Shown here piece by piece: positions 1 through 64,000 of a stretch of DNA of 64,000 bases. The DNA comes from Candidatus Latescibacterota bacterium. GTDB lineage: Bacteria; Latescibacterota; UBA2968; UBA8231. The notes under the pieces were generated by a model. The model made no database searches. It was not told where the DNA came from and worked only from the letters and a program-made list of their open reading frames with translations. The DNA lies in the NCBI GenBank assembly GCA_965217585.1, contig OZ244561.1, positions 2,496,001 to 2,560,000 on the forward strand. Reading direction: 5' to 3'. Within the stretch, counting starts at the first letter, position 1, and each line of letters starts with the position of its first letter. A program made the translations under genes and the position numbers.

Positions 1-120
1 GCCGTCGAACATCTGCTCAGGATGTCCCTGGTTTTTGGTCCAGCCTCGGGATACGAAACCCTGATGCCACTCGTCGCCAAACCACGCGGCGCTGCGCAGC
101 GTCTTTTCGTCGCCTGCCAT
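1..120 (-). CDS. IlvD/Edd-family sugar-acid dehydratase (arabinonate/xylonate dehydratase-like), 5' end only; runs off window
   Basis: ATG at 120 gives MAGDEKTLRSAAWFGDEWHQGFVSRGWTKNQGHPEQMFDG, matching the LRSxxWF...RxWxKNQG...FDG N-terminus of pentonate dehydratases; 1 bp after the aldolase stop. Confidence 0.75.
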   Translation of the reverse strand, partial: MAGDEKTLRSAAWFGDEWHQGFVSRGWTKNQGHPEQMFDG

Positions 121-121
121 G

Positions 122-1003
122 CTACGCCGGCATCTCTCGCCGCGTGTGCGCTCGCCCCACTCGGACCGTTTCCTCGCTCCCTCCAGAGAACACTCGCGCC
201 CCAGCGTCAATTTTCTCAGCAACCGTTTCGGGTGCGGCCCCGTCCAAAAAGGCCACGCCGTTTTGCCGACACGCCGCCTTGACCCGCTCGTGCGTTTCCT
301 GCATCTCTTCGGGCCACGGCTGCGGCATCGTCCGATACCCCAGCGAAATGCTCAAGTCGCCCGGGCCCATTTCGGCAAAGCCGATCCCCGGTACGGACAG
401 GATTTCCTCAATGTGGGGCAGGGCTGCCACCGACTCGATCTTCAGCCCTAACAGCAACTCGCCTTCCGGGTTGAGCGGCCAAGGATCGGCCTTGGCCAGA
501 TACTCGTCGCGGCTCGCGCCCCACACGCCCGCACACACCCCCTCTGAGCCGACGCCGCGCGTGCCCCGGCCCAAGTCGGCTCCGACGCCGATGGTGTTGA
601 TCGGATAGCGGCACGACTCGACAAAGGCCCGGACGGCCGCGGCCGATTCGGCTTGGCAAAGCAAAATTCCGTGCGCACCCCGGCCCAAGATCTGCCGAAA
701 TTGCCAGGCGTTGTAGCGCACGATCTCCTCGGACCGGCCCTCGACCGGGGCTTCGACGATTATCGCCGGAGTCCGATGCCCGCTGCGGGTCGGCCCGCCG
801 GCAATCAGGCCGCGCAGGTACTCGTCTAGCCCGGCCATATCGAACGAACCGTGTTCCATGCCGACATTGATGTAGTCGGCCCAAGTTCCGGCGTCCTCTT
901 TGCCCTGCTCGTAGGTCAGCACGTGTCCGGCGTGGGCACCTGTGTAGTAGATTGGCTGATCCTCGGCGAGGAGTTCGACAGCGCGGTTGATTTTCTTACT
1001 CAT
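122..1003 (-). CDS. HpcH/HpaI aldolase/citrate lyase family protein
   Basis: 293 aa; MEHG, CRYP...GTRG, KIES and GPGDL motifs. Confidence 0.85.
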   Translation of the reverse strand: MSKKINRAVELLAEDQPIYYTGAHAGHVLTYEQGKEDAGTWADYINVGMEHGSFDMAGLDEYLRGLIAGGPTRSGHRTPAIIVEAPVEGRSEEIVRYNAWQFRQILGRGAHGILLCQAESAAAVRAFVESCRYPINTIGVGADLGRGTRGVGSEGVCAGVWGASRDEYLAKADPWPLNPEGELLLGLKIESVAALPHIEEILSVPGIGFAEMGPGDLSISLGYRTMPQPWPEEMQETHERVKAACRQNGVAFLDGAAPETVAEKIDAGARVFSGGSEETVRVGRAHTRREMPA

Positions 1004-1029
1004 CGAGATCGCTCCTTAAAAGGTGTGTT

Positions 1030-1890
1030 TTAATTCCACGAGTCCGCCCCCAAGAGCTTCCGCCCTAGGGAGGTCAACTCGGCCGGCTGCTGATGCTGGT
1101 GTTCCCAATCCCGCGCATCGCCGGGCCAGCCGGACGTTGGTCGCCGCTCCTGCCAGGCCGCGATTCGATCCTGGCGCGCGGCCTCTCCGTTTGCAGGTGC
1201 CGGCGACATGGTGATATACTGCGCCAAGCGCGGCTGATCGGATCGATTGTGGCCATTGCCGTGGGCCAACAACCGATGCCAGATCAGCAAGTCTCCGGCT
1301 TGGCCCGCAATCGACTGGACCGTTAGCCCTGTTAGATCGGGTTTGCGCGTGTTGCGATCCGCTGGTTGGGTCTTGACCCATTCGTCGAACGTCCGGTGAA
1401 AGCCAAGTACGCACTGGAAGCCGCCTTGGTCCTCCGCCGTATCCGTCAAATACAGCACTCCTTGCACCCCAAAGGATACCGGCTGCTGTGCCGTATCGGC
1501 ATCCCAGTGAATCATCCCCTTGTTGCACCATTCGGGCCGATCCTCGCGCGCCGGTGGTTTCATATTGGCCCGGTCCAGCGAAACCCACAATTTTTCGTCG
1601 CCCCAGATCTCGGCAAAAGCCTGATGCACCTTGGGGTACTGTCGATTGTCCCACAGGGCTTGGTGCTGGTAGATTTCGACCATCCCCGCCGCTGAGATCG
1701 GCGAGCACAGATTGTCGCGGGTATAGGGCTGGTACTTGTACCATTCCTCTTCGCGTTCTGGATCCATCTCCAAGAATTCCCAGATCGCCGTCACCATCGC
1801 GTCCAAGTTTTCCTCGGGCACGGCGTTGTGGACGACCACATAGCCATTCTCCTCCCAGAAGGCCCGATCTTCTTTGCTCAATACTGGCAT
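1030..1890 (-). CDS. Phytanoyl-CoA dioxygenase (PhyH) family Fe(II)/2OG oxygenase
   Basis: FWEENGYVVV start, HWD and distal H (LAHGNG); GGAGGAG RBS before ATG 1890. Confidence 0.9.
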   Translation of the reverse strand: MPVLSKEDRAFWEENGYVVVHNAVPEENLDAMVTAIWEFLEMDPEREEEWYKYQPYTRDNLCSPISAAGMVEIYQHQALWDNRQYPKVHQAFAEIWGDEKLWVSLDRANMKPPAREDRPEWCNKGMIHWDADTAQQPVSFGVQGVLYLTDTAEDQGGFQCVLGFHRTFDEWVKTQPADRNTRKPDLTGLTVQSIAGQAGDLLIWHRLLAHGNGHNRSDQPRLAQYITMSPAPANGEAARQDRIAAWQERRPTSGWPGDARDWEHQHQQPAELTSLGRKLLGADSWN

Positions 1891-1926
1891 ATTCTCTCCT
1901 CCAAGTAGTCCTGCGTTCACGCCAAC

Positions 1927-2940
1927 TTATCCGTACACCATCTGTATCAATGCCCGAATATACCCAATCGCATACGCCTTCCCATACAACGACCCGTACC
2001 CATGGGCAAAAGACGGCGTATGGTCCATCATATACGGCCCATTAAACCCATTATCGCGATATACTTCCATTGCTCGCCGCATATCCACTTCCCCTTCATC
2101 CATGAAGACCTCGGTAAATCGCGGCAACTGCCCGCGCACGTTGCGGAAATGCACCCACGCGATCTTGCCCTTTGCAGCCATCTCGGCGATTGCATCGTAA
2201 ATCTTCTCTGGCCCTAGCAACTCGGTCATGCACCCCTGGCAAAAGAGCATGCAATTGCTGTCGCTCGGCGCGATCTCGAAGAAGATCCTGCGGAACTGCT
2301 CCAAGGTCGAACAAATCTGCGCCACGCCCCCTAGCGGCTCGGGAATCGGCGGGTCGTCCGGGTGCAGGGCCATCCGCACCCCCGCCTTTTCGGCCGCGGG
2401 GATCACCGCCGCTAAAAATCGCTCCATCCGCGCCCACATCTGCGCCTCGTCCACCGGAGGCTCGTGCGGTTCGGGCCGGTTTTTATTAAAAACCGCGTAG
2501 TCGAACGTACTGTATCGCACGCCGCCCCTACCTGTATCCGCAGGAGTGCGAAAATTGCCCATGGGTTTGAAGTTCCAGCCCACGCAGGGAATGCCGGCTT
2601 GGCCCACGCTCTCCAGCATCTTGCACCAGTGGCCGATCTTCTCGTCCATGTCCTCCCCGGCCAAGGTGATCTCCTCCCAAGCGGGCATGAAGATATTGTT
2701 CAGCTTCATGCCATGCGCCTCGACCTTTTCCCGCGCCTGCGCCAACGCGTCAATGCAGTCCTTGCCGGCTTTTAAATCCTGCGCCAGCGACGTATTCGCC
2801 GAGCCGGTACCGCCCCGACGCCCCGCGACGGGCGCTCCCCCGCGCAACTCCAGATGGATTGAGTCCACCCCAATCGCGCGAAAGAAGCTCAGATGCTCGT
2901 CGTCGAGTTCGCCGATGGAAACTTGGTCTTGGATATACAT
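1927..2940 (-). CDS. uxuA: Mannonate dehydratase (UxuA) family protein
   Basis: MALHPDDPP, FCQG, VHFRNVRG, MDHTP and AYAIGYIRAL motifs. Confidence 0.8.
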   Translation of the reverse strand: MYIQDQVSIGELDDEHLSFFRAIGVDSIHLELRGGAPVAGRRGGTGSANTSLAQDLKAGKDCIDALAQAREKVEAHGMKLNNIFMPAWEEITLAGEDMDEKIGHWCKMLESVGQAGIPCVGWNFKPMGNFRTPADTGRGGVRYSTFDYAVFNKNRPEPHEPPVDEAQMWARMERFLAAVIPAAEKAGVRMALHPDDPPIPEPLGGVAQICSTLEQFRRIFFEIAPSDSNCMLFCQGCMTELLGPEKIYDAIAEMAAKGKIAWVHFRNVRGQLPRFTEVFMDEGEVDMRRAMEVYRDNGFNGPYMMDHTPSFAHGYGSLYGKAYAIGYIRALIQMVYG

Positions 2941-3002
2941 CAGTCGCTTTCTTTTTTTCTGCAACCCTCCGCGTCAACACCTCGCCCAGCGCGGGTTTAC
3001 CA

Positions 3003-3908
3003 TCAGGCGACCGGCCGATCCCGCTGGTTCTGGCCGCCGTAGCGGAAGCCCGGCACGTTGTCAGCGCAGTACGTTCCGCGAAACAGGGTCTGCCGCATCG
3101 GCGGCATCTGTTCGACGAGTTCGGCCGGCGGCGACCACGAGCTCCAGCGCGAGCCAACGCTATTGTAGAGGTTGAATATGCCCACCCGCTCGTTGTCGGC
3201 ATTGGTCCACGGAGAGGTGCTGTGCGCTAGGGCTTCGGTAAAAAATAACACCGACCCAGCCGGGCACTCGTATGTTTCCCACACCGCCGAATGCGGGTCT
3301 TGAATGGCGGCGGGCGCGGGATATGCGGCCTTGTGACTCCCCGTAGCTAAGAGCGTGCCGCCCTGTCTCATTTTGACCGGTGCTAGCTCCCACACCACCC
3401 GCGTCAACCCGCTAAAGGACTTGCCGGGAATACTCTGGTAGTGGTGCGAATCCACGGCAAAGCGAAAGAAGCCGCTGCCGTTGTGCGGGTTGAAAACGCC
3501 TTCCCGCTCGGGGGTTGCCGCCGGATTGCGCAAGTTGCTGCCCTCCATGCGAAATCCGTAGCATTCGGCGCTCGACAGCCCTGGGAACGCCAGAAACTCG
3601 TTGAGGAAGCCCACTACCACCGGATGATCGGTCAGCTTTTCCAACGGCCCAGCCACAAAAGAACGCTCATGCTCCGGCAGCGACTCCGGGTGCTGCTGCA
3701 CGCGCAATGCGTACTCGCGCATGGCCTCAATCTCGTCGTCGGCCAATACCCCAGGCACCAAGAGCCACCCGCGAACATCGAAGAGGTATTTCTGCTCGTC
3801 GGTCAACTCGACGACCGGCTCGCCATCGGCATTTTTTTGCGGCAGGTCGCCTTCCTCCACCAGCAACGGCTGCCCCAGATTCTTATCCACTACGTATGCT
3901 TCGCTCAT
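3003..3908 (-). CDS. PhyH-family dioxygenase, non-canonical (HNG instead of HxD)
   Basis: QKYLFDVRGWL, GSHKA, GSVLFFTEALAH. Confidence 0.8.
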   Translation of the reverse strand: MSEAYVVDKNLGQPLLVEEGDLPQKNADGEPVVELTDEQKYLFDVRGWLLVPGVLADDEIEAMREYALRVQQHPESLPEHERSFVAGPLEKLTDHPVVVGFLNEFLAFPGLSSAECYGFRMEGSNLRNPAATPEREGVFNPHNGSGFFRFAVDSHHYQSIPGKSFSGLTRVVWELAPVKMRQGGTLLATGSHKAAYPAPAAIQDPHSAVWETYECPAGSVLFFTEALAHSTSPWTNADNERVGIFNLYNSVGSRWSSWSPPAELVEQMPPMRQTLFRGTYCADNVPGFRYGGQNQRDRPVA

Positions 3909-3987
3909 CTCGTGTATCCCCTTTTGATTTTATTGCAATCCCGAAAGACTTGAACGATTCGAGATGCGGATCGTTTTGTTTCTACTA

Positions 3988-4017
3988 TTCTGCGTCCATC
4001 TGCGTCCATCTGCGGAT
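3988..4017 (+). repeat. Three tandem decamers ATCTGCGTCC ending ATCTGCGGAT
   Basis: ttctgcgtcc atctgcgtcc atctgcggat; related copies at 11396 and 52852. Confidence 0.8.
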
Positions 4018-4029
4018 TATCTTATAACG

Positions 4030-4881
4030 TTAGTCAACTCGCAAAAATGGCGGGGCCGGCGACTTGTTTTCTCCATCCACCTCGTATTCGTCCGGCGGAA
4101 AATTCCGGCACAATGCGCCCTTTCGCATCACCCAATGGAGATTTCCCCAAGTGCGCGGCGAGCGGTCGGCCAGGGCTGGCGTGGTATAGACGCCAGCGAT
4201 GCCGATCCGGCTCTGCGGACTCTCGTTGACCGGACTGTAGTGCCACATACTGCTGTGCCAGCAGACTACATCGCCTGGTGCCAGCTCGATGTGCTCGACG
4301 CCGCGCTCGGCCTTTAAGGCCTCAACCCGCTCCCTCGGCAACTCGCCGTGGATGCTGTCGTCGTAGAGCACGTGCTCGACGATTTCGGTTTTGTGGCTTC
4401 CCGGAATGAACTGCAAGCAGCCATTTTCGCGTTTGGCCGGGTCGAGGGCCATCCAGAAGTTGAACGGCTCAGTCTCGCCATCGCGCCACAGCCCGTTGTC
4501 TTGGTGCCAGGGCGTGGCCGCTCCCGTCTTGGCCGGCTTGACGAAGACGCTGCTGAACTTGAGCAGGATATCGTCGCCCAGATAATACCGCGCCAGCGGT
4601 GCCATCGCCCCGGCGTGTACCGTGTGCCAGACTAGCGGCGCGGTGTGGCACCAGCGGTTGAACTTGCGAAAGCGCTGCGCCCGCGCCTCGGGCGTATCGC
4701 CCATTGGGTCCATGGGGTCGGCGTCCGTGCGCACATTCTCGGGCTCGGGCGTGTACAGGACGTTCTTGATCACCCCGCGCATCTCTGCCGCTTGCTCGGC
4801 CGTCGCGACCCCAGGCACTGTGAAATAGCCCTTCTCCTCCCACGCTTGGGCTTGGGCTGGGGTGGGTTGCCAGTTTTTCAT
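4030..4881 (-). CDS. PhyH-family dioxygenase
   Basis: WHQD, ENGCLQFIPGSH, WHYSPVN. Confidence 0.9.
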   Translation of the reverse strand: MKNWQPTPAQAQAWEEKGYFTVPGVATAEQAAEMRGVIKNVLYTPEPENVRTDADPMDPMGDTPEARAQRFRKFNRWCHTAPLVWHTVHAGAMAPLARYYLGDDILLKFSSVFVKPAKTGAATPWHQDNGLWRDGETEPFNFWMALDPAKRENGCLQFIPGSHKTEIVEHVLYDDSIHGELPRERVEALKAERGVEHIELAPGDVVCWHSSMWHYSPVNESPQSRIGIAGVYTTPALADRSPRTWGNLHWVMRKGALCRNFPPDEYEVDGENKSPAPPFLRVD

Positions 4882-4893
4882 GCGTCCTCCATC

Positions 4894-6033
4894 TCAGTGC
4901 TCTTCAACCACTAGTGAGCCGAACTTCTCCTCGTCCCACTCTGCGCCCCAACCCGGCCCATCCGGGGGCGCGATGTGCCCTTCTTCAATCAAGGGCGCAT
5001 TGAGCAAACCCCATCGCGCTCCGGTCTGCCGCAAGCTATCGGCCGTTGCCCCGAAAAACTCGTAGAAATCCGTGTTGTCGATACAGCAACCCAAGTGCGC
5101 GTGTACCAGCCCATCCAACGCCCCGCCGCCATTCAGTTCGATATTCGCGCCGTGCAACTCGGCCAGATGCGCCAGCTTCAGCACCTGCGTCGTCCCGTGC
5201 CGGGCATTGCCCCGCAGGCGATCGGTCGCCCCTTGGATCAGCCATTGCGCCGTCAAGTCGATGTCGTGCATCAGCATCTCGGTGCCCATCACCGGAATGG
5301 TCAACGCTCGGCACAGCTCCTGATATTGATTCATCTTCTGCTCGTGCATCGGCTCTTCCAACCACACAAAATCTAGTTCCTCCAGCACGCGCCCCACTTC
5401 AAGGGCCTCGCGCAAGTCATAGGAACAGACTGGATCGGTGATCAACTCGTAATCCGGTCCCACGGCATCCCGCACGGCCCTGTAAATGGGGATATCGGCC
5501 TTTCCTCCTTTATACGTGTGAAACTTGTACGCCCCAATACCCATTTCCTTACCGGTCTCTATGGCCCTGAGGTACCCCTCTATATCCGTATCCCCGCCGG
5601 TCAGATACGCGGGCAGGCGCGGCCGCACGCGTCCCACCAACGCATAGACCGGCAGCCCCGCGGCCTTGCCCAAAATGTCCCATAGACAGTTGTCAAACGC
5701 CCCAAACCAACCCGGGGGCTGGTACACCCACCGAGTTCCCTTCCAAAACTGCTGAAACAACCCCTCGCGCTCCCACGGACTCCGCCCCACCGAGTGATAC
5801 CGCACGATGTCGGCCTGATAGGGAGTCATCGACGTATCGCTACGCCCCACAACCCCCTCGTCCGTGTGGACTTCCAAAAAGCTCTGCCGCACCGGGCGCA
5901 GTGTCGCGTCGCTCCGGCCCTTGTGCGTGTACTGTATCCTCCTCAACCTCTCTACCCGCGCAATCTCGTGCCCGACGCTTCCTTGGTGGTCGGGGTCTTC
6001 CAAGACTAGCAACTTCACAGCGGTAATTTTCAC
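4894..6033 (-). CDS. Mandelate racemase/muconate lactonizing enzyme family (enolase superfamily)
   Basis: GTG 6033 after AAGGAGG; DNCLWDILGK, WLEEP, PGWGAE. Confidence 0.85.
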   Translation of the reverse strand: MKITAVKLLVLEDPDHQGSVGHEIARVERLRRIQYTHKGRSDATLRPVRQSFLEVHTDEGVVGRSDTSMTPYQADIVRYHSVGRSPWEREGLFQQFWKGTRWVYQPPGWFGAFDNCLWDILGKAAGLPVYALVGRVRPRLPAYLTGGDTDIEGYLRAIETGKEMGIGAYKFHTYKGGKADIPIYRAVRDAVGPDYELITDPVCSYDLREALEVGRVLEELDFVWLEEPMHEQKMNQYQELCRALTIPVMGTEMLMHDIDLTAQWLIQGATDRLRGNARHGTTQVLKLAHLAELHGANIELNGGGALDGLVHAHLGCCIDNTDFYEFFGATADSLRQTGARWGLLNAPLIEEGHIAPPDGPGWGAEWDEEKFGSLVVEEH

Positions 6034-6105
6034 GGTTCCCTCCTTTTTCTTGCGATTGGCATACCCTATACTTCCCCCCAATGACTGTCAACTAAGGAAT
6101 CCATT

Positions 6106-7242
6106 GTGAAAATCGCTGCCATCGAAACCTTCGACCTCACCTGTCCCCTCGAACGCCCCTTTGGCTGGTCCCAAGGCTGGATCGACCAGCGCGTCACCAC
6201 GCTCGTCAAAGTCACCACGGACGACGGCCTCGTCGGCTGGGGCGAAGGCGCGGCTGCCGGTCTCATCGACGGCTTGCTCGCCCCGCTGCTCATCGGCCAA
6301 GACCCCATGGACCGCGCAGGGCTCTGGGAGCGCATGTTCCACGCTCTCTACAACGGCAACAACGCGGTCGGCCTAGCCGGCAGCGCCCTTTCCGCGCTCG
6401 ACATCGCCCTTTGGGATCTCGCTGGCAAAGCCACCGGCCTCCCGGTCTGCGCCCTCCTCGGCGGCAAGGTCCGCGATAAAATCGCCGTCTATGCCACCGG
6501 CCTCTACTATACCGAAGGCGAGTTTCCCGACCGTCTGCTCGACGAGGCGCGGAGCTATGTGGCCGCAGGCTTCAAGGGGATGAAGACCAAGGTCGGGGGG
6601 CTGTCCATCGCCGAGGATGTCGCGCGCGTCCGGGCACTGCGCGAGGCCATCGGCCCGGACATTCATCTCATGGTCGATGCCAACGAAGCCTACAACGCCA
6701 CCACGGCGATTCGCATCGGCCAGAAGCTGGCCGAGCTGGACCTGGTGTGGTTTGAAGAGCCGGTCAACGCCCAGGACTTGGACGGCTATTTGGAAGTCAA
6801 AGCGGCGCTGCCCATGGCCATTGCCGGCGGCGAGAACCTGCGCACCCGCTACGAATTCAAACCCTATCTAACGCGCCGCGCCTACGACATTGTCCAGCCT
6901 GACATCATGCACTGCGGCGGCATCACCGAAATGCAGCGCATCTGCGCCATGGCCAATGCCTGCGGCATTCAGGTCAACCCTCACGTCTGGGGATCACCCG
7001 TTATGATCGCCGCTACTTTGCATCTAGCTGCCACCTTGCCGCCCTGCCCACCAGCGCGCAACGCCCAGCCCTATATGCAGGAGCCGGTGATGGAATTCGA
7101 CCGCACGCCAAGTGCCATCCGCCAAGAGCTATGCGCGGTGCCGTTTGACCAAGAGGACAGCTTTGTGCGCGTGCCGACTGGGCCGGGATTGGGGATTGAG
7201 GTGGATGAAGAAGCGGTCGGGAATTTGCGGGCCTCTCGGTGA
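6106..7242 (+). CDS. Mandelate racemase-family enzyme, D-galactarolactone cycloisomerase (Gci)-like
   Basis: DIALWDLAGK, KTKVG, VDAN, FEEP, GGEN, QPD, PHVWG and EPVMEFDRT. Confidence 0.85.
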   Translation: MKIAAIETFDLTCPLERPFGWSQGWIDQRVTTLVKVTTDDGLVGWGEGAAAGLIDGLLAPLLIGQDPMDRAGLWERMFHALYNGNNAVGLAGSALSALDIALWDLAGKATGLPVCALLGGKVRDKIAVYATGLYYTEGEFPDRLLDEARSYVAAGFKGMKTKVGGLSIAEDVARVRALREAIGPDIHLMVDANEAYNATTAIRIGQKLAELDLVWFEEPVNAQDLDGYLEVKAALPMAIAGGENLRTRYEFKPYLTRRAYDIVQPDIMHCGGITEMQRICAMANACGIQVNPHVWGSPVMIAATLHLAATLPPCPPARNAQPYMQEPVMEFDRTPSAIRQELCAVPFDQEDSFVRVPTGPGLGIEVDEEAVGNLRASR

Positions 7243-8165
7243 CGGCGAGCGACCGGACGGAGCGTCGATCACTAGGCCTGACCCTTGCCTTTACCACCCT
7301 GCTGTTGTGGGGTGCTCTGCCCGTGGTGCTCAAGCTGCTGTTGCAATCGCTGGACCCCTTTACAGTTACTTGGTACCGTTTCCTGCTCGCGGGGGCCATG
7401 CTAGTCCCCGTCATCCACTTTCGCTACGGCCTCGCTTCGCCTTTTCGGATTCGCGGCGCAGCCTTGGCTCTAGCGGTGGTTTGCGTTCTCGGCCTCGGCG
7501 GCAACTACCTGACTTATCTAATGGGTCTGAGCCGCATCTCGCCTGGCTCAGCTCAGATCGTGATGCAGTTTTCGCCAATAATTGTGCTCTTGGGCGGGTT
7601 GATCCTCTTCAAAGAACCCTTTAGCCGTCTGCAATGGATCGGCCTCGGCGTGCTGATCGTGGGGATGGGGCTATTTTTCAATCAGCGCTTCGCCGAGCTG
7701 CTCTCCTTGGTGGAAAACTATGGCATCGGCGTTTGGCTCGTCTTTACCTCGGCCATCCTCTGGGGGGTCTTCATGCTGGCGCAAAAACCCCTGCTGCGGC
7801 ACCTACCTTCGACCTCAATCATGGCCTTGGTCTATTGGTTTGGTATGCTGCTCTTCCTGCCTTTGGCCCAGCCGAGCCGCATATTCGACCTGCCGACCAT
7901 CCCCTGCTTGCTCTTGGCCTGCTCGGTCGTCTTCACCCTCGTCTCCTATCTCAGCTTCGCCGAATCGCTCAAGCGGATGGAGGCTTCGCGCATAGGCGCA
8001 CTGGTCTCGCTGACGCCCCTGATCACTATAGCTATGTTGGGCCTACTCGCTCTCTTCGACCCCAACCTAGTCCCCATGGAACCCCTCAACAGACCCGCCG
8101 TCGGCGGTATCATACTGGTGGTCGTCGGATCGATGTGTAGTACCTTGGGCAAGAGCGCCTCCTAA
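7239..8165 (+). CDS. DMT/EamA family transporter
   Basis: About 10 hydrophobic segments, LLWGALP, two EamA repeats; GTGA overlap with upstream gene. Confidence 0.9.
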   Translation: MTASDRTERRSLGLTLAFTTLLLWGALPVVLKLLLQSLDPFTVTWYRFLLAGAMLVPVIHFRYGLASPFRIRGAALALAVVCVLGLGGNYLTYLMGLSRISPGSAQIVMQFSPIIVLLGGLILFKEPFSRLQWIGLGVLIVGMGLFFNQRFAELLSLVENYGIGVWLVFTSAILWGVFMLAQKPLLRHLPSTSIMALVYWFGMLLFLPLAQPSRIFDLPTIPCLLLACSVVFTLVSYLSFAESLKRMEASRIGALVSLTPLITIAMLGLLALFDPNLVPMEPLNRPAVGGIILVVVGSMCSTLGKSAS

Positions 8166-8207
8166 CGGCCTAAAGCAGAGCGAGGAAACATCCCGAGGAA
8201 CTCATTA

Positions 8208-8262
8208 GCCGGGATTGAGGGTTGAAGTGGATGAAGAGATCGTCGCGAGGTTGCAGCGATAA
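8208..8262 (+). pseudogene. Decayed duplicate of the 3' end of the 6106-7242 enolase gene
   Basis: Reads PGLRVEVDEEIVARLQR* versus PGLGIEVDEEAVGNLRASR*; 27/30 nt identical to 7182-7211. Confidence 0.75.
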
Positions 8263-8282
8263 CCCTATAAGGAGCCAATTCT

Positions 8283-9452
8283 ATGGTATTCTCAAGAGTA
8301 TTCAGTGCGGCTTTGGCTGTGGTCCTTCTATTCGCGCAGGGCAGATTTGTCGAAGCAACGGAGGTCCAGCTTTTCTCCCCATCTGTACGCGTCAACGGGA
8401 TGGGGCAGGCGGGCGTCGCTCTCCCGGACGAGCCCGCGGGCTACTACAATCCTGGTGCGGCAGCCCTATCGTCTCCTACACACACCCTGCAGAGCCGCTT
8501 CTATCTGAGCGGACTGCCGGTATTCGAGGAGGACATTACCTACAGCTATTTTGCCGCCCAAGCTGCAACCGAGCGGGCTTTCGACCGTCTCTCTTGGAAG
8601 GGTCCAACAAGGCTTAGAGCAGCATTCTACGGATATCGGACGGAGTTGGATTTCGGACAAGTTTTCCCCAATGATGTGGAGGTAGCCAACAATATAGGCA
8701 TCAGCTTGGCCTTGAGGTCCGTCGTGGAAGTAGGCATCGGTGCTACCGCTAAGTGGATTTCATCCGAACTTGGTTGGTTAGAAGGATCCGCCAAGACACA
8801 CGATCTCGGTCTCATGGCGGTAGTACCGGTAGTCGGTGTTGTGGAACGCCTCACAGGGTGGGCCCTTGCCCCTAATCATCACCTCCAGCCCAAGTTTGAT
8901 TTCGGGTTGGGCGTCATGTGGCAGAATCATGGGAAGGCAGCCGTTACCCACATCGCTCGGTCACAGGGGCTTGATTCTGACTTTGAAGAGTCCCTTGAGC
9001 GGATGGTTCCCTATATTCTACCGACGATCAAGCGGCACGGATGGTCGTATAGCTCTGGAATGGACTGGCATTCCGACTCTTTCAGCCTCGCCCTTGGGCG
9101 AGTGACATTCTCCCAAGAAATCTCCCGACGAACCGACTACGACCATATCACGGGCCTTGCGGATCGCAGCAGTGAGCGCGACAAAAGCGGGGTTGAAGTT
9201 TCGATCCTGGAAACGGTCTCTATTCGGCGAGGTGAGTACGAGGTCGTCTATCCCACCAAGACCTCGGGGTGGACCGTCAAGTCCGATGGCCTCTTCAAGA
9301 TCATTGCCCACTTTCTCGACAGTAAAGCGCCCAGATCCAAACGCGATGCACTCCAGTTCCTTGCCAGACACTTGTCGATCAGTTGGTCCCGGTTCGAAAA
9401 CAATCCGGCATGGTTGGCCCGCAGCCACTCCTTTATCGGCCTGTCGTTCTGA
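8283..9452 (+). CDS. PorV/PorQ-like outer-membrane beta-barrel protein
   Basis: Signal peptide; SPSVRVNGMGQAGVA...YYNPG motif; C-terminal IGLSF. Confidence 0.7.
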   Translation: MVFSRVFSAALAVVLLFAQGRFVEATEVQLFSPSVRVNGMGQAGVALPDEPAGYYNPGAAALSSPTHTLQSRFYLSGLPVFEEDITYSYFAAQAATERAFDRLSWKGPTRLRAAFYGYRTELDFGQVFPNDVEVANNIGISLALRSVVEVGIGATAKWISSELGWLEGSAKTHDLGLMAVVPVVGVVERLTGWALAPNHHLQPKFDFGLGVMWQNHGKAAVTHIARSQGLDSDFEESLERMVPYILPTIKRHGWSYSSGMDWHSDSFSLALGRVTFSQEISRRTDYDHITGLADRSSERDKSGVEVSILETVSIRRGEYEVVYPTKTSGWTVKSDGLFKIIAHFLDSKAPRSKRDALQFLARHLSISWSRFENNPAWLARSHSFIGLSF

Positions 9453-9524
9453 GTAGCGGATTCCCTGCTCGCGCCAATCAATTCGCCTCCAGCCCAAGAG
9501 CATCGCGAGGAGACCGAAGCACCA

Positions 9525-10100
9525 ATGGACTTTCGCATCGAAGAAGAAAGCATCGACGTCCTGTCCGAATACGGCCAAGTGCCCATCGCCTTTGAAGTAA
9601 AAGGCCGCTTTCGCGTCGAACTCGTCACCAATGGCTTGGGAGGGATCCGGTTAGTTGAAGAATCCGTCGATCCGCCCTATATCAAAGACTACGACCACTC
9701 CGGCGGCCCCGAACGCTGGACCCGGAGAACGTGGGATCTCTCGCGGTGGATTATCGTCGCCGCATACAGGGAACAAGAGCGCATCGGCGGAGCCATTGTC
9801 GCCTTTCACAGCGAAGGCTTAGACTACTGCGAAGGGCGCGAAGACCTAGCCGGCCTCTGGGACATCCGCGTGCGCTCCGAATATCAAGGACGAGGCGTGG
9901 GCAAGGCGCTCTTCCAACGCGCCGAGACCTGCGCCAAGCAGCAGGGCTGCACCCAGTTAAAAATCGAAACCCAAAACATCAACGTGCCCGCCTGCCGCTT
10001 CTACGCCCGCATGGGTGCCAAGCTCGGTCAAGTCCATCTCTACGCCTACCATACCGAGGGGCTAGACGAGGTGCAACTGACTTGGTACAAGGATCTATAG
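9525..10100 (+). CDS. GNAT N-acetyltransferase (streptothricin acetyltransferase-like)
   Basis: YQGRGVGKAL acetyl-CoA motif; LKIETQNINVPACRFY. Confidence 0.85.
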   Translation: MDFRIEEESIDVLSEYGQVPIAFEVKGRFRVELVTNGLGGIRLVEESVDPPYIKDYDHSGGPERWTRRTWDLSRWIIVAAYREQERIGGAIVAFHSEGLDYCEGREDLAGLWDIRVRSEYQGRGVGKALFQRAETCAKQQGCTQLKIETQNINVPACRFYARMGAKLGQVHLYAYHTEGLDEVQLTWYKDL

Positions 10101-10170
10101 CCGCCGCAGACGCTGGCAGTCAAAAACAACATTTGAGTATAATTCAGGTTTAAACCGAGGATAGCCGAGT

Positions 10171-11349
10171 ATGACAGATCTTTTCGAGAGAGTGCGCGAA
10201 GACTTCCCGCGAGCGCGGACCATGGCGTACTTCGACAACGCCTCGTCACATCCGATCAGTGTGCACTCGGCCGCGGCCCTGCACCGGTACGTCGATTGGG
10301 TCGCGCACGAGGTGGGGGAGCCGTGGTGGCCAGCCTGGGCGCCGCCGCGAGACAAAGCCAAAACCCTATTTGCCCAGCTCATCAACGCCGACCCCGGAGA
10401 AATCGCCTTTGCGCGCAGCACTGTAGAATCGGAGAGCAATATCCTCAACGGCTTGCGGGATCATCTGGAGGGCGGCAATGTGGTGACGTCGGATTTGACC
10501 TTCAGCCCCTGCATCTACAACTACAAGTTTCGCGAGCAGCAAGGTCTCGATGTGCGAATCGTCAAGAGCAGTCTGTCGCCAGTATTGGCGACACATCGCA
10601 ACTGGCAAATCGACATGGCCGCCATGGAAGACGCGGTCGATGGCAATACCCGGCTGATTTCGGTGGCATTGGTGTCAAACGTCAATGGGTATGTCGCAGA
10701 TGTCGCGGCACTGAGCAAGCTGGCTCACGACAACGGCGCATATCTGTATGTCGACATCATGCAGGCCGCGGGCGGCGTTCCAATCGACGTCAAGGCGATG
10801 GGCATCGACTTTGCGGCTTGTTCGACGTTCAAGTGGCTGATGGGCGTAAAGGGGTTCGGATTTCTGTACGTTCGCTCTGATCTGCAGCTTGACGTGCTCA
10901 AACCGTCTCAACCCTCGGGTGGTGTGGTCCTCAACTATCCCCCTTGGGTGGAAGAGCCCGATTCGGCTAGTGAGGAGATATCGTTTTCACCCCCGACCGG
11001 AGTCGGTGCCTACGAGGTCAGTTACCCCTCATACGAAGGAGTCGTGTGCGCCCAAGAGAGCTTGCAGTACATCCTGCGCCTCGGAGTCGACAGAATCCGC
11101 AGCCACGCGAGAGACCTGACCGATCGCCTGCAGGAGGAGCTGCCGCAGAGGGGGTACAAATCGATCACGCCGCAGGGGAACGAAAGCCCCATACTCTCCT
11201 TCGTAGCTCCACACCCCGAAGCGGTCCTAGCCAGTTGCAGGAGTGCCAATGTTCACGTGGCGATGCGCTTCGGCAACAAGATGCGCCTCTCACCCTCGGT
11301 GTACAACAACCACGAGGATATCGATCGCCTCCTCGAGGCCCTGCCTTAG
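10171..11349 (+). CDS. Class V PLP-dependent aminotransferase / cysteine desulfurase-like protein
   Basis: YFDNAS, VDIMQAAG, STFKWLMG (PLP lysine), RLSPSVYN. Confidence 0.9.
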   Translation: MTDLFERVREDFPRARTMAYFDNASSHPISVHSAAALHRYVDWVAHEVGEPWWPAWAPPRDKAKTLFAQLINADPGEIAFARSTVESESNILNGLRDHLEGGNVVTSDLTFSPCIYNYKFREQQGLDVRIVKSSLSPVLATHRNWQIDMAAMEDAVDGNTRLISVALVSNVNGYVADVAALSKLAHDNGAYLYVDIMQAAGGVPIDVKAMGIDFAACSTFKWLMGVKGFGFLYVRSDLQLDVLKPSQPSGGVVLNYPPWVEEPDSASEEISFSPPTGVGAYEVSYPSYEGVVCAQESLQYILRLGVDRIRSHARDLTDRLQEELPQRGYKSITPQGNESPILSFVAPHPEAVLASCRSANVHVAMRFGNKMRLSPSVYNNHEDIDRLLEALP

Positions 11350-11470
11350 CAGCCGTCTCAAAATTCTAAGTGCGCTCCGCCCAACGTCATTTCACATCTG
11401 AGTTCATCTGCGTTCATCTGCGGATACCTTGCCGTCGGGAGACAGCCGATAGGGGTTTTGAGACCGCTTC
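11349..11470. mobile_element. Putative IS5-type MITE (122 bp) carrying the decamer repeat
   Basis: 15-bp terminal inverted repeats gcagccgtctcaaaa (11349-63) and ttttgagaccgcttc (11456-70), 13/15 match; TTA on both flanks; internal decamers 11396-11425. Confidence 0.6.
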
Positions 11471-11479
11471 TTAGTCCCC

Positions 11480-12361
11480 TCACACCGAATCGGCCACCTC
11501 GGTAAGTCCTGCGTAGCCGTTGCTCTGCTTGGGTCTGCGGGAATGATGTGAGGGCAAGAGCAGGGCTGCCTGTTGGGGAGCGGTGAGCTCGTCCCAGTAG
11601 GACGGACGCCGACCGCGCACGCCGCCGCCACCCCATGCCATGTGTCCGACGTTGTACTTATAGAGGATGGCACGGCGCTGGTGATCGGCATCCCACGGGA
11701 GGGTGCCGTGGGTGCATGCCTCGCTGAAGATGATGGCGTCGCCGGCTTTGGCGTTTATCTCGGTCACGTATTCCTGGTACTGTTCCCATCTGCGCATCTT
11801 GGCCGGGCAGGTCACGTTGGCCTTGTGGCTGCCGGCAATGACGCTGATGCCGCCGTCGCCGGGCCCCTCGTCGGCGAGCAGGTATTCGATGACGCAAAGG
11901 CCGGTGAAGATCTTACCCTCGCGGTAGAAATAGGGTGCGTTGTCGAAGTTGCCGTGCAGCATGCCGCCGGAACATCCCTTGTCCATAGCGATCAGACCCG
12001 GACCGTGGTCGAGCCGCCAGCCTTCCCCGAGGATCGTGTTGAGGTGAGGGATGGTTTTGGGATGCGCCAGCATTTCTCTGAAGGGCTCGCAGACCGGCCG
12101 CGGCAATTCCAACAGGCCCTCGCTGTTGCCGAGGCGTGTCGAGGTATTTTCACCCTGCAAAGCAACGGAGTCGCCAAAGTACTCTGGGCTCGGTGTGAGC
12201 TCCATCGAGTCGATGGCTTCGTTAGCCAGCTTCAGGTGTTCCTCGCTCAGCACGTCCCGCACGATCAAAAATCCGAGCAGGTCGAAGAGGTACTTCTCAT
12301 CGGCGGACATTTCCACCGTTTCTGCGGTGATTGAGCGCGAGGTGTTGGCGTGTTCAATCAT
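11480..12361 (-). CDS. PhyH-family dioxygenase, non-canonical (LHGN; EACTH)
   Basis: EKYLFDLLGF, AGSHKAN, AGDAIIFSEACTHGTLPW. Confidence 0.85.
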   Translation of the reverse strand: MIEHANTSRSITAETVEMSADEKYLFDLLGFLIVRDVLSEEHLKLANEAIDSMELTPSPEYFGDSVALQGENTSTRLGNSEGLLELPRPVCEPFREMLAHPKTIPHLNTILGEGWRLDHGPGLIAMDKGCSGGMLHGNFDNAPYFYREGKIFTGLCVIEYLLADEGPGDGGISVIAGSHKANVTCPAKMRRWEQYQEYVTEINAKAGDAIIFSEACTHGTLPWDADHQRRAILYKYNVGHMAWGGGGVRGRRPSYWDELTAPQQAALLLPSHHSRRPKQSNGYAGLTEVADSV

Positions 12362-12460
12362 GGCTGTTCTCCGTGGGATGGATTGTTGGAAGATTGGTTA
12401 CAGTAGCTTTTATCAACAAAATGCCCTTAGCAGGTACGGTGTGCAAGGCCTATTTCCAAC

Positions 12461-12489
12461 TTGGCGCGGGGCGAAGCGGTGTATATGTT
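12461..12489 (+). promoter_or_regulatory. Sigma70-like promoter TTGGCG-N17-TATGTT (copy 1)
   Basis: Near-identical to 15322-15350; 17-bp spacer. Confidence 0.55.
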
Positions 12490-12526
12490 GAGCAAGATGC
12501 ACCGCAACCCACGTTGAGGACTGACT

Positions 12527-12616
12527 ATGGCCAATATCACCCGCGCCCCTTTCATTGGCAACAATTTCACCGCCCGCGTATTGACTCGACTGGTCAGCGC
12601 CGGCGGCAAGGGATAG
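12527..12616 (+). pseudogene. Truncated 5' duplicate of the SGNH hydrolase gene at 15390
   Basis: MANITRAPFIGNNFTARVLTRLVSAGGKG* versus MANITRILFIGNSFTARNDLPGLLGQLVHAGGKG; upstream promoter and RBS also duplicated. Confidence 0.85.
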
Positions 12617-12620
12617 CGCT

Positions 12621-13505
12621 ATGCGCCCTTGGACCTGCCCCTTAGTGCTAGATTCGTCGCGCAAGATCGTCGCCGGAAGCCAAGACGCCTTAGTCCGCGC
12701 CATCCGCCGTGGCGCAGATCTGCGCATCTACACCGAATTTCGCCACAACGAGCACATCGATGTGCGCTCCCTCAGCGACGAAAAGGTGCGCGAGGTGGCC
12801 GAGTTTGCCGTGACGTATCTCGTCGAAGACCGCTGGGCCGCCGGCCTGATGAGCCTGCGCCAGCCCGTGTCCCTGCCCGACGGATTTGGGCCGCGACCCT
12901 CGCTATCGTTTTTCCTCTACAATCAAGACGGCCACCAAGCCCTTGGCCGTCCCCACCTCGACGGGCAACAGACCGTGCCCGCCCCCGAGGGGGGACCGCA
13001 TCCCATGCCGAAGTACCACTTGCTCGACAGCCATGACCTAGCGACCAATGCCCCCAGCCACAACTTCATTTACGACTTTGATATTTATAAGTTCTACGTC
13101 GCCGACACCTGGGAGGAAGTATTACACCACGACGCCCACGGCCACATCCTCTCCGGCTCTATCGACGCCCTCGCCACCGCCTTTGGCGACGGTGCGTCCA
13201 TCAAGGTCGGCATTGGCGGGTTGTGCGCGGACCTCCCCGGAGCCGGGGCAGACCTAGTCCACGAGGTATTCGTCGAAACCGGCTCGGGTTATTACTATGT
13301 CGAGCAGCGGCTCTTTATTGCCGGATCGCATCCGGTCATCCGCGTCCGGCCGAGTATCCCCATGCGCTATCAGAGCAAGGGCTGGGACTTTGGCTGGCTG
13401 GTGCTGCGCACCGACGGGACGGTCGTCTATCGGCAGTGCGATCCCTATTCGCTCGCCTTTGCCGATGGAACGCGACGACACCCGATTCGCTGGTTCGCTC
13501 GCTGA
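12621..13505 (+). CDS. Hypothetical protein with internal two-fold repeat
   Basis: 294 aa with host-like codon usage; repeat W..L.LD....I.AGS.DAL..A...GA..(R/K). Confidence 0.7.
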   Translation: MRPWTCPLVLDSSRKIVAGSQDALVRAIRRGADLRIYTEFRHNEHIDVRSLSDEKVREVAEFAVTYLVEDRWAAGLMSLRQPVSLPDGFGPRPSLSFFLYNQDGHQALGRPHLDGQQTVPAPEGGPHPMPKYHLLDSHDLATNAPSHNFIYDFDIYKFYVADTWEEVLHHDAHGHILSGSIDALATAFGDGASIKVGIGGLCADLPGAGADLVHEVFVETGSGYYYVEQRLFIAGSHPVIRVRPSIPMRYQSKGWDFGWLVLRTDGTVVYRQCDPYSLAFADGTRRHPIRWFAR

Positions 13506-13571
13506 CCCGCCGGTTGGCTCCCCCTTGCGGTCGGAGAGAGAAGCGTTCGGTCGGAGGGTGAAACGCTTCTT

Positions 13572-13654
13572 ATACCGTTTTGCTAATCGTCTGTCCTAAT
13601 AAGTCTCCCCCAAGAGAAGAGGGTAATTAGGACACTAAAAAGTCAAATCGGTAT
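13572..13654. repeat. Nested inverted repeat, MITE-like
   Basis: Outer arms ataccgttttg/caaatcggtat (10/11); inner arms tgtcctaat/attaggaca (9/9). Confidence 0.5.
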
Positions 13655-13706
13655 TACATCAACCCGTTCAACCTCCCGATCAAAGAGGCTATCCCAATAA
13701 ACGCCG

Positions 13707-14465
13707 ATGAACACAGCAGACTACGAATTCTTTCGCCGCAATGGCTACATCCTCTTAGGCCAACTTTTCTCCGACCAAGACGCTGCCCGCCTGCGCCAAG
13801 GCTTTGACGAGGACCGCGCAACTTGGAGCCGCGCCATGTGGCGCCCTTTGGAAGGTGCCTACCAGACCGTCAACTGCGATCCCCTGATCACTTGGCCCGC
13901 AGTCGAAGAGATCATCCGCCACCCGCAAATCCTCGACGCAGTGGAAGCGCTGCTCGGTGCCCCCACCTGCCTCTCTGAAGCCTGCCTGCGCCACATGGCA
14001 CCCTACGAGGGCGAAGGCTGGCGACGCTGGCATCGCGACCGCCCGCACTGGCAGCAGCATCCCCTGCGCACCCAGTATATCCACGCCCTCGTCTATTTGG
14101 CCGACGTCGACGAAACCACCCACTGCTTCTCCCTCTCGCCGGAAGCCGCCGACGCGCCCATTTTGGACCGTGAAGACCAACTCGCCCGCGGCGGGACCGT
14201 CGACCTCCACGGCCCGGCCGGCACCGTGGTGCTCTTCAACCTCTCGGTGCTACACACGGCGACCATCCGCCCGACCCAACAAGAACGCAAAACCGTACAG
14301 ATCTATTACGGACTCCGCGACCAACCTCACTTGAGCAACTACACGACCCTGCCCGCTCGGCTCTGGCGCGACCATTCCGATCCGGAGGTCCGCGCCTTCT
14401 ACTCAGTGCTCAATCCCAAGTCGCGGGCTTTTGCCGCGGCCTTCGGTGCATCTGCACCTGAGTAA
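13707..14465 (+). CDS. PhyH-family dioxygenase
   Basis: FFRRNGY, WHRD, GPAGTVVLFN..LH. Confidence 0.9.
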   Translation: MNTADYEFFRRNGYILLGQLFSDQDAARLRQGFDEDRATWSRAMWRPLEGAYQTVNCDPLITWPAVEEIIRHPQILDAVEALLGAPTCLSEACLRHMAPYEGEGWRRWHRDRPHWQQHPLRTQYIHALVYLADVDETTHCFSLSPEAADAPILDREDQLARGGTVDLHGPAGTVVLFNLSVLHTATIRPTQQERKTVQIYYGLRDQPHLSNYTTLPARLWRDHSDPEVRAFYSVLNPKSRAFAAAFGASAPE

Positions 14466-14470
14466 AGACG

Positions 14471-15238
14471 CTAGGCTTCGTACATCACCGGGCAAATCTG
14501 GGGATCGTCCAAATGCGCGGTGTAGTAGCTCTGGTCGCCGGGCACCGGCACGGCTCTTTCGTCGCGCAAATGCACGGCCAAGCTCCAGCGCGCCGCATCC
14601 GAGACATTGGCGTTGGAGCCGTGGTAGGTTAGGCAGTGGTGGACGCTAAGCCCGCCTAAGGGCATCAGCACTGGCACTTCCTCCCAAGTCTCACCTGTCG
14701 GCACCGCGATGTCCTCGCGCAGCTTGTGCTGGTCCTTGTCGAAGAAATTGCCCTGATTCAAAAAGCCCCAACGGTGCGACCCGCGCACAAAGCGCATCGG
14801 CCCCAACTGCTCCCCCACATCGCACAGCGCGATCCACGCCGTAAAAAGCCCTTCGTCTTGCTGCCACATGCGCCAGTACTGGCGGTCTTGGTGCCAGCCG
14901 ACGTGCCCTGCGGTCGCGGACCCCGGCGGCTTGATCAGCAACTGGCTCGCCCACACCTGCACTCGCTGGGCGCCCGTCACTTCGGCGACTTTGCGTCCCA
15001 CTTGTGGACAGGTCACCAATTCATAGAGTCCCGTATCCGACCGATGCGGATTGTTGATCTTGCACAACACGTCTGGATCGTACCCAGGATGCTCGGTCGG
15101 CGGCAGCCCCATATCAAACTTTCCATCGCGCACCGCCACCATCCCCTGCAACGCCTTTGCCAACACATCGTCCGGCGCGACCTGCTCATCCGCGATACAA
15201 TACCCGTCCCGCTCGTATTGCTCGACCGTTTGTCCCAT
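14471..15238 (-). CDS. PhyH-family dioxygenase
   Basis: YERDGY, GWHQD, GPMRFVRGSH, YHGS. Confidence 0.9.
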   Translation of the reverse strand: MGQTVEQYERDGYCIADEQVAPDDVLAKALQGMVAVRDGKFDMGLPPTEHPGYDPDVLCKINNPHRSDTGLYELVTCPQVGRKVAEVTGAQRVQVWASQLLIKPPGSATAGHVGWHQDRQYWRMWQQDEGLFTAWIALCDVGEQLGPMRFVRGSHRWGFLNQGNFFDKDQHKLREDIAVPTGETWEEVPVLMPLGGLSVHHCLTYHGSNANVSDAARWSLAVHLRDERAVPVPGDQSYYTAHLDDPQICPVMYEA

Positions 15239-15321
15239 CAGAAGTTCTCCCTATTAGACTGCATAAAAACCGTCAACATCGAGATCCTGCCTACCGAATA
15301 CGAGGCTATTAGGATAGCAAC

Positions 15322-15350
15322 TTGGCGCGGGGCGAAGCGGTGTTTATGTT
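15322..15350 (+). promoter_or_regulatory. Sigma70-like promoter TTGGCG-N17-TATGTT (copy 2)
   Basis: 40 bp upstream of SGNH ATG; duplicated at 12461. Confidence 0.55.
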
Positions 15351-15389
15351 GAGCACATGACACCCCTCAACCCACACTGAGGACTGACT

Positions 15390-16043
15390 ATGGCCAATAT
15401 CACCCGCATCCTTTTCATCGGCAACAGCTTCACCGCGCGCAACGATCTGCCCGGCCTCCTCGGCCAACTCGTCCATGCCGGCGGCAAGGGCGAGCTGGAA
15501 TGCGAACTCATCAGCGCCGGCGGGGCCTCGCTCCGAATGCACTTGAACAAAGGCGAGGCGCAAGAGCGCTTGCAGGCATCCGGCTGGGATTACGTCGTGT
15601 TGCAGGAGCAAAGCACCCTGCCGGTGAAAAACCCCAAGCGCACCGGCGAAAACATCCGCGAGTTCGACGCCATAATTAAAGCGGCACAGGCGCGGACGGT
15701 ACTCTACATGACTTGGGCGCGGCAAAACGCTCCCGAGACCCAAACCGATTTGAGCGAGACCTATATCGAAGTGGGGCGCGAGACCGGCGCGACCGTCGTG
15801 CCCGTGGGGCTAGCTTGGCGCGATTGCTTAGCGGCCCATCCCGATATCGTCCTGCACGACAAGGACCAAAGCCATCCCAACCTCGCCGGGTCCTATCTGG
15901 CGGCTTGCGTGTTTTACGCGACGCTCTTTATCGGTCGGGCCAAGTCCATTCCCAACATCGACATTGACCTAGACGCCGAAACGGTCAACGCCCTCCACGA
16001 AGCTGCGCTGGCAACGATGCGCACCTACGGCGTCTCCGCGTAG
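15390..16043 (+). CDS. SGNH/GDSL hydrolase family protein (DUF4886-like)
   Basis: LFIGNSFT, WDYVVLQEQS, DQSHPN. Confidence 0.85.
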   Translation: MANITRILFIGNSFTARNDLPGLLGQLVHAGGKGELECELISAGGASLRMHLNKGEAQERLQASGWDYVVLQEQSTLPVKNPKRTGENIREFDAIIKAAQARTVLYMTWARQNAPETQTDLSETYIEVGRETGATVVPVGLAWRDCLAAHPDIVLHDKDQSHPNLAGSYLAACVFYATLFIGRAKSIPNIDIDLDAETVNALHEAALATMRTYGVSA

Positions 16044-16056
16044 AGGAGTTCCCCCT

Positions 16057-16509
16057 ATGAGTGCATTTGCAAGCGAGTACTACCTGTGGCTCAAAGCTAT
16101 CCACGTCATCTTCGTCATCGCTTGGATGGTCGGCATGTTCTATCTGCCACGCCTCTATGTCTATCACTGCCAAGTCACCCCTAACTCCGAAGCCGACGAG
16201 ACCTTCAAGGTCATGGAGCGCAAGTTGCTGAGGGTGATTATGAATCCGGCGATGATCGTTTCTTTTATTACCGGCATTCTGTTAATCATCGCCACCGGGG
16301 CCGGCGCGCCCGGCACTGGCTACTGGATGCACATCAAGTTAGCACTAGTGCTTGCCATGGGCGCCGTCCACGGCATGCTCTCTTCCTACCGCAAGGCTTT
16401 TGAACGCGGAGAGAACCAAAAGAGCGAGCAATTTTTCCGCTGCCTCAATGAAGTGCCCACTGTCTTGGTGATCGCCATTGTAATTCTAGTTGTGGTCAAG
16501 TTCATCTGA
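16057..16509 (+). CDS. hemJ: Protoporphyrinogen oxidase HemJ
   Basis: WLKAIHVIFVIAWM.GMFYLPRLYVYH, MERKL...IMNPAM, NEVP. Confidence 0.92.
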   Translation: MSAFASEYYLWLKAIHVIFVIAWMVGMFYLPRLYVYHCQVTPNSEADETFKVMERKLLRVIMNPAMIVSFITGILLIIATGAGAPGTGYWMHIKLALVLAMGAVHGMLSSYRKAFERGENQKSEQFFRCLNEVPTVLVIAIVILVVVKFI

Positions 16510-16607
16510 GGATGGGGGAATCGGCGCGCTCCCTGCTTGATTCAGAGCCTCAATTTCCTTATACCATCGCGGTGAATTTCCGCGACCCATTTATCAAGGA
16601 GAAACTC

Positions 16608-17585
16608 ATGAAATCACTCACTTCGGCGATCCTCGTGCTCGCCCTGTCCCTGCCGTGCTTTTCCCAGACCCGCGAACAAGGACCTTGGTGGCCCTCGCAA
16701 TGGGGGGCCGACGACCAAGCCGGCGCATCCAATCGCATTACCGCCGCAACCATCCTCAAGGCCGTACAGCTAGTAAAGACCGGCAAGATGTACGAGCTAG
16801 GCCAGGTTTACGAGCGCGGCATGCCGCTGTTTGGCGAGCGCACGTATGCGATGTTCATCCCCGGCTCGCCCACTGGTGGCCCCTTCGGCGAGAACAATAT
16901 GCTGATGTACCACGACGAGTTCCTCTGCGCCGAAATCGGCCAAGTAGGCACTCAGTTCGATGGGCTGGCCCACATTGGCACGCGCATGAAGATGGCCGAC
17001 GGCTCGACCCAAGACGTGTTCTACAACGGCGTTACTGCCGATGAAATGGCTGGAGCTTACGGCGTCACCAAGCTGGGCATTGAACATGTGCGTTCCTTTG
17101 TCACCCGCGGCGTGCTCATCGACATTGCCGGCTACAAGGGCGTCGAGCACCTCGACCACAGCTATGAGGTCTCCGTCGCCGATATCCGCGGTGCGCTCGC
17201 AAGGCAAGGGATCGCCGAAAGCAGCATCCAGGAGGGCGACGCCCTGCTCTTCAACTACGGCTGGTCCAAGCTGTGGAAGGATGCTGAAACCTACAACACC
17301 AACCCGCCCGGCATCGGCATGGAGGCCAGCGAGTGGATCATCTCTATGAAACCCTCGATGATCGGCACGGATCAGTGGACCACCGAAGTCGTGCCCGGTC
17401 CCGACCCCAAGCAGGCCTTCCCGGTCCACCAAGAACTCATCCCCAAGAACGGCATCTTCAACCTGGAGAACATGGTCTTTGAAGAAGTGTTGGCCGACGA
17501 GGTGTACGAGTTTCTCTTCATATTCACGCCGACCCGCTTCAAAGGCGGCACTGGATCGCCAGGACGGCCGATCGCCATCCACTGA
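16608..17585 (+). CDS. Secreted cyclase-family (kynurenine formamidase-like) metallohydrolase
   Basis: AAGGAG RBS, signal peptide, WGADDQAG..N, QVGTQFDGLAH, GGTGSP. Confidence 0.85.
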   Translation: MKSLTSAILVLALSLPCFSQTREQGPWWPSQWGADDQAGASNRITAATILKAVQLVKTGKMYELGQVYERGMPLFGERTYAMFIPGSPTGGPFGENNMLMYHDEFLCAEIGQVGTQFDGLAHIGTRMKMADGSTQDVFYNGVTADEMAGAYGVTKLGIEHVRSFVTRGVLIDIAGYKGVEHLDHSYEVSVADIRGALARQGIAESSIQEGDALLFNYGWSKLWKDAETYNTNPPGIGMEASEWIISMKPSMIGTDQWTTEVVPGPDPKQAFPVHQELIPKNGIFNLENMVFEEVLADEVYEFLFIFTPTRFKGGTGSPGRPIAIH

Positions 17586-17598
17586 ACTGGAAATGGAG

Positions 17599-17628
17599 AA
17601 CCCCGCGTCGAAAGGGCGCGGGGTTTTT
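17599..17628 (+). terminator. Rho-independent terminator
   Basis: aaccccgcgtc-gaaag-ggcgcggggtt-ttt after the cyclase stop. Confidence 0.8.
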
Positions 17629-17646
17629 AACTGCCCAAGACCATCT

Positions 17647-18753
17647 ATGAAAGCATCCCAAGATCCAACTCCAGCCAGCCGGCTGCACGACCTCTTGCGC
17701 CCGGAAGTCCTAGCTGCCTTCGACCGCGCTTTCTTTGAACGGGAAGGCTACTGGGTCTGGGAGGGCGTCCTGACCGACGCCGGGCAACAGCGCTGGACGA
17801 CCAGCTTGCAAAAGCTACAACGGATGAACGACGCCATTGTAGTAGGTGCCGACTGGGCTACCGTTGACTACGCGAGCCGTGGGTTGCCCGAACCGTCACC
17901 GGAGCAGACGACTCCTGAGTTCTTGGCCGCCTGTTGCGGCGGATCGGAGCAGATGCGCTTTATGTCGTCGGAACTCCGCGCCTATATGTACGAACAGGGG
18001 CTTTTCGGACCTGGTTCCGCGCCGGTCGCGGCGGAATTCGAGTGGCAGGGGATGATGCCCGAATACTTTCCGCTCGCCTACGACGATTTTATCCTCGACG
18101 TCACCACCAGGCATCCGCAGATGATGGAACTGTTCGGTCGGCTGCTCGGCGAGCGCTTCCTGATCGACCACTGCCTGATGCTCAACCGGCCGGCAGGATC
18201 GAGAGGGCGGCGCTGGCACGCGCACCCGTATCGCCAAGGGCAGTACGAGGTCGAAAGCGAAATCGGCGGCGGTCGCGCGCTAACCACCCAATTCCTAGCG
18301 CAGCAATGCGTCCGCACCCTGTGCTATCCCGAAGGGATGGGGATTGGAGATGGGGGCGGTGAGTTGGCCGTTATCCCCGGTTCCCACCTCTACCGCATTC
18401 CCTATCGGTGGAATTCTACGAGACCCGAATACGACGACGAAATGCAGACCGGCTGGATGACGGGTAAAATCCACGCCTTTACCGGCGAACCTTTGCGGAT
18501 TGAGCGCTTGTCGCTGCCGCCCGGCAGCATGGTCTCCTTCGTCCACCATATGCCGCATCACGTCGGCCACCGCGACCCGGATGCTCCCACTCGCTGGGGT
18601 CTGCTGATGGCCTACCGGACGCCCGACCCCAAAGCCAGTCCGGCCAAGTGGAACGAAGGTACGCCCACCCATTGGGCCGAGCACGTGGAAGAGGCGGGCA
18701 GGCTCACCCCTGCAATGCGCCGGATATTCGAGGGAGACCGTTCTTTGGCTTAG
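17647..18753 (+). CDS. PhyH-family dioxygenase, non-canonical (WHAH)
   Basis: FFEREGY, GGELAVIPGSH, PGSMVSFVHHMPH. Confidence 0.8.
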   Translation: MKASQDPTPASRLHDLLRPEVLAAFDRAFFEREGYWVWEGVLTDAGQQRWTTSLQKLQRMNDAIVVGADWATVDYASRGLPEPSPEQTTPEFLAACCGGSEQMRFMSSELRAYMYEQGLFGPGSAPVAAEFEWQGMMPEYFPLAYDDFILDVTTRHPQMMELFGRLLGERFLIDHCLMLNRPAGSRGRRWHAHPYRQGQYEVESEIGGGRALTTQFLAQQCVRTLCYPEGMGIGDGGGELAVIPGSHLYRIPYRWNSTRPEYDDEMQTGWMTGKIHAFTGEPLRIERLSLPPGSMVSFVHHMPHHVGHRDPDAPTRWGLLMAYRTPDPKASPAKWNEGTPTHWAEHVEEAGRLTPAMRRIFEGDRSLA

Positions 18754-18872
18754 GGGACTAGGGGACGCTTCATCCTTCACTCCGATGTGCAAGCTCATAG
18801 CGGCTAAGACTGGCGTTTAATACCTGCAAAGTTCTATACTATCGCTATATCGCATCCACGAGGAGATACTCC

Positions 18873-20831
18873 ATGATCGGTTCCTTGCTCCTTGCCCTCG
18901 CACTGTTTGCTCCACCGTTACTAGCCGATTCCACCGGCGAGTGGCGCTCGTACGGCGCGACCACGGCCAGTACCAAATACGCCCCTTTCGACCAGATAGA
19001 CGCCACCAATTTCGCCCAGCTAGAAATAGCTTGGACTTGGGCCTCAGCCGATCAGCCTATCCTCGACGCCCATCCAGAAATCTGGACCATGGTCTTTGAG
19101 GGCACGCCCCTCCAAGTCGGCGACAGACTTTACGTTAGCACCTCGCTCAACCAAGTCGCCGCCCTCGACGCCGCAAGCGGCAAAACAATTTGGACCTACG
19201 ACCCGGGCACCTGGAGGTCGGGCACGCCAGCCAACGTCGGCCTAGTCCACCGCGGCGTCTCCTACTGGGAGGACGGCGACGACCGTCGCATTGTCTTTGG
19301 CACCGGCGACGCCTATCTCATCGCCCTCAACGCCGACACCGGCCAACCCATCCAGAGCTTTGGCGACGGTGGCCGCGTCGATTTGACCAAGGGCCTGCGG
19401 CGGCCGGTCGCACGCGAACTCTACGCGGTCACCTCGCCGCCGGTCATCTGTGGCGACATCGCCGTCGTCGGCGCGGTGGTCCTCGACGCCTTTGCCGTTG
19501 GCCGCCCGCCCGACGAGACCATGCCCCCAGGCGATGTGCGCGGCTTCGACGTGCGCACCGGCGCACAAAAGTGGGTCTTTGAAACCATCCCACAGGAAGG
19601 CGCCTTCGGCAACGAGACTTGGGAAGATGGCTCGTGGAAAAACACTGGGAACACCAATGTCTGGACCCTGATGAGCGCCGATCCCGAATTGGGCTACGTC
19701 TATTTGCCGGTGAGCACCCCGACCAACGACTACTATGGCGGGCACCGCCCTGGAGACAATCTCTTCGCCGAGAGCCTCGTCTGCCTCGACGCCGCTACGG
19801 GCGAGCGCGTCTGGCACTCCCAGACCACCCACCACGGGATGTGGGACTACGATCTGCCGGCTGCGCCCAACCTCGTCGATATCAAAGTCGGAGGTCGGGA
19901 AATCAAGGCCGTGGCCCAAGTCACCAAACAGGGCTTCTGCTTCGTCTTCGACCGCCAAACGGGCGAGCCAATCTGGCCCATCGAGGAAAAACCCGTACCG
20001 CAATCCGACATTCCCGGCGAAAAGTCCTCGCCCACCCAACCCATTCCCAGCAAGCCAGCCGCCTTCGAGCGTCAGGGTCTGACTGAAGACGATTTGATCG
20101 ACTTTACGCCAACCCTGCGCCAGATGGCCAAGACCATCGCCGCCGACTACAGCTACGGCCCGCTCTACATGGCGCAGACGGTGGAGAGCATGAATAAGAA
20201 GGGGACGATTCTCGTTCCCGGCATTATCGGCGGAGCGAGCTGGGCCGGTGCTGCGGTCAATCCCCACAAAGGCATAATCTATATTCCGTCCTATACGTTC
20301 CCGGCCGTGCTGACCCTGACCGAAGCTACTGACCCCAACGCCCCCTTCCGCTATACCGGCGGAGTAGAATTCGGCCCTGACGGCCCGCGTGGCCTGCCCT
20401 TGCTCAAGCCGCCTTACGGCCGGATCACCGCCATTGACCTCAACACCGGCGAGCACCGCTGGCAGGTCCCCGTGGGCGAGGGGCCGCGCGACCACCCCAG
20501 CCTTGCCCATCTCGACCTGCCGCCCTTGGGCTGGGCACAGCGCAACTTCCCCATCATCACCGAGAGCTTGCTCTTTGCCGCGACTCAGGCGCAGTGGGAC
20601 GTAGTCAACAACTCGCCCCGAGGCAACGCCGTCGAGGTCAAGATCAATCCCAATGCGCCCTATCTCTGGGCCTTCGACCCGGACGACGGCGCGCTGATGG
20701 GCAAAGTCGAGTTGCCGCGCAACGCCTCGGGCCAGCCCATCACTTATATGGTCGGCGGCAAGCAATACATCGCCATCCCCACCGGGGGGGCCGACCAGCC
20801 GGCCGAGTTGGTGGCGCTGAGCCTGCCCTGA
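18873..20831 (+). CDS. PQQ-dependent (quinoprotein glucose) dehydrogenase
   Basis: Signal peptide; HRGVSYW, TSPP, PTNDYYGGHRPGDNLF, HHGMWDYD, KPPYGRITAIDL, ITYMVGGKQY. Confidence 0.9.
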   Translation: MIGSLLLALALFAPPLLADSTGEWRSYGATTASTKYAPFDQIDATNFAQLEIAWTWASADQPILDAHPEIWTMVFEGTPLQVGDRLYVSTSLNQVAALDAASGKTIWTYDPGTWRSGTPANVGLVHRGVSYWEDGDDRRIVFGTGDAYLIALNADTGQPIQSFGDGGRVDLTKGLRRPVARELYAVTSPPVICGDIAVVGAVVLDAFAVGRPPDETMPPGDVRGFDVRTGAQKWVFETIPQEGAFGNETWEDGSWKNTGNTNVWTLMSADPELGYVYLPVSTPTNDYYGGHRPGDNLFAESLVCLDAATGERVWHSQTTHHGMWDYDLPAAPNLVDIKVGGREIKAVAQVTKQGFCFVFDRQTGEPIWPIEEKPVPQSDIPGEKSSPTQPIPSKPAAFERQGLTEDDLIDFTPTLRQMAKTIAADYSYGPLYMAQTVESMNKKGTILVPGIIGGASWAGAAVNPHKGIIYIPSYTFPAVLTLTEATDPNAPFRYTGGVEFGPDGPRGLPLLKPPYGRITAIDLNTGEHRWQVPVGEGPRDHPSLAHLDLPPLGWAQRNFPIITESLLFAATQAQWDVVNNSPRGNAVEVKINPNAPYLWAFDPDDGALMGKVELPRNASGQPITYMVGGKQYIAIPTGGADQPAELVALSLP

Positions 20832-20850
20832 TAACGGAAAGACCGTGCGC

Positions 20851-20952
20851 ATGAATTCCCCCCTCTTCCGTCTCGAGGCCTCCTCTCCGGCCGACCTAGA
20901 ATCCTTCCACCAAGACGGATTCGCCGCCATGCCCCAAGTATTCATTTGGTAA
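20851..20952 (+). pseudogene. Truncated 5' homologue of the PhyH gene at 24324
   Basis: MNSPLFRLEASSPADLESFHQDGFAAMPQVFIW* versus MNSLFRRQAPSAADLDSFHQDGYIFYPDV; exact 17-mer tccttccaccaagacgg at 20902 and 24372. Confidence 0.8.
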
Positions 20953-20998
20953 TCACCAGCCATCTCCGTCGCCGCTTTAGTACTCTCCGTCCATCCCA

Positions 20999-22282
20999 AT
21001 GAACTTTTTTCGCGGCTTCTCGCTCAAAATCACCTGTACCTTGCTGGTGTTTGCCTTGGGCTTTGCCAACTCGGCGCTGCTGGCCGGCCAACTAGGGAGG
21101 GAACAGTATGGCGTTCTAGCGGTATGGATCAACATCGTCATGCTGGGATCACTGTTCTTGGGGGACTGGCTCAACAAGGGGAACATCTACATAGTGGGGC
21201 GAGAGCGGGCGCGGGAGGCCGCGATCAATCACACCCTATTATACGGTCTCACGTTGGGTGCCCTCCTCTTGCTGAGTGCCCCTTTTAGCCTGAAGATCGC
21301 CAACTTTTTGCTTCCCGGCATTACCTTGGTCCAATGGGTCTTGGGCGTCGGCGTAATTGCGCTCACCGTGCTGCAAAACGCTGGACTTTCCATCCTTTTA
21401 GGCGAAGACCGGCTCAAGCTCCACGCGCTACTGCCCGTGATTTTCATAGTCGTCTATCTAGGAGGCAACCTAGTCCTTTTTCAGCTAGGGGACTTCCGCT
21501 TGGAATGGGTGATGGGGATCTGGATAGGAGCGGTAGGGGCAACGGCACTGGCGGCTTTTGTGCCTTTTCTGTACAACAGCGAGTTCCGCTTTCACTGGGG
21601 AGGGCGATACTGGCTGAAGCAGATATTCCGAGTTGGCTCGCGCGGCGAGGTTTGTGCGGTGCTCATCTTCTTGATGCTCAAAAGCGACATCTTCTTGATC
21701 CGCTACTTTTTGGGAGAGGAAGAAGTCGGCGTGTACAGGGTGGCTACGAACTTTACGGACATGGTGCAGCGCGTGCCCAACGTTGCTTCCCTCGTCCTCC
21801 TCGCCAAGATAGTGCGCGGTCAAGACAGCACGCGGCTCTCCTTGGGCGTCGCACAGGGGGTATTTGCATTTGCTCTCCTTTCGGCTGTTGGCTTGGTCCT
21901 CGGCGGACGCCCGCTATTGAGCATTTTCTTTCCCTTGTATCCAGATGCCTACGCGCCTCTTGTTTGGCTGTTGCCCGGCATGTTGTTTTTGGGTTGCGGG
22001 GCCGTGTTCAACGCCAAGCTAATGGGCGAGGGCTACCCCTCCATAACCCTCTGGGCACCGGGCGTCGCGCTGGCGGCCAACTTGGCCCTGAACCTATTGT
22101 TGATCCCCAAGCTGGGCCTGCGCGGTGCCGCCCTATCTACTTCGCTCGCGTATGCGTTGTGGGGCGTGCTGACGGCCTCTTATTACTTGCGTCTAAACCG
22201 GCTGGGCTGGCGGGCTGTCTTCGCGCCGCCCTCTTTTGGGCAAGAGAAAAAGCCGGCGGCGAAGCAACCACCATCCGTATGA
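20999..22282 (+). CDS. Wzx/MATE-like polysaccharide flippase
   Basis: Many TM helices; LGREQYG, D..LI.YFLG.EEVGVY, NLLLIPKLGLRGAA. Confidence 0.85.
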   Translation: MNFFRGFSLKITCTLLVFALGFANSALLAGQLGREQYGVLAVWINIVMLGSLFLGDWLNKGNIYIVGRERAREAAINHTLLYGLTLGALLLLSAPFSLKIANFLLPGITLVQWVLGVGVIALTVLQNAGLSILLGEDRLKLHALLPVIFIVVYLGGNLVLFQLGDFRLEWVMGIWIGAVGATALAAFVPFLYNSEFRFHWGGRYWLKQIFRVGSRGEVCAVLIFLMLKSDIFLIRYFLGEEEVGVYRVATNFTDMVQRVPNVASLVLLAKIVRGQDSTRLSLGVAQGVFAFALLSAVGLVLGGRPLLSIFFPLYPDAYAPLVWLLPGMLFLGCGAVFNAKLMGEGYPSITLWAPGVALAANLALNLLLIPKLGLRGAALSTSLAYALWGVLTASYYLRLNRLGWRAVFAPPSFGQEKKPAAKQPPSV

Positions 22283-22296
22283 AGGAGATATATAAT

Positions 22297-22548
22297 ATGA
22301 GAAGCGGTTACAATAAGACCAATCAGATCGTGGGGATAGCGGCCGCAACTTTGCAACGACTTATGGAAGAGGATATGGATTTTATAATCCCACTAGGGGT
22401 GAAACTCGAAGACAATGGGGATATATTCCTCGCAGAATTTCCCAAGTGCAACTCAAAAGATGTGTTGCAGCTAAACTCAAAACTCGTAGCCTCTTCAGTT
22501 GTGAAGAAAGCTCGATATACATTGGTTCCCAAGCCTCCGAAGTGGTAA
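22297..22548 (+). CDS. Small low-GC hypothetical protein (83 aa)
   Basis: Strong RBS GAAGGAG at 22281; ATG 22297; stop abuts the methyltransferase stop. Confidence 0.55.
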   Translation: MRSGYNKTNQIVGIAAATLQRLMEEDMDFIIPLGVKLEDNGDIFLAEFPKCNSKDVLQLNSKLVASSVVKKARYTLVPKPPKW

Positions 22549-23865
22549 CTAACTGTTCCATCGCAAAAGAACAACCTCTTCTCGTAAATGCTCTTGAGTC
22601 GCTGTAGAGAACCGCGTACGAAATAGATCGATGTCCGTTACTTCATAGCCAAGCTCTTCCGCTATACTTGCTAAAAGCTCTCCCGTGCGAATTAAAATCC
22701 TGAAGAAAGAAGCCTGATCTCCGACGACATAAGCGAGCTGGGCACCCGGTGCTAAAACTCGTTTTAATTCTTCTAAGTGGCGCACCATACCTCCAAAATA
22801 CAATCTCACTACTCGAGCATAGAGTTTTTCAAACCCCGACGTTTTTCCCAGCTCTATCCTACGAGCTTCTATTCGATCCGCCAACTCTTGTATACGTTCA
22901 TTATCTTCAACCCAGTTCTCGTCTGTATCTGCTTTATACACTGCTCTAGTATTGGATCGAAGCAATTTCTGCTTTTGTCGACGCAGATCGGCACGATTGT
23001 TTATATAACCAAGTAAAACAGATTCAAGACGAGTCGTTCTCGTATAATCTTTTTCATTGGGATATGGAGGAGAGGTTATAACGGCATCAAACATCAACGG
23101 CTCTAAGCAGGGATCTACGCTGCGGGAGTCCGTAAGTTTTACTAGCGATGGTACACCTTTATAGCGCTTGATCTGGGTATGGCATAAATCATTAGCCATA
23201 TCTTTTATGCCCTTTAACCAAGGTGCAATAACCGGAGCATCTTCTTTCGGCTTACCAACTCCAACTTCTGGCCCAAAACGCAAATTACTGATACTGTAAA
23301 CTAGCTGTTTAGCAAGTGCTAACCTTTCATGTGCAATTAGATGTTCATCTGAATTTTTATTTAGGTTATTTATGAGTGTAAGAGCTTTATGGAGTGGTTT
23401 AGGGCTTATGGAGTTTTTGATGAGCAACGATTCTAATTGAGGGTCTAAGGGCTTTAGATTCATTTCGTCGCCGTTAATATAGGGCTTGAAAATAGGATCG
23501 TCTTCAATACCTTCTTTTTTTAATTGAGCCTCTACTTCTTTAGCAACACCCCTAGCATGTCTAACCAGCTTATCGGGATCTATATCCCATAGTACCTTAG
23601 TTTGAGCGAAGAACTGCACCACAGGATTGGCCTCTAAGCCTGCACTAGGGATACCATTCTTCTTGCACTCAACTATGGTTGTTCCCGTACCACAAAATGG
23701 GTCCAAGACCCAGTGGTACTTTGTCAAGCCAAACCTTTCAATGTAGTTACGAACCAAGTGAGGCGGATAGGAAAGAACAAACCGATACCATTCGTGGACA
23801 GGCAAATCTTCTGCGTAAATTCGATTTAATTCTTCCCCGGTTTTATTTTGCACTGCATATACCAT
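22549..23865 (-). CDS. Amino-type DNA methyltransferase, probably N4-cytosine (alternative start 23907)
   Basis: Motif I DPFCGTGTT precedes motif IV TSPPY (alpha order); VHEWYRF, YVVGD; low GC. Confidence 0.9.
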   Translation of the reverse strand: MVYAVQNKTGEELNRIYAEDLPVHEWYRFVLSYPPHLVRNYIERFGLTKYHWVLDPFCGTGTTIVECKKNGIPSAGLEANPVVQFFAQTKVLWDIDPDKLVRHARGVAKEVEAQLKKEGIEDDPIFKPYINGDEMNLKPLDPQLESLLIKNSISPKPLHKALTLINNLNKNSDEHLIAHERLALAKQLVYSISNLRFGPEVGVGKPKEDAPVIAPWLKGIKDMANDLCHTQIKRYKGVPSLVKLTDSRSVDPCLEPLMFDAVITSPPYPNEKDYTRTTRLESVLLGYINNRADLRRQKQKLLRSNTRAVYKADTDENWVEDNERIQELADRIEARRIELGKTSGFEKLYARVVRLYFGGMVRHLEELKRVLAPGAQLAYVVGDQASFFRILIRTGELLASIAEELGYEVTDIDLFRTRFSTATQEHLREEVVLLRWNS

Positions 23866-23890
23866 TTCTTTACCTTTCTCAATCTTGGAC

Positions 23891-24148
23891 CTAAGCCTTG
23901 TCTTCAACAGAAGAGTCTATCGTTTCGCCGAGACTGTAAACGGGAGCCAATTCGCCGATCATATCACTCATCTTCTGTCTTTCAGATGAGTTTGCCAACA
24001 ATTGATTAAAGTCCGCTAAACTCATTATGATTGCTTGAGATACATTGCGTCGTTTGACAATATATCTAGTCCGATCCTGAACGACTGAGTCTATTACCTG
24101 GCCAAAGTTATTTTGAGCTTTGGTCGATGCTATGACTTTTGTTTCCAT
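23891..24148 (-). CDS. Phd/YefM-family antitoxin-like DNA-binding protein
   Basis: IASTKAQNNFGQVID.V......IV.R......I.S fits the Phd_YefM pattern; AGGAG RBS. Confidence 0.8.
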   Translation of the reverse strand: METKVIASTKAQNNFGQVIDSVVQDRTRYIVKRRNVSQAIIMSLADFNQLLANSSERQKMSDMIGELAPVYSLGETIDSSVEDKA

Positions 24149-24168
24149 AGAGTAAATATCTCCTGATT

Positions 24169-24220
24169 TAGGTATATTAGCTAATATAGCTTATATACCT
24201 ATACAATATGTCTCTGTCAA
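24169..24220 (-). promoter_or_regulatory. Promoter (TTGACA-N17-TATATA) overlapped by a palindromic operator with 15-bp arms
   Basis: taggtatattagcta-ata-tagcttatataccta (24169-24201, 14/15); TTGACA at 24220-24215. Confidence 0.7.
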
Positions 24221-24323
24221 GACCCTGATGGTAGAACCAGAAAGGTAGCCTCCCAATCTCCTAGGATAGGACGAGTTGCGAGACGCTGCTTCGCACTCGG
24301 TAGCTAAAGACTAAGGAACCGCC

Positions 24324-25142
24324 ATGAATTCATTATTTCGCCGCCAAGCCCCCTCCGCAGCCGACTTGGACTCCTTCCACCAAGACGGCTATATCTTCTA
24401 CCCGGACGTACTCAAGGACGAGGCCCGGCGCAGCCTAACCAACGAAATCCTCGGCCTCGACTCGGTCCGCCACTACCTCGACGCCTTGGACGAAAAACCC
24501 GCCGCGGCCCAGTCCTACTTCGTCCGCCCTTGGAACGACCGCGGCCCGTGCGGCGACCGCCTCATCGATGATCCCTTCGTCACCGCACTGCTGCAAGCCA
24601 CCATCGGCCCAAGCTACCACTTCTGCCACTCCGCCCTCAACCTCGCCCCGCGCGGCATAGGCCCCATTCCCTACCACCAAGATCACCACCACTGGAAACA
24701 CGAAAACCCCATCAACTTCGCCGAGCGCGACAAGTATTACATCCAAATTCTCTACTATCCCAATGGCTTTACACTCGGCGACCGCAACCTCAAGGTCATT
24801 CCCGGCAGCCACCTAGTCGCCCCGACCCCAGAGGCCACGCCTGAACGCATGCTGGCCGGGGCATACGACGCAGAGGCCGGGCGCGAGCTAAAAGAGATGC
24901 GGCTCTCAGTGCCTCCGGGCAGCATGGTCTATATCAACGCTCGGATCTTCCACGCCGTCGAGGCCAAACCCACCGACTCCCCCCAACCCTATCGCATCTT
25001 CAACATCGACATCTTCAAAGAAGCTGGGCCGCCGCATCGCTATACTCAGGAGATTACGCCCGAGTGGATTGCACGCGCCAGTCCCACACGCAAAAGACTC
25101 TTTCTCCGCGAGCCTTATACAGAAGGATGCTGGGCGGCCTGA
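24324..25142 (+). CDS. PhyH-family dioxygenase
   Basis: FHQDGY, YHQD, VIPGSH, PGSMVYINARIFH. Confidence 0.9.
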   Translation: MNSLFRRQAPSAADLDSFHQDGYIFYPDVLKDEARRSLTNEILGLDSVRHYLDALDEKPAAAQSYFVRPWNDRGPCGDRLIDDPFVTALLQATIGPSYHFCHSALNLAPRGIGPIPYHQDHHHWKHENPINFAERDKYYIQILYYPNGFTLGDRNLKVIPGSHLVAPTPEATPERMLAGAYDAEAGRELKEMRLSVPPGSMVYINARIFHAVEAKPTDSPQPYRIFNIDIFKEAGPPHRYTQEITPEWIARASPTRKRLFLREPYTEGCWAA

Positions 25143-25252
25143 GCTGGCGTTTTTCGGATACGCATGGCAACATTCTACTCAAGAGTTAATACCACCTTCC
25201 ACTGTCTGCCGCACACAGGAGCAAGTGCCGTCTTCGCTATAGGAGCTTTACC

Positions 25253-26428
25253 ATGAGAGTAGCCGCCATCGCCACCATCTACTATCCCAAGTCGCATGCC
25301 GACGTCATTGCCACCAAGTTTATGAAGGGCATGTCCACGGACGAGGGCCTGATGTCCCCGGAAGTGGACCTAGTATCCCTGTACATCGACCATGTGCTGG
25401 AAAACGATATCGGCGTGGGCTTGGCCCAAGAGTACGGGGTACCCATCTATCCCAGCATCCGCCGCGCCCTGCACGCTGGTGCCGACCAGCTCAATGTAGA
25501 TGCGGTGTTGCTCATCGGTGAACACGGCGACTACCCCTGGAACGAGCGGGGCCGCCACATGTACCCGCGCCGCTATTTCTTCGAGCAAATCGCTGGCGTC
25601 TTTGCCGAGAGTGGCCGCTCGGTGCCCGTATTTTCAGACAAGCATTTCGCGTATGACTTTAGGGACGCCCGGTGGATGTGGGACCGGGCTGAAGAACTGG
25701 CCATCCCGCTGATGGCTGGGTCGTCGCTGCCCTTGGCTTGGCGCTCCCCCTGGCTGGAGCATCCCAAGGAGACGCCCATTGACGAAGCTCTATCCATCGG
25801 CTACGGTGGCATCGAGGCATACGGGTACCACGCTTTAGAGACTTTGCAGTGTATGGTTGAACGGCGGAGCGGTGGCGAGCAGGGGGTGGTGTGGGTGCAG
25901 TGCCTCGAAGGGGACGATGTGTGGCGCGCCCGCGACGAGGGGCTGTGGTCCGGGGAGCTGGCCGAGGCCGCTTGCGCCGCCATTGCCAAAAAGCCGGATG
26001 GGCCCATGGAGGAACATACCAAAGAGCCAGCCGTCTTCCGCATGGAACACCGCGACGGCTTGCGCACGGCGACATTGATGCTCAACGGCTACGTCAGCGA
26101 CTTCGCCTATGCCGCACGAATAGGAGGACAGGTGCAGGCCACGGAGTTCTACTTGCAGAACGGGGGGCCGTTTGCCCACTTCGGCTATCTATGCCGCAAC
26201 ATCCAGCAGTTTTTCAAAACGGGCCAAGCCCCGTATCCGCCCGAGCGCACCCTGTTGACGACCGGGGTTATCGACGCGGCGATGAATTCGCGCTACGAAG
26301 GGCACCGACGAGTCGAGACGCCTTACCTAAACATCGCGTACCAGTCTTACGACCAGATGCCGCAGCGGCCACAGGGGCCACGCCCCAGCGGTGCCTGCAT
26401 TGATCCGCAGTCGCCCGACATTCTGTAA
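25253..26428 (+). CDS. Conserved protein, Gfo/Idh/MocA-like oxidoreductase
   Basis: VLLIGEHGDYP, PVFSDKH, AGSSLP, YGYHALE, PYPPERTLLTTG. Confidence 0.7.
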   Translation: MRVAAIATIYYPKSHADVIATKFMKGMSTDEGLMSPEVDLVSLYIDHVLENDIGVGLAQEYGVPIYPSIRRALHAGADQLNVDAVLLIGEHGDYPWNERGRHMYPRRYFFEQIAGVFAESGRSVPVFSDKHFAYDFRDARWMWDRAEELAIPLMAGSSLPLAWRSPWLEHPKETPIDEALSIGYGGIEAYGYHALETLQCMVERRSGGEQGVVWVQCLEGDDVWRARDEGLWSGELAEAACAAIAKKPDGPMEEHTKEPAVFRMEHRDGLRTATLMLNGYVSDFAYAARIGGQVQATEFYLQNGGPFAHFGYLCRNIQQFFKTGQAPYPPERTLLTTGVIDAAMNSRYEGHRRVETPYLNIAYQSYDQMPQRPQGPRPSGACIDPQSPDIL

Positions 26429-26431
26429 GAC

Positions 26432-26863
26432 TTAGTGTGCGCCGCGCCGGAAGAAGGCGTCGAGAGAGTAGCGCCCCGCGCCTGTTAGAAACAGCGTGGC
26501 AAAGGGGAAAAAGTACAACAGGGCGAATTCCTTTTTCGCCCAGGGGTCGTCCCCGTGTATGATAAGCACGGCCACTAGCATAGTGACCATGAGTGGCACG
26601 ACAGCCCAGCGAGTGGCGAATCCCAAAATCACCGCTAGGGCGCAAAACGCTTCGGCACCCGTGGCCAAGGCCATGCTCAGCGATGAGCCGATGCCCAAGG
26701 GATCGGGGAACGAGGAGGAACGCTCCGCAAAACTGGTCAATTTACCCCAGCCGTGGCCGAGCAACATCATACCGCCGACGGACACCCTCAACAGCAGCAG
26801 CCCCAGTGAATAGCCAATACCGGCCGAGGGGGCCGGGCCGCACAACAGTCTTCTTAGAATCAT
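26432..26863 (-). CDS. DoxX family membrane protein
   Basis: LLLLRV..G.M...HGWGK, GAGRYSLD. Confidence 0.9.
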   Translation of the reverse strand: MILRRLLCGPAPSAGIGYSLGLLLLRVSVGGMMLLGHGWGKLTSFAERSSSFPDPLGIGSSLSMALATGAEAFCALAVILGFATRWAVVPLMVTMLVAVLIIHGDDPWAKKEFALLYFFPFATLFLTGAGRYSLDAFFRRGAH

Positions 26864-26887
26864 ATTCTCTCCTTGGGTCAGCCGACT

Positions 26888-27202
26888 TCAGTCCTTCAAT
26901 TCGACGACAATATTCCGCCACGGCCCTTCGCCGACGTTAAACGCCTCGTGAACTGCCTCCCCTTCGACCGCGTTGAACCGCACCTCCCCATCCTGCATAT
27001 CCCTAGCCTCCCCGCGATCTCCCTCTGCATCGGCCGCCTGCAACCGGCCGTCGCCAATAACTACATATAGGTAGTCGTGCTCGTGCCGGTGCACTCCCGT
27101 GCTCTCGCCCGGTGCCAACCGCAGATCCCAAACCCGCACCCGCTCATTCTCAAAAAGCAACTGCGTTCCCACCTCTGGCGAAACGGTTTCGTTTGTTTTC
27201 AT
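26888..27202 (-). CDS. Cupin domain protein
   Basis: LFENERVRVW...PGE...HRHEH...H...N. Confidence 0.85.
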   Translation of the reverse strand: MKTNETVSPEVGTQLLFENERVRVWDLRLAPGESTGVHRHEHDYLYVVIGDGRLQAADAEGDRGEARDMQDGEVRFNAVEGEAVHEAFNVGEGPWRNIVVELKD

Positions 27203-27408
27203 AATCCTCCTCCTTTTGCGCCCAAGATATACTTAGGGGTACCCACTCACAACCCCACTTGCGCTTGCCAAGGCCGCCGCTGCGATAAGCAATAAAGATA
27301 CAATAGACGCTATTCGCGGGACGAGCTACGCTTGTCCCGCCCACCGCCCTTGAGATAAGGAGCAAATTGCGTTTTATTTCGGAACCGCTATGCCAGGAGA
27401 ATGACGCC

Positions 27409-28269
27409 ATGACTAACCAGATTGACTACGCTTTCAAGGCCGTGCCGACCCACGACGAACTGCGCGAAATGGACCGCGACTTGCGCTTCTATCCTTGCAC
27501 GGTCGATGACCCCACCACCCTCACTACCGAACAGACCGCCGCTTTTAACCAAGGCGGCTACCTCAAGGGCCTGCGAATTTTCGACGACGCCGAGATCGCC
27601 GAGCACCGGGATTTCTTCGACGAGCAACTGAGAAAGGTTATGGCCGCCGGCTATGGCAGCTTCACCCTCAGCTCGGCGCATCTCAAATTCGCCAAGGTCT
27701 ATGACCTCATGCACCATCCCAAGATCCTCGCCTACGTCCACGATCTCCTCGGCCCCGAACTGATCGGCTTGGCGTCACACTACTTTTGCAAGATGCCCAA
27801 GGACGGCACAACCGTCTCCTGGCACCAGGACGCCAGCTACTGGCCGCTGACTCCCTCCAAGACGGCGACCGTCTGGCTGGCCGTTGACGACGCCGATATC
27901 GACAATGGCTGTATGCGCTTCGTCGCTGGCTCACACCTCTACGGCCAGCTCGAATTCCGCCCGAGTGACGCTTCGGAAAATAACGTCCTCAATCAGACGG
28001 TGGAAGAGGTTGAGCGCTACGGCGAGATCGTCGATGTCGAGCTCCAGGCCGGCGAGGTCTCGATTCACTCCGACCTGCTTTTGCACAGCTCGCACTACAA
28101 CGAATCGGACCGCCGGCGCTGCGGGCTAACCTTGCGCTACTGCACCCCCGATGTGCGTGCGATCCCCGGCTACTCTTGGGAGAAGGAGGGCGTGCTGATC
28201 AACGCCGCCGACCCGGCTGGCCATTGGGGCAACCCGGCCCGACCCGAGCGCGACTACGAGGTGGCCTGA
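27409..28269 (+). CDS. PhyH-family dioxygenase
   Basis: WHQDASYWP, NGCMRFVAGSH, HSDLLLHSS; AGGAG RBS. Confidence 0.9.
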   Translation: MTNQIDYAFKAVPTHDELREMDRDLRFYPCTVDDPTTLTTEQTAAFNQGGYLKGLRIFDDAEIAEHRDFFDEQLRKVMAAGYGSFTLSSAHLKFAKVYDLMHHPKILAYVHDLLGPELIGLASHYFCKMPKDGTTVSWHQDASYWPLTPSKTATVWLAVDDADIDNGCMRFVAGSHLYGQLEFRPSDASENNVLNQTVEEVERYGEIVDVELQAGEVSIHSDLLLHSSHYNESDRRRCGLTLRYCTPDVRAIPGYSWEKEGVLINAADPAGHWGNPARPERDYEVA

Positions 28270-28398
28270 GTCGCCTAGCGCGGCTCTACGGGCTTCACCG
28301 CGCCTGTCCTGCTTAGCAGGCGTAAAAATCAACCGCAAGCTAGGTCCGCTGCCCCGTGCATCTGACGGGTCTGGTCCTTGCTACAAATAGAGATGCCG

Positions 28399-29877
28399 AT
28401 GGCAAACGACAGACCGCACGTCCTCCTGATTAGCACCGACCATTGGCCCGCTGCCCTTTTGGGCGAAGCCAACCATTCCGCTATCCTCACCCCCACTCTC
28501 GACTCCTTAGCCCGCAGCGGCACCCGCTTCGTCAACGCCTATAGCGAGTGCCCAGTCTGCATTCCCGCTCGCCGCACCCTGATGACGGGCACTTCGCCGC
28601 GCACCCACGGCGACCGGGTCTTCAAAACAACCGACCCCATGCCCGACCTGCCGACCGTGGCGCAGACCTTTCGCAACGCTGGCTACCAAGCGTATGCCGT
28701 TGGCAAGCTCCACGTCTATCCCCAGCGCGACCGCATTGGCTTCGACGACGTGCTGCTCGACGAAGAGGGCCGACCGCACTTGGGGGCTGTTGACGACTAC
28801 GATCTCTTTCTCGCGGACCAAGGTCATGCGGGCATGGGCTTTGCCCACGGCATGAGCAACAACGAATATTCCTTCCGCCCTTGGCACTTGCCCGAGGACT
28901 GCCACCCCACCACTTGGGCGGCGCGCCAGATGAGCCGGATGATTAAGCGGCGCAACCCGGCCAAGCCCGGCTTTTGGTACCTTTCCTTTCGCCATCCGCA
29001 CCCGCCGTTGGTGCCCCTGCAGAGCTATCTCGACCTCTATCGCGACATCGACATCGACGCGCCGCACTACGGCGCTTGGGCACGCGACTTCGATGATCTG
29101 CCCTATGCGCTCAAAGTCATTCAGGGTGCCAACGCCCACCTCAAGGGGCCGGAGGTTCTGCGCATTCGCCGCGCCTTCTACGCGCTTTGCACCCAGATTG
29201 ACCACCAACTCCGCGTAGTCATCGGCACCCTGCGCGAGGAGGGGTTGCTCGACAATACCATTATTTGTTTCACGGCTGACCACGGCGATATGCTCGGCAA
29301 CCACGGGCTGTGGGCTAAGCGGCTCTACTACGAGCAGTCGGCTAACGTGCCGATGATTTTGCTCGGAGGCCGGGACGGGCGAGTGCCGCATCATACTATA
29401 GATGATCGTCTCGTCGGCTGGCAGGACGTCATGCCGACCTTGCTCGACTTGGCGGGCATCGACATCCCCGACACAGTCGAGGGGTTATCGATGGTCGGCG
29501 AGAAACGGCGCACTTATCTCTATGGCGAATGCGGCGAAGGGCTGAATGCCTCTCGCATGATCCGCGCAGGGCAACACAAGCTGATCTACTATCCAGTGGG
29601 CAACCGCGTCCAACTCTTCGACCTCGAAAGCGATCCCAGCGAGCTGAATGACCTAGCTGGCTCACCCGATCACGCCGCACTACAGGCCCAGCTCAGCGAG
29701 CGACTCGTCGGCGAACTCTACGGCGGTGACGAAGCCTGGGTCCAAGACGATCAACTCGTCGGCCTGCCCGACCAGCAATGGTCACCCCGTCCCAACCGCA
29801 ACCTCTCCGGTCAACGCGGTCTGCACTATCCTGCGCCGCCCCAGATCGGTGGAGACCAAGTCGTGGGTGCGCCGTGA
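28399..29877 (+). CDS. Sulfatase (formylglycine-dependent, S1)
   Basis: CIPAR (CxPxR) followed by LMTG; GKLH, PHPP, DHGD. Confidence 0.92.
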   Translation: MANDRPHVLLISTDHWPAALLGEANHSAILTPTLDSLARSGTRFVNAYSECPVCIPARRTLMTGTSPRTHGDRVFKTTDPMPDLPTVAQTFRNAGYQAYAVGKLHVYPQRDRIGFDDVLLDEEGRPHLGAVDDYDLFLADQGHAGMGFAHGMSNNEYSFRPWHLPEDCHPTTWAARQMSRMIKRRNPAKPGFWYLSFRHPHPPLVPLQSYLDLYRDIDIDAPHYGAWARDFDDLPYALKVIQGANAHLKGPEVLRIRRAFYALCTQIDHQLRVVIGTLREEGLLDNTIICFTADHGDMLGNHGLWAKRLYYEQSANVPMILLGGRDGRVPHHTIDDRLVGWQDVMPTLLDLAGIDIPDTVEGLSMVGEKRRTYLYGECGEGLNASRMIRAGQHKLIYYPVGNRVQLFDLESDPSELNDLAGSPDHAALQAQLSERLVGELYGGDEAWVQDDQLVGLPDQQWSPRPNRNLSGQRGLHYPAPPQIGGDQVVGAP

Positions 29878-31319
29878 AATCGCCCAACTTTCTGTTCATC
29901 TTATCCGACCAGCACCATCGGCTCGCTAGCGGCTGCTACGGCCATCCGCTGGTGCAGACGCCCCATCTGGACTCCTTAGCCGCGCGCGGCACCCGCTTCC
30001 AGAACGCCTACACCAACTGCCCGGTCTGCGTCCCCGCCCGCGCGTCACTGGCCACTGGCCGCTACGTGCACCAGATCGGCTACTGGGACAACGGGCATCC
30101 CTATGATGGCACGCCCGTCTCCTATCACCAGCGCCTGCGCGACCAAGACCTCTGCTGCGACTCGATCGGCAAGTTGCACTTCAAGGGGCAAGGTGCAGAC
30201 CACGGATTTAGCGAGGAGATCGAGCCGTTGCACGTAGTCGATGGCGTCGGCGATGTCCTCGGCTGCATCCGCGATCGCCCGCCCTTTCGCGACAAGCACG
30301 GCGAGCTTGGGCGCGCGGGCGCGGGCGATTCGACTTATTTGCAATACGACGCCCGCTGCACCGAACACGCCTTGCGCTGGCTCGCCGAACACCGCGACGA
30401 TGCCAAGCCTTGGGTGGTTTTCCTCAATTTCGTCTGCCCGCATCCACCTTATATCGCCCCGCCGGAAATCTACGCCCGATATCCGCTCGCAGACGTGCCG
30501 CTGCCGCCGCAGTGGACGCCTGACACGTGGCCCGACCATCCGGCGCTAGACTACTTCCGCCGCTTCTTCCACTTCGACCAAGGGCACAGCGAAGAGACGG
30601 TGCGGCGTGTTGCGGCTGCGTACTACGGCACCACGACCTATCTCGACCAGCAGATCGGCCGCGTGCTCGGCGCGCTCGACGAGTACGACCTAGCGGACTC
30701 CACCCGCGTGCTCTATACCTCCGACCACGGCGAGTGTTTGGGAGCCCGAGGCATCTTCGGCAAGTTCACGCTCTACGACGAGGCCGCGGCTGTGCCGATG
30801 ATTGCGGCTGGTCCCGACGTGCCGGAGGGGAAGGTGGTGCAGACGCCTGTTTCTCTGGTGGATTGTTTTCCAACCGCGCTTGAATGCGTCGGAGCTGAGT
30901 TGATCGACGAAGACCTACCCGGCCGCTCGCTGTGGCAGATCGCGCAGGAGGGCGACCAAGAGCGCACCGTCTTCAGCGAGTATCACGCGTTGGGCACCGA
31001 GCACGGCACCTATATGTTGCGCCGTAGTCGCTACAAGTACAATTACTACGTCGGTGCGCCGCCGCAGCTTTTTGACTTGGCGGAGGATCCCAACGAGCTA
31101 AACGACCTGTCCGGCATACCAGAGCACCAGGGCCTGTTGCGAGATTGCGAAAGAGAATTGTGCGCCTTGCTCGACCCGGAAGCGGTTGACGAGCAGGCCC
31201 ATGCCAGTCAACGGGCAACCATCGAAGCGGCGGGCGGGGCCGCTGCGGTGATTCAACGCGGTGCCTTCGACCACTCGCCGACGCCCGGGGAAAAGGCCGC
31301 GTTTAGGCCGCACGAGTGA
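29874..31319 (+). CDS. Sulfatase, choline-sulfatase-like
   Basis: GTG overlaps previous TGA; PNFLFILSDQH, CVPAR, GKLH, PHPP, SDHGE. Confidence 0.92.
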   Translation: MKSPNFLFILSDQHHRLASGCYGHPLVQTPHLDSLAARGTRFQNAYTNCPVCVPARASLATGRYVHQIGYWDNGHPYDGTPVSYHQRLRDQDLCCDSIGKLHFKGQGADHGFSEEIEPLHVVDGVGDVLGCIRDRPPFRDKHGELGRAGAGDSTYLQYDARCTEHALRWLAEHRDDAKPWVVFLNFVCPHPPYIAPPEIYARYPLADVPLPPQWTPDTWPDHPALDYFRRFFHFDQGHSEETVRRVAAAYYGTTTYLDQQIGRVLGALDEYDLADSTRVLYTSDHGECLGARGIFGKFTLYDEAAAVPMIAAGPDVPEGKVVQTPVSLVDCFPTALECVGAELIDEDLPGRSLWQIAQEGDQERTVFSEYHALGTEHGTYMLRRSRYKYNYYVGAPPQLFDLAEDPNELNDLSGIPEHQGLLRDCERELCALLDPEAVDEQAHASQRATIEAAGGAAAVIQRGAFDHSPTPGEKAAFRPHE

Positions 31320-31376
31320 TGTTGAAAAGCACTCGTTTAGCACACTGATGCGCAAGCGATGAGCAGGGGCCGGTTT

Positions 31377-31408
31377 GCCCGAATGTACTGTCGGGCTTTT
31401 CTTTTTTT
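31377..31408 (+). terminator. Rho-independent terminator
   Basis: gcccga-atgtactg-tcgggc followed by ttttcttttttt. Confidence 0.65.
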
Positions 31409-32710
31409 ATGCCTGACACCCCAAGCGACACGGCAACCCCCAGTCACAGACTTTCGCTAGCAGCGCGCAGCCGCAGCCAGTCGCGGCTGATCGGCGTCGC
31501 CGTTAGCGGCTCGATCAATAACGCCCTCCTCACTTCCATCGTCCCTCTCTTTCTTCTTTCTCTCGGTGCTTCGCCCTTTCTCATCGGCTTAGTCGCCACC
31601 AGCGAGTACCTCCAGAAGATGGGGCGCGTCGTCGGGTTGCAGCTAATGCAGCGCACCGGGAAGGCCGGGGTCTTCTTTTGGGGCAGGCTCTGCTCGTTGC
31701 CGGCTGGGCTGGCACTAGCGCTGTTGGCGTTCTACGCCGCGGACGGGGCTTGGGCCGCTTGGATCGGCCTAGCCCTGTTTAGCGCGCGTGGTCTCATACA
31801 ACAAGCGGGCAACACCGCTTGGTGGCCCCTAGTCCAAGACAACACCTCTAGGGGTGGGGTCGGAGCCTTTCTCACGCGCATGCGCCTTCAGCAGCGCCTG
31901 CTCGAACTCGTCTTGCCCATCCTGATCGGCTGGCACCTCGGCTCTCAGCCCATGGCAGGCGACTTCGGCCCGCTCTTCGCTTTGGCGGTTTTCTCCACTT
32001 GCGGTGGAGCTCTCTTGGTGCGTGGGGTAGCTGAGCGGCCTCTGTCCCCACCCGGAGAAGGTCTAATTCGCCGCTTGCGCCAAGCGCTAGCTGCACCCCA
32101 GATGCGCGCGTACACCCTCTTTATTATGGCCCGCACGGCCGTGCTAGCGGCGACCTTTCCACTGTGGGTGGTGGCGCTCACGGGTGGGGGACTGCCCGTT
32201 AGCTACTTCGTCTGGATGACGCCCGTACAAGCCCTCGGCTATGTGGCTGGGCTGCATGGCTGGGGTCGGATGGTGGACCGGCACGGCAGCCGGGGCCCGC
32301 TGACCATCACCCTGTTGTTGCAAGCAGCCATGGCACCCGCTTGGCTCTTCCTTCCTACAGGACTCCCGTGGATCGCACTCTGGGCGGGGGGCGTCTATCT
32401 GCTCTGGGGTGCGCTGGACGGCGGCCACCAGATGGGGCAGTCGCGGGCGATGATCGACGCCGTTTCCAAAGAATACCAGGCAGAGGGTTTCTCCCTTGCG
32501 ATGTACGCGTCGGCGCTGGGTGGTATTGTCGGCGGCATCGCGGGTGGGGCCTGTTTCCAATGGTCTGCTGCGCTGGTTGGTCCGCGAGGACCGCTCTTTT
32601 ATTTGTGTGCGGTTCAACTCGCATTTACTGCGGCTTGGTTGCTCAGTACTCGGCTGGCCGGCTACCGAGAGCAAACTCCCGTGCGCCGCTTCTGGAGCTT
32701 GTCATCTTAA
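31409..32710 (+). CDS. MFS transporter
   Basis: About 12 TM; LGASPFLIGL, WGRMVDRHGSR motif-A variant. Confidence 0.85.
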   Translation: MPDTPSDTATPSHRLSLAARSRSQSRLIGVAVSGSINNALLTSIVPLFLLSLGASPFLIGLVATSEYLQKMGRVVGLQLMQRTGKAGVFFWGRLCSLPAGLALALLAFYAADGAWAAWIGLALFSARGLIQQAGNTAWWPLVQDNTSRGGVGAFLTRMRLQQRLLELVLPILIGWHLGSQPMAGDFGPLFALAVFSTCGGALLVRGVAERPLSPPGEGLIRRLRQALAAPQMRAYTLFIMARTAVLAATFPLWVVALTGGGLPVSYFVWMTPVQALGYVAGLHGWGRMVDRHGSRGPLTITLLLQAAMAPAWLFLPTGLPWIALWAGGVYLLWGALDGGHQMGQSRAMIDAVSKEYQAEGFSLAMYASALGGIVGGIAGGACFQWSAALVGPRGPLFYLCAVQLAFTAAWLLSTRLAGYREQTPVRRFWSLSS

Positions 32711-32780
32711 GGCCCTCGTCTTATCGTCTTATGTTGCTAATTTTTGCGTTGATTCTCACTCCTAAGATGCCCTCATAAGC

Positions 32781-33890
32781 ATGATCCATACCGCACAAGC
32801 ACTTACCGAACTCGTCGAGCACGCCCTAGACTGCGAGCGCGTTGCCCTAGACACTGAATTTGTTTGGAACCGCACCTATTATCCCAAGTTAGGCGTGATC
32901 CAATTGGCCCTCGCCGGCGACGACTGCCACCTAATTGACCCGGTGGCGATTGCGGATCTCTCGCCCCTTGGTGCCCTGTTAGAGCACGCGGAGGTCGAAC
33001 TGATTCTCCACGATGCCCAACAGGACCTGGCTATTCTGCGCCGGGTCACGGGTGCCTTTCCGCGCAACGTCTTCGACACCCGCTGCGCGGCCGGGCTTGC
33101 CAATATGAGTTCGACCTCTTCGCTGGCTGATCTCTTGGAGCAGACCCTCGGCGTAGTCCTCGACAAGACCGAGACGCTCACCAACTGGGTCCGCCGCCCT
33201 CTCTCCGAGGACCAGCTAGCTTATGCCATTGAGGACGTGCGCTATCTGCACGAGGCATGCAATGTGTTGCGGGCGCGCGTCGAGAAAATTGGTCGCAACA
33301 CTTGGCTGGCAGAGGAGATGACCGCGTACGACGATCCGCGGCTATACGAGGAGCGAGACCCACGCGAGCAATTCACTCGGGTCAAGGGCGCGGGCCAAGC
33401 TTCTGCGCGCGAGCTGGCCATTCTCCGCGAATTGGCCGCTTGGCGCGAAGAGGAAGCCCAGCGCTGCAACCGACCGCGCAATCACGTACTGACGGACGAA
33501 ACTCTCGTGTTACTAGCTCGGCGCAAGCCCCAATCGCCGGAGGAACTAGGCCGACTCCATGCATTCGGCAATCGCCGCTATGACCGCTACGTCCTCGAGC
33601 AGGTTCACCGCGGCTTGGCCGTCCCCAACGAGGAGTGCCCACCCCGGCCGCGCCGGCCGCACCTCGATAAGGAGGTCGTCGAGCGCAAACTCGCCCAATC
33701 CATGGATTACTTGCGCCGGCAAAGCAACGCGGCGCAGATTGACGCGCCTTTTGTCGCGGCCCGCGCCGAAGTGCGCAACCTAGTCCTCGACTCGGTCGCT
33801 GCCACGCCCGAGGATCATCGCCTCCTGCGCGGGTGGCGGCGCGATTTTATTGGCGAAGCCCTATACGGCATCGCTACTTGCCCTGAGTGA
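32781..33890 (+). CDS. rnd: Ribonuclease D
   Basis: ALDTEF..RTYYP.L..IQ, HDAQQD, W.RRPLS..QL.YA..DV, HRDC domain, GWRR. Confidence 0.92.
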   Translation: MIHTAQALTELVEHALDCERVALDTEFVWNRTYYPKLGVIQLALAGDDCHLIDPVAIADLSPLGALLEHAEVELILHDAQQDLAILRRVTGAFPRNVFDTRCAAGLANMSSTSSLADLLEQTLGVVLDKTETLTNWVRRPLSEDQLAYAIEDVRYLHEACNVLRARVEKIGRNTWLAEEMTAYDDPRLYEERDPREQFTRVKGAGQASARELAILRELAAWREEEAQRCNRPRNHVLTDETLVLLARRKPQSPEELGRLHAFGNRRYDRYVLEQVHRGLAVPNEECPPRPRRPHLDKEVVERKLAQSMDYLRRQSNAAQIDAPFVAARAEVRNLVLDSVAATPEDHRLLRGWRRDFIGEALYGIATCPE

Positions 33891-36800
33891 AGCGTGCCTC
33901 ATAACTGGCCCTGAGCCGGGCTGAGCCTCGCCAGATCAGACATAGCGGCACGACCAACACCACCAGTACCGATGAAGATATTAGCCCCCCTGATGTGCCC
34001 AAGGCCAAGGTGTACCAGATGTCGCCCCGGTCTCCTTGCAACAACAACGGCAAAAACCCGGCGATCGTCGTCAGAGTGGTAATGAAAATGGGGCGCAACC
34101 GCTGGAAAGCAGCGCGAGTAACCGCGTCCTGCGGAGCCGCCGGCTGTGCTCGTAACGCTCTAGAAATATGGTGTACCAGCAAGATGGAATTGTTCACGGA
34201 GATACCCATCAAAAGCAGCAGCGAAGCATATCCACCTTGGTCGAAAGAAGCGCCCGACAAGTAAAACCCGGCACCCACCCCGATCAGGGCTAGCGGCAGG
34301 GCGAGCAACACCAGCAACGGCCAAGTCCAAGACTCAAAGAGCGCCGCCGCGATCATCCAGACTAAGACGACCGAGAGCAGCACGATGAGGGCCAGTTCTC
34401 GTTCTTCCTCTTCACTGAAAACCGACATCATATAACCCCGCGACAAACTGTATCCATAGGGTATGGGCGTGTGGTCCATTATATCCTGTACCACCATTTC
34501 TGCGTAAGAGAAATCGCCCAAGATCGTAAACCCGACCTCTTTGATGTAACGCTGATTTTCTCGCTTGATCTCAGGCCGTACATAGTGCTTTTGCAAGCGG
34601 CTGACATCGCCGATGCGGGCACCCCCTTCCGCCAATAAGGCTTGATTCAAGCGGCGCAGATCGGTTCGGCGGGCCGTTGTATCGGCAACAGCCGCCATAT
34701 ACTCCCGACGGTCCACGTACAGCTTGGCGACCGGGGCCCCACCGTCGAGCCGGGTTTGTATCTGATCGGCGACCGCAGCGTGGTCAAGGCCCAGCGGGAC
34801 GGTCTTGGCGTGGTCAATCTGGGCTAGCACCTCGTAACGAGGTGGCCCGTAAGCACGGTCGATGTGAATATCCTTGATCCGCCGTGATCGCCGATCCTGC
34901 AATCGCTCGGCGATTCCGGTGGCGATTTGGCCTACCTGCCTAAAATTGTAGCCCTTTACTTCCAGTCGCCTCGACGCGCTCAAGCCACCTCCTAGCCCTC
35001 TCCCCTCCGGTTCCAGATCCTGGCCCCATATCCGAAAGCCGACGCCGCCGATGTTGTGCCCGTAAGCCGCTAGATTGTCGTATAGCACGTAGGGAACATT
35101 CGACTTTTTGTACTCTTCCTTTAGCAAAACCTGCACAAGCCCGTACCGGCCGTAGGTCTGGGTGACGATCCCCCTGATGTACGGGGAAAACAAGAGTAGC
35201 TGCTTTTCAATGCCCTGCAACAGTCCGTCCAGTCGGCTGATGTGTGCGTTGTGCGGCATTTCGAGGAAGACGATCAGCGAAAACCCTTCGGTTACTTCTC
35301 GCAAGAGGTGTCTATACGATGACTCTTCTATCCGGTGGCCAACGTCGCGGAACAGAAAGTAGGTCGCGCCGCCCAACACACTAAAGAGCGCCGGTTTAAC
35401 CACGCCCAGTAGCGGGTTGCCCCACACCGTGTTGTAGAGCTGTGTCCCCCCATCGTAGAGCCGTCCCCAAGCGGAGTCTGATCCCTCTTCCTTTTCAGGC
35501 ACCAACACTTTTCTGCCGAATGTATCTAGCGCCGCGAGACTATCCCTATCGGCGAGCCATTGTTGGTACTCTTGACGTGTCTCAATTGCACCTGTGAGCC
35601 TCCCTTTTTCCACCAACCCCCGGCGTGTTCCCACTTCGTCTGGCAAGAGCCATAGTGGGACGCCTACCATCCACGCGACCAGCCCTAGCACCCACCCTTT
35701 GCGGCGGACGCAAAAGGTGAGAACTCTGCGGTACGCCCCATAGAGGCGGCGGTCTGCTGCTGGGGATGGCGCAACCCGGCGGACGCTTAGATAAAAAAAC
35801 GTCGGAATCAGGGTGAGGGCGAAGACCAAGGCTAGGATGAGCGTCAGGCCTAACGACACTACAAAGGGCGTGAAATGTCGCTGCAATTGGGCAGAGAGGA
35901 AAAACACCGGCAGAAAAGCCCCTAAAGTGGTTAGGTTGGAAACCACTAAGGGGTACATCACCTCGCGCAGACCCTCGGCTACGGCTTCTTTTAGATCCCC
36001 TTCCGGACCGCAGTCCTCGGCGCGGCGGTGGATGTAGTCATAGACGACGATGGCGTTGTCTATGATAATCCCAAACCCTATGGTAAAACCGGCCAGGGTA
36101 ATTAGGTTCAGTGGTAGGCCGAAGAGGAAAAACAGGCTGAACGCCCCCAGCACAGAAAGCGCGACCGAGCACAGGATCAACACTGGGGTCTGGAGCCGTT
36201 TGAATACCCCGATCAGCACTAGCGCGATACACAGGACAGAGAAGGCGGACCGGCGCAGCAAGAAGTGGAGGTCGTCCTCGATGCGAGCGCCCTCGTCGTT
36301 GAGCACGACAATCTCGACCTCCTCCGGCAACTGCGCGGCGAGCGCGGCGAGCTTGGTCCGCACCCGCCGAGAGGTGCCGATCATGTCGCTACCGGCCATC
36401 TTTTCGACCTGCACGGCAATACCGTTGCGCCCGTTGATCCGGTACAGGACCTGCGGATCGCTAGACTGGTAGCGGACGGTCGCTACATCCCCCAAGTAAA
36501 GGACGCGCCCGCCCGCCATCCGCTTGAGGGGAATCCGCCTGAGCGCGTCGAGATCCTCAACGCCTCCTTGTAGCTGGATGCGGCTCAGGGTGCTGTGCGC
36601 CTTGGTCGTCCCCAAGGAGCGGGTCTGCATACCCTGCGCCGCCAACGCCGCTCGCAGTGTCCGCAGGTCAATCCCCCAGCGCTGGGCCAAGGCGTGGTCC
36701 AACTCGATGAGGATGCCTTGCTCTCTCCCTCCTTGCACCGAGACCTCTCTGACCCCGGGTACGGACAGCAGCGGGAGCCGCACCTTGTCTTCTACGAACG

Positions 36801-37272
36801 TGCGGAGCGCGGCAGGGTCCTCGCGCCCGAGCACCTGAAAAAGGATAAAGCCGCGCAAATCGCGCAGCAGATCCGGCTCAAAGCGCCGCACCACTGGATA
36901 GGAGACGCCTGGGGGCCGCTGGCGGAAGAACGAGTGGATCTTCTCGTTGAGTTCCAATTCGGCTAGCTGCAAATCGGCCGTGCGGGCAAATTCGGCAGTG
37001 ATATAGGCACTCCCGACCGAGGTGACAGAGCGCAATTCGACCACATCTGGCACTCCCCGCACCAGCGATTCCAACGGGGCCGTGAGCCGCGATTCTATCA
37101 CGACGGCCGAGGCTCCCGGCCAAGAAAGGTTCACCGTCAGCTGGGGTGCGTCGGCTTCTTCCGTAGTGTCGATGGGTATGAGGGGAAAGCAGAGCAGGCC
37201 CATGGCCAGCACAGCCGCACTGGCAACCCCTATGGCCACGGGCCGGTCCAACAATTTGTCGGCTATCCCCAC
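33874..37272 (-). CDS. RND efflux permease (AcrB/AcrD/AcrF family) with a periplasmic insertion
   Basis: GTG 37272; GIIIDNAIVV, SNLTTLGAFLP, RLRPIFITTLTT. Confidence 0.9.
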   Translation of the reverse strand: MGIADKLLDRPVAIGVASAAVLAMGLLCFPLIPIDTTEEADAPQLTVNLSWPGASAVVIESRLTAPLESLVRGVPDVVELRSVTSVGSAYITAEFARTADLQLAELELNEKIHSFFRQRPPGVSYPVVRRFEPDLLRDLRGFILFQVLGREDPAALRTFVEDKVRLPLLSVPGVREVSVQGGREQGILIELDHALAQRWGIDLRTLRAALAAQGMQTRSLGTTKAHSTLSRIQLQGGVEDLDALRRIPLKRMAGGRVLYLGDVATVRYQSSDPQVLYRINGRNGIAVQVEKMAGSDMIGTSRRVRTKLAALAAQLPEEVEIVVLNDEGARIEDDLHFLLRRSAFSVLCIALVLIGVFKRLQTPVLILCSVALSVLGAFSLFFLFGLPLNLITLAGFTIGFGIIIDNAIVVYDYIHRRAEDCGPEGDLKEAVAEGLREVMYPLVVSNLTTLGAFLPVFFLSAQLQRHFTPFVVSLGLTLILALVFALTLIPTFFYLSVRRVAPSPAADRRLYGAYRRVLTFCVRRKGWVLGLVAWMVGVPLWLLPDEVGTRRGLVEKGRLTGAIETRQEYQQWLADRDSLAALDTFGRKVLVPEKEEGSDSAWGRLYDGGTQLYNTVWGNPLLGVVKPALFSVLGGATYFLFRDVGHRIEESSYRHLLREVTEGFSLIVFLEMPHNAHISRLDGLLQGIEKQLLLFSPYIRGIVTQTYGRYGLVQVLLKEEYKKSNVPYVLYDNLAAYGHNIGGVGFRIWGQDLEPEGRGLGGGLSASRRLEVKGYNFRQVGQIATGIAERLQDRRSRRIKDIHIDRAYGPPRYEVLAQIDHAKTVPLGLDHAAVADQIQTRLDGGAPVAKLYVDRREYMAAVADTTARRTDLRRLNQALLAEGGARIGDVSRLQKHYVRPEIKRENQRYIKEVGFTILGDFSYAEMVVQDIMDHTPIPYGYSLSRGYMMSVFSEEEERELALIVLLSVVLVWMIAAALFESWTWPLLVLLALPLALIGVGAGFYLSGASFDQGGYASLLLLMGISVNNSILLVHHISRALRAQPAAPQDAVTRAAFQRLRPIFITTLTTIAGFLPLLLQGDRGDIWYTLALGTSGGLISSSVLVVLVVPLCLIWRGSARLRASYEARFTQGK

Positions 37273-37274
37273 CG

Positions 37275-40200
37275 TCAGGCTTTCTCTCGTATCACCACCG
37301 AGTAGAGGATGGGAATGACGATCAGAGTTAGCAGGGTCGCCAAGGATAGACCACCGACGATGGCCCAAGCCAGCGGGTGCCGCAACTCGGCCCCACTGCC
37401 GCTGGACAAGGCCATGGGCAGGAGGCCGCAAACCGTGGTCAGGGTGGTCATGCAAATGGGCCGGAAGCGCTTTTGTCCGGCTCCCACAATAGCGCCCCGC
37501 AGGTCGCCGTCAGAGCGGAAGCGCGTGTGGATGAAATCGACCTTGACAATCGAGTCGTTCACCACAATACCCACCAGCACAATACACCCCAACAAGGACA
37601 TGATGTTCAGGGTATTATTAGTCGCCCACAACGCGAAAACCACCCCCATGGACGCCAGCGGCACAGCCGCGACGATCACAAAGGGGACGACCAGCGATTC
37701 AAACTGGGCGGCGAGGATGCAGTACACCAAGATCACCGCCAAGGCGACCAGCACGTACAGGTTCCGGTACTGCTCCTGCATCTGTGCGTAGTGGGTTCCG
37801 ATGGCTACCCAATGCCCACTGGGAATAGTTAGGCCATCCAACAGCGCGGCAAGTTTGGTTTGGGCTTCGGCGCGATCAATGCCTTGAAGAGTAGCGGTTA
37901 TCATCGCAGTGCGGGTTTGGTCCTCGCGGTGGATTTCCTCGTAGCCTTGGCTGGGTTTTAGTCGGATGAGTTGGGAAAGGGGAACGTGGATGGTGCGGTC
38001 TTTTCTCCGCACCGGGTACTGTAGGCTCAAGATGCGCTGTGGGTCGAGCTCGTCGGAGTGCCCGGCGCGCACCCGGATGTCGATGCGATCGACAAAATCG
38101 ACGAATTGGGTTGGGGTGCTGCCTTGTACCTGTCGGTTGATGAAATCGGTGAGTTGTTCGATGCGAATGCCATAGTTTATGGCGGCATCGCGGTCGATGA
38201 CGACCTCAAAGGTCCGCTTGCCGGTTCGCAGGTCGGAAACCACGTGCGCAAAGCCGGCGGTCTGCCGCATAAAGTCTGCGATCTGTTCGCTCAGAGCCGC
38301 CAAGGTCTCTAGCTGAGGCCCGACGATCTTCACGTCGAATAGGGTCTGCTGTCTCTGAAACAACTGTTCAAAGACCGACTCTGGCTGGGCGAGCGTCAGA
38401 GTTAGCTCGCCAAAGGCCGCGAAGGCCGCTTCCAATGTTCGCTCCACCTCCGCGCTCGGCACGTCCTCGGCGAGCTCAAGGTCGAGGACCGCCTTATTCA
38501 GCCCGGGCCGATACCCCCCGGCTACGCTCTCGCGGACGATGCCCACCGATGCCAACACCGAGCGGACGCCGGCCTCTTGCCGCAGGCGGTGCTCCAGCCG
38601 GGCAACCGCCGCCGAGGTGGCCGACAAACTCGCTTCTGTAGGCAACTCCACGTGCAAGACGAGATGCCCTCGATCCACATCCGGCATAAGCTCCCGATCC
38701 AGTCGCACGGCCAGCCAGCCACTCAAGGCTAGTAACACAAACGCGGCCACCATCACCGTATAGCGGTGGCGCAGGGCACCGGCCAAGACCCGTTCATAGA
38801 GGGCAAAGAACGCGCCGAACACCTGCTGAAAAAGGTCAATGGTCCAAACCAACGGGGCCGCCAGCCGGTAGAGGGCACGGACCGGACGTCTCTTCCAGCT
38901 TCTAGAAGAGAGCATGGGCAGCAGGGTAATGGACACCAGCAGGGAAGCAGCCAGCGCCAAAGAGATGGTGACGGCCTGCTGGTAAAAGAGCGCCCCGGCC
39001 ATTCCTTTGACGTACACTAAGGGCAAAAACACGGCCATGGTGGTCAGGGTCGAGGCGGTAATGGCCAGCCCTACTTCCTCGGTGCCGCGCACGGCCGCTT
39101 CGCCGGGGGCATGGCCCAACTCGCGGTGGCGGTAGATGTTTTCCAGCACCACAATCGAGTTATCGACCAAAATCCCAATGCCCAGCGCCAGCCCGCCCAG
39201 CGACACGATGTTAAAGTGGATATCGAGGAAGTACATGCAGATGAAGGTGGTGACGATGGAAACAGGTATGGATAGGCCGACGATGAGGGGATTTTTGAAG
39301 TCTCTGAGGAAGTAGATGAGGGTGATAAAGGCGAACACGCCCCCTAGGTAGAGCGCCTCGACCACACTGTCGATGGACGCTTGGATAAACTCGGCTTGGT
39401 CAAAGACCGGTCGCACCGCAAAGTCGGGATAGTCCAGCGAGAACTGGTACAGATCGCCGTACACCTTCTTCGAGGTCTCTACCGTGTTGGCCCCGGCCTC
39501 CTTAAAAAGATACAAGGTGATGACCTCGTGGCCGTTCAAACGGGTGTACCCGCTCCGTTCCGCGTAGCCTTCCTCAATGCGAGCGACCTCCTCCAAGCGA
39601 ATCTGTTTAGGCTCCTGTCGCACGGGAATCCGGCCGATCTCCGCAAGGTTGGTAAACTCCGCCTGTATGCGCAGCGGAAACTGAGCCACGCCGTCGCGGA
39701 TGGTGCCGCCCGAATGCGTAACATTGAACTGCGCGAGACTCTGTTCCACCGCGGCAAAGCCAATGTTGTAGCGCCGACATTTCTCCACATCGAGGGATAC
39801 TTGGATTTCGCGGTCGAGACCGCCGGCCACCTGCACGTAGGCCACGCCGTCAATCTGTTCGAGGCGGCGTTTGATGACGGATTGGGCGACCTCCTTTAAC
39901 TCCATCAGGGCTTGATGGTAATCGCGCGTGGACTGGGGGTGCTCAATCCGGTCGCCGGTGACGATTAGGGTCATTACGGGTGCTGAGGAAGGGTCAAAGC
40001 GCAAGATGGTGGGGCGTCCGGCGGCTTGCGGCAGTCCGGCCCGGTCGAGACTGCTGCGGGCCTCAATGAAGCCCAAGTCCATGTCGCTGCCCCAGCGGAA
40101 CTCGACCTCGACCAACGAGAGGCCATCCTGCGAAACCGACCGCAGGCGGCGCACACTGCTGACCGAGCTGAGGGCGGCTTCAAGGGGACGAGTGACGTAT

Positions 40201-40382
40201 TCTTCTACATCGCGGGCGTTCAGGCCGAGACAGTCCGTGCGGACCACGAGCCGGGGAACGTCAATGTCGGGTAGGAAGTCCACGCTCAGGCGGAAGAGCG
40301 AATAGACCCCCAAAAGGAGCGCGGCCAGAAAGCAGACGGTGGTCGCCACGGGCCGCTGGACGGCAAAGCGGACGAGGCGCAC
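37275..40382 (-). CDS. RND efflux permease (AcrB/AcrD/AcrF family)
   Basis: RPVAT, GILVDNSIVVLENI, STLTTMAVFLP, RFRPICMTTLTT. Confidence 0.93.
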   Translation of the reverse strand: MRLVRFAVQRPVATTVCFLAALLLGVYSLFRLSVDFLPDIDVPRLVVRTDCLGLNARDVEEYVTRPLEAALSSVSSVRRLRSVSQDGLSLVEVEFRWGSDMDLGFIEARSSLDRAGLPQAAGRPTILRFDPSSAPVMTLIVTGDRIEHPQSTRDYHQALMELKEVAQSVIKRRLEQIDGVAYVQVAGGLDREIQVSLDVEKCRRYNIGFAAVEQSLAQFNVTHSGGTIRDGVAQFPLRIQAEFTNLAEIGRIPVRQEPKQIRLEEVARIEEGYAERSGYTRLNGHEVITLYLFKEAGANTVETSKKVYGDLYQFSLDYPDFAVRPVFDQAEFIQASIDSVVEALYLGGVFAFITLIYFLRDFKNPLIVGLSIPVSIVTTFICMYFLDIHFNIVSLGGLALGIGILVDNSIVVLENIYRHRELGHAPGEAAVRGTEEVGLAITASTLTTMAVFLPLVYVKGMAGALFYQQAVTISLALAASLLVSITLLPMLSSRSWKRRPVRALYRLAAPLVWTIDLFQQVFGAFFALYERVLAGALRHRYTVMVAAFVLLALSGWLAVRLDRELMPDVDRGHLVLHVELPTEASLSATSAAVARLEHRLRQEAGVRSVLASVGIVRESVAGGYRPGLNKAVLDLELAEDVPSAEVERTLEAAFAAFGELTLTLAQPESVFEQLFQRQQTLFDVKIVGPQLETLAALSEQIADFMRQTAGFAHVVSDLRTGKRTFEVVIDRDAAINYGIRIEQLTDFINRQVQGSTPTQFVDFVDRIDIRVRAGHSDELDPQRILSLQYPVRRKDRTIHVPLSQLIRLKPSQGYEEIHREDQTRTAMITATLQGIDRAEAQTKLAALLDGLTIPSGHWVAIGTHYAQMQEQYRNLYVLVALAVILVYCILAAQFESLVVPFVIVAAVPLASMGVVFALWATNNTLNIMSLLGCIVLVGIVVNDSIVKVDFIHTRFRSDGDLRGAIVGAGQKRFRPICMTTLTTVCGLLPMALSSGSGAELRHPLAWAIVGGLSLATLLTLIVIPILYSVVIREKA

Positions 40383-40391
40383 GTGGCGGCC

Positions 40392-41552
40392 CTAGCGCTG
40401 AACGACCACGACCTTGGCGTCGTGGGCCAGATTGAAATGTCCGGATACAATCAGTTCCTCGCCTTCGCTAAGCCCTTCTTCGATCTCAATAAAGTCGTCG
40501 TTTTCGAGGCCGGTCCGCACATAGCGCCACTTGGCCTGACCAGCTTCATGCACGAAGACCAGCGCGCGGTCATCGCGGATGAGCATGGCGTCGCGCGGGA
40601 TGAGCAGCCGCTGTTTAAAAACTCTGGTTTCCACGGCGACTTGGGCGAACATGCCCGGCTTGATGCGGTGGTCGGGATTGTCGATTTCAATGTGAATACT
40701 ACAGGTCCCGCTTTCGGCATCAACTACCGGGCTGATGGCCTTGATGATGCCAGCAACCTGCTCGCCGGGAAAGGCGTGGGGCCGGATGGAGACTTGGGCA
40801 CCGAGTTGCACCAGCCGTAATTCGCTCTCCAAAATGGGGACATCGAGCCGCAGCGGGTCCAGCGCCACCAACCGCATCAAGGTGCGGCCTTGCGCGACCA
40901 TGCCACCCGGGCTGACCTCCACCTGGGTGATGTAGGCGTCAAACGGTGCCTTGATGACCGTGTGTTCTAAGTCTAACTCAGCCCTTCTCAACTCTAGCCG
41001 GTTACTGGTCAGCCCAGTCGTGCTGGCGATCCACTGCTTGGGCGAGTGATCGGTAAACAGGGCGAGGGCATCGCGGTCGTTTACTTCGGCGGTGTCGGCA
41101 ATGGCTTCGACGTCGTCTTGCAGGAGACGGCCCCGCTTCATCTGGCTGCTCGACAGGGCAATCGCGGCATATTCGCGCAACGAGCGAGTCATCTGGTCCT
41201 TGGCCTGTAGATAGGCAAGGTGGTAGGATTCGGCATCGATTTGCAGAATGGTGTCGCCTTGGCTGACGAAGTGGCCTTCCTCGGCATGCAGGCTGCTCAC
41301 CGGCCCCGACACTTGGGCGGTGAGGTCGGTCTCAACCCAAGCCTTAAAGACACCACTGGCCAAAATCTGCTGCACGAAGTCGCGCTTCTGCACCGTTTGC
41401 GTGGCCACGGGCGTGGCTGGCGGTTCAAGTTCGGGCAATGTGGTAAGGGATGGACTGTCGTCAGTTGAGGATGGAGCGGATTCCCCCACAATCGCATACG
41501 CTAATGCACCCAGTCCGAACAACGTTAGGGCGATGTAGAGGATTCGTTTCAT
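40392..41552 (-). CDS. RND periplasmic adaptor (membrane fusion protein)
   Basis: N-terminal TM; VSG.V......EG.FV.QG lipoyl half, IKAPFD, KPGMFA. Confidence 0.92.
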   Translation of the reverse strand: MKRILYIALTLFGLGALAYAIVGESAPSSTDDSPSLTTLPELEPPATPVATQTVQKRDFVQQILASGVFKAWVETDLTAQVSGPVSSLHAEEGHFVSQGDTILQIDAESYHLAYLQAKDQMTRSLREYAAIALSSSQMKRGRLLQDDVEAIADTAEVNDRDALALFTDHSPKQWIASTTGLTSNRLELRRAELDLEHTVIKAPFDAYITQVEVSPGGMVAQGRTLMRLVALDPLRLDVPILESELRLVQLGAQVSIRPHAFPGEQVAGIIKAISPVVDAESGTCSIHIEIDNPDHRIKPGMFAQVAVETRVFKQRLLIPRDAMLIRDDRALVFVHEAGQAKWRYVRTGLENDDFIEIEEGLSEGEELIVSGHFNLAHDAKVVVVQR

Positions 41553-41628
41553 GGGTTGTGCGGGACGAGTGAGAGGGAGACCATTTCTGCATTAGATACA
41601 AATATAAAGGATATAGGCGCAGTGACTA

Positions 41629-42633
41629 TTATCCACCCGTCACCTCGGCCAAAGCCGCCAAGGCAGTCCGCTCCCGTCCTGCGAGGGCACACAGCCGCGA
41701 CTGAATGCGCGGCAGTACCCTTGTTGCATCCTTGACCGTCCCTTTGAAACACAAATTCTTCACCACAAACCAGCCCTGGGAAATGGACTCAAATTCCCGG
41801 CTGAGGTCACCTAGACGCGGAAGTTGGCAGACCTGAGCAGCATGGTGAAGAAAGCGGCCATGACCTTCGCGGAGCAAGGCGATCTCTAGAAGCAACTCAG
41901 CGCACCGTCCCAAGCGCGCTTTGAGGAACGGCTTTTCGTACTCCGCCCATGCTCCGGCATCCTCGGCTAGTTGCTCAACGCCCTTCAGTCCCACGGCGAG
42001 ATTCGCTTGATCGCTAGACGCGGACATACTGCGCAGGTTGCGTTGCAGAAGGGCGCGGGCGGCTTCGGGCCGCAGGGTAAGCCGTCTCCTCGGCACCTCC
42101 GGCCAGAACCAGTTGTATCGGTCTTGACTCTCTCCGGGAATCGCGCTCACATCCCAACTGGCAAGGAACAATTCGAGCGGGATACTCCGCGCTGAAGGCT
42201 GCCACGGCGAGGGATCGATGAGGTGAACGGTAGCGGCCTCGTCGTCGTACCCAGCGGCGATATACTGGTGGTCTGAATGGCGCAGACGGGGATAGAGGCC
42301 GGCTTGGGCCAGCGGGAACACGTCCAAACTAATGGCCACCGGGGTATCCGCGTCTATTAGCTTTTTCACTTCATCCCACGCGCTTTGCCCATCGTTCGCG
42401 TTGCGGTTGAACAGCGCAATGCCAAAGGCTTTGAGCGTATCGGGCAGGGGCACGACCCGTCCTTGGATAGTGAACCGTTCGCCTTCCTCTCGGCAATAGA
42501 TAAAGTCCCAATGGGAAAAACAGGGCACCGATGGTTCGCATTCATAGAAGCGCAACAGGCTATCCAACACCACATAGACGCAGTTGTAGCGTCGGTGAGT
42601 GCAAAAAGGGATGCCATCAATGTGTTTTTTCAT
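41629..42633 (-). CDS. BtrH N-terminal/DUF4872-like papain-fold (C39-like) protein
   Basis: YNCV near the N-terminus; LIDADTPVAISLD; H...AGYD......LIDP (Cys-His-Asp); helical C-terminal domain. Confidence 0.7.
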   Translation of the reverse strand: MKKHIDGIPFCTHRRYNCVYVVLDSLLRFYECEPSVPCFSHWDFIYCREEGERFTIQGRVVPLPDTLKAFGIALFNRNANDGQSAWDEVKKLIDADTPVAISLDVFPLAQAGLYPRLRHSDHQYIAAGYDDEAATVHLIDPSPWQPSARSIPLELFLASWDVSAIPGESQDRYNWFWPEVPRRRLTLRPEAARALLQRNLRSMSASSDQANLAVGLKGVEQLAEDAGAWAEYEKPFLKARLGRCAELLLEIALLREGHGRFLHHAAQVCQLPRLGDLSREFESISQGWFVVKNLCFKGTVKDATRVLPRIQSRLCALAGRERTALAALAEVTGG

Positions 42634-42650
42634 ACAGATGTCTCTAAGGG

Positions 42651-43916
42651 CAGGGCAATCGCATTATAACTGTCCATGTGCCAATAGGTTCGCCAAATAT
42701 TTGTGGTCCCACCCGGCCTTGAGCCGTTTGGTTTGCATGCCGGCTTTGGTCGTTTTGTCTTGCTGGAGTAGATTGAGCGCGATGTGGCGTATAACGGCCA
42801 TATTTTCGGGGCCATGCCCCCGGCGTATGCGGGACTGATCTTCGTTGAAGACGACATCGAGGATCCAGTGTAATGAATTTTCAATGGCCCAAGGACCGCG
42901 CACGGCCTGTCCCAATCGTTGGGCGTTGTTGTCCAGGGTGGAGATATAGTAGCGTCGTTCGACCGAAACGCTATCGCCGCGGTGCCGGGTGGCCTCGACC
43001 ATACCGAACAGGCGTAAGCCCGGCCAGTGAGCATGATCGGCAAAAGCCTCAATCTGGTTGGTGGTCCAGTACTGCCGCGTTTCTCGACGCCCGTGGTTTT
43101 CGTCCTGAGTAAACCAATAATCTACGGTGGGGTCGGCGTGGAGTTTGGAGTCGGAACGGTCAAAGAGTTGTTGAAGATGGGCGTGGAGTTTGGGTTGATT
43201 CTCCTTGACGGCCAGCACGTAGTCGGCCTCTTGTTCGACGACCTGTTCGGCCGTGCTTTTATGACACCCCAAGGCATCGGGGGTGACCAGGCAGCCTTTG
43301 AGGTCTAAAACACGTAATAATTCGGGGATGAGCGCAATTTCTTCGAGGGCTTCTTCACCATGGAATTGCCCCAAGACCAGCCGATTTTTTACCGCCCAAG
43401 CATGCACCCTGTGGATGGCGGCTTGGCCCGAGTCTGTATCGTAGGAGCGGCGCAGTGTCTTGCCATCCAGCGGCACGATCTCGCCCTCGTCGGCCAACAG
43501 GGGCGTCAGCGATTGCACCCAAGCGGTAAAACAGTCTTGGAAATGCCAAGGCGAAATACGGGCCAACACACGACCGAAGGTATCATGCGAGGGGATGCCG
43601 TTCGGCACGGCTAGAAAGGTCTTAAGCCAGTCGGCTTTAGCCCGGCCAAATTCGGCGATCGCCACCCAGTTGTCGGCCCCACAAATGGAGCCGCACACCG
43701 CAATCATGAGAATATCAATCAAGCGATGCGCCCGACAACGCTCCATACGCGGGTCGGGGATATCGGCCAAATAATCCAGCAACCCCGAAGACGATGAGGA
43801 CATGAAGAAACACTCCAGGCAAGAGGGAAATGGGAGGACATGAACCTAAGCTCCATAGAACGGCCAAAAGTAACATAACCGCATGGTAAAAATCAACTTA
43901 TAATGCGATTGCCCTG
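42651..43916 (-). mobile_element. ISAs1-family insertion sequence
   Basis: Perfect 19-bp IR cagggcaatcgcattataa (42651-69; 43898-916); no target duplication. Confidence 0.92.
42664..43803 (-). CDS. ISAs1-family transposase
   Basis: DPR, GIPSHDTFGRV, DGKTLR, VKENQ, HGR.E.R, W.IENSLHW.LDV; several motif substitutions (e.g. RGPW for RGHW). Confidence 0.9.
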   Translation of the reverse strand: MSSSSSGLLDYLADIPDPRMERCRAHRLIDILMIAVCGSICGADNWVAIAEFGRAKADWLKTFLAVPNGIPSHDTFGRVLARISPWHFQDCFTAWVQSLTPLLADEGEIVPLDGKTLRRSYDTDSGQAAIHRVHAWAVKNRLVLGQFHGEEALEEIALIPELLRVLDLKGCLVTPDALGCHKSTAEQVVEQEADYVLAVKENQPKLHAHLQQLFDRSDSKLHADPTVDYWFTQDENHGRRETRQYWTTNQIEAFADHAHWPGLRLFGMVEATRHRGDSVSVERRYYISTLDNNAQRLGQAVRGPWAIENSLHWILDVVFNEDQSRIRRGHGPENMAVIRHIALNLLQQDKTTKAGMQTKRLKAGWDHKYLANLLAHGQL

Positions 43917-44159
43917 CTAGTCTAGCTTATAGAAGGGCGCACATTACTCTCTAAAGGGGTCATCAGATATGTGATGACCTTCTACTACCTCTAAAAGCGA
44001 CGCGTCTGTTAATTGGGCGAGCGGTGAATCCTCGAACCCCTCCGTGCTTATCCCGAGGGGAGGGAAATGTCTGAACACTAGTTTGGTAAAAAAGATAACG
44101 GAAAACTGTTCCTTTCCATATATGGGATAATGGCATTGGAGAATAGTATTACGCTCGTT

Positions 44160-45404
44160 CTGATTCCCTGACACTTTTGAAAAAAGGGCTGCTGCCCATA
44201 GATTACGGCCCTCTTTTAACCGACCCCGATCAAAGGAGTGCCTTATGAGCAGCAGCGAACAGGTATATACTCGATTGATGACCACCTTGCAAGCGATAGT
44301 GCCGGTATCGAATCGAAAACAGTTGGCTAACTGGGCTTGGATCGCGGTGGCTATGTTCCAAGCTAAGTCGATTGCCTTGAGCCAGATCGCTGTTTTTCTG
44401 CCGGGCTCGGCCAAAGCCGAGTCGCGGGTGATGCGGTTGCGCCGTTGGCTGTCGAATCGGCAGTGTTCGGTGTGGGCACTGTATCGCCCGCTGCTTATGC
44501 ATGTGTTGGCTCCGTTTAAGAACCGAGCGGTTGATGTGATCTTGGATGGGACGTTGGTGTTCGGCAATCGCATGCAGATTTTTCGCCTGTCGTTGGTACA
44601 TAAGAATCGAGCCATTCCTCTGGTATGGAAGGTCATCCCCGGTAAAGGCAACACGCGCGTGTCGCAACTAGAAGGGATGGTGACCCAAGCCGCTGAAGTG
44701 CTTGACGGGTTGGTTGCGTCGGTGACCTTGCTGGCCGATCGGGGCTTCCGCGATCATCAGTGGGCGGCGTTATGTGTGCAACTCAACTGGCATTACGTCC
44801 TTCGCCTACCGGCCAACACGTGGGTCAACAGGCCCGATGGGACCGCCGGGCGCATCGATCAGTTGGCTATACCCAAAGGCCAGCGCCGCTTTTATCCACA
44901 GATTACACTCACGAAAGAGGCCACGCTGACCTGTTCGCTATCGGTGGGCTGGACCCAACCGACGACCAAGCAACCCGCCGAGTGGATCGCCGTCATCTCC
45001 GATCAACCCGCCGGCCCCGCCCGCCGGCGTGCCTATAGCAAGCGGATGCACATTGAGCAGAGTTTCAAAGAAGATAAATCCGGCGGCTTCGATCTGGATC
45101 ATACCCGCTTGCTCAATCCCCAACGCCTTGAACGCCTGCTGCTGGCGGTGGCGTTGGCCACCTTATGGGCGCACGAGATAGGCGAATAGGTCCTCCGGGG
45201 AGGCCCCGCCCGCCGACAGACTATCGATGCGGGCACCCGGCGCGAACTGAGTGTGTTTCAATTGGGCCTCCGATGGCTCAAACGGTGTATCGCCCTCCAA
45301 CTCCAGCGCTTGCCAGCGTTCAAAGGACGGTTGGCACCCACGGGAATAAAAACTGTTGTTAAAAATAAGACGACCAGCAGAAAGTAAAAGTGTCAGGGAA
45401 TCAG
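44160..45404 (+). mobile_element. IS4-family insertion sequence (1245 bp)
   Basis: Perfect 19-bp IR ctgattccctgacactttt; 9-bp TSD acgctcgtt at 44151-59 and 45405-13. Confidence 0.93.
44245..45387 (+). pseudogene. IS4-family transposase with an in-frame TAG at 45187
   Basis: LDGT, ADRGF, YSKRMHIEQSFK (YREK); frame continues past TAG through RELSVFQLGLRWL to TAA 45387. Confidence 0.85.
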
Positions 45405-45954
45405 ACGCTCGTTAACAAGCAGGATTAGGGGAGTCTGTTTGAGAAATTCATCTAGTGAAGTGTTGTCTTCTTTTATTATCCCAAACTGATAATCTAACCG
45501 AAAGGCGCGTTTGAACTGCCAAAGCCTTTCCAGAGGAATATCCTTGGAAAGGGCGTATATAGGAAATTCATTGGGATCTGTCAGATTGTCACGTATATGC
45601 TGTAAACCATTCAACACCAACTCAAGACAAGGCTGACACGATTTCGGGTCAAATAATAGCACTAAACCACCCTTCTTCTTGGAAAAATCAGTATATACTG
45701 TATCACCACGATCTGTCTGTATAGAGACTACAGGGAAGTGTTGTCCAATCTTCTTAGTCGAGTTGTAAATGTTGAGCAAAAATGTCTTATTTGTCTGATT
45801 GTTTGCAAGATCAAATAAATAGAGCTTGCCGATCCAAGCCACGGATACCGTTATGCCGATAAGTAATAATACGCTCGTTATACCCAATAACTGGGCAGAG
45901 GTAAGACGTTTCATAGATTGTGTCTCTGTTGTACTCTACATTTACCTCAATAAC

Positions 45955-47252
45955 TTGAATTCGACAGGTAGGTTGATATTTAGGCTCGAACAGGCATCGG
46001 AGTCTCCCTATTTTGGGATAGCTTGATTCACCGCCATGGATCATCTACCCCAGGGAAACTCCGATGCTGAACCTGACTCGCTTGCCTGTGAACCTTCGTT
46101 ATTTTTTGCGTGGGACTCAACATTTTTTTCGTCATCGCCATCATCTGGTGTTCTGTTGGAGTATGACGCTGTTGTTAATCTATCAAGATAAAGCGACGCT
46201 GTGTGGTTTAGCCCGCTTGGGGCCTAACCATATAGCGGAATGGCACTTACGTCGCTTGCTGAGTGCGACCTACTGGAGTTGGCGGTTGCTGTTGGGGTAC
46301 TTGGTTGATGCGGTGATCGCCGGGCTGCCACCGGCGGAAGACGGTCGGGTGTTGGTGATCGTCGACGGGACCTACAAAGCCAAGGTGGCCAAGAAACATC
46401 CGTTGGTGCGCAAAGCCCGCGCCGATGGCTATAGTCCCTTTCTGTGGGGGTTTGAAGTGATCCTGGTCATGCTGCAGTGGGGCAATTATCGAATCCCTAT
46501 CGATTTCGAGTTGGTTCGGCGTAAAGAAGACCCGGCCTATCAGAAGCCCAATGTGTTGTTTCGTCAGATGCTGACCGCCTTGGTACCACCGGCTTGGGCC
46601 CAGCAAGTGATCGTGGTCGCCGATGCCGGGTTTCCCGCTAAAGAAACGCTGCACTTGATCCAGCAACGAGGCTTCTTTTTCGTCATGAGTCTGCCCCGCA
46701 CCTGGAAGTTTGAAGACGGCCATACGCTCAAAGATTGGGTCCATCATACGCGCCATACCTGTTATCGAAAAATCTGGTTTCGTCCGCACGGCTCCCGTCG
46801 GCGGGTCTATTGGGTCTACCGCGGTCGTAAACGCCTGCGACACATCGGAGATGTCACGTTGGTCTTGAGCAAGAAACGGCGCAACGATTCGCCGAAACAA
46901 ACCAAAATCCTGGTGACCAATCTACCGGACGTGACCGCAGGCCAACTCGTCGTGTTGTATACCCGCCGCTGGCACGTGGAACTGCTCATCAAAGAATTGA
47001 AAGGGGCCACCGGATTAGGACAAGCCCAGGTGACCAAGCAGACCCAACGAGTCGAACGCTCCGTCGCGTTGTCCGTTATGGCCTACTTGGTTTTGATCCA
47101 TTTTCGGCAGCGGGATATTCCCCACCAAGGACCGTGGAGTGCGTTTACCCTCAAGCGAAATTTTGCTTGGGAGTGTGCGCGAAAACAGATTGAACATAAC
47201 CAAAAACGAACCTACACAAAGGCCGCCTAAGACAACTACCTGTCGAATTCAA
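45955..47252 (+). mobile_element. IS4/IS701-like insertion sequence
   Basis: 17-bp IR ttgaattcgacaggtag (45955-71; 47236-52); direct repeat ctcaataa at 45946-53 and 47253-60. Confidence 0.88.
46064..47230 (+). CDS. DDE transposase (IS4/IS701-like)
   Basis: VDGT, ADAGF, LVTN, YTRRWHVELLIKELK. Confidence 0.9.
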   Translation: MLNLTRLPVNLRYFLRGTQHFFRHRHHLVFCWSMTLLLIYQDKATLCGLARLGPNHIAEWHLRRLLSATYWSWRLLLGYLVDAVIAGLPPAEDGRVLVIVDGTYKAKVAKKHPLVRKARADGYSPFLWGFEVILVMLQWGNYRIPIDFELVRRKEDPAYQKPNVLFRQMLTALVPPAWAQQVIVVADAGFPAKETLHLIQQRGFFFVMSLPRTWKFEDGHTLKDWVHHTRHTCYRKIWFRPHGSRRRVYWVYRGRKRLRHIGDVTLVLSKKRRNDSPKQTKILVTNLPDVTAGQLVVLYTRRWHVELLIKELKGATGLGQAQVTKQTQRVERSVALSVMAYLVLIHFRQRDIPHQGPWSAFTLKRNFAWECARKQIEHNQKRTYTKAA

Positions 47253-47262
47253 CTCAATAAGG

Positions 47263-47300
47263 TTCAGCGGACTCGATTAAAGAAAATCGAGTCCGCTGAA
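47263..47300 (-). other. Perfect 16-bp stem-loop downstream of the peptide gene
   Basis: ttcagcggactcgatt-aaagaa-aatcgagtccgctgaa; no 3' U-tract in either direction. Confidence 0.8.
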
Positions 47301-47360
47301 AAAAGACAGGGACTAATCTCAAAAATAAATTAAGATGCCTTTAAAAAGGATGAAGGCCCA

Positions 47361-47585
47361 TCAGTCGCAGTCTACTTTGGTCCACGATCCGCTGTCCCGA
47401 TCCCCTGGAGTGCAATTATGCTTGTTCCCAGAGAAACACTCCCAATTCCAAGCATACCATATTGTAAGACATCCGTTTTCGTAGTCAGAATCAAAATCAT
47501 CTCCTCCTACCCAACGACCTTCGGGACTGTAGGTACAAATGAGATCCGTACGCCTGTACGGGGTCTTCTTGGTAAGATTAACCAT
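47361..47585 (-). CDS. Putative double-glycine-leader Cys/Trp-rich peptide precursor (74 aa)
   Basis: GAAAGGA RBS; 28-aa leader ending VGG; 46-aa core with 4 Cys and 4 Trp; co-oriented with the cluster. Confidence 0.65.
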   Translation of the reverse strand: MVNLTKKTPYRRTDLICTYSPEGRWVGGDDFDSDYENGCLTIWYAWNWECFSGNKHNCTPGDRDSGSWTKVDCD

Positions 47586-47635
47586 AACGCATTCCTTTCG
47601 TTTGAGGGATTGAGGTGTGTTCCCTGTCTTATAAT

Positions 47636-48889
47636 TTATCTTTTAACGAACAGCTCATATATGTCCACTGTGCCATTGGACTTCTCCGCTGCTTCTACTG
47701 GTGGTGGCCTATAAACATAAATCTGGCTCTTCCAAGATGCTATTCTTCCGCCTATCCCGCTTGCTTTAGCTTTAACTACAGTTCCCTGAGAATCTTTTTT
47801 GATACCTTCAAGAGATTGATATGCAGCACCATTGAGCGAGTATGCCTCAATCAATTCCGACGAATCCGAAGTCACCAAATCATAAAGCGTCCATTCATTT
47901 GGTGACTGTGGTCTCTCACGAGAAGTGTGTGAGATTAATAGGTAACGATCATCTATCAGGACCATGCTAGTCGCCCGATTGATTCCACTCATTATTAGGG
48001 AGAAATCGCCCCGATCTGTTGATCCACAGTCTAGGCCGTGGTACTCCCTCGATAAGAATTTGAAATCTGGCTGCTGCTTCTCAAGGGTGAAGACGTTATA
48101 ACTAGGCACAAGAGCACCGAATTGCCGCAGGAGATCACCGGTGGAGGCATCGATCTCTTTTACCATGTAGTCATTGGCCTCCAGATAATACAGACGATTT
48201 TGCATAGTATTATAGCGTAGTTGAGCAGGGTTACGTAGGTAGCATGAAATGATCTGATCTGTCTTACTAGAGAGAGGTATGGTATATTCTACTGCCCTAT
48301 TGAGGCCAGTAATTTTCTGTATCTGTATGATAGATCCACCATGTTTATTCTCCATAACGATCAGTGCATCATCTCGGTTGATCAACAAGCCTCTACATCC
48401 AACCCAGCTCATCTTATCATCAAGGTACTGACCTTGTCGATTATAATGCAATAATTGGCCGTATATAGGATCCATGATATAGACATCTCCCTTGGAATCC
48501 ATAGCCATCGCCTCAGCACCCCCATATTCCCCAGGCCCCTTCCCAGTGCGTCCGAAAGACCGGATATATTTGCCATCGTTCAGGCTGAACTCGTGCGCCC
48601 TACGAGATATCCGATCTGTAAGGAGTAAGGAACTATCAGGAGTAATGCCCATCCAGCGTATCCTGCCAATACCCGGAACTGCCTTATCAAATACCAATTC
48701 GACTGTACGCTTGAGTTCAAGGCCCATCTCCCCGGCATATTCTACAGGCACTTTGGGAATACTCGACTCGTCTAGCTGCTCCTGCGCCGCAACAGACTTG
48801 ACCCCGCCATAGCCTGCTATCACCCACGTAATGAGCATGGCCCTGAAGAAGATCAAGACGTTATTAAAGGTGAAAGTACTGGAGATCAT
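47636..48889 (-). CDS. Exported 6-bladed beta-propeller (TolB-like/NHL) protein (alternative start 49006)
   Basis: Hydrophobic N-terminus ending VAA-QEQ; FGRTGKGPGEY and DSKGDVYIMD propeller motifs; low GC. Confidence 0.8.
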   Translation of the reverse strand: MISSTFTFNNVLIFFRAMLITWVIAGYGGVKSVAAQEQLDESSIPKVPVEYAGEMGLELKRTVELVFDKAVPGIGRIRWMGITPDSSLLLTDRISRRAHEFSLNDGKYIRSFGRTGKGPGEYGGAEAMAMDSKGDVYIMDPIYGQLLHYNRQGQYLDDKMSWVGCRGLLINRDDALIVMENKHGGSIIQIQKITGLNRAVEYTIPLSSKTDQIISCYLRNPAQLRYNTMQNRLYYLEANDYMVKEIDASTGDLLRQFGALVPSYNVFTLEKQQPDFKFLSREYHGLDCGSTDRGDFSLIMSGINRATSMVLIDDRYLLISHTSRERPQSPNEWTLYDLVTSDSSELIEAYSLNGAAYQSLEGIKKDSQGTVVKAKASGIGGRIASWKSQIYVYRPPPVEAAEKSNGTVDIYELFVKR

Positions 48890-49061
48890 GAACCGACTCT
48901 TTCTCAATGTTACAGGTGCTCGCGGAATCCAAACCGCTATCGGCAGGAATACCCTTCGCAGATTAAAGATAGCCACCGATTCGGTGTGCTTATATAGAGA
49001 GAACATCTTATTTCCTCCTTCAGAAAAGCTGATTTTGCGACCCAAGCGTCCCGGAGCCTCC

Positions 49062-49706
49062 CTACTCCAGCGACACAATTCCTTCTCTGATCGCGTATTT
49101 GGTCAACTCAGCCACCCCGTTCATGCCGAGCTTCTTCATGAGATTCTGGCGATGATTGCCCACAGTTTTCTCGCTCACTACGAGTTGATCGGCTATTTGC
49201 GGGGTCGTTTTTCCCTCGGCGATAAGCTGCAGCACCTCTCGCTCGCGGGATGTCAGGAGGGGCGAGGCGGCACCATCGGCGAGGCGTTGCGCGTAATCGG
49301 CGATGAGAGGGTCAATCAATTGCGGGCTCACGTACTTGCGGCCGGCCTGTACCTCCCGGATCGCTTCCACCACCTCACGGGCCGCCGCCTCTTTCAGCAC
49401 ATAGCCCAAAGCCCCCACCTGCAACATGGCGGCCACAAAGCGCTGGTCCGAGCGCGACGACAGCGCCACCACCTTCACGCTCGGCTCCCTATCCCGTATC
49501 TGCCGAGTCGCCTCAATGCCATTCAAGTCGGGCAGGCCAATATCCATGACCACAATGTGGGGTAGGTGCTTGAAGACCAAGGCGACGGCTGTACGGCCGG
49601 CCCCGGCCTCGGCGACTACCTCAATATCGCTTTCTTTCTCACACAGCGAACACACCCCTTGGCGCGTAACTTCGTGATCGTCCACAAGCAAGACCCGCGT
49701 ACTCAT
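49062..49706 (-). CDS. NarL/FixJ-family response regulator (REC plus LuxR HTH)
   Basis: LVDDH, MDIGLP..NG, GYVLK, LTSREREVLQLIAEG..T..IA..L..S.KTV..HR.NLM.KL. Confidence 0.95.
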   Translation of the reverse strand: MSTRVLLVDDHEVTRQGVCSLCEKESDIEVVAEAGAGRTAVALVFKHLPHIVVMDIGLPDLNGIEATRQIRDREPSVKVVALSSRSDQRFVAAMLQVGALGYVLKEAAAREVVEAIREVQAGRKYVSPQLIDPLIADYAQRLADGAASPLLTSREREVLQLIAEGKTTPQIADQLVVSEKTVGNHRQNLMKKLGMNGVAELTKYAIREGIVSLE

Positions 49707-49820
49707 ATAAACCGACTCTTTCTATGGGAATATGGCTCGTGGGAAACGCCGCGACCTATTCACAGCATTTGGCACGGACCTTGAGGAGGAACACCGGCTA
49801 GCCGTTCCGAAGAGGCCGCA

Positions 49821-49848
49821 AACATAACGGGTATTCATACGTTGTCAA
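49821..49848 (-). promoter_or_regulatory. Sigma70-like promoter TTGACA-N16-TATGTT for the regulator/cluster
   Basis: Perfect -35 at 49848-43; -10 at 49826-21, the same hexamer as the 12461/15322 promoters. Confidence 0.55.
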
Positions 49849-49997
49849 AACAGAAATTCAAGAACACCGGCCATTCAGACGCCATCTTGACGGTCAATGG
49901 GTTTTAGCTACATGTTGCGTACGGACGGCTTGCCGCCATCGGCGAGGCGTTGCGCATAAGTCGAGCCGATCTAGCCCCAAGGTCTTTCGGCCGGGAC

Positions 49998-50026
49998 TTT
50001 GCAGGCTAGCCCCTGTGCTCTATAAT
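49998..50026 (+). promoter_or_regulatory. Sigma70-like promoter for the TA operon
   Basis: tttgca/ttgcag with 16-17 bp spacer to a perfect TATAAT (50021-26). Confidence 0.5.
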
Positions 50027-50095
50027 AAGGCCGTCCATAAGGGAGAGGACGATTAGTGTTGCTGCGATCTGATATACAGAAACAGAGGTAGCCCA

Positions 50096-50317
50096 ATGAA
50101 TGAGTTTATCGTTGTAGATCCAGAGATTTGTTCGGGGAAGCCTATAGTTTGCGGTACGCGGATCATGGTAAAAAATATCTTGGGAATGGTGGCAGGCGGA
50201 TATGCGGTTGACCAGATTGTCGAAGCCTATCCCGAACTGACTCAGGAGATGGTGCAAGCCGCTTTGCAATATGCAGCGGCAGTCATAGATGAGGAACAAG
50301 TGATCGCACGTGCATGA
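50096..50317 (+). CDS. DUF433 family antitoxin (VapB45-like)
   Basis: IVVDPEICSGKP...GTRI.V..IL......YPEL. Confidence 0.92.
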   Translation: MNEFIVVDPEICSGKPIVCGTRIMVKNILGMVAGGYAVDQIVEAYPELTQEMVQAALQYAAAVIDEEQVIARA

Positions 50318-50687
50318 ATCGCGGTTGGCGATCTGACTCGATCAGAATGTGCCATTGGTCGTAGCGAGCTGGTTGAGGAATCAGCGCCCTCATTGGAAGA
50401 TTCAACACGTCAACGAACTCGGTTTTCAAGGTCGTTCCGACGGTTTCCTATATCACTGGGCTCAGGAAAATGAAGCGATTATCGTTACGTACGATGAAGA
50501 TTTTGCTGATGCCCGTATGTATCCACTTGGCCACCATCGAGGCATTGTCCGGCTGCGCGTCTGGCCAACGACAACAGAGCAAACACAAGACGCCCTTTCG
50601 CGCCTGCTGGCTGATCTACCTGCAGCTGATTGGCGCGATAACTTGATCATCATTGACAATCGGAAAATCAGAGTGCGTAAATTATAA
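50310..50687 (+). pseudogene. DUF5615 PIN-like toxin with a premature TGA at 50334
   Basis: GTG-HESRLAI*LDQNVP...G.SD...WA....IIVTYDEDF...GIVRLR. Confidence 0.75.
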
Positions 50688-50779
50688 GTAGCCCCGCGCT
50701 CTATACGCTTCGGAGGTAGGCTATCTTCCCCTTATGATCGACCTGACCGGCCAACCACCTCAACAGGAGACTCGCGGCC

Positions 50780-51271
50780 ATGAACTGGACTGAAGTGTGC
50801 CAAAACAAGGCCCTGCAGGACCTACCCTTCAAGATCGAACTAAACGAATGGGGGCAAATAACCATGACGTCGGCCCCAAATAAACGCGGCCATATCCAAG
50901 TCCTCATCGCCTTCACATTGATGCAGCAGAAAACAGCAGGGCGCGTCCTGACCAAGTGCTCGGTCCAGATCAGCCAAGGGGTCAAAGTCGCCGATGCGGC
51001 TTGGGGTTCGGACGCTTTCTTCGCCCGCCACGGAATGGATACGCCCTATCTCCAAGCGCCGGAACTATGCGTTGAAATTCGCTCGCCCTCCAACTCCATC
51101 GGCGAGATGCTGGCCAAGAAGGATCTGTACTTGGCTCGGGGTGCCCAGGAATCCTGGCTTGTCGACGAAGAAGGTCGCCTGAGCTTTTACTCCTATGGTG
51201 GAGAACAAGAGCAATCGACCCTGTTCGCCGACTTTCCTTCAGCCCTAGCCGTTCCAAAGGAGACCCCATGA
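50780..51271 (+). CDS. Uma2 family (DUF820) PD-(D/E)xK endonuclease-like protein
   Basis: DLPFKIELNEWG, KVAD.AW, APELCVEIRSPSN, YLARGA.E.W. Confidence 0.88.
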   Translation: MNWTEVCQNKALQDLPFKIELNEWGQITMTSAPNKRGHIQVLIAFTLMQQKTAGRVLTKCSVQISQGVKVADAAWGSDAFFARHGMDTPYLQAPELCVEIRSPSNSIGEMLAKKDLYLARGAQESWLVDEEGRLSFYSYGGEQEQSTLFADFPSALAVPKETP

Positions 51272-51525
51272 CCGAACCCGTAACGCAAGCCCAAGACCAC
51301 GACCGCCGCATTGGACGGCTGGAAGGAATCGCCGAGCAGCTAGACCACCGCTTGGATGCCATTGAGCGCGGCCAAGCGCAGGGCTTTGCCGAGGTCCGGC
51401 AAGCCATCGCCGAGCAAGGCCGCCAGCTCAACGCCCGCCTTGACTCGCTCACCCGCTGGCTAGTGGGGGTGCAGATAGCCAGCCTCATCGCGCTGGGTAC
51501 GCTGATTTTGTCGCGCTTGCCCTAA
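51268..51525 (+). CDS. Small coiled-coil protein with a C-terminal TM helix (DUF1640/XhlA-like)
   Basis: Heptad-like RIGRLEG..EQLDHRLDAIE; ends RWLVGVQIASLIALGTLIL; AAGGAG RBS. Confidence 0.65.
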   Translation: MTEPVTQAQDHDRRIGRLEGIAEQLDHRLDAIERGQAQGFAEVRQAIAEQGRQLNARLDSLTRWLVGVQIASLIALGTLILSRLP

Positions 51526-51578
51526 TCCGGTCCACACCGCCGGGGCGGAGTGCCCGCCCTCTTTCCCGCAGACAACAG

Positions 51579-52829
51579 ATGCTCAACTTACTGCGCCGCC
51601 AATTTCTCGAATGGGGCCTCGGCAAGGACCTCGGAGAAGATCTCGCCGCACTGGTCGCCTTGGCTTTAGTGGCCTTAGTCGCCGTGCTCGCCCATCGCTT
51701 AGCCAGAGGGCCTCTACTCCGCGGCCTCACCGCCATCATTCGCCGCACCGATATCCCTTGGGACGATGCCCTAATCGAGTGCCGGGCCCTGCACCGGCTG
51801 GCCCATATAGTCCCCGGCCTCATCTTCTACCACCTAGGGCCGCTGGCCTTAGAAGGCCACCCCGTTTCCGTCAATATCATCCAGACCGCAGCGCATATTT
51901 ATCTGGTGCTCTCCGGCTTACTAGCCGTCGATGCGTTGATAAGCGCGGGCGTCCGCATCTACCACGGCACTAGGTCCTCGCACGAAGTCTCCATCAAGGG
52001 GCTGGTGCAGTTTTTCAAGATAATCCTCTATTTGCTCGGCAGCGTCCTCGTCGTCTCAATCCTAATCGGCCAATCGCCGCTCTTCTTACTCGGCGGCCTG
52101 ACGGCGATGACCGCGGTTTTGCTTTTAGTCTTCCGCGACTCGATCCTCGGGTTAGTCGCTGGCATCCAGATCTCGGTAAATCGCATGGTCGCCTATGGCG
52201 ACTGGATTGAAATGCCCCAGTACGGGGCCGACGGCGACGTGATCGACATAACGCTGACGACGGTCAAGGTCCAAAACTGGGACAAGACCATCACGACCAT
52301 CCCCACGTACTCGCTGATCAGCGAGTCGTTCAAAAACTGGCGCGGGATGCAGGACTCGGGCGGGCGCCGGATCAAACGGGCAATCTGCCTCGATGTCAGC
52401 ACCATCGTGTTTTGCGACGAGGAAATGCTCGCACGCTTTGCCAAAATCCAGTACATCACCGCCCACATTGAGCGGAAGAAGCAAGAGCTAGCCGAATACA
52501 ACAAGCTCAACCAAGTGGACCTTTCGCATCTGGTAAATGGCCGGCGCATGACCAATATCGGCACCTTCCGCGCCTATGTGCAGGCCTATCTGAAACACCA
52601 TCCGCAGATCAACCAAGAGATGACCTTTCTGATTCGTCAGCTAGCGCCGACCTCCAAGGGGCTACCCATCGAAATCTATGTCTTCTGCAAGGATATAGTC
52701 TGGGCCAACTACGAGGCGATTCAGGCCGACATTTTCGACCACATCTTCGCCATTGTGCCCGCCTTTGATCTGCGTGTTTTTCAGGAGCCGACGGGGACGG
52801 ACTTTCAGGCACTGGGGGAATCGCAGTAA
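51579..52829 (+). CDS. Miniconductance mechanosensitive channel (YbdG-like MscS family)
   Basis: GDWIEMP.YGADGDV.DI.LTTVKVQNWDKTITTIP; NWRGM.DSGGRRIKR. Confidence 0.92.
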   Translation: MLNLLRRQFLEWGLGKDLGEDLAALVALALVALVAVLAHRLARGPLLRGLTAIIRRTDIPWDDALIECRALHRLAHIVPGLIFYHLGPLALEGHPVSVNIIQTAAHIYLVLSGLLAVDALISAGVRIYHGTRSSHEVSIKGLVQFFKIILYLLGSVLVVSILIGQSPLFLLGGLTAMTAVLLLVFRDSILGLVAGIQISVNRMVAYGDWIEMPQYGADGDVIDITLTTVKVQNWDKTITTIPTYSLISESFKNWRGMQDSGGRRIKRAICLDVSTIVFCDEEMLARFAKIQYITAHIERKKQELAEYNKLNQVDLSHLVNGRRMTNIGTFRAYVQAYLKHHPQINQEMTFLIRQLAPTSKGLPIEIYVFCKDIVWANYEAIQADIFDHIFAIVPAFDLRVFQEPTGTDFQALGESQ

Positions 52830-52851
52830 GATGCCCCGCCCCTCATCCCGT

Positions 52852-52881
52852 ATCTGCGCTCATCTGCGTTTATCTGCGGAT
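52852..52881 (+). repeat. Three tandem decamers ending ATCTGCGGAT
   Basis: atctgcgctc atctgcgttt atctgcggat. Confidence 0.8.
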
Positions 52882-52899
52882 AAAAATAGAAGGATCCCT

Positions 52900-53400
52900 A
52901 TGCCCACTGAAAACTTGCTCTACACCACCATGCCCAGTTCCATCGGCGAGCTGCTCCTAGCCGGCGACCGCACCGGCTTGCGGCACATCCATTTCAAAAG
53001 CCGCGACTTTACCCAGCCGCCGGATTGGCAGGCCGTGCCTGCCTTGCCCTACCCGGTCGCCGAACAGCTCGATGCTTACTTCGCCGAGCACCTGCACAGC
53101 TTCGATCTGCCGCTCCATCCCCAAGGAACGGCGTTTCAGCGCAAAGTCTGGGCCGCACTCGCGGAGATTCCCTACGGCGAGACGATCTCCTACTTGGAGC
53201 TAGCTCGCCGCATCGGCAATCCAAACTCGGTCCGCGCCGTCGGCTTGGCCAACGGCAAGAACCCCCTGCCGATTGTCGTGCCTTGTCACCGCGTCATTGG
53301 CAGCAATGGCGCGCTGGTCGGCTACGCCGGAGGACTGCCGATCAAAAGAGCGTTGCTCGCCCTCGAAGGTGCGCTTTCTCCTCAACTCGATCTCTTTTAA
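52900..53400 (+). CDS. ogt: Methylated-DNA--protein-cysteine methyltransferase
   Basis: GTAFQRKVW, IPYGET.SY, RAVG.ANG.NP, PCHRV. Confidence 0.95.
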   Translation: MPTENLLYTTMPSSIGELLLAGDRTGLRHIHFKSRDFTQPPDWQAVPALPYPVAEQLDAYFAEHLHSFDLPLHPQGTAFQRKVWAALAEIPYGETISYLELARRIGNPNSVRAVGLANGKNPLPIVVPCHRVIGSNGALVGYAGGLPIKRALLALEGALSPQLDLF

Positions 53401-53413
53401 GGTTGGAGGTCCC

Positions 53414-54517
53414 ATGTCCACTTATCGCGTTGCTATCATCGGCACGGGTCGCGTCGGCTATCAGTTCAGTTTCTCCGACCTGCCCGACAACCACGCCGCC
53501 GCTGTCGCTCAACACCCTTCCTGCGAATTGGTCGCCGGCGTCAATCGAGGGCGCGAAAAGCTCGACGCCTTCGGCGAGCGCTTCGGCGTGGAGGCGCTCT
53601 ACCACGACTATCGGCAAATGCTCGCCGAGGTGCAGCCCGACATCTGCATCGTCGCCACCCACCCCGAACTCCACGCCGCAATGGTCACCGACTGCGCCCA
53701 AGCCTCCTCGACCCAAGCCATCATCTGCGAAAAGCCAATGGCCCTTTCGCTGGAGGAATGCGACCAGATGATCGCGGCCTGCCAAGCGGAGGACGTGCTC
53801 TTGCAGATCAACCACAACCGCCGCTGGCACTCCGAATGGGTTCTCGCCAAAACGCTCCTCGACGCGGGGGCTATCGGCGAGTTCAACCACATCTATTGCT
53901 ACATGGATGGGGGCAAGCCGGCACCTTGGTGGCGCAGCGAGAACGAAGGCCCCTTACTGCACGACTTCACCCACTATTTCGACCTGATGGATCTCTACGC
54001 TGGCGAGGTGGATTGGCTGTGCGGCATGGCTGAACAGCGCCTGCGTCCCTGGGCGGTCGAGGATTTTTCGGCCGCTATGCTCAAGTTCAAAGGGGGGGGC
54101 ACTGGGCTGATCTGCGGTGCCGAGCTGACCCAGTACACCGACAACGCCTTTGAGTTGCGCGGCAGCACCGGCCTGATCCGCATGGACGCCGAGCAGGTCT
54201 GCCTCTTTCAGTCCAAGGTTTCGCTGTCCGAACCTGACAGCGGCTTTGAATGGAGCAGCCTTGAAGAAGTTGAAGTTGAACGGCCGACCCCGGTCTCTAC
54301 GTACGTCGCAGCACTGTCCGAGTTGATAGACGCCCTTGAAGGCCGCGGCATCTTGCGCAGCGACGGTGCCGTGGGCCGCCGCTCGTTGGAAATGGTCATG
54401 GCCATCTATCAGTCACAGCTAGAAGGCAACCGTCCCGTTCACTTCCCCATCTCGCTCGCCGAATCCGGCGTCGAGGCGCTGCGTCGGGCGGGAAGTTTTA
54501 AGGAGCGGGAAGCGTAA
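53414..54517 (+). CDS. Gfo/Idh/MocA family oxidoreductase
   Basis: IIGTG, CEKPMA, DFTHYFD; GGAGG RBS. Confidence 0.9.
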   Translation: MSTYRVAIIGTGRVGYQFSFSDLPDNHAAAVAQHPSCELVAGVNRGREKLDAFGERFGVEALYHDYRQMLAEVQPDICIVATHPELHAAMVTDCAQASSTQAIICEKPMALSLEECDQMIAACQAEDVLLQINHNRRWHSEWVLAKTLLDAGAIGEFNHIYCYMDGGKPAPWWRSENEGPLLHDFTHYFDLMDLYAGEVDWLCGMAEQRLRPWAVEDFSAAMLKFKGGGTGLICGAELTQYTDNAFELRGSTGLIRMDAEQVCLFQSKVSLSEPDSGFEWSSLEEVEVERPTPVSTYVAALSELIDALEGRGILRSDGAVGRRSLEMVMAIYQSQLEGNRPVHFPISLAESGVEALRRAGSFKEREA

Positions 54518-54596
54518 CTATGAACGGGGCCGATCCCTCAATCTATTCAGGCAGCACTCGCGCATATGCACATATAGCTGCGCCCGGAGAATAGAC

Positions 54597-55604
54597 ATGG
54601 CCAAAGCCAAAACGCGACCCAAGCACAAAAGTCGCGCTCGCAAAAATGTTCGCGTCGCCATCATCGGCGCTGGTGGCCGCGCCCTAATGGCCCACTACCC
54701 CTCACTGCGCGACATCCCCGAGGCCCAACTAGTCGCCGTTGCCGAGCTCGACGAACAGCGCCTGCACAAAACCTGTGACCTCTACGACATCAAAGGCCGC
54801 TACAGCGACTACCGCCAAATGCTCGAGCGCGAAAAACCCGACGCGGTCTACGCCATCATGCCGCCGCACCACCTTTTCGACATCTGCGCCACCATTATCG
54901 AACACGGCTGCCATCTCATTATCGAAAAACCCCCCGCCGTTACCACCGAGCAAATCCGCCAGCTCGCCGCTTTAGCCCGCCGCCACAAAGTCCTGACCGG
55001 CGTCGCCTTCCAACGCCGTTTTGCCCCCGTCATTCGTCGCGGTAAAGCGCTGTGCGAAAAACGCGGCACCGTGCACACCGCCCATGCCAGCTTCTATAAA
55101 AATTGGGTCGGCGGTGCTCCTTACTATCGCGGAGCGATGGACATGCTTACTTGCGACGGCATCCACGCCGTCGATACCCTGCGCTACCTGTGCGGCGGCG
55201 AAGTCGAATCCGTCGCTAGCGACTCGCGCCGCCTCGACGCCGGCCATTGGAATGTCCACTTGGCCCTAGTTCGTTTCAGCAGCGGGGCCACCGGACTCTT
55301 GCTCAACAACTTCATGGCCGGTCGGCGGATGTTCAGCGTCGAGGTCCACTCCCCCGGCATCTCCTTCTTCGGCGACCCCGAAGAAGGCGGCCAGCTATAC
55401 GCCGACAACAAGACCGAGCCCATCGACGAATTGGACCCCTCCGTCCTAGCCGGCAGCGCAGAGGACTATCGAGCCTTCGGCCCCTACGATATCAACCGCC
55501 ACTTCGTGGATTGCATGTTAAAGGGAAAAGACCCCGAAACGAATTTCGACGACGCGATCAAGACCATGGAATTGGTCGACGCGGTCTACCGTTCGCAGAT
55601 TTGA
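54597..55604 (+). CDS. Gfo/Idh/MocA family oxidoreductase
   Basis: IIGAG, IEKP, FQRRF, DGIHAVD. Confidence 0.9.
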   Translation: MAKAKTRPKHKSRARKNVRVAIIGAGGRALMAHYPSLRDIPEAQLVAVAELDEQRLHKTCDLYDIKGRYSDYRQMLEREKPDAVYAIMPPHHLFDICATIIEHGCHLIIEKPPAVTTEQIRQLAALARRHKVLTGVAFQRRFAPVIRRGKALCEKRGTVHTAHASFYKNWVGGAPYYRGAMDMLTCDGIHAVDTLRYLCGGEVESVASDSRRLDAGHWNVHLALVRFSSGATGLLLNNFMAGRRMFSVEVHSPGISFFGDPEEGGQLYADNKTEPIDELDPSVLAGSAEDYRAFGPYDINRHFVDCMLKGKDPETNFDDAIKTMELVDAVYRSQI

Positions 55605-55680
55605 TCAGCGCTGATCTGGCGTGAGATTTTACCTATTGCCCCTCAGTAGGCTGGCCGTGGTGCCGCTGCCTTCTTAGGCG

Positions 55681-56085
55681 TCACTCGGCGACGCACCGTC
55701 CATCCCCATACGCCAAAACCGGCTCGTTGGGCACTGAGCAGTCCGAAGCATATCCATAGCGCTCGTTCATCTCGGCTTCAAAGGCGTTATACGCTGTCAG
55801 TCGCTCGGCTAGTGCCGTCGAATCGGTGGACGAGGCGGAGTAGATTACGAAATCCCAAGGCCCACCGCAGGGCTTGGAGCCCAAGCCCGAGTAGCGACAG
55901 TCCTCAATGGACGCGCCCGCAGCGTCGCCGACGAGCGCCTCGATTTCCCGTCGCATCTCCGCTAGCTGTGCACGGTCGCCTTCCTCGGTCTGCTGGTCGC
56001 CATTGTTGTCTCCAGCGACAGGATCCGAGTCGCCACAAGCAACGAGGGAAACGGCGATCAATGCCGCCGCAACCAAGTATCGCAT
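55681..56085 (-). CDS. Lipoprotein with a Cys-rich domain
   Basis: Lipobox LVAC; C...GSKPCGGP...SDC...C. Confidence 0.75.
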   Translation of the reverse strand: MRYLVAAALIAVSLVACGDSDPVAGDNNGDQQTEEGDRAQLAEMRREIEALVGDAAGASIEDCRYSGLGSKPCGGPWDFVIYSASSTDSTALAERLTAYNAFEAEMNERYGYASDCSVPNEPVLAYGDGRCVAE

Positions 56086-56134
56086 GGTCTTCCTTTCTGT
56101 TAAAAGAGAGCCATAGTCCGCACTGTGAGAACAC

Positions 56135-57100
56135 CTAACCTGCTGAACGGTTCCCCCACCGCGTCGCGATAACTGCATCCGCAAAAATCTGCCCTAGGTG
56201 AAACACAATACAAGGTATTGCTATCAATCCCTTCTGCTCGGGCGACACCGCTGAATCCGGCAAAAACGCCAGCACCGTCATCGCCACCGGCAAGGTCTTC
56301 TGGCTGGCCATCAGCACAACGGCCTTGTGCGCCGCCGCTTCGAGTTGCAACAGCACGCAAGCGCCGCCGTTGAGCAGCAGGTAGAGCCCGTGGATTGCCA
56401 AGCCAGACACCACCAGAATCAACAAGCTCACCGGCTCTATCTGGGCTAGCCGTCCAGAAGACTCGCTGAATTTCATCCACGGAATCGAGATCAGCGCCGC
56501 GTTGCTGGCCAAAGTCAACCGCGAGCGCTGGGCGTTGATCCAATCGACGGCGAAGCGCCGCAGGTACTTGCCGACGCCCAAGGGCAGCAAGATCGAAAGA
56601 CAGAGTTTGGCGAACAGATCGCCGGCCGAAAGTTCGACCTGACCTAGGGAACTCAGAAGATGCGCTAATACGAAGGGCACCGTGAAGATGCCGACGATAT
56701 TGGTCAGCACCGTCAAAAGCAGGGCCAAGGCTACGTTGCCTCGGGCCTGCGCCGTCAACGCCACACCCGAGGTCAGGGTCGTCGGCATGCAGCAGAACAG
56801 GGCTAGACCGAATTGGAAGGCGGGCTCCATCGGGAGCTGGAACGCGATCGCTGCTCCCAGAAAGGGCGTGGCGAAGAGAATCGAAACACACCCCCAAGAC
56901 GTCGCCTTCCACGCGGCGAGGGCGGCGTGGACTTCGTCGGTCTTCAGCATCAGCCCGGAAAGGAAAAAGATAATACTGACCGCGACGTACTGCGTGGGCA
57001 GTTCGGCCATGTAGAGGCCCGGACGGGGAAAGAAGAAACCCACCACGGCCGCAGCCAACAGACCAACGGGTAGGAATTGTCGCTGTAGGAAACCTAGCAT
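56135..57100 (-). CDS. Bile acid:sodium symporter family (SBF-like) transporter
   Basis: IFFLSGLML, MPTTLTSGVALT..ARGN, SQKTLP. Confidence 0.9.
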   Translation of the reverse strand: MLGFLQRQFLPVGLLAAAVVGFFFPRPGLYMAELPTQYVAVSIIFFLSGLMLKTDEVHAALAAWKATSWGCVSILFATPFLGAAIAFQLPMEPAFQFGLALFCCMPTTLTSGVALTAQARGNVALALLLTVLTNIVGIFTVPFVLAHLLSSLGQVELSAGDLFAKLCLSILLPLGVGKYLRRFAVDWINAQRSRLTLASNAALISIPWMKFSESSGRLAQIEPVSLLILVVSGLAIHGLYLLLNGGACVLLQLEAAAHKAVVLMASQKTLPVAMTVLAFLPDSAVSPEQKGLIAIPCIVFHLGQIFADAVIATRWGNRSAG

Positions 57101-57111
57101 TGCTCGCTAAT

Positions 57112-57137
57112 AAAAAAGGCCGGACGTCGTCCGGCCT
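57112..57137 (-). terminator. Rho-independent terminator after the DtxR-family gene
   Basis: Minus strand aggccggac-gac-gtccggcct-ttttt. Confidence 0.8.
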
Positions 57138-57171
57138 GACAGATAGAAGTTGTGTCCCCTCGGGTCGGGAT

Positions 57172-57717
57172 CTACTCGCTCTCTGCTAGGGCAACCATGG
57201 GGTAGCCATAGCAGATGTCCTCACAGAGGTTGCACGATTCCACATCGCCAGCGCGGCACTCCTGGGCACCTTCGCGGAACATGCGGAGGAACTCGTTAGC
57301 CGAGGGTTTTTCCGAAAATAACACGCGCAAAAAACAGACCAGCCGCACCCGCGCTTCATTGCTGATTAGGTGCTCGACCTTGCAGGCGTCGATCATTGCG
57401 TCGTCCTCGTCCATACCGAGGGCGTCTTTGAGGAACCGCTGCACGACCAAACGCGTGGCCTCGGTCTCTTGCACCACCTTCAAGCCCTGTTCGGTAAGTT
57501 CGAGGAAGCGGTTGAGGTCCTCTTGCACATAGCCGCGCTCCTTGAGGTGCTTCATTGCCGTCGAAACGCTGCCTTTGGTGATGCTCAGGTGCTTGGCAAC
57601 ATCCGAGACGCGGGCGTAGCCGTGCGCCTCGCGCAGCTCGTGGATCGCCATTAGGTGATGCGCGGCACTGTGGCTTAGTTCGTTTTCTTCGTAGGCTCTC
57701 CAGACTTCCTCAAACAT
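57172..57717 (-). CDS. DtxR/MntR-family metal-dependent regulator
   Basis: GYARVSDVAKHL.I..GSVS HTH; DACKVEHLIS; Cys-rich tail. Confidence 0.88.
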   Translation of the reverse strand: MFEEVWRAYEENELSHSAAHHLMAIHELREAHGYARVSDVAKHLSITKGSVSTAMKHLKERGYVQEDLNRFLELTEQGLKVVQETEATRLVVQRFLKDALGMDEDDAMIDACKVEHLISNEARVRLVCFLRVLFSEKPSANEFLRMFREGAQECRAGDVESCNLCEDICYGYPMVALAESE

Positions 57718-57770
57718 GCGTTTCGCCTTTCTGCCTCCGCATAAGACGCAGGGCCTCGTATTGAGTCATG

Positions 57771-58841
<1,071 letters not shown>

Positions 58842-59105
58842 TCAACCGCTCATCGCTGCGGGCTATACGACTATCCAAAGGGATGATGAACGGAACTTTA
58901 CAGCCCGATGTAAAAACTTATATTGCACAGTTGCGGGAAGCGGGCAAGGCGGGCAAATCGGACTTGATTCTCAATTTTTGTCAATTTTTGTGTTGCAAAA
59001 AGCTAATGAATAAACCCAACCTCAGCAAGAGCACTACCGCTGGTCGAAATGAGCGATGGTGGCTAAGCTGAAGGGCAGGGAGGACGATCAAAGAATAGAG
59101 ACGCG

Positions 59106-60518
59106 ATGCGAGAGGAAGGCATAGCCTTAGAAAAAGCGCTGCTGTGCATCGACGAGCAGCAGCGGGCCTACATCGAACAACTGAAATCCTTTATCCGCAT
59201 CCCCAGCATCAGTGCTGGTGCCGATGCTGCCGCAGGCGACGGCCTCGCCCAAGCGGCCGATTTCCTCGTTGGCCAATTCAACCAAATGGGGTTTGAGGTC
59301 GAGAAGATCCAGGTGAGGGCCGCTACCAATCCTCTGGTCCTCGCCCGCAGCCCCGAGTTCTCGCCGGACCGACCCACCGTCTTGATCTATGGCCATTACG
59401 ACGTGCAAGGGGTGGACAATCCGCGCTCGGCTTGGGAGGTGGACCCCTTCGCCGCCGAGGAGCGGGACGGCTTCCTCATCGCCCGGGGAGCCAGTGACAA
59501 TAAAGGCCCCAGCTTCGCGCATCTGAAGGCAGCCGAAACCATCCTCGCCAATGGGAATCAGCTTCCGTTCAATCTGGTCTTCCTGATCGAAGGCGAGGAG
59601 GAATGCGGCAGCGCTGCGTTGAGCCAGTTTGTGGCCGAGGGCGGGCTTGGCGAATTTGCCCCAGTGCTCTGTACGGTGATTTCCGATACCAGCATGTACG
59701 GACCGAGCCAGCCCTCGCTGACTGTGGGTCTGCGCGGTATTGTCTATACCGAGGTCGAGGTTTTTGGGCCGGTGCAGGATGTGCATTCCGGCCTTTTCGG
59801 CGGCATTGTCCACAACCCCAACCAACTCCTCGTCAACGCCTTGTCCGACCTCATTGACGCCGAAGGGCACATTGCTGTACCCGGTTTCTACGAGGGGGTG
59901 CAGCCGCTCTCGGCCCGCGAAAAGAGCCTCTACGCCGCCCTCGCGGTTGACGAGGGTGCCTATTGCCGCACCTTGGGCGTGCCCTCGCTAGTGGGAGAAC
60001 AGGAATACTCCATCCTCGAAAGGCGCTGGACTCGTCCCACGCTCGACATCAACCTCCTCAGCGGCGGCAGCCCGCGCACTGTCATACCGGCTGTAGCCCG
60101 AGCTGCCGTCTCCTGCCGACTAGTGCCCGACCAAAACCCCGAACACATCCAAGCTGCCCTCGAAGGGCACATCCGCGCTCGGCTACCCGCAGGCACCCGC
60201 GTCGAGTTCAAAAACCAGCATTGCTCACCGGCCTACTACTTGGATCTAGACCACCCATTAGTCGCGCCAGCGCTCGAGGCGATGCGCAAGGGATTCGGAG
60301 TTGAGCCGGTGTTTACCCGCGAGGGCGGCTCCATCCCCATCGTCGTCGATTTTGCCGCCGCGACGGGTGCACCAATCCTGCTCATCGGTCTAGGGCAAAT
60401 CACCGACAATTGGCACGGCCCCAACGAGCGCTTTTCCATGCGTGACTTTCACTGCGGCATCCGCACTTCGGCCGCGCTCTTATGCGAGTTGGCGCGAGCA
60501 TCTCAGCGCGCAACCTAG
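59106..60518 (+). CDS. M20 family dipeptidase (ArgE/DapE-like)
   Basis: YGHYDVQ, ARGASDNKG, EGEEE.GS, GGSIP, HGPNE. Confidence 0.92.
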   Translation: MREEGIALEKALLCIDEQQRAYIEQLKSFIRIPSISAGADAAAGDGLAQAADFLVGQFNQMGFEVEKIQVRAATNPLVLARSPEFSPDRPTVLIYGHYDVQGVDNPRSAWEVDPFAAEERDGFLIARGASDNKGPSFAHLKAAETILANGNQLPFNLVFLIEGEEECGSAALSQFVAEGGLGEFAPVLCTVISDTSMYGPSQPSLTVGLRGIVYTEVEVFGPVQDVHSGLFGGIVHNPNQLLVNALSDLIDAEGHIAVPGFYEGVQPLSAREKSLYAALAVDEGAYCRTLGVPSLVGEQEYSILERRWTRPTLDINLLSGGSPRTVIPAVARAAVSCRLVPDQNPEHIQAALEGHIRARLPAGTRVEFKNQHCSPAYYLDLDHPLVAPALEAMRKGFGVEPVFTREGGSIPIVVDFAAATGAPILLIGLGQITDNWHGPNERFSMRDFHCGIRTSAALLCELARASQRAT

Positions 60519-60551
60519 TCCCGCCACCCTGCACAAGACGAGGAACCACTC

Positions 60552-61367
60552 GTGTCTATCTCCCACGCCCAAGTAACCCATTTCAAAAACCACGGCTACA
60601 CTGCGGTTGCCGATTTTTTTGATCCCCGCGAAGTCAAAGCCATGCAAGCCGAAGTCGAGCGCTTCAAACGCGAGGGCTTGGTCCGCAATGTCGCCACCGA
60701 GGGCGACGGCAAGACTCCCTCCATCTCCAAGGTCAACTTGCAACTTATTCCCCTGTACGACAAAAGCGATCTCATCCGCGCTTTGCCCTTTGACGAAAAA
60801 GTCACCATCGCCGTTTCACAGCTCATCGGCACTCCCTTCATCCTGCATCTAGATCAGATGTTTCTCAAGCCGGCCGGCCACGGCATTGGCACGGACTGGC
60901 ACCAAGACAACGCCTATTTCAAAATAGACGACCCATTAAAAGGCTCTGCCATGTGGGTTGCCGTTCACGACGCAACCATCGAAAATGGCACCATCCACGT
61001 CGTGCATGACTCCTTCAAGGAGGAATACCCGCATGACCGCGATCCTTACTCCGATCATCACATCCACTGCCAAGTACCCGAGGAGCGCGCCGTGCCTATT
61101 GAGCTAAAGGCTGGTGGCGTCGTCTTCTTCTGCTACGGCACTGCCCACGCTACCAAGGCGAATACCACCAATCGCGAGCGCGCCGGACTTGCCTTCCACT
61201 TCCTGCACACCGCCTGCGTCGATCGCGCCAACCTCATCGGCCAAAGACGCGGCCAGCCCATCTTGGTGGGGCCGGAAGCCACTGGCGGCAAAACCGAATA
61301 CGGCGTGCGAGTCGCTGGGACTTGGGAACGAGAAATCGAGCGCGTCCTCGAGGGAGCAACCAACTAA
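60552..61367 (+). CDS. PhyH-family dioxygenase
   Basis: FKNHGY, WHQDNAYF, ENG, AH.T..N. Confidence 0.9.
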   Translation: MSISHAQVTHFKNHGYTAVADFFDPREVKAMQAEVERFKREGLVRNVATEGDGKTPSISKVNLQLIPLYDKSDLIRALPFDEKVTIAVSQLIGTPFILHLDQMFLKPAGHGIGTDWHQDNAYFKIDDPLKGSAMWVAVHDATIENGTIHVVHDSFKEEYPHDRDPYSDHHIHCQVPEERAVPIELKAGGVVFFCYGTAHATKANTTNRERAGLAFHFLHTACVDRANLIGQRRGQPILVGPEATGGKTEYGVRVAGTWEREIERVLEGATN

Positions 61368-62425
61368 TGCCGCACATCAAACCCGACGACCTGCGCCAGA
61401 TAGGTTACCTGCTTTTCGAGACGGCCGGCTGCCCTCCCGCAAGCGCCCACGCCGTGACCGATCACTTAGTCGAGTCCTCCCTCTACGGGCACGACTCGCA
61501 CGGCAGCTTGCGCCTCTACGAATACGTCGAACAGATCCGAGACGGCATCTTTGATCCCAAGGGCCAGCCTTCTATTGTCAGCGAAAGACCCTGCATGGTG
61601 GTCGTTGATGGCGGCGGCACTATGGGCCAGATCGGCGGGACGTTCGCCACCCAGATAGCCATCGACAAGGCCGCCCAGTACGGGGTCGCTACCGCCACGC
61701 TGCGCAACTGCGGGCACGTCGGTCGGGTGGGGGCCTATCCGCTACAGGTCGCCCGCCAAGGCATGATTGGTCTAGCCTTTTGCAACGCCGGTCACCTCGG
61801 GCGACAGATCGCTCCCTACGGCGGGATCGACGGCAAGCTCAGCACCAACCCCATCTCCTGCGCCGCACCTCGGCGCAACGCCGATCCGCTCTTGGTCGAT
61901 ATGACCACCTCGGTCTGCGCCGAGGGCAAGGTCCGCGTCGCCCATAACCGCGGGGAGCAGCTACCCGAGGGCCGGATTATCGACCACGATGGCAACCCCT
62001 CTACCGATCCAGAGGCATTTGTCGGCGATCCGCCCGGCGCGATCCTGCCTTTCGGCGGCCCGGTGGCCTATAAGGGGTACTGCCTAAGTATGATAGTAGA
62101 GATTCTAGGCGGGGCTCTCAGCGGTCAGGGCTGTGCCAACGGCGAGACCGTCATGCAGAGCAACGGGCTGCACCTGACGGTATACAACATCGAGCACTTC
62201 GTCGAAATGGACTATTATTTCGACGAACTTGAAAGCCTCATCCGCCATGTATCCACCAGCCGCGTCGATCCGCACGTCGGCGAGATCCTGCTGCCCGGCG
62301 ACCCCGAATACCGCACGGGACGCCAGCGCCAAGAAGAGGGTATTCCCATCGACGACACGACTTGGGGCCACATCGTCGAGGCCGCACAAAGCCTTGGGCT
62401 AGACCCTCAGACTTGGTCACAATGA
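61367..62425 (+). CDS. Ldh_2 family (malate/L-lactate/ureidoglycolate) dehydrogenase
   Basis: GHDSHG, HVGRVG.Y, STNPI, DMTTS...GKV, PFGG...KGY. Confidence 0.9.
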   Translation: MPHIKPDDLRQIGYLLFETAGCPPASAHAVTDHLVESSLYGHDSHGSLRLYEYVEQIRDGIFDPKGQPSIVSERPCMVVVDGGGTMGQIGGTFATQIAIDKAAQYGVATATLRNCGHVGRVGAYPLQVARQGMIGLAFCNAGHLGRQIAPYGGIDGKLSTNPISCAAPRRNADPLLVDMTTSVCAEGKVRVAHNRGEQLPEGRIIDHDGNPSTDPEAFVGDPPGAILPFGGPVAYKGYCLSMIVEILGGALSGQGCANGETVMQSNGLHLTVYNIEHFVEMDYYFDELESLIRHVSTSRVDPHVGEILLPGDPEYRTGRQRQEEGIPIDDTTWGHIVEAAQSLGLDPQTWSQ

Positions 62426-64000
62426 TGACGGTGCCTCCGCAGGGGGACCGACAGCAGGCGCGGGATCTGCAGGGGATCCCTCTGCGGGGCATCCTTATCG
62501 GGGCGGTGCTAGCCCTGGTGCTCAACATCTGCGATACCTACGCGACCAATGCGATTCAAGGTTCCTACCTGACCCTCAACTTCAGCACCCCGGCCGCCCT
62601 CTTCTTATTTTTCTTCCTCGTCCTGACCAGCGCCGCGGTCGGCCTCCTCCACCGATGGCTGGCACTGACCCGGGCGGAACTGATCACCATCTACATCATG
62701 CTGGTGGTGGCCTGCTGCATCCCCGGCATGGGCTTCACCCAGTTCATGATCCCCTGCCTCCTCGGGTCGACCTACTACGCCACGCCCGAGAACAACTGGG
62801 ATTCCCTCTATAACCAATACATCCCCCAGTGGATGATCCCGCGCGGCGAGAACGTGGCCCGCTACTTTTTTGAGGGGCTGCCCGAGGGCATCTCGATCCC
62901 ATGGGGCGCCTGGGTCGTGCCGCTGAGCCTGTGGTTCGGCTTCTTCCTCGCCCTCGCCTTCGCGATGATCTGCGCGATGGTCATTCTGCGCAAGCAGTGG
63001 GTCGACAACGAGAAACTCAGCTACGCGCTGGTGCAAGTGCCGATGGAGATGATGCGACAGGAAGAAGGCGGCACCGTGGGCCGCTCGTTCTTCACCAACA
63101 AGACCATGTGGCTGGGCTTCGCCATTTCCTTCCTGCTGTTGAGCATCAACGGCGTGCACTCCTACTTTCCGGAGTTTCCCCACTTCGAGCGCGCCGTGGG
63201 CGTGCCCCTGTTCGGCAACACCTGGCTCAGCTTCTGGTTCAGCCCGCCCTGGACCGGGTTCTTCTATTTCGTCAACCTCGACATCTCGGCCTCAATCTGG
63301 GTCTTCTACGTCCTCGTCAGGCTGCAGCGGGGCATCTTCAACACGCTCGGCGTGCAGAGCACGCAGCGGATCGACTTCTACTCCGAAGATCCCTTCCTCG
63401 CCCACCAGGGTCTCGGGGCGATGATCGCCTTCGTCGTCGTCGGGCTGTGGGTGGCGCGCCGGCACCTGCGCGATGTGGTGGCGAAGGCCGTCGGCGGGCT
63501 GCGGGAGATCGATGACAGCGGCGAGATCCTCTCCTACCGGCAGGCGTTTTTCGGGCTGCTCGCCGGCCTGCTGACCGTCGCCGTCTGGCTGTGGACGATC
63601 GGCCTGCCCTTCCCAGTGGCGCTGCTGTTCGTCTTCGGCGCCATGATCCTGTTCCTGGCGCTGACGCGGGTGGTCGCCGAGGGCGGCATCCCGGCCATGC
63701 GTCCGCCCCTGATGACCTCGACCTTCGCGATCTCCGCGGTCGGCACCTCCTCCATCGGCACCCAGGGCCTGGTGGCGCTCGGCTTCTCCTACGGCTGGCA
63801 CGCCGAGGTCCGCTCCTTCGTGATGGCCTCGGTCGCCAACGGGCTGAAGATGAGCGAAATGATCCGCGGCCAGAAGCGCCGGCTGTTCTGGGCCATTGTC
63901 CTCGCCATCCTAGTCAGCCTGGCGGGCTCCTCCTACGTCACCCTGGTCATGGCGTACGAGCACGGCGGCATCAACCTCAACCCCCTGTTCTTCTCCTGGC
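62422..64000 (+). CDS. DUF6785-like polytopic membrane protein (putative peptide transporter); runs off window
   Basis: Open frame from ATG 62422; LT.AEL..IY.M, YYATPENNW, ILRKQW...EKL.Y.L..VP; many TM segments. Confidence 0.75.
   Translation, partial: MMTVPPQGDRQQARDLQGIPLRGILIGAVLALVLNICDTYATNAIQGSYLTLNFSTPAALFLFFFLVLTSAAVGLLHRWLALTRAELITIYIMLVVACCIPGMGFTQFMIPCLLGSTYYATPENNWDSLYNQYIPQWMIPRGENVARYFFEGLPEGISIPWGAWVVPLSLWFGFFLALAFAMICAMVILRKQWVDNEKLSYALVQVPMEMMRQEEGGTVGRSFFTNKTMWLGFAISFLLLSINGVHSYFPEFPHFERAVGVPLFGNTWLSFWFSPPWTGFFYFVNLDISASIWVFYVLVRLQRGIFNTLGVQSTQRIDFYSEDPFLAHQGLGAMIAFVVVGLWVARRHLRDVVAKAVGGLREIDDSGEILSYRQAFFGLLAGLLTVAVWLWTIGLPFPVALLFVFGAMILFLALTRVVAEGGIPAMRPPLMTSTFAISAVGTSSIGTQGLVALGFSYGWHAEVRSFVMASVANGLKMSEMIRGQKRRLFWAIVLAILVSLAGSSYVTLVMAYEHGGINLNPLFFSW

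Follow-up and report, generated by a model that had tools for sequence, protein, structure and literature searches.

The locus in the window, by which we mean the whole stretch of 64,000 nucleotides analysed from a Candidatus Latescibacterota bacterium, is a transposon-damaged, decaying remnant of a gene cluster conserved in Latescibacterota. The best model for the cluster as a whole, to which we give a probability of about 0.55, is that it makes and exports polymorphic, acidic, disulfide-bonded peptides. An earlier note on this DNA had proposed an undescribed peptide system, and it is a real and recurrent one, with family members in 12 of the 168 genomes of the phylum (11 of those 12 had supplied the profile); no description of the cluster was found in the literature, nor in the portions of PMC12186529 and PMC12993501 available to us.

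Organization of the locus in the window

The gene order described in the earlier note was confirmed, as were its three IS elements, which have terminal inverted repeats and further copies elsewhere in the genome. On the minus strand the order is NarL-type regulator, DUF5128 propeller, 74-aa ORF, hairpin, CxxC redoxin-like gene, BtrH_N+DUF4872 gene, MFP, RND and RND, with the following features:

49821..49848, minus: sigma-70-like promoter match, 10/12 positions
49062..49706, minus: NarL/LuxR-type response regulator
48867..49036, minus: 5'-terminal remnant of a GNAT acyltransferase gene; its DNA is 76% identical to the region where the GNAT gene of locus L082 starts
47636..49006, minus: six-bladed beta-propeller of NHL type (DUF5128) whose N-terminal segment is hydrophobic, beginning at 49006 or 48889; proposed as the peptide's cognate binding partner
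47361-47585, minus: 74-aa peptide precursor ORF with ribosome-binding site
47529..47585, minus: precursor leader, 19 aa, basic, ending I-C-T-Y, without hydrophobic signal region; proposed S8 cleavage after Tyr19
47361..47528, minus: precursor core, 55 aa, hypervariable and acidic, 4 Cys and 4 Trp; contains the GG of the earlier note
47263..47300, minus: hairpin, 16-bp perfect, 3' of the peptide gene
45946..47252, plus: IS701/IS4-like element (transposase 46064-47230; 10 genome copies), inserted at the hairpin foot
45405..45914, minus: 5' part of a membrane-anchored thioredoxin-like protein, CxxC and Thr-Pro kept; truncated by IS4
44160..45404, plus: IS4-family element inside the redoxin gene, 20-nt inverted repeats and 9-nt target duplication
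43944..44159, minus: 3' part of the redoxin gene
42650..43917, minus: ISAs1 element, occupying the site of 5,158 bp found in locus L073
42630..42647, minus: last codons of a deleted AziU2-like gene, overlapping the BtrH-like start
41629..42633, minus: BtrH/AziU3/CtaG/CcbD-fold protein, Cys18-His122-Asp140; proposed carrier-dependent transacylase, orphaned here
40392..41552, minus: RND periplasmic adaptor (MFP), TIGR01730 above cut-off
37275..40382, minus: RND permease 1, grouping with RND1 of a Bacteroidota NVEALA locus
33874..37272, minus: RND permease 2 of divergent type, likely GTG start at 37272, grouping with RND2 of a Bacteroidota NVEALA locus

The promoter placed at the head of this run did not hold up, as the match is one of 13 promoter-like matches in the region against 9.3 +/- 3.1 in shuffles; it is not above chance for the region and on its own is no evidence of a promoter. 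The PAS kinase that precedes the regulator in relatives had no match in the window's genome at E 1e-10, and where relatives carry a GNAT acyltransferase gene the window has only the remnant, now in frame with the propeller. The lower GC reported for the propeller, peptide and redoxin was reproduced (0.40-0.48, against 0.58-0.60 in the regulator, BtrH-like gene, MFP and RNDs). Folding of the hairpin gives z -5.7, and a strong hairpin occupies the same place in all three relatives tested, with a different sequence in two of them; it is probably an RNA-stabilising or attenuating element. One RNA run (X12) matched almost only IS sequence, and another (X21) covered the MFP and RND1 region in short patches only, which proves nothing on transcription.

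A peptide family with a short basic leader

Judged by its sequence, the 74-aa ORF is a member of a genuine peptide family, with at least 65 distinct members, that Pfam and NCBIfam do not recognise; the window peptide itself gave no Pfam match at E 0.1, and a search of the ESM Atlas with it gave no usable match. The profile search of representatives returned 35 matches, made up of 33 short peptides and two long repeat proteins that were left out of the peptide set, and a metagenome scan with one redoxin found a single locus, reading propeller-peptide-redoxin. A motif, [VIL]-x-[AGT]-[YQ], closes a short basic leader in 64 of the 65 peptides, a count that is partly circular since the peptides were gathered with a profile and a pattern containing the motif, and it ends at residue 19 in 58 of them. 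The earlier note had instead read a GG leader and a 46-aa core; double glycine within residues 15-35 is found in 8 of 65 members and is thus not conserved, and residues 20-74 (55 aa) are the more probable core, the 46-aa core being wrong.

Leaders carry a net charge of about +3 and cores of about -7, and over 28 pairs mean identity was 39% for leaders and 22% for cores. The cores span 24-65 aa, with an abundance of Asp, Glu, Cys, Tyr and Trp and no invariant Trp in the peptide alignment; Cys number is even in 56 of 64 peptides. Maximal hydropathy is 0.28 in the window peptide and 1.29 or less in 28 family peptides, against 2.6-3.3 in six NVEALA peptides, by which measure the family is without a signal h-region.

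Intact relatives and decay of the window copy

As read from gene content and protein matches, intact Latescibacterota loci combine a CLI_3235/Qhp-type processing module with a second module, of propeller, redoxin and twin RND, that has relatives in the NVEALA loci of Bacteroidota. The recurrence of a small Cys-rich ORF, a propeller and a redoxin, proposed earlier as a check, was found: among 29 peptide-bearing regions, which were anchored on RND1, S8 fusion or redoxin and come from kindred genomes, so that the counts overstate independence, a propeller occurs in 29, redoxin in 28, S8 fusion in 27, ACP in 27, ABC in 25, rhodanese in 23, BtrH-like gene in 20, twin RND in 19, MauE in 14, AziU2-like gene in 9, MacB in 6 and radical SAM in 5. 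Twin RNDs are absent or out of view in the other 10 regions, and none of the loci revealed an outer-membrane factor. RND pairs at 48% identity also have peptides and propellers, which lie downstream of them.

On QhpE the S8 domain reaches 155 bits (cut-off 165), its Asp, His and Ser motifs being intact, and on TIGR04066 the C-terminal half of the fusion reaches 118 bits (cut-off 200). That no ABC transporter is present holds for the window; the intact loci do have one, and it lacks the C39 domain, the 578-aa protein of locus L045 consisting of ABC_membrane and ABC_tran only.

Comparison with L073, whose RND is 96% identical, showed that the 5,158 bp lost in the window encode an ABC exporter without C39, a rhodanese, the S8-TIGR04066 fusion, an ACP and an AziU2-like protein; homologs of the TIGR04066 protein, the S8 protease and the ACP-like gene were not found in the window's genome. 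Contigs of another DNA run (X5) contain IS-free joints (44150->45405 and 45945->47253) spanning two of the three elements, and a third joint, 43916->44038, is weak, with 28 letters on one side. Removing the IS elements therefore does not restore the run, as had been supposed: ISAs1 marks a five-gene deletion and the redoxin gene is interrupted by the IS4 element, and an IS-free reconstruction of the window would still be five genes short. Because the genes proposed for leader cutting, acylation and ABC export are missing and the redoxin is truncated, the window copy most likely makes no mature product, and being probably defunct it is worth less as an experimental target. It may be kept as a module in which propeller and efflux genes give protection; two relatives (G025 and G007a) retain only propeller(s), MFP and RNDs.

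Propellers and peptide cores

Core identity tracks the identity of the adjacent propeller (rho 0.39, permutation p 2e-4). Co-divergence of peptide and propeller is expected from linkage alone. Tandem peptide-propeller cassettes occur among the loci, one locus (G054a) has five full-length propellers with one or two peptides, and cassettes are swapped, as between G013 and the window, where RND1 (94%) and the BtrH-like protein (90%) are nearly identical but propeller and redoxin share 41% and 43% identity. In the co-folding suggested earlier, propeller and core reached 0.54 against 0.01 for the best control, and one of three runs gave 0.18. Of 157 solved complexes 116 attain that mark, as do 2 of 215 mismatches, and 18 solved complexes and both mismatches lay at 0.60 or under; contact agreement between runs was at least 23% and partner pLDDT at least 62. 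These models weakly suggest that the cognate propeller may bind the hypervariable acidic core.

Cores so rich in Asp, Glu, Cys, Tyr and Trp, with a charge unlike that of typical bacteriocins, which are cationic, could instead bind metals or act in redox as metallophore-like or detoxifying peptides, rather than in antagonism or signalling; processing would be as in the best model, the propeller would be a carrier and the RND pair would export the loaded complex. We consider this unlikely, since hypervariable cores, tandem cassettes, cassette swaps and spare propellers better fit arms-race diversification, and dedicated disulfide-type genes suggest oxidised rather than free Cys.

The BtrH-like protein and its partners

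The earlier note had assigned leader cleavage to a BtrH/C39-like protease. The model of this protein (pLDDT 93) superimposes over its whole length on AziU3 (Z 27.7, rmsd 3.3, 310 aligned), CcbD (Z 24.2) and CtaG (Z 22.9), whereas C39-like peptidases reach Z 10.6 or less (at Z 10.6, rmsd 4.5 with 149 aligned); the likely peptidase is the S8-TIGR04066 fusion, deleted here. Papain-like domain, helical domain and Cys-His-Asp triad, the features that define CtaG/BtrH-like ligases in the available part of PMC12865890, are all found in it, although in a BtrH2 subgroup the aligned Cys is absent. A sequence search of the PDB with the protein gave nothing meaningful. The deleted neighbour matches AziU2 at E 4e-10 and in the ESM Atlas matched only unnamed Actinomycetota/Bacillota clusters. 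Given the fold and the adjacent ACP of intact loci, we propose that the BtrH-like protein is a predicted carrier-protein-dependent acyltransferase or ligase. The fold does not fix the reaction, because AziU3/U2 itself is an aziridine synthase (PMC12559475, available text), and no acyl-loading enzyme was seen in the loci.

The characterised relatives CtaG, BtrH, AsbE and CcbD act in non-ribosomal pathways (PMC12865890, same part), one locus (L119) encodes a BtrH-like/ACP/condensation-domain fusion, and the AziU2-like gene is confined to 9 of 29 regions. On these grounds the ACP, AziU2-like and AziU3-like genes might make or modify a small molecule and be merely co-clustered, the peptide being cut and disulfide-bonded without acylation. 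This seems improbable to us, as 27 of 29 regions have the ACP together with the S8 fusion, Bacillus and Clostridium peptide clusters contain the ACP too, and small-molecule assembly enzymes do not recur in the loci.

Proposed leader removal

QhpE removes a leader ahead of ABC export, according to the accessible text of PMC7876137. From this precedent, together with the leader motif and the co-occurrence of the genes, we infer that the S8 fusion cuts the leader.

Similar processing genes are found in CLI_3235 clusters, and a radical SAM/SPASM gene in 5 of 29 regions (the enzyme of L086 scores 237 bits on PapB, cut-off 340), as would suit ranthipeptide precursors cross-linked in cis or in trans. 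That is very unlikely: no such gene was seen in the remaining 24 regions, the best radical SAM match in the window's genome has 25% identity over 193 aa, and C-x3-[DE] is not enriched in the cores (0.72 per core against 0.79 +/- 0.09 in shuffles).

Propeller and peptide could likewise form a periplasmic quinoprotein-like enzyme, the one as its large and the other as its small subunit, comparable to methylamine or quinohemoprotein amine dehydrogenase, given that a propeller, a Cys/Trp-rich small chain, MauE, a CxxC protein, a QhpE-like protease, an ABC and an AraC regulator echo the mau and qhp operons (PMC7876137, accessible text). We hold this to be highly improbable with cores of such variable length and 22% mean identity, without invariant Trp, with no haem, MauG or QhpG-like gene among the recurring neighbours and with a propeller of the NHL six-bladed type.

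Almost no credence is left for the mechanism first proposed, a GG-leader peptide cut by a free-standing BtrH/C39-like protease, with the twin RND as sole exporter, since the GG at 27-28 of the window peptide and the papain-type triad and Peptidase_C39_2 match (24.3 bits) of the BtrH-like protein are outweighed by the rarity of GG in the family (8/65), the whole-length fold match (Z 23-28 against 10.6 at most), the wider occurrence of S8 fusion (27/29) and ABC (25/29) than of the BtrH-like gene (20/29), and the loss of S8 fusion and ABC genes from the window by deletion.

Proposed working of intact loci

Gene content, peptide family, folds and deletion are at the level of observation, and the working steps are predictions. 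A two-component or AraC regulator would drive the cassette, with the hairpin favouring the peptide RNA. The cytoplasmic QhpE-like S8 protease, fused to its TIGR04066/DUF1611 domain, would cut off the 19-aa leader after [VIL]-x-[AGT]-[YQ]. The freed N-terminus may then be acylated by the ACP and the AziU3/AziU2-like pair, by the DUF1611 domain or by the GNAT, a doubtful proposal and the weakest step. The C39-less ABC exporter would bring the core to the periplasm, where its disulfides would be formed by the CxxC redoxin, itself anchored in the membrane, together with MauE and partners of rhodanese type. The adjacent propeller may bind its own core as a chaperone or immunity protein, as the co-folding weakly suggests, and outward transport of the product, or protection of the cell, would fall to the MFP and twin RND or, in other loci, to a permease of the MacB type.

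A bolder version, which we think unlikely, is that intact loci make a new class of ribosomal lipopeptides, with an S8-freed N-terminus, ACP-dependent AziU3/AziU2-like acylation, a disulfide-locked core, a co-evolving propeller escort and heteromeric RND secretion, forming a polymorphic effector-immunity system of sponge symbionts. If so, CtaG-type ligases would gain their first ribosomal substrate, and the uncharacterised NVEALA loci of Bacteroidota would become easier to approach; confirmation of acylation or of RND-dependent peptide secretion would mean new RiPP chemistry and a new export route. The best model ties three uncharacterised families (TIGR04066, DUF5128 propellers and NVEALA-type twin RNDs) into one testable pathway, with a precise predicted cleavage site, its protease and naturally intact clusters.

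Comparison with known systems

Double-glycine-leader bacteriocins with a peptidase-containing ABC resemble these loci in having a short leader, a small core rich in Cys, an ABC exporter and a partner gene close by; here GG is not conserved, the ABC is without C39 and the cores are acidic. The papain-like thiotemplated ligases CtaG, CcbD, BtrH and AsbE and the AziU3/AziU2 pair share the two-domain fold, the Cys-His-Asp triad and, in intact loci, an adjacent ACP and AziU2-like partner, but known CtaG/CcbD/BtrH/AsbE members belong to non-ribosomal pathways, whereas here a ribosomal peptide cluster without visible loading enzyme is involved.

The qhp and mau operons likewise have a QhpE-like protease, ABC exporter, AraC regulator, MauE, CxxC protein and a propeller with a small Cys-rich chain. 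They differ in that our cores are hypervariable without conserved Trp, no haem subunit or cofactor-forming oxygenase was seen, and the QhpE score falls just under cut-off.

CLI_3235/CcpM (TIGR04065-TIGR04069) and PapA/PapB clusters resemble intact loci in a TIGR04066-like domain, an S8 protease, an ACP-like gene, an ABC exporter and a short basic leader ending x-A-Y; TIGR04066, S8 and ACP-like homologs occur in 27 of 29 regions, with TIGR04066 below cut-off (118 of 200 bits). The end of the PapA leader may resemble the family motif. An annotated CLI_3235 precursor adjoining TIGR04066 and S8 genes carries a leader of 18 aa that ends in I-E-A-Y, although our leader profile did not score it above shuffles (429 of 2,000 as high), and the TIGR04065 profile hit one of 38 peptides (E 2.1, 8.6 bits, under the cut-off of 26). 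In the available part of PMC9413430 the motif does not occur. Unlike in those clusters, S8 and TIGR04066 are fused here, disulfide-type genes, a propeller and RNDs are added, and radical SAM is limited to the 5 of 29 regions and absent from the window locus.

The likeness to Bacteroidota loci with propeller, small peptide and paired RNDs, drawn in the earlier note, holds. NVEALA (PF14055) loci such as that of G199 contain small Cys peptides, six-bladed propeller arrays, a redoxin-like gene, an MFP and two RNDs; the window likewise has a DUF5128 propeller, a redoxin-like gene, an MFP and homologous twin RNDs. The five G199 regions read showed neither an S8 fusion nor an ACP or BtrH-like gene, PF14055 had no match in the window's genome at E 1, and NVEALA peptides have a hydrophobic signal whereas the Latescibacterota peptides do not. 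In a tree with one Bacteroidota RND pair and long branches, both window RNDs group with those of the NVEALA locus (96/99 and 100/99), and the other RND pairs of the host fall outside these groups. NVEALA and class C peptides are alike in a conserved pro-region that ends in V-E-A.

Gene content of the window locus

Re-reading of the window bore out the gene positions proposed in the earlier note. Pfam and NCBIfam assigned families to a NarL-type regulator, a DUF5128 propeller, three transposases, a BtrH_N+DUF4872 (BtrH-like) protein, an RND adaptor (MFP) and two RND permeases (RND1 and RND2); neither database matched the 74-aa ORF or the redoxin-like one. The suspected lower-GC island was recovered, GC being 0.40-0.48 in propeller, peptide and redoxin genes and 0.58-0.60 elsewhere, as were the three IS elements, each carrying inverted repeats and having more copies in the genome. 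Contigs of the DNA sequencing run X5 join across both the IS701-like and the IS4 elements, the IS4 element lying inside the redoxin gene, 3' of its CxxC and Thr-Pro motifs. A strong hairpin does follow the peptide gene (z -5.7) and occupies the same place in 3/3 relatives tested; the promoter match was no better than chance. Two further features were seen around the regulator, of which the repeat is possibly the remnant of a duplicated regulator.

Window features near the regulator
49936-49959 and 49273-49296: 24-nt near-perfect repeat; part of the regulator gene recurs upstream of the regulator
50096-51271, opposite strand, directly upstream: DUF433/DUF5615 toxin-antitoxin-like pair and Uma2 nuclease-like gene

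The window locus is a remnant

RND1 was used as query against 61 genomes, yielding close orthologues. The closest intact locus (L073, genome G022), whose RND1 shares 96% identity, runs collinear with the window apart from 5,158 bp, in whose place the window has a 1,268-bp ISAs1. As read in L073, these encode a 578-aa ABC exporter, from which a C39 domain is absent, a rhodanese-like protein, an S8 protease joined to a TIGR04066/DUF1611 domain (S8 fusion), an ACP and a 207-aa protein; removing the IS elements, by which a full run had been reconstructed, does not restore it, ISAs1 standing for these lost genes. Searches for second copies in the window's genome (94.6% complete by markers) gave best matches of 33% over 140 aa for the S8 fusion and 33% over full length for the ABC exporter, and no match at E 1e-3 for the ACP and the 207-aa protein; only one family peptide is present. 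Two genes that some relatives have, for GNAT and a PAS kinase, are missing as well; a piece of the GNAT gene survives, joined to the start of the propeller. The window locus is thus a remnant, a broken copy of a peptide system. An extreme remnant of this locus occupies the same insertion site in genome G007 (L048:12830-15235), beside an RNase D-like gene, comprising only a BtrH end fused to RND1 and RND2 fragments.

The peptide family and its leader

A profile built from the alignment of 15 neighbours retrieved 33 more short proteins from 1.84 billion representatives, some of them profile inputs (two long repeat proteins were left out). The family occurs in 12/168 genomes of the phylum, 11 of which had supplied the profile, and loci anchored on the redoxin held further subfamilies. 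The motif [VIL]-x-[AGT]-[YQ] is found in 64/65 distinct peptides, a count that is partly circular as the search itself used the motif; that circularity does not extend to its fixed position (the last residue is 19 in 58 peptides) or to the genomic context. The GG leader claimed earlier did not hold, GG falling within residues 15-35 in only 8/65. Leaders are basic and cores acidic, Cys count is even in 56/64 cores, and no signal h-region was found in family peptides.

Where an RNA run names its source, this is a sponge metagenome. Contigs of RNA run X21, from a relative ~96% identical, cover the peptide at a depth of 262, the propeller at 26 and the redoxin at 24 and 12, at most a hint of transcription since contigs give neither level nor strand and the library may hold DNA. 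Judged from sequence, the 74-aa ORF is a genuine peptide whose leader is not of the GG type.

A set of class C precursors shares a 19-aa leader that hardly varies and ends in V-E-A-Q; their cores are very short (24-28 aa), hold 4-6 Cys and often terminate in CC. Each precursor lies upstream of a propeller, and in these loci RND2 is split into two ORFs.

Class C precursors
L150:4497 and 8107, minus strand
L151:10489 and 13891
L107:4581 and 15374
L149:12243, minus strand
L152:7569, minus strand

A likely leader peptidase

Against QhpE (cut-off 165), the N-terminal domain of the S8 fusion reaches 155 bits; its Asp, His and Ser motifs are intact, and it carries neither a signal nor a pro-region. 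The C-terminal half reaches 118 bits against TIGR04066 (cut-off 200). The leader end offers a hydrophobic residue at P4, a small one at P2 and an aromatic one at P1, in keeping with subtilisin preference. The S8 fusion, deleted in the window, is the likely leader peptidase. QhpE cuts off a leader of 28 residues ahead of export through an ABC transporter (PMC7876137).

In an annotated Clostridium cluster, a CLI_3235 precursor with an 18-aa leader ending I-E-A-Y lies beside TIGR04066, ACP-like and S8 genes. Counting against a direct family link, TIGR04065 matched 1/38 peptides (E 2.1) and the leader profile did not separate the CLI_3235 peptide from shuffles. A propeller lies near the S8 fusion in 19/63 loci by BLAST (22/63 after profile search), and several other S8-fusion loci form a second type of system, in which the precursors share the leader end, are longer and poor in Cys, and come together with HlyD, ABC, TPR, CAAX-protease, GNAT and BtrH-like genes, without propeller or RND; the processing module is thus general and reused for different cargo.

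Other S8-fusion loci
L155:6647-13557: Bacillus plasmid cluster; ABC, ACP, two 44-aa precursors (similar basic leader), S8-TIGR04066 fusion, DUF692 enzyme, BtrH-like gene
Longer Cys-poor precursors: L098:7107-7589; L113:7288-7716; L117:9782-10198; L119:8793-9152; L123:8653-9057; L131:7448-7885
L119:12246-14960: 904-aa fusion of BtrH-like, carrier and NRPS condensation domains, directly after the S8 fusion

Radical SAM/SPASM genes occur in few loci (L086:2275-3882, L144:15311-16750, L146:2333-3832), candidates for thioether-cross-linked versions of the same peptides.

The BtrH-like protein and its neighbours

The earlier note took the BtrH-like protein for a C39-like protease. Its model (pLDDT 93) instead matches AziU3 (Z 27.7, rmsd 3.3, 310 aligned), CcbD (Z 24.2, rmsd 4.3, 306) and CtaG (Z 22.9, rmsd 4.7, 286) over the entire chain, and C39-like peptidases over one domain only (Z 10.6). 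Of the aligned rows, the 9 nearest retain Cys18, His122 and Asp140, and the Cys is missing from the more remote BtrH2 rows. Going by the predicted fold, the protein is probably not a protease. CtaG, BtrH and AsbE are papain-like ligases whose acyl groups come from carrier proteins (PMC12865890). The 207-aa neighbour has an AziU2-like fold (E 4e-10; model pLDDT 64), giving an AziU3/AziU2-like pair beside the ACP in intact loci; as AziU3/U2 is an aziridine synthase (PMC12559475), the fold does not settle the reaction. The AziU2-like gene is present in only 9/29 peptide-bearing regions, and no acyl-loading enzyme was seen in these loci. Our best guess, a tentative one, is that the module acylates the freed peptide N-terminus.

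Cluster content, propeller and export

We tabulated 35 regions, picked by anchor genes from kin genomes, with some absences reflecting contig or fetch edges. A strict pattern finds the peptide in 29 (another search added one, G014c), and these hold propeller (29), redoxin (28), S8 fusion (27), ACP (27), ABC (25), rhodanese (23), BtrH-like (20), twin RND (19), MauE (14), MacB-type permease (6) and radical SAM (5) genes. The redoxin CxxC is invariant (13/13 aligned rows). In L141-L147 a ~830-aa MacB/FtsX-type permease lies beside each propeller, with no twin RND in the stretch read; several of these loci have glycosyltransferase and UDP-sugar dehydrogenase genes.

Peptide and propeller recur together in tandem cassettes, and G013 carries a swapped cassette on an RND backbone 94% identical to the window's. 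Core identity correlates with that of the adjacent propeller (rho 0.39, p 2e-4, 28 pairs), which linkage alone could explain. Co-folding of propeller and core gave 0.54 against 0.01 for the best control (runs 0.54, 0.60 and 0.18; contact agreement at least 23%, partner pLDDT at least 62); the mark is reached by 116/157 solved complexes and 2/215 mismatches, 18 of the former and both mismatches lying at 0.60 or below. The co-folds thus hint that the propeller may bind its own core. Among solved structures, those closest to the propeller in sequence are NHL propellers from eukaryotes.

The peptide system is real and, apparently, undescribed to date. The best reading, to which we give a probability of roughly 0.55, is that the S8 fusion, ABC exporter, redoxin, propeller and RND pair would act together, every enzymatic step being one that we infer. 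In G025 and G007a the propellers, MFP and RNDs persist where peptide and enzymes are absent, and in G054a 1-2 peptides are accompanied by 5 full-length propellers, which suggests that propeller and RNDs may be protective. An effector-immunity system with an acylated peptide is unlikely. Far less credible still is the GG/C39 mechanism of the earlier note, rejected in view of the rarity of GG (8/65 peptides) and the non-C39 fold of the BtrH-like protein.

Comparison with known systems

The open literature searched holds no account of the cluster and nothing on NVEALA or the propeller family; a genome-mining table could list such loci. By the defining tests of each class, the system falls outside GG bacteriocins, CLI_3235 ranthipeptides and quinoprotein subunits, and its peptides outside NVEALA peptides. 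The likeness drawn in the earlier note to Bacteroidota loci with propeller, small peptide and paired RNDs was borne out by G199, where NVEALA peptides sit amid propellers, together with a redoxin-like gene, an MFP and a pair of RNDs. In a 22-row tree, which has a single Bacteroidota pair, long branches and a skewed composition, each window RND pairs with its G199 counterpart (96/99 and 100/99), and the host's other RND pairs lie outside these groups. NVEALA peptides, however, use signal peptides, whereas in the family described here a short leader goes with S8 and ABC genes. By analogy, the system would work like a CLI_3235/Qhp-type processing module combined with an NVEALA-type folding and export module.

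Follow-up and report, generated by a model that had tools for sequence, protein, structure and literature searches.

A peptide gene with a widely shared leader, a paired propeller gene and a putative protease-acyltransferase maturation kit, decaying in a Candidatus Latescibacterota genome

The DNA analysed here (the window) is a 64,000-nucleotide stretch of contig OZ244561.1 from the genome of an uncultured marine Candidatus Latescibacterota bacterium, referred to below as G000; relatives are numbered in the same way (G022, G014, G004, G013, G131 and so on) and fetched loci carry L numbers, L013 being the locus of G022. On the minus strand of the window lies a gene for a 74-aa precursor peptide (47361..47585), with a ribosome-binding site, AAAGGA (47593..47598), 7 nt before its ATG. 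The product divides into a 19-aa basic leader ending ICTY (47529..47585), which fits the family motif [VIL]-x-[AT]-Y and in which an S8 protease is predicted to cut next to Y19, and a 55-aa acidic core of net charge -7 (47364..47528) that carries W25, C39, C50, C58 and C73 and is predicted to form a three-stranded sheet with nested disulfides. A 16-bp hairpin 3′ of the gene (47263..47300, minus strand) likely stabilises or ends the precursor mRNA; it is kept in G000, G022 and G014 with three compensatory pairs, a fourth row (G013) aligning poorly, and was not called by the terminator scan.

The neighbouring genes are on the same strand. Upstream lie a DUF5128 six-bladed beta-propeller with a hydrophobic N-terminal segment (47636..49006; Pfam E=3e-8), which is a candidate cognate immunity or binding partner, and a NarL-family response regulator (49062..49706). 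A PAS kinase partner of this regulator occurs whole in G014 and as a fragment in G022, but was not seen in the G000 window; upstream of the regulator, where relatives have the PAS histidine kinase or its remnant, the window has a DUF433/DUF5615 pair and a Uma2 gene (50096-51271). Downstream, beyond a region occupied by insertion sequences, are a gene for a 334-aa papain-fold protein with BtrH_N and DUF4872 domains (41629..42633; catalytic triad C18/H122/D140), a putative carrier-protein-dependent transacylase, followed by an RND membrane-fusion protein (MFP; 40392..41552) and two RND permeases (37275..40382 and 33874..37455, the latter being open reading frame limits with the true start probably near 37275).

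The preliminary description of this locus had proposed a precursor-like peptide gene, small enough to be overlooked by annotation and equipped with a good ribosome-binding site. The translation that it quoted is exact, its ribosome-binding site is the AAAGGA motif given above, with sites at the equivalent position upstream of the peptide genes of relatives, and neither Pfam nor NCBIfam names a family for the product. Four database homologues share 65-88% identity with it; a search of 1.84 billion representatives with a peptide profile gave 35 matches, of which 34 have the size of a peptide; of the 132 class genomes, 14 contain the family, at 19 places in all; and G022 and G014, in which the insertion sequences are absent, have an unbroken frame. 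Taken together these observations confirm that the open reading frame encodes a real peptide gene. The Cys and Trp content alone would not have sufficed, since 213 of the 8137 Met-started frames of 60-90 aa in G000 hold at least four Cys and at least five Trp and the composition is thus not beyond chance. The named loci of related clusters are mostly titled Ca. Latescibacterota. Three of four RNA libraries (X7, X10 and X11, all of one study) have contigs from related strains that extend over the peptide gene, although contigs cannot prove transcription; the mean depth in X7 was 262 and 131 for the peptide contigs and 26 for the propeller contig, values that cannot be used to rank genes.

In G022, G014 and G004 the peptide gene is part of an operon with the order response regulator, propeller, peptide, redoxin, ABC transporter, rhodanese, S8::DUF1611 (a subtilase fused to a DUF1611 domain), ACP, 207-aa protein, BtrH-like protein, MFP, RND and RND; G014 adds a GNAT gene, and G004 has two propeller-peptide pairs. 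In G131, a member of another family that was found by the peptide profile alone, the ACP, S8::DUF1611, redoxin, propeller, ABC, rhodanese and MauE genes are present but reshuffled. The 207-aa protein (L013:15987-16610 in G022) has no Pfam or NCBIfam match and is usually encoded just before the Cys-containing type of BtrH-like gene; it is a candidate partner subunit.

It is clear from the comparison with these operons that the copy in G000 is damaged. An ISAs1 element (42651..43916, minus strand) stands in place of a 5158-bp block of G022 (blastn against L013) that holds the genes for the ABC exporter, rhodanese, S8::DUF1611, ACP and 207-aa protein; correspondingly, the TIGR04066 domain had no match in G000 (94.6% complete, one contig), as against matches in five of five relatives, which had been chosen for having the cluster. 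An IS4-family element (44151..45404, plus strand, 9-bp target duplication) splits the gene for the membrane-anchored, CxxC redoxin-like protein into a 5′ part (45405..45914, minus; 96% identical to the intact G022 copy) and a 3′ part (43944..44159, minus; 100% identical to G022 residues 168-238). A third element, of the IS701/IS4 superfamily and with ten copies in the genome, lies between the peptide gene, after its hairpin, and the redoxin gene (45946..47252, plus strand, 8-bp target duplication). In the public DNA contigs X1 and X5, pieces of the window end at insertion sequence borders; X4 and X6, both from one sample, lack the latter two insertions, with joints 44150-45405 and 45945-47253, and have ISAs1 next to position 44038, a different end of the deletion that is marked by only 28 letters on its short side. 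The best-matching public DNA samples may include the source sample. Given these borders and the alternative deletion end, the decay is likely a real process that still continues, and not an artefact of assembly. Since the maturation genes have been replaced and the redoxin gene is split, the G000 copy of the peptide likely cannot mature and would represent a decaying allele.

The enzymes of the intact operons were compared across a wider set of loci. Among 55 full-length S8 loci, an ABC transporter was found in 50, a BtrH-like gene in 40 and an ACP motif in 35. The S8 catalytic triad is conserved (a regular expression for it matched 51 of 71 proteins), the DUF1611 P-loop is present in 71 of 71, and the N-termini of the S8 and BtrH proteins are not hydrophobic. 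For the S8 domain the nearest model is QhpE, which scores 155 bits against a cut-off of 165; the C-terminal domain of the fusion spans TIGR04066 at 113-126 bits, under the cut-off of 200; the DUF1611 domain also matches the N-acetyltransferase DgcN weakly (E=1e-4). A structural model of the fusion (pLDDT 67) matched only subtilisins and the DUF1611 structural-genomics entries 2obn and 2g0t. The membrane-anchored redoxin keeps its CxxC in 15 of 15 cases, its relatives match AhpC-TSA/Redoxin, and some loci also have MauE, a protein with a role in disulfide formation. A profile of the BtrH-like protein finds AziU3/Azi29 at E=1e-9. A second, distant BtrH-like gene exists elsewhere in G000 (L009, G000:C1:1444860-1445849; 23% identity, E=3e-4), beside Yip1, efflux and ABC genes.

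An alignment of 46 peptides locates the conserved parts of the precursor. All 46 have M1, L4, Y19, W25, C50 and C58, and a basic residue (K or R) at position 6. At position 18, 37 peptides have A, 7 have T and 2 have G; the leader is conserved over 19-23 aa as M-x-x-L-x-K...[VIL]-x-[AT]-Y. As 30 of the rows were taken from the profile search, the invariance of W25, C50 and C58 is partly selected; W25 and C50 were already invariant in the 16 rows gathered by homology or gene context. An AlphaFold2 model from 16 sequences (pLDDT 76, pTM 0.49, with a low-confidence N-terminus) has strands at 25-36, 39-50 and 63-72, in agreement with the beta-rich core that had been suggested from the sequence of G000 alone.

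These data bear directly on where the leader ends. It had been suggested that cleavage follows WVGG at G28; in such a case a double-glycine leader would be removed by the C39 peptidase of a transporter to leave a 46-aa unmodified bacteriocin or autoinducer. The query and four close relatives do have the GG, the chain switches from basic to acidic along its length, and the BtrH-like protein has a papain/C39-like fold, all of which would suit such a scheme. But GG is present at that position in only 5 of 46 peptides, whereas W25 upstream of it is present in 46 of 46, and no double-glycine leader family was matched. Furthermore, a cut at G28 would split the first predicted strand and discard W25, and the 578-aa ABC transporter of the cluster consists of membrane and ATPase domains with no C39 peptidase domain. 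We therefore place the leader boundary at Y19 and regard the double-glycine scheme as very improbable; the exact bond next to Y19 is our inference. A further suggestion, that a stretch of the leader resembles the YxxPxL motif bound by RRE domains, is not supported, as Y10 varies across the alignment and no cluster gene scanned matched an RRE or PqqD family in Pfam, although the 207-aa protein has no family assignment at all.

The leader extends beyond this peptide family. When a filter for the motif plus a ribosome-binding site was run on 79 S8::DUF1611 loci (those kept of 135 confirmed), 44 distinct leader strings, including one double count and at least one that is probably false, were found in 41 of the 79, all on the strand of the S8 gene; the opposite strand gave none, and the same filter gave 10 matches in the 7.3-Mb genome. 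The cores behind these leaders are unrelated to one another: some are Cys mini-domains, others long acidic chains or hydrophobic stretches of Gly and Ala. With a scoring matrix trained on the leaders of these S8::DUF1611 loci alone, the annotated CLI_3235 precursor on a Clostridium pasteurianum plasmid scored 15.8 and a pair of precursors from a Bacillus mycoides plasmid cluster scored 19.3 and 23.2, these being the top three of 219 open reading frames in their loci. A score of at least 15.8 was reached by 2 of the 60,580 open reading frames of G000, the query among them. A C. tagluense precursor scored at background (-12.4), and the CLI_3235 precursor was missing from the matches listed at 8 bits by an HMM of the leader alone. 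Two leader-like frames elsewhere in G000 (C1:2879207 and 2881748) were dropped because they are antisense to ABC permease genes. From these sequence comparisons the K...xAY leader appears to be a tag shared more widely by S8::DUF1611 loci.

The preliminary description counted Cys at 11, 22, 30 and 45 and four Trp from its cut after G28, correctly for that numbering; in the full-length peptide these Cys are C39, C50, C58 and C73. Before that cut the peptide has one more Cys (C17) and one more Trp (W25). The description had proposed nested C11-C45 and C22-C30 disulfides, that is C39-C73 and C50-C58. C50 and C58 are present in all 46 peptides, and a Cys between W25 and C50 co-occurs with one after C58: both are present in 32 peptides, both absent in 10, only the upstream one is present in 4 and only the downstream one in none (Fisher p 2e-7, which overstates the case, since kin are not independent). 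The outer pair thus appears to be gained and lost together, and the nested disulfides are supported by this covariation. While GG is lacking in most homologues, the Cys pattern is kept. The core varies from 41 to 63 aa across the family; it is rich in Trp in the clade of the query, but not family-wide, as the 46 cores have 1-6 Trp each. Searches with the peptide itself gave no informative match in the ESM Atlas, and its model gave a best E of 0.27 with Foldseek on the PDB and a best Z of 3.8 with VIA-align; a three-stranded sheet is too generic for these results to show either novelty or kinship.

The query also contains a W-N-W motif (W46-N47-W48), the kind of sequence that a darobactin-like radical SAM enzyme would take as substrate, possibly with halogenation, and the BtrH gene weakly matches an NCBIfam model named DarH (E=2e-4). 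However, W46 is present in 16 of 46 peptides and N47 in 5, and no radical SAM family was found among the cluster genes scanned, so that a darobactin-like product is largely refuted and we give it almost no weight. A halogenase function for the BtrH-like gene was likewise rejected; the darobactin halogenase DarH is described as a 58-kDa FAD enzyme (PMC10493593), which the 334-aa papain-fold protein does not resemble.

The closest known system is that of CLI_3235 and SacP23 (precursor TIGR04065, CcpM TIGR04068, TIGR04066 and the ACP-related TIGR04069). Common to both are the short basic leader M-x-x-L-x-K...I-x-A-Y/F and, in one cluster, a subtilase, a TIGR04066-like domain, an ACP and an ABC exporter lacking a C39 domain. 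The I-x-A-Y form of the leader is present in the family, the query itself reading ICTY. TIGR04066, ACP-like and subtilase homologues are full-length but below cut-off in the relatives, and are deleted in G000. The clusters described here differ in several respects. Their S8 and TIGR04066-like domains form one fusion protein, their ACP has retained the serine motif, and their core is a beta mini-domain rather than a CxC-repeat; they also contain further components, namely RND pumps, a DUF5128 propeller, a CxxC redoxin and an enzyme of the BtrH type. The TIGR04065 HMM (cut-off 26 bits) matched 0 of 14 peptides and nothing over cut-off in G000 or five relatives (a positive control precursor scores 29.3), and no radical SAM family that could represent CcpM was found among the cluster genes scanned in G000, G022, G014 and G004. 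The locus is therefore not a member of the CLI_3235 system, though it is like it in leader and protease kit. A metagenome scan with a clostridial TIGR04066 protein found nothing, and two radical SAM loci of Enterococcus gave no useful information. SacP23 of Paenibacillus polymyxa is reported to come from a cluster with S8, TIGR04066 and ACP-like genes, to be antibacterial and to have a blocked N-terminus; its precursor has the same leader shape, ending IEAF, and its mass of 3404 Da (3.4 kDa) is below the 4.46 kDa of the predicted core, which shows that real processing can differ from the leader rule (PMC10731318).

The blocked N-terminus of SacP23, the BtrH triad and the ACP serine motif together favour a route in which the peptide is cut and then acylated. 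CtaG, a papain-fold relative, is described as a PCP-dependent transacylase with the triad C11/H128/D144 (PMC7183216). The BtrH-like protein resembles BtrH, CtaG and AziU3 in its BtrH_N and DUF4872 domains, its Cys-His-Asp triad and the adjacent carrier protein gene; the substrates of the known members are carrier-bound and either aminoglycoside or non-ribosomal, whereas the acceptor proposed here, by analogy, would be a ribosomal peptide. The NCBIfam model NF053550, "BtrH-related acyltransferase DarH", implies that a BtrH-type acyltransferase has been described, and may bear on novelty. Among N-acylated ribosomal peptides, lipoavitides, lipolanthines and selidamides are made with FabH-like or GNAT acyltransferases and their own synthases; an acylated ribosomal product and an ACP in the cluster would be the points of likeness, but no FAS/PKS or lanthipeptide enzyme is present in the clusters here.

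Alternatively, the same leader, protease, disulfides and export may operate with no acylation of the peptide at all, the ACP being a scaffold or leader-binding adaptor and the BtrH-like protein a second protease or an enzyme for another substrate. No acyl-ACP synthetase, fatty-acid gene or other source of acyl donor was seen among the clusters scanned, 15 of the 55 full-length S8 loci have no BtrH-like gene within 10 kb, and the BtrH_N match of the protein encoded at 41629..42633 overlaps Peptidase_C39_2. A second type of BtrH-like protein, found in 28 of the 55 loci, has no aligned Cys, and the clostridial ACP-like partners have no serine motif, so that the ACP/BtrH pair may not always be catalytic. 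Against this stand the serine motif in 42 of 44 ACPs, the full triad in the BtrH type found here, the carrier-bound substrates of its characterised relatives and the blocked N-terminus of SacP23. We judge a route that omits acylation to be unlikely, and acylation of the core, by analogy with these relatives, to be the probable step.

The relation between the peptide and the propeller gives a first indication of function. A propeller gene lies within 1.5 kb of the peptide gene at 17 of 19 places, most of which are training loci; at the three places outside the training set it is adjacent (G104), about 3 kb away (G131), or not seen on a 4-kb contig (G008). In G004 the propeller has been duplicated together with the peptide. 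For three propellers no peptide lies within 500 bases, and for a fourth (L059) a transposase stands between propeller and peptide. Compared at one and the same chromosomal site, G013 and G000 have BtrH, MFP and RND genes that are 91%, 92% and 94% identical, while the core, propeller and redoxin are 33%, 44% and 45% identical; from this contrast the peptide, propeller and redoxin have been exchanged as a unit. Pairwise identities of core and propeller across loci were not correlated (rho 0.10, p=0.44). Relative to G022, pN/pS is 0.86 for the peptide (17 nonsynonymous and 5 synonymous changes), 0.24 for the propeller and 0.14 for both BtrH and MFP (peptide against propeller, Fisher p=0.012). The propeller is thus under purifying selection and the peptide changes almost neutrally, yet every Cys and Trp of its core is kept; since pN/pS of the response regulator is also high (0.67), relaxed selection in a decaying locus may explain the peptide value. 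In other subtypes a CAAX-protease/TPR pair stands beside the peptide in the place of the propeller, and CAAX-type proteins have a role in immunity.

Such a module has the pattern expected of a toxin with its cognate immunity protein, and equally that of a ligand with its receptor. The mature peptide could accordingly be a secreted ligand that attaches to the propeller to act as a surface adhesin, a receptor or a metal-binding module, or a strain-specific signal that acts on host or kin. Its acidic, disulfide-locked beta core, the one-to-one pairing and co-duplication with the propeller, the two-component system upstream and the presence of similar DNA in a sponge and a marine metagenome (shares of about 0.2-0.26) are all consistent with this. 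Most membrane-active bacteriocins are not acidic, so the net charge of the core also counts against a bacteriocin. On the other hand, the upstream PAS-type kinase has no clear membrane segment (maximum hydropathy 0.97) and is therefore a poor fit for a sensor of peptides, the same slot is taken by CAAX-type proteins in other subtypes, and the one relative that has been tested, SacP23, is antibacterial. We consider it improbable that the peptide is a ligand rather than a toxin. The bacteriocin-like setting noted previously is borne out in that the gene lies beside an exporter and a candidate immunity gene. Class II double-glycine-leader bacteriocins share this setting, the small size and the disulfides, but differ in their conserved GG and C39 transporter and from the acidic core seen here. 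The Bacteroidetes NVEALA clusters also have a DUF5128 six-bladed propeller beside a small Cys peptide and a redoxin; no NVEALA family match was obtained here, and the leader is non-hydrophobic and accompanied by the S8/ACP/BtrH kit.

The interpretation that we prefer, and hold to be somewhat better than an even bet, is that a cytoplasmic subtilase cuts the leader next to Tyr19 and that the 55-aa core acquires an acyl cap at its new N-terminus as well as two nested disulfides and is exported. The product would probably be antibacterial, and the propeller its likely immunity partner; the G000 copy is likely unable to mature. The S8 domain, which has no signal sequence, would read the K/R...[VIL]xAY leader and cut it; the DUF1611 P-loop domain, perhaps with the 207-aa protein, would load the ACP with an acyl unit or activate the unit on it; from there the BtrH-type enzyme would transfer it, through Cys18, to the freed N-terminal amine. 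The core could then be carried over the inner membrane by the ABC transporter, acquire C50-C58 and C39-C73 through the membrane-anchored CxxC redoxin, with MauE where present, and leave the cell through the paired RND permeases, while the propeller would bind its cognate core. The open reading frame, leader family, operon, Cys co-occurrence, module exchange, deletion and insertions are direct observations; we infer the maturation steps from them, and the antibacterial action by analogy with SacP23.

A broader version, which we put forward tentatively and think rather less likely to be right than wrong, is that the K...xAY leader serves generally to route ribosomal peptides to a cut-and-cap maturase (S8::DUF1611, ACP and BtrH), which N-acylates unrelated cargoes, including disulfide mini-proteins, hydrophobic helical peptides and MNIO or radical SAM substrates. 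In marine Latescibacterota it would serve a polymorphic peptide-propeller toxin-immunity system with swappable modules, G000 being a non-producer that keeps the immunity gene. If true, this would be the first case of a papain-fold enzyme acylating ribosomal peptides in a carrier-protein-dependent way; it would give substrates and a testable chemistry to three uncharacterised types of protein, TIGR04066/DUF1611 in peptide clusters, BtrH-like enzymes linked to ribosomal peptides and DUF5128 propellers, would explain the blocked N-terminus of SacP23, and would point to a leader-directed protease-acyltransferase, tolerant of very different cores, as a useful tool for peptide lipidation. The peptide family, unnamed by the Pfam and NCBIfam scans, adds to the repertoire of an uncultured phylum whose biosynthetic richness in sponges has been noted (PMC9426513). 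Apart from SacP23 and in silico mentions, a literature search of mainly open-access main texts found no description of the radical-SAM-free, BtrH/ACP, propeller-paired form; the peptide family, leader test, disulfide covariation and module exchange are what the present analysis adds, while the CLI_3235/SacP23 kit was already known, if barely studied.

Several other subtypes of the kit were observed. Loci L073, L075-L077, L103, L125 and similar ones encode acidic precursors of 125-145 aa, each beside a CAAX-protease and TPR gene, with tandem repeats in L073 and L076, whereas L061, L064, L066 and L112 have hydrophobic, Gly/Ala-rich cores of 64-84 aa that end in Cys, accompany TlpA and Yip1 genes and resemble membrane-active bacteriocins. 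In L087, L089, L091 and L093 several short acidic peptides rich in Trp, Cys and His occur in tandem with rhodanese and MauE genes, and a role in metal binding is possible. The Bacillus mycoides plasmid locus (L131:7647-14557) represents an MNIO subtype, with ABC, ACP, two 44-aa precursors bearing the same type of leader, S8::DUF1611, a DUF692/MNIO enzyme with its partner and a BtrH-like gene. About ten tandem ABC-permease-like genes of some 800 aa lie at L128-L129 (G000:C1:2868000-2896000), similar genes being found beside leader peptides in G131 and in contig C246 of G008. Finally, on a Clostridium tagluense plasmid (L132:8666-9933), three peptide genes alternate with two ACP-related genes, next to an agr quorum-sensing locus.
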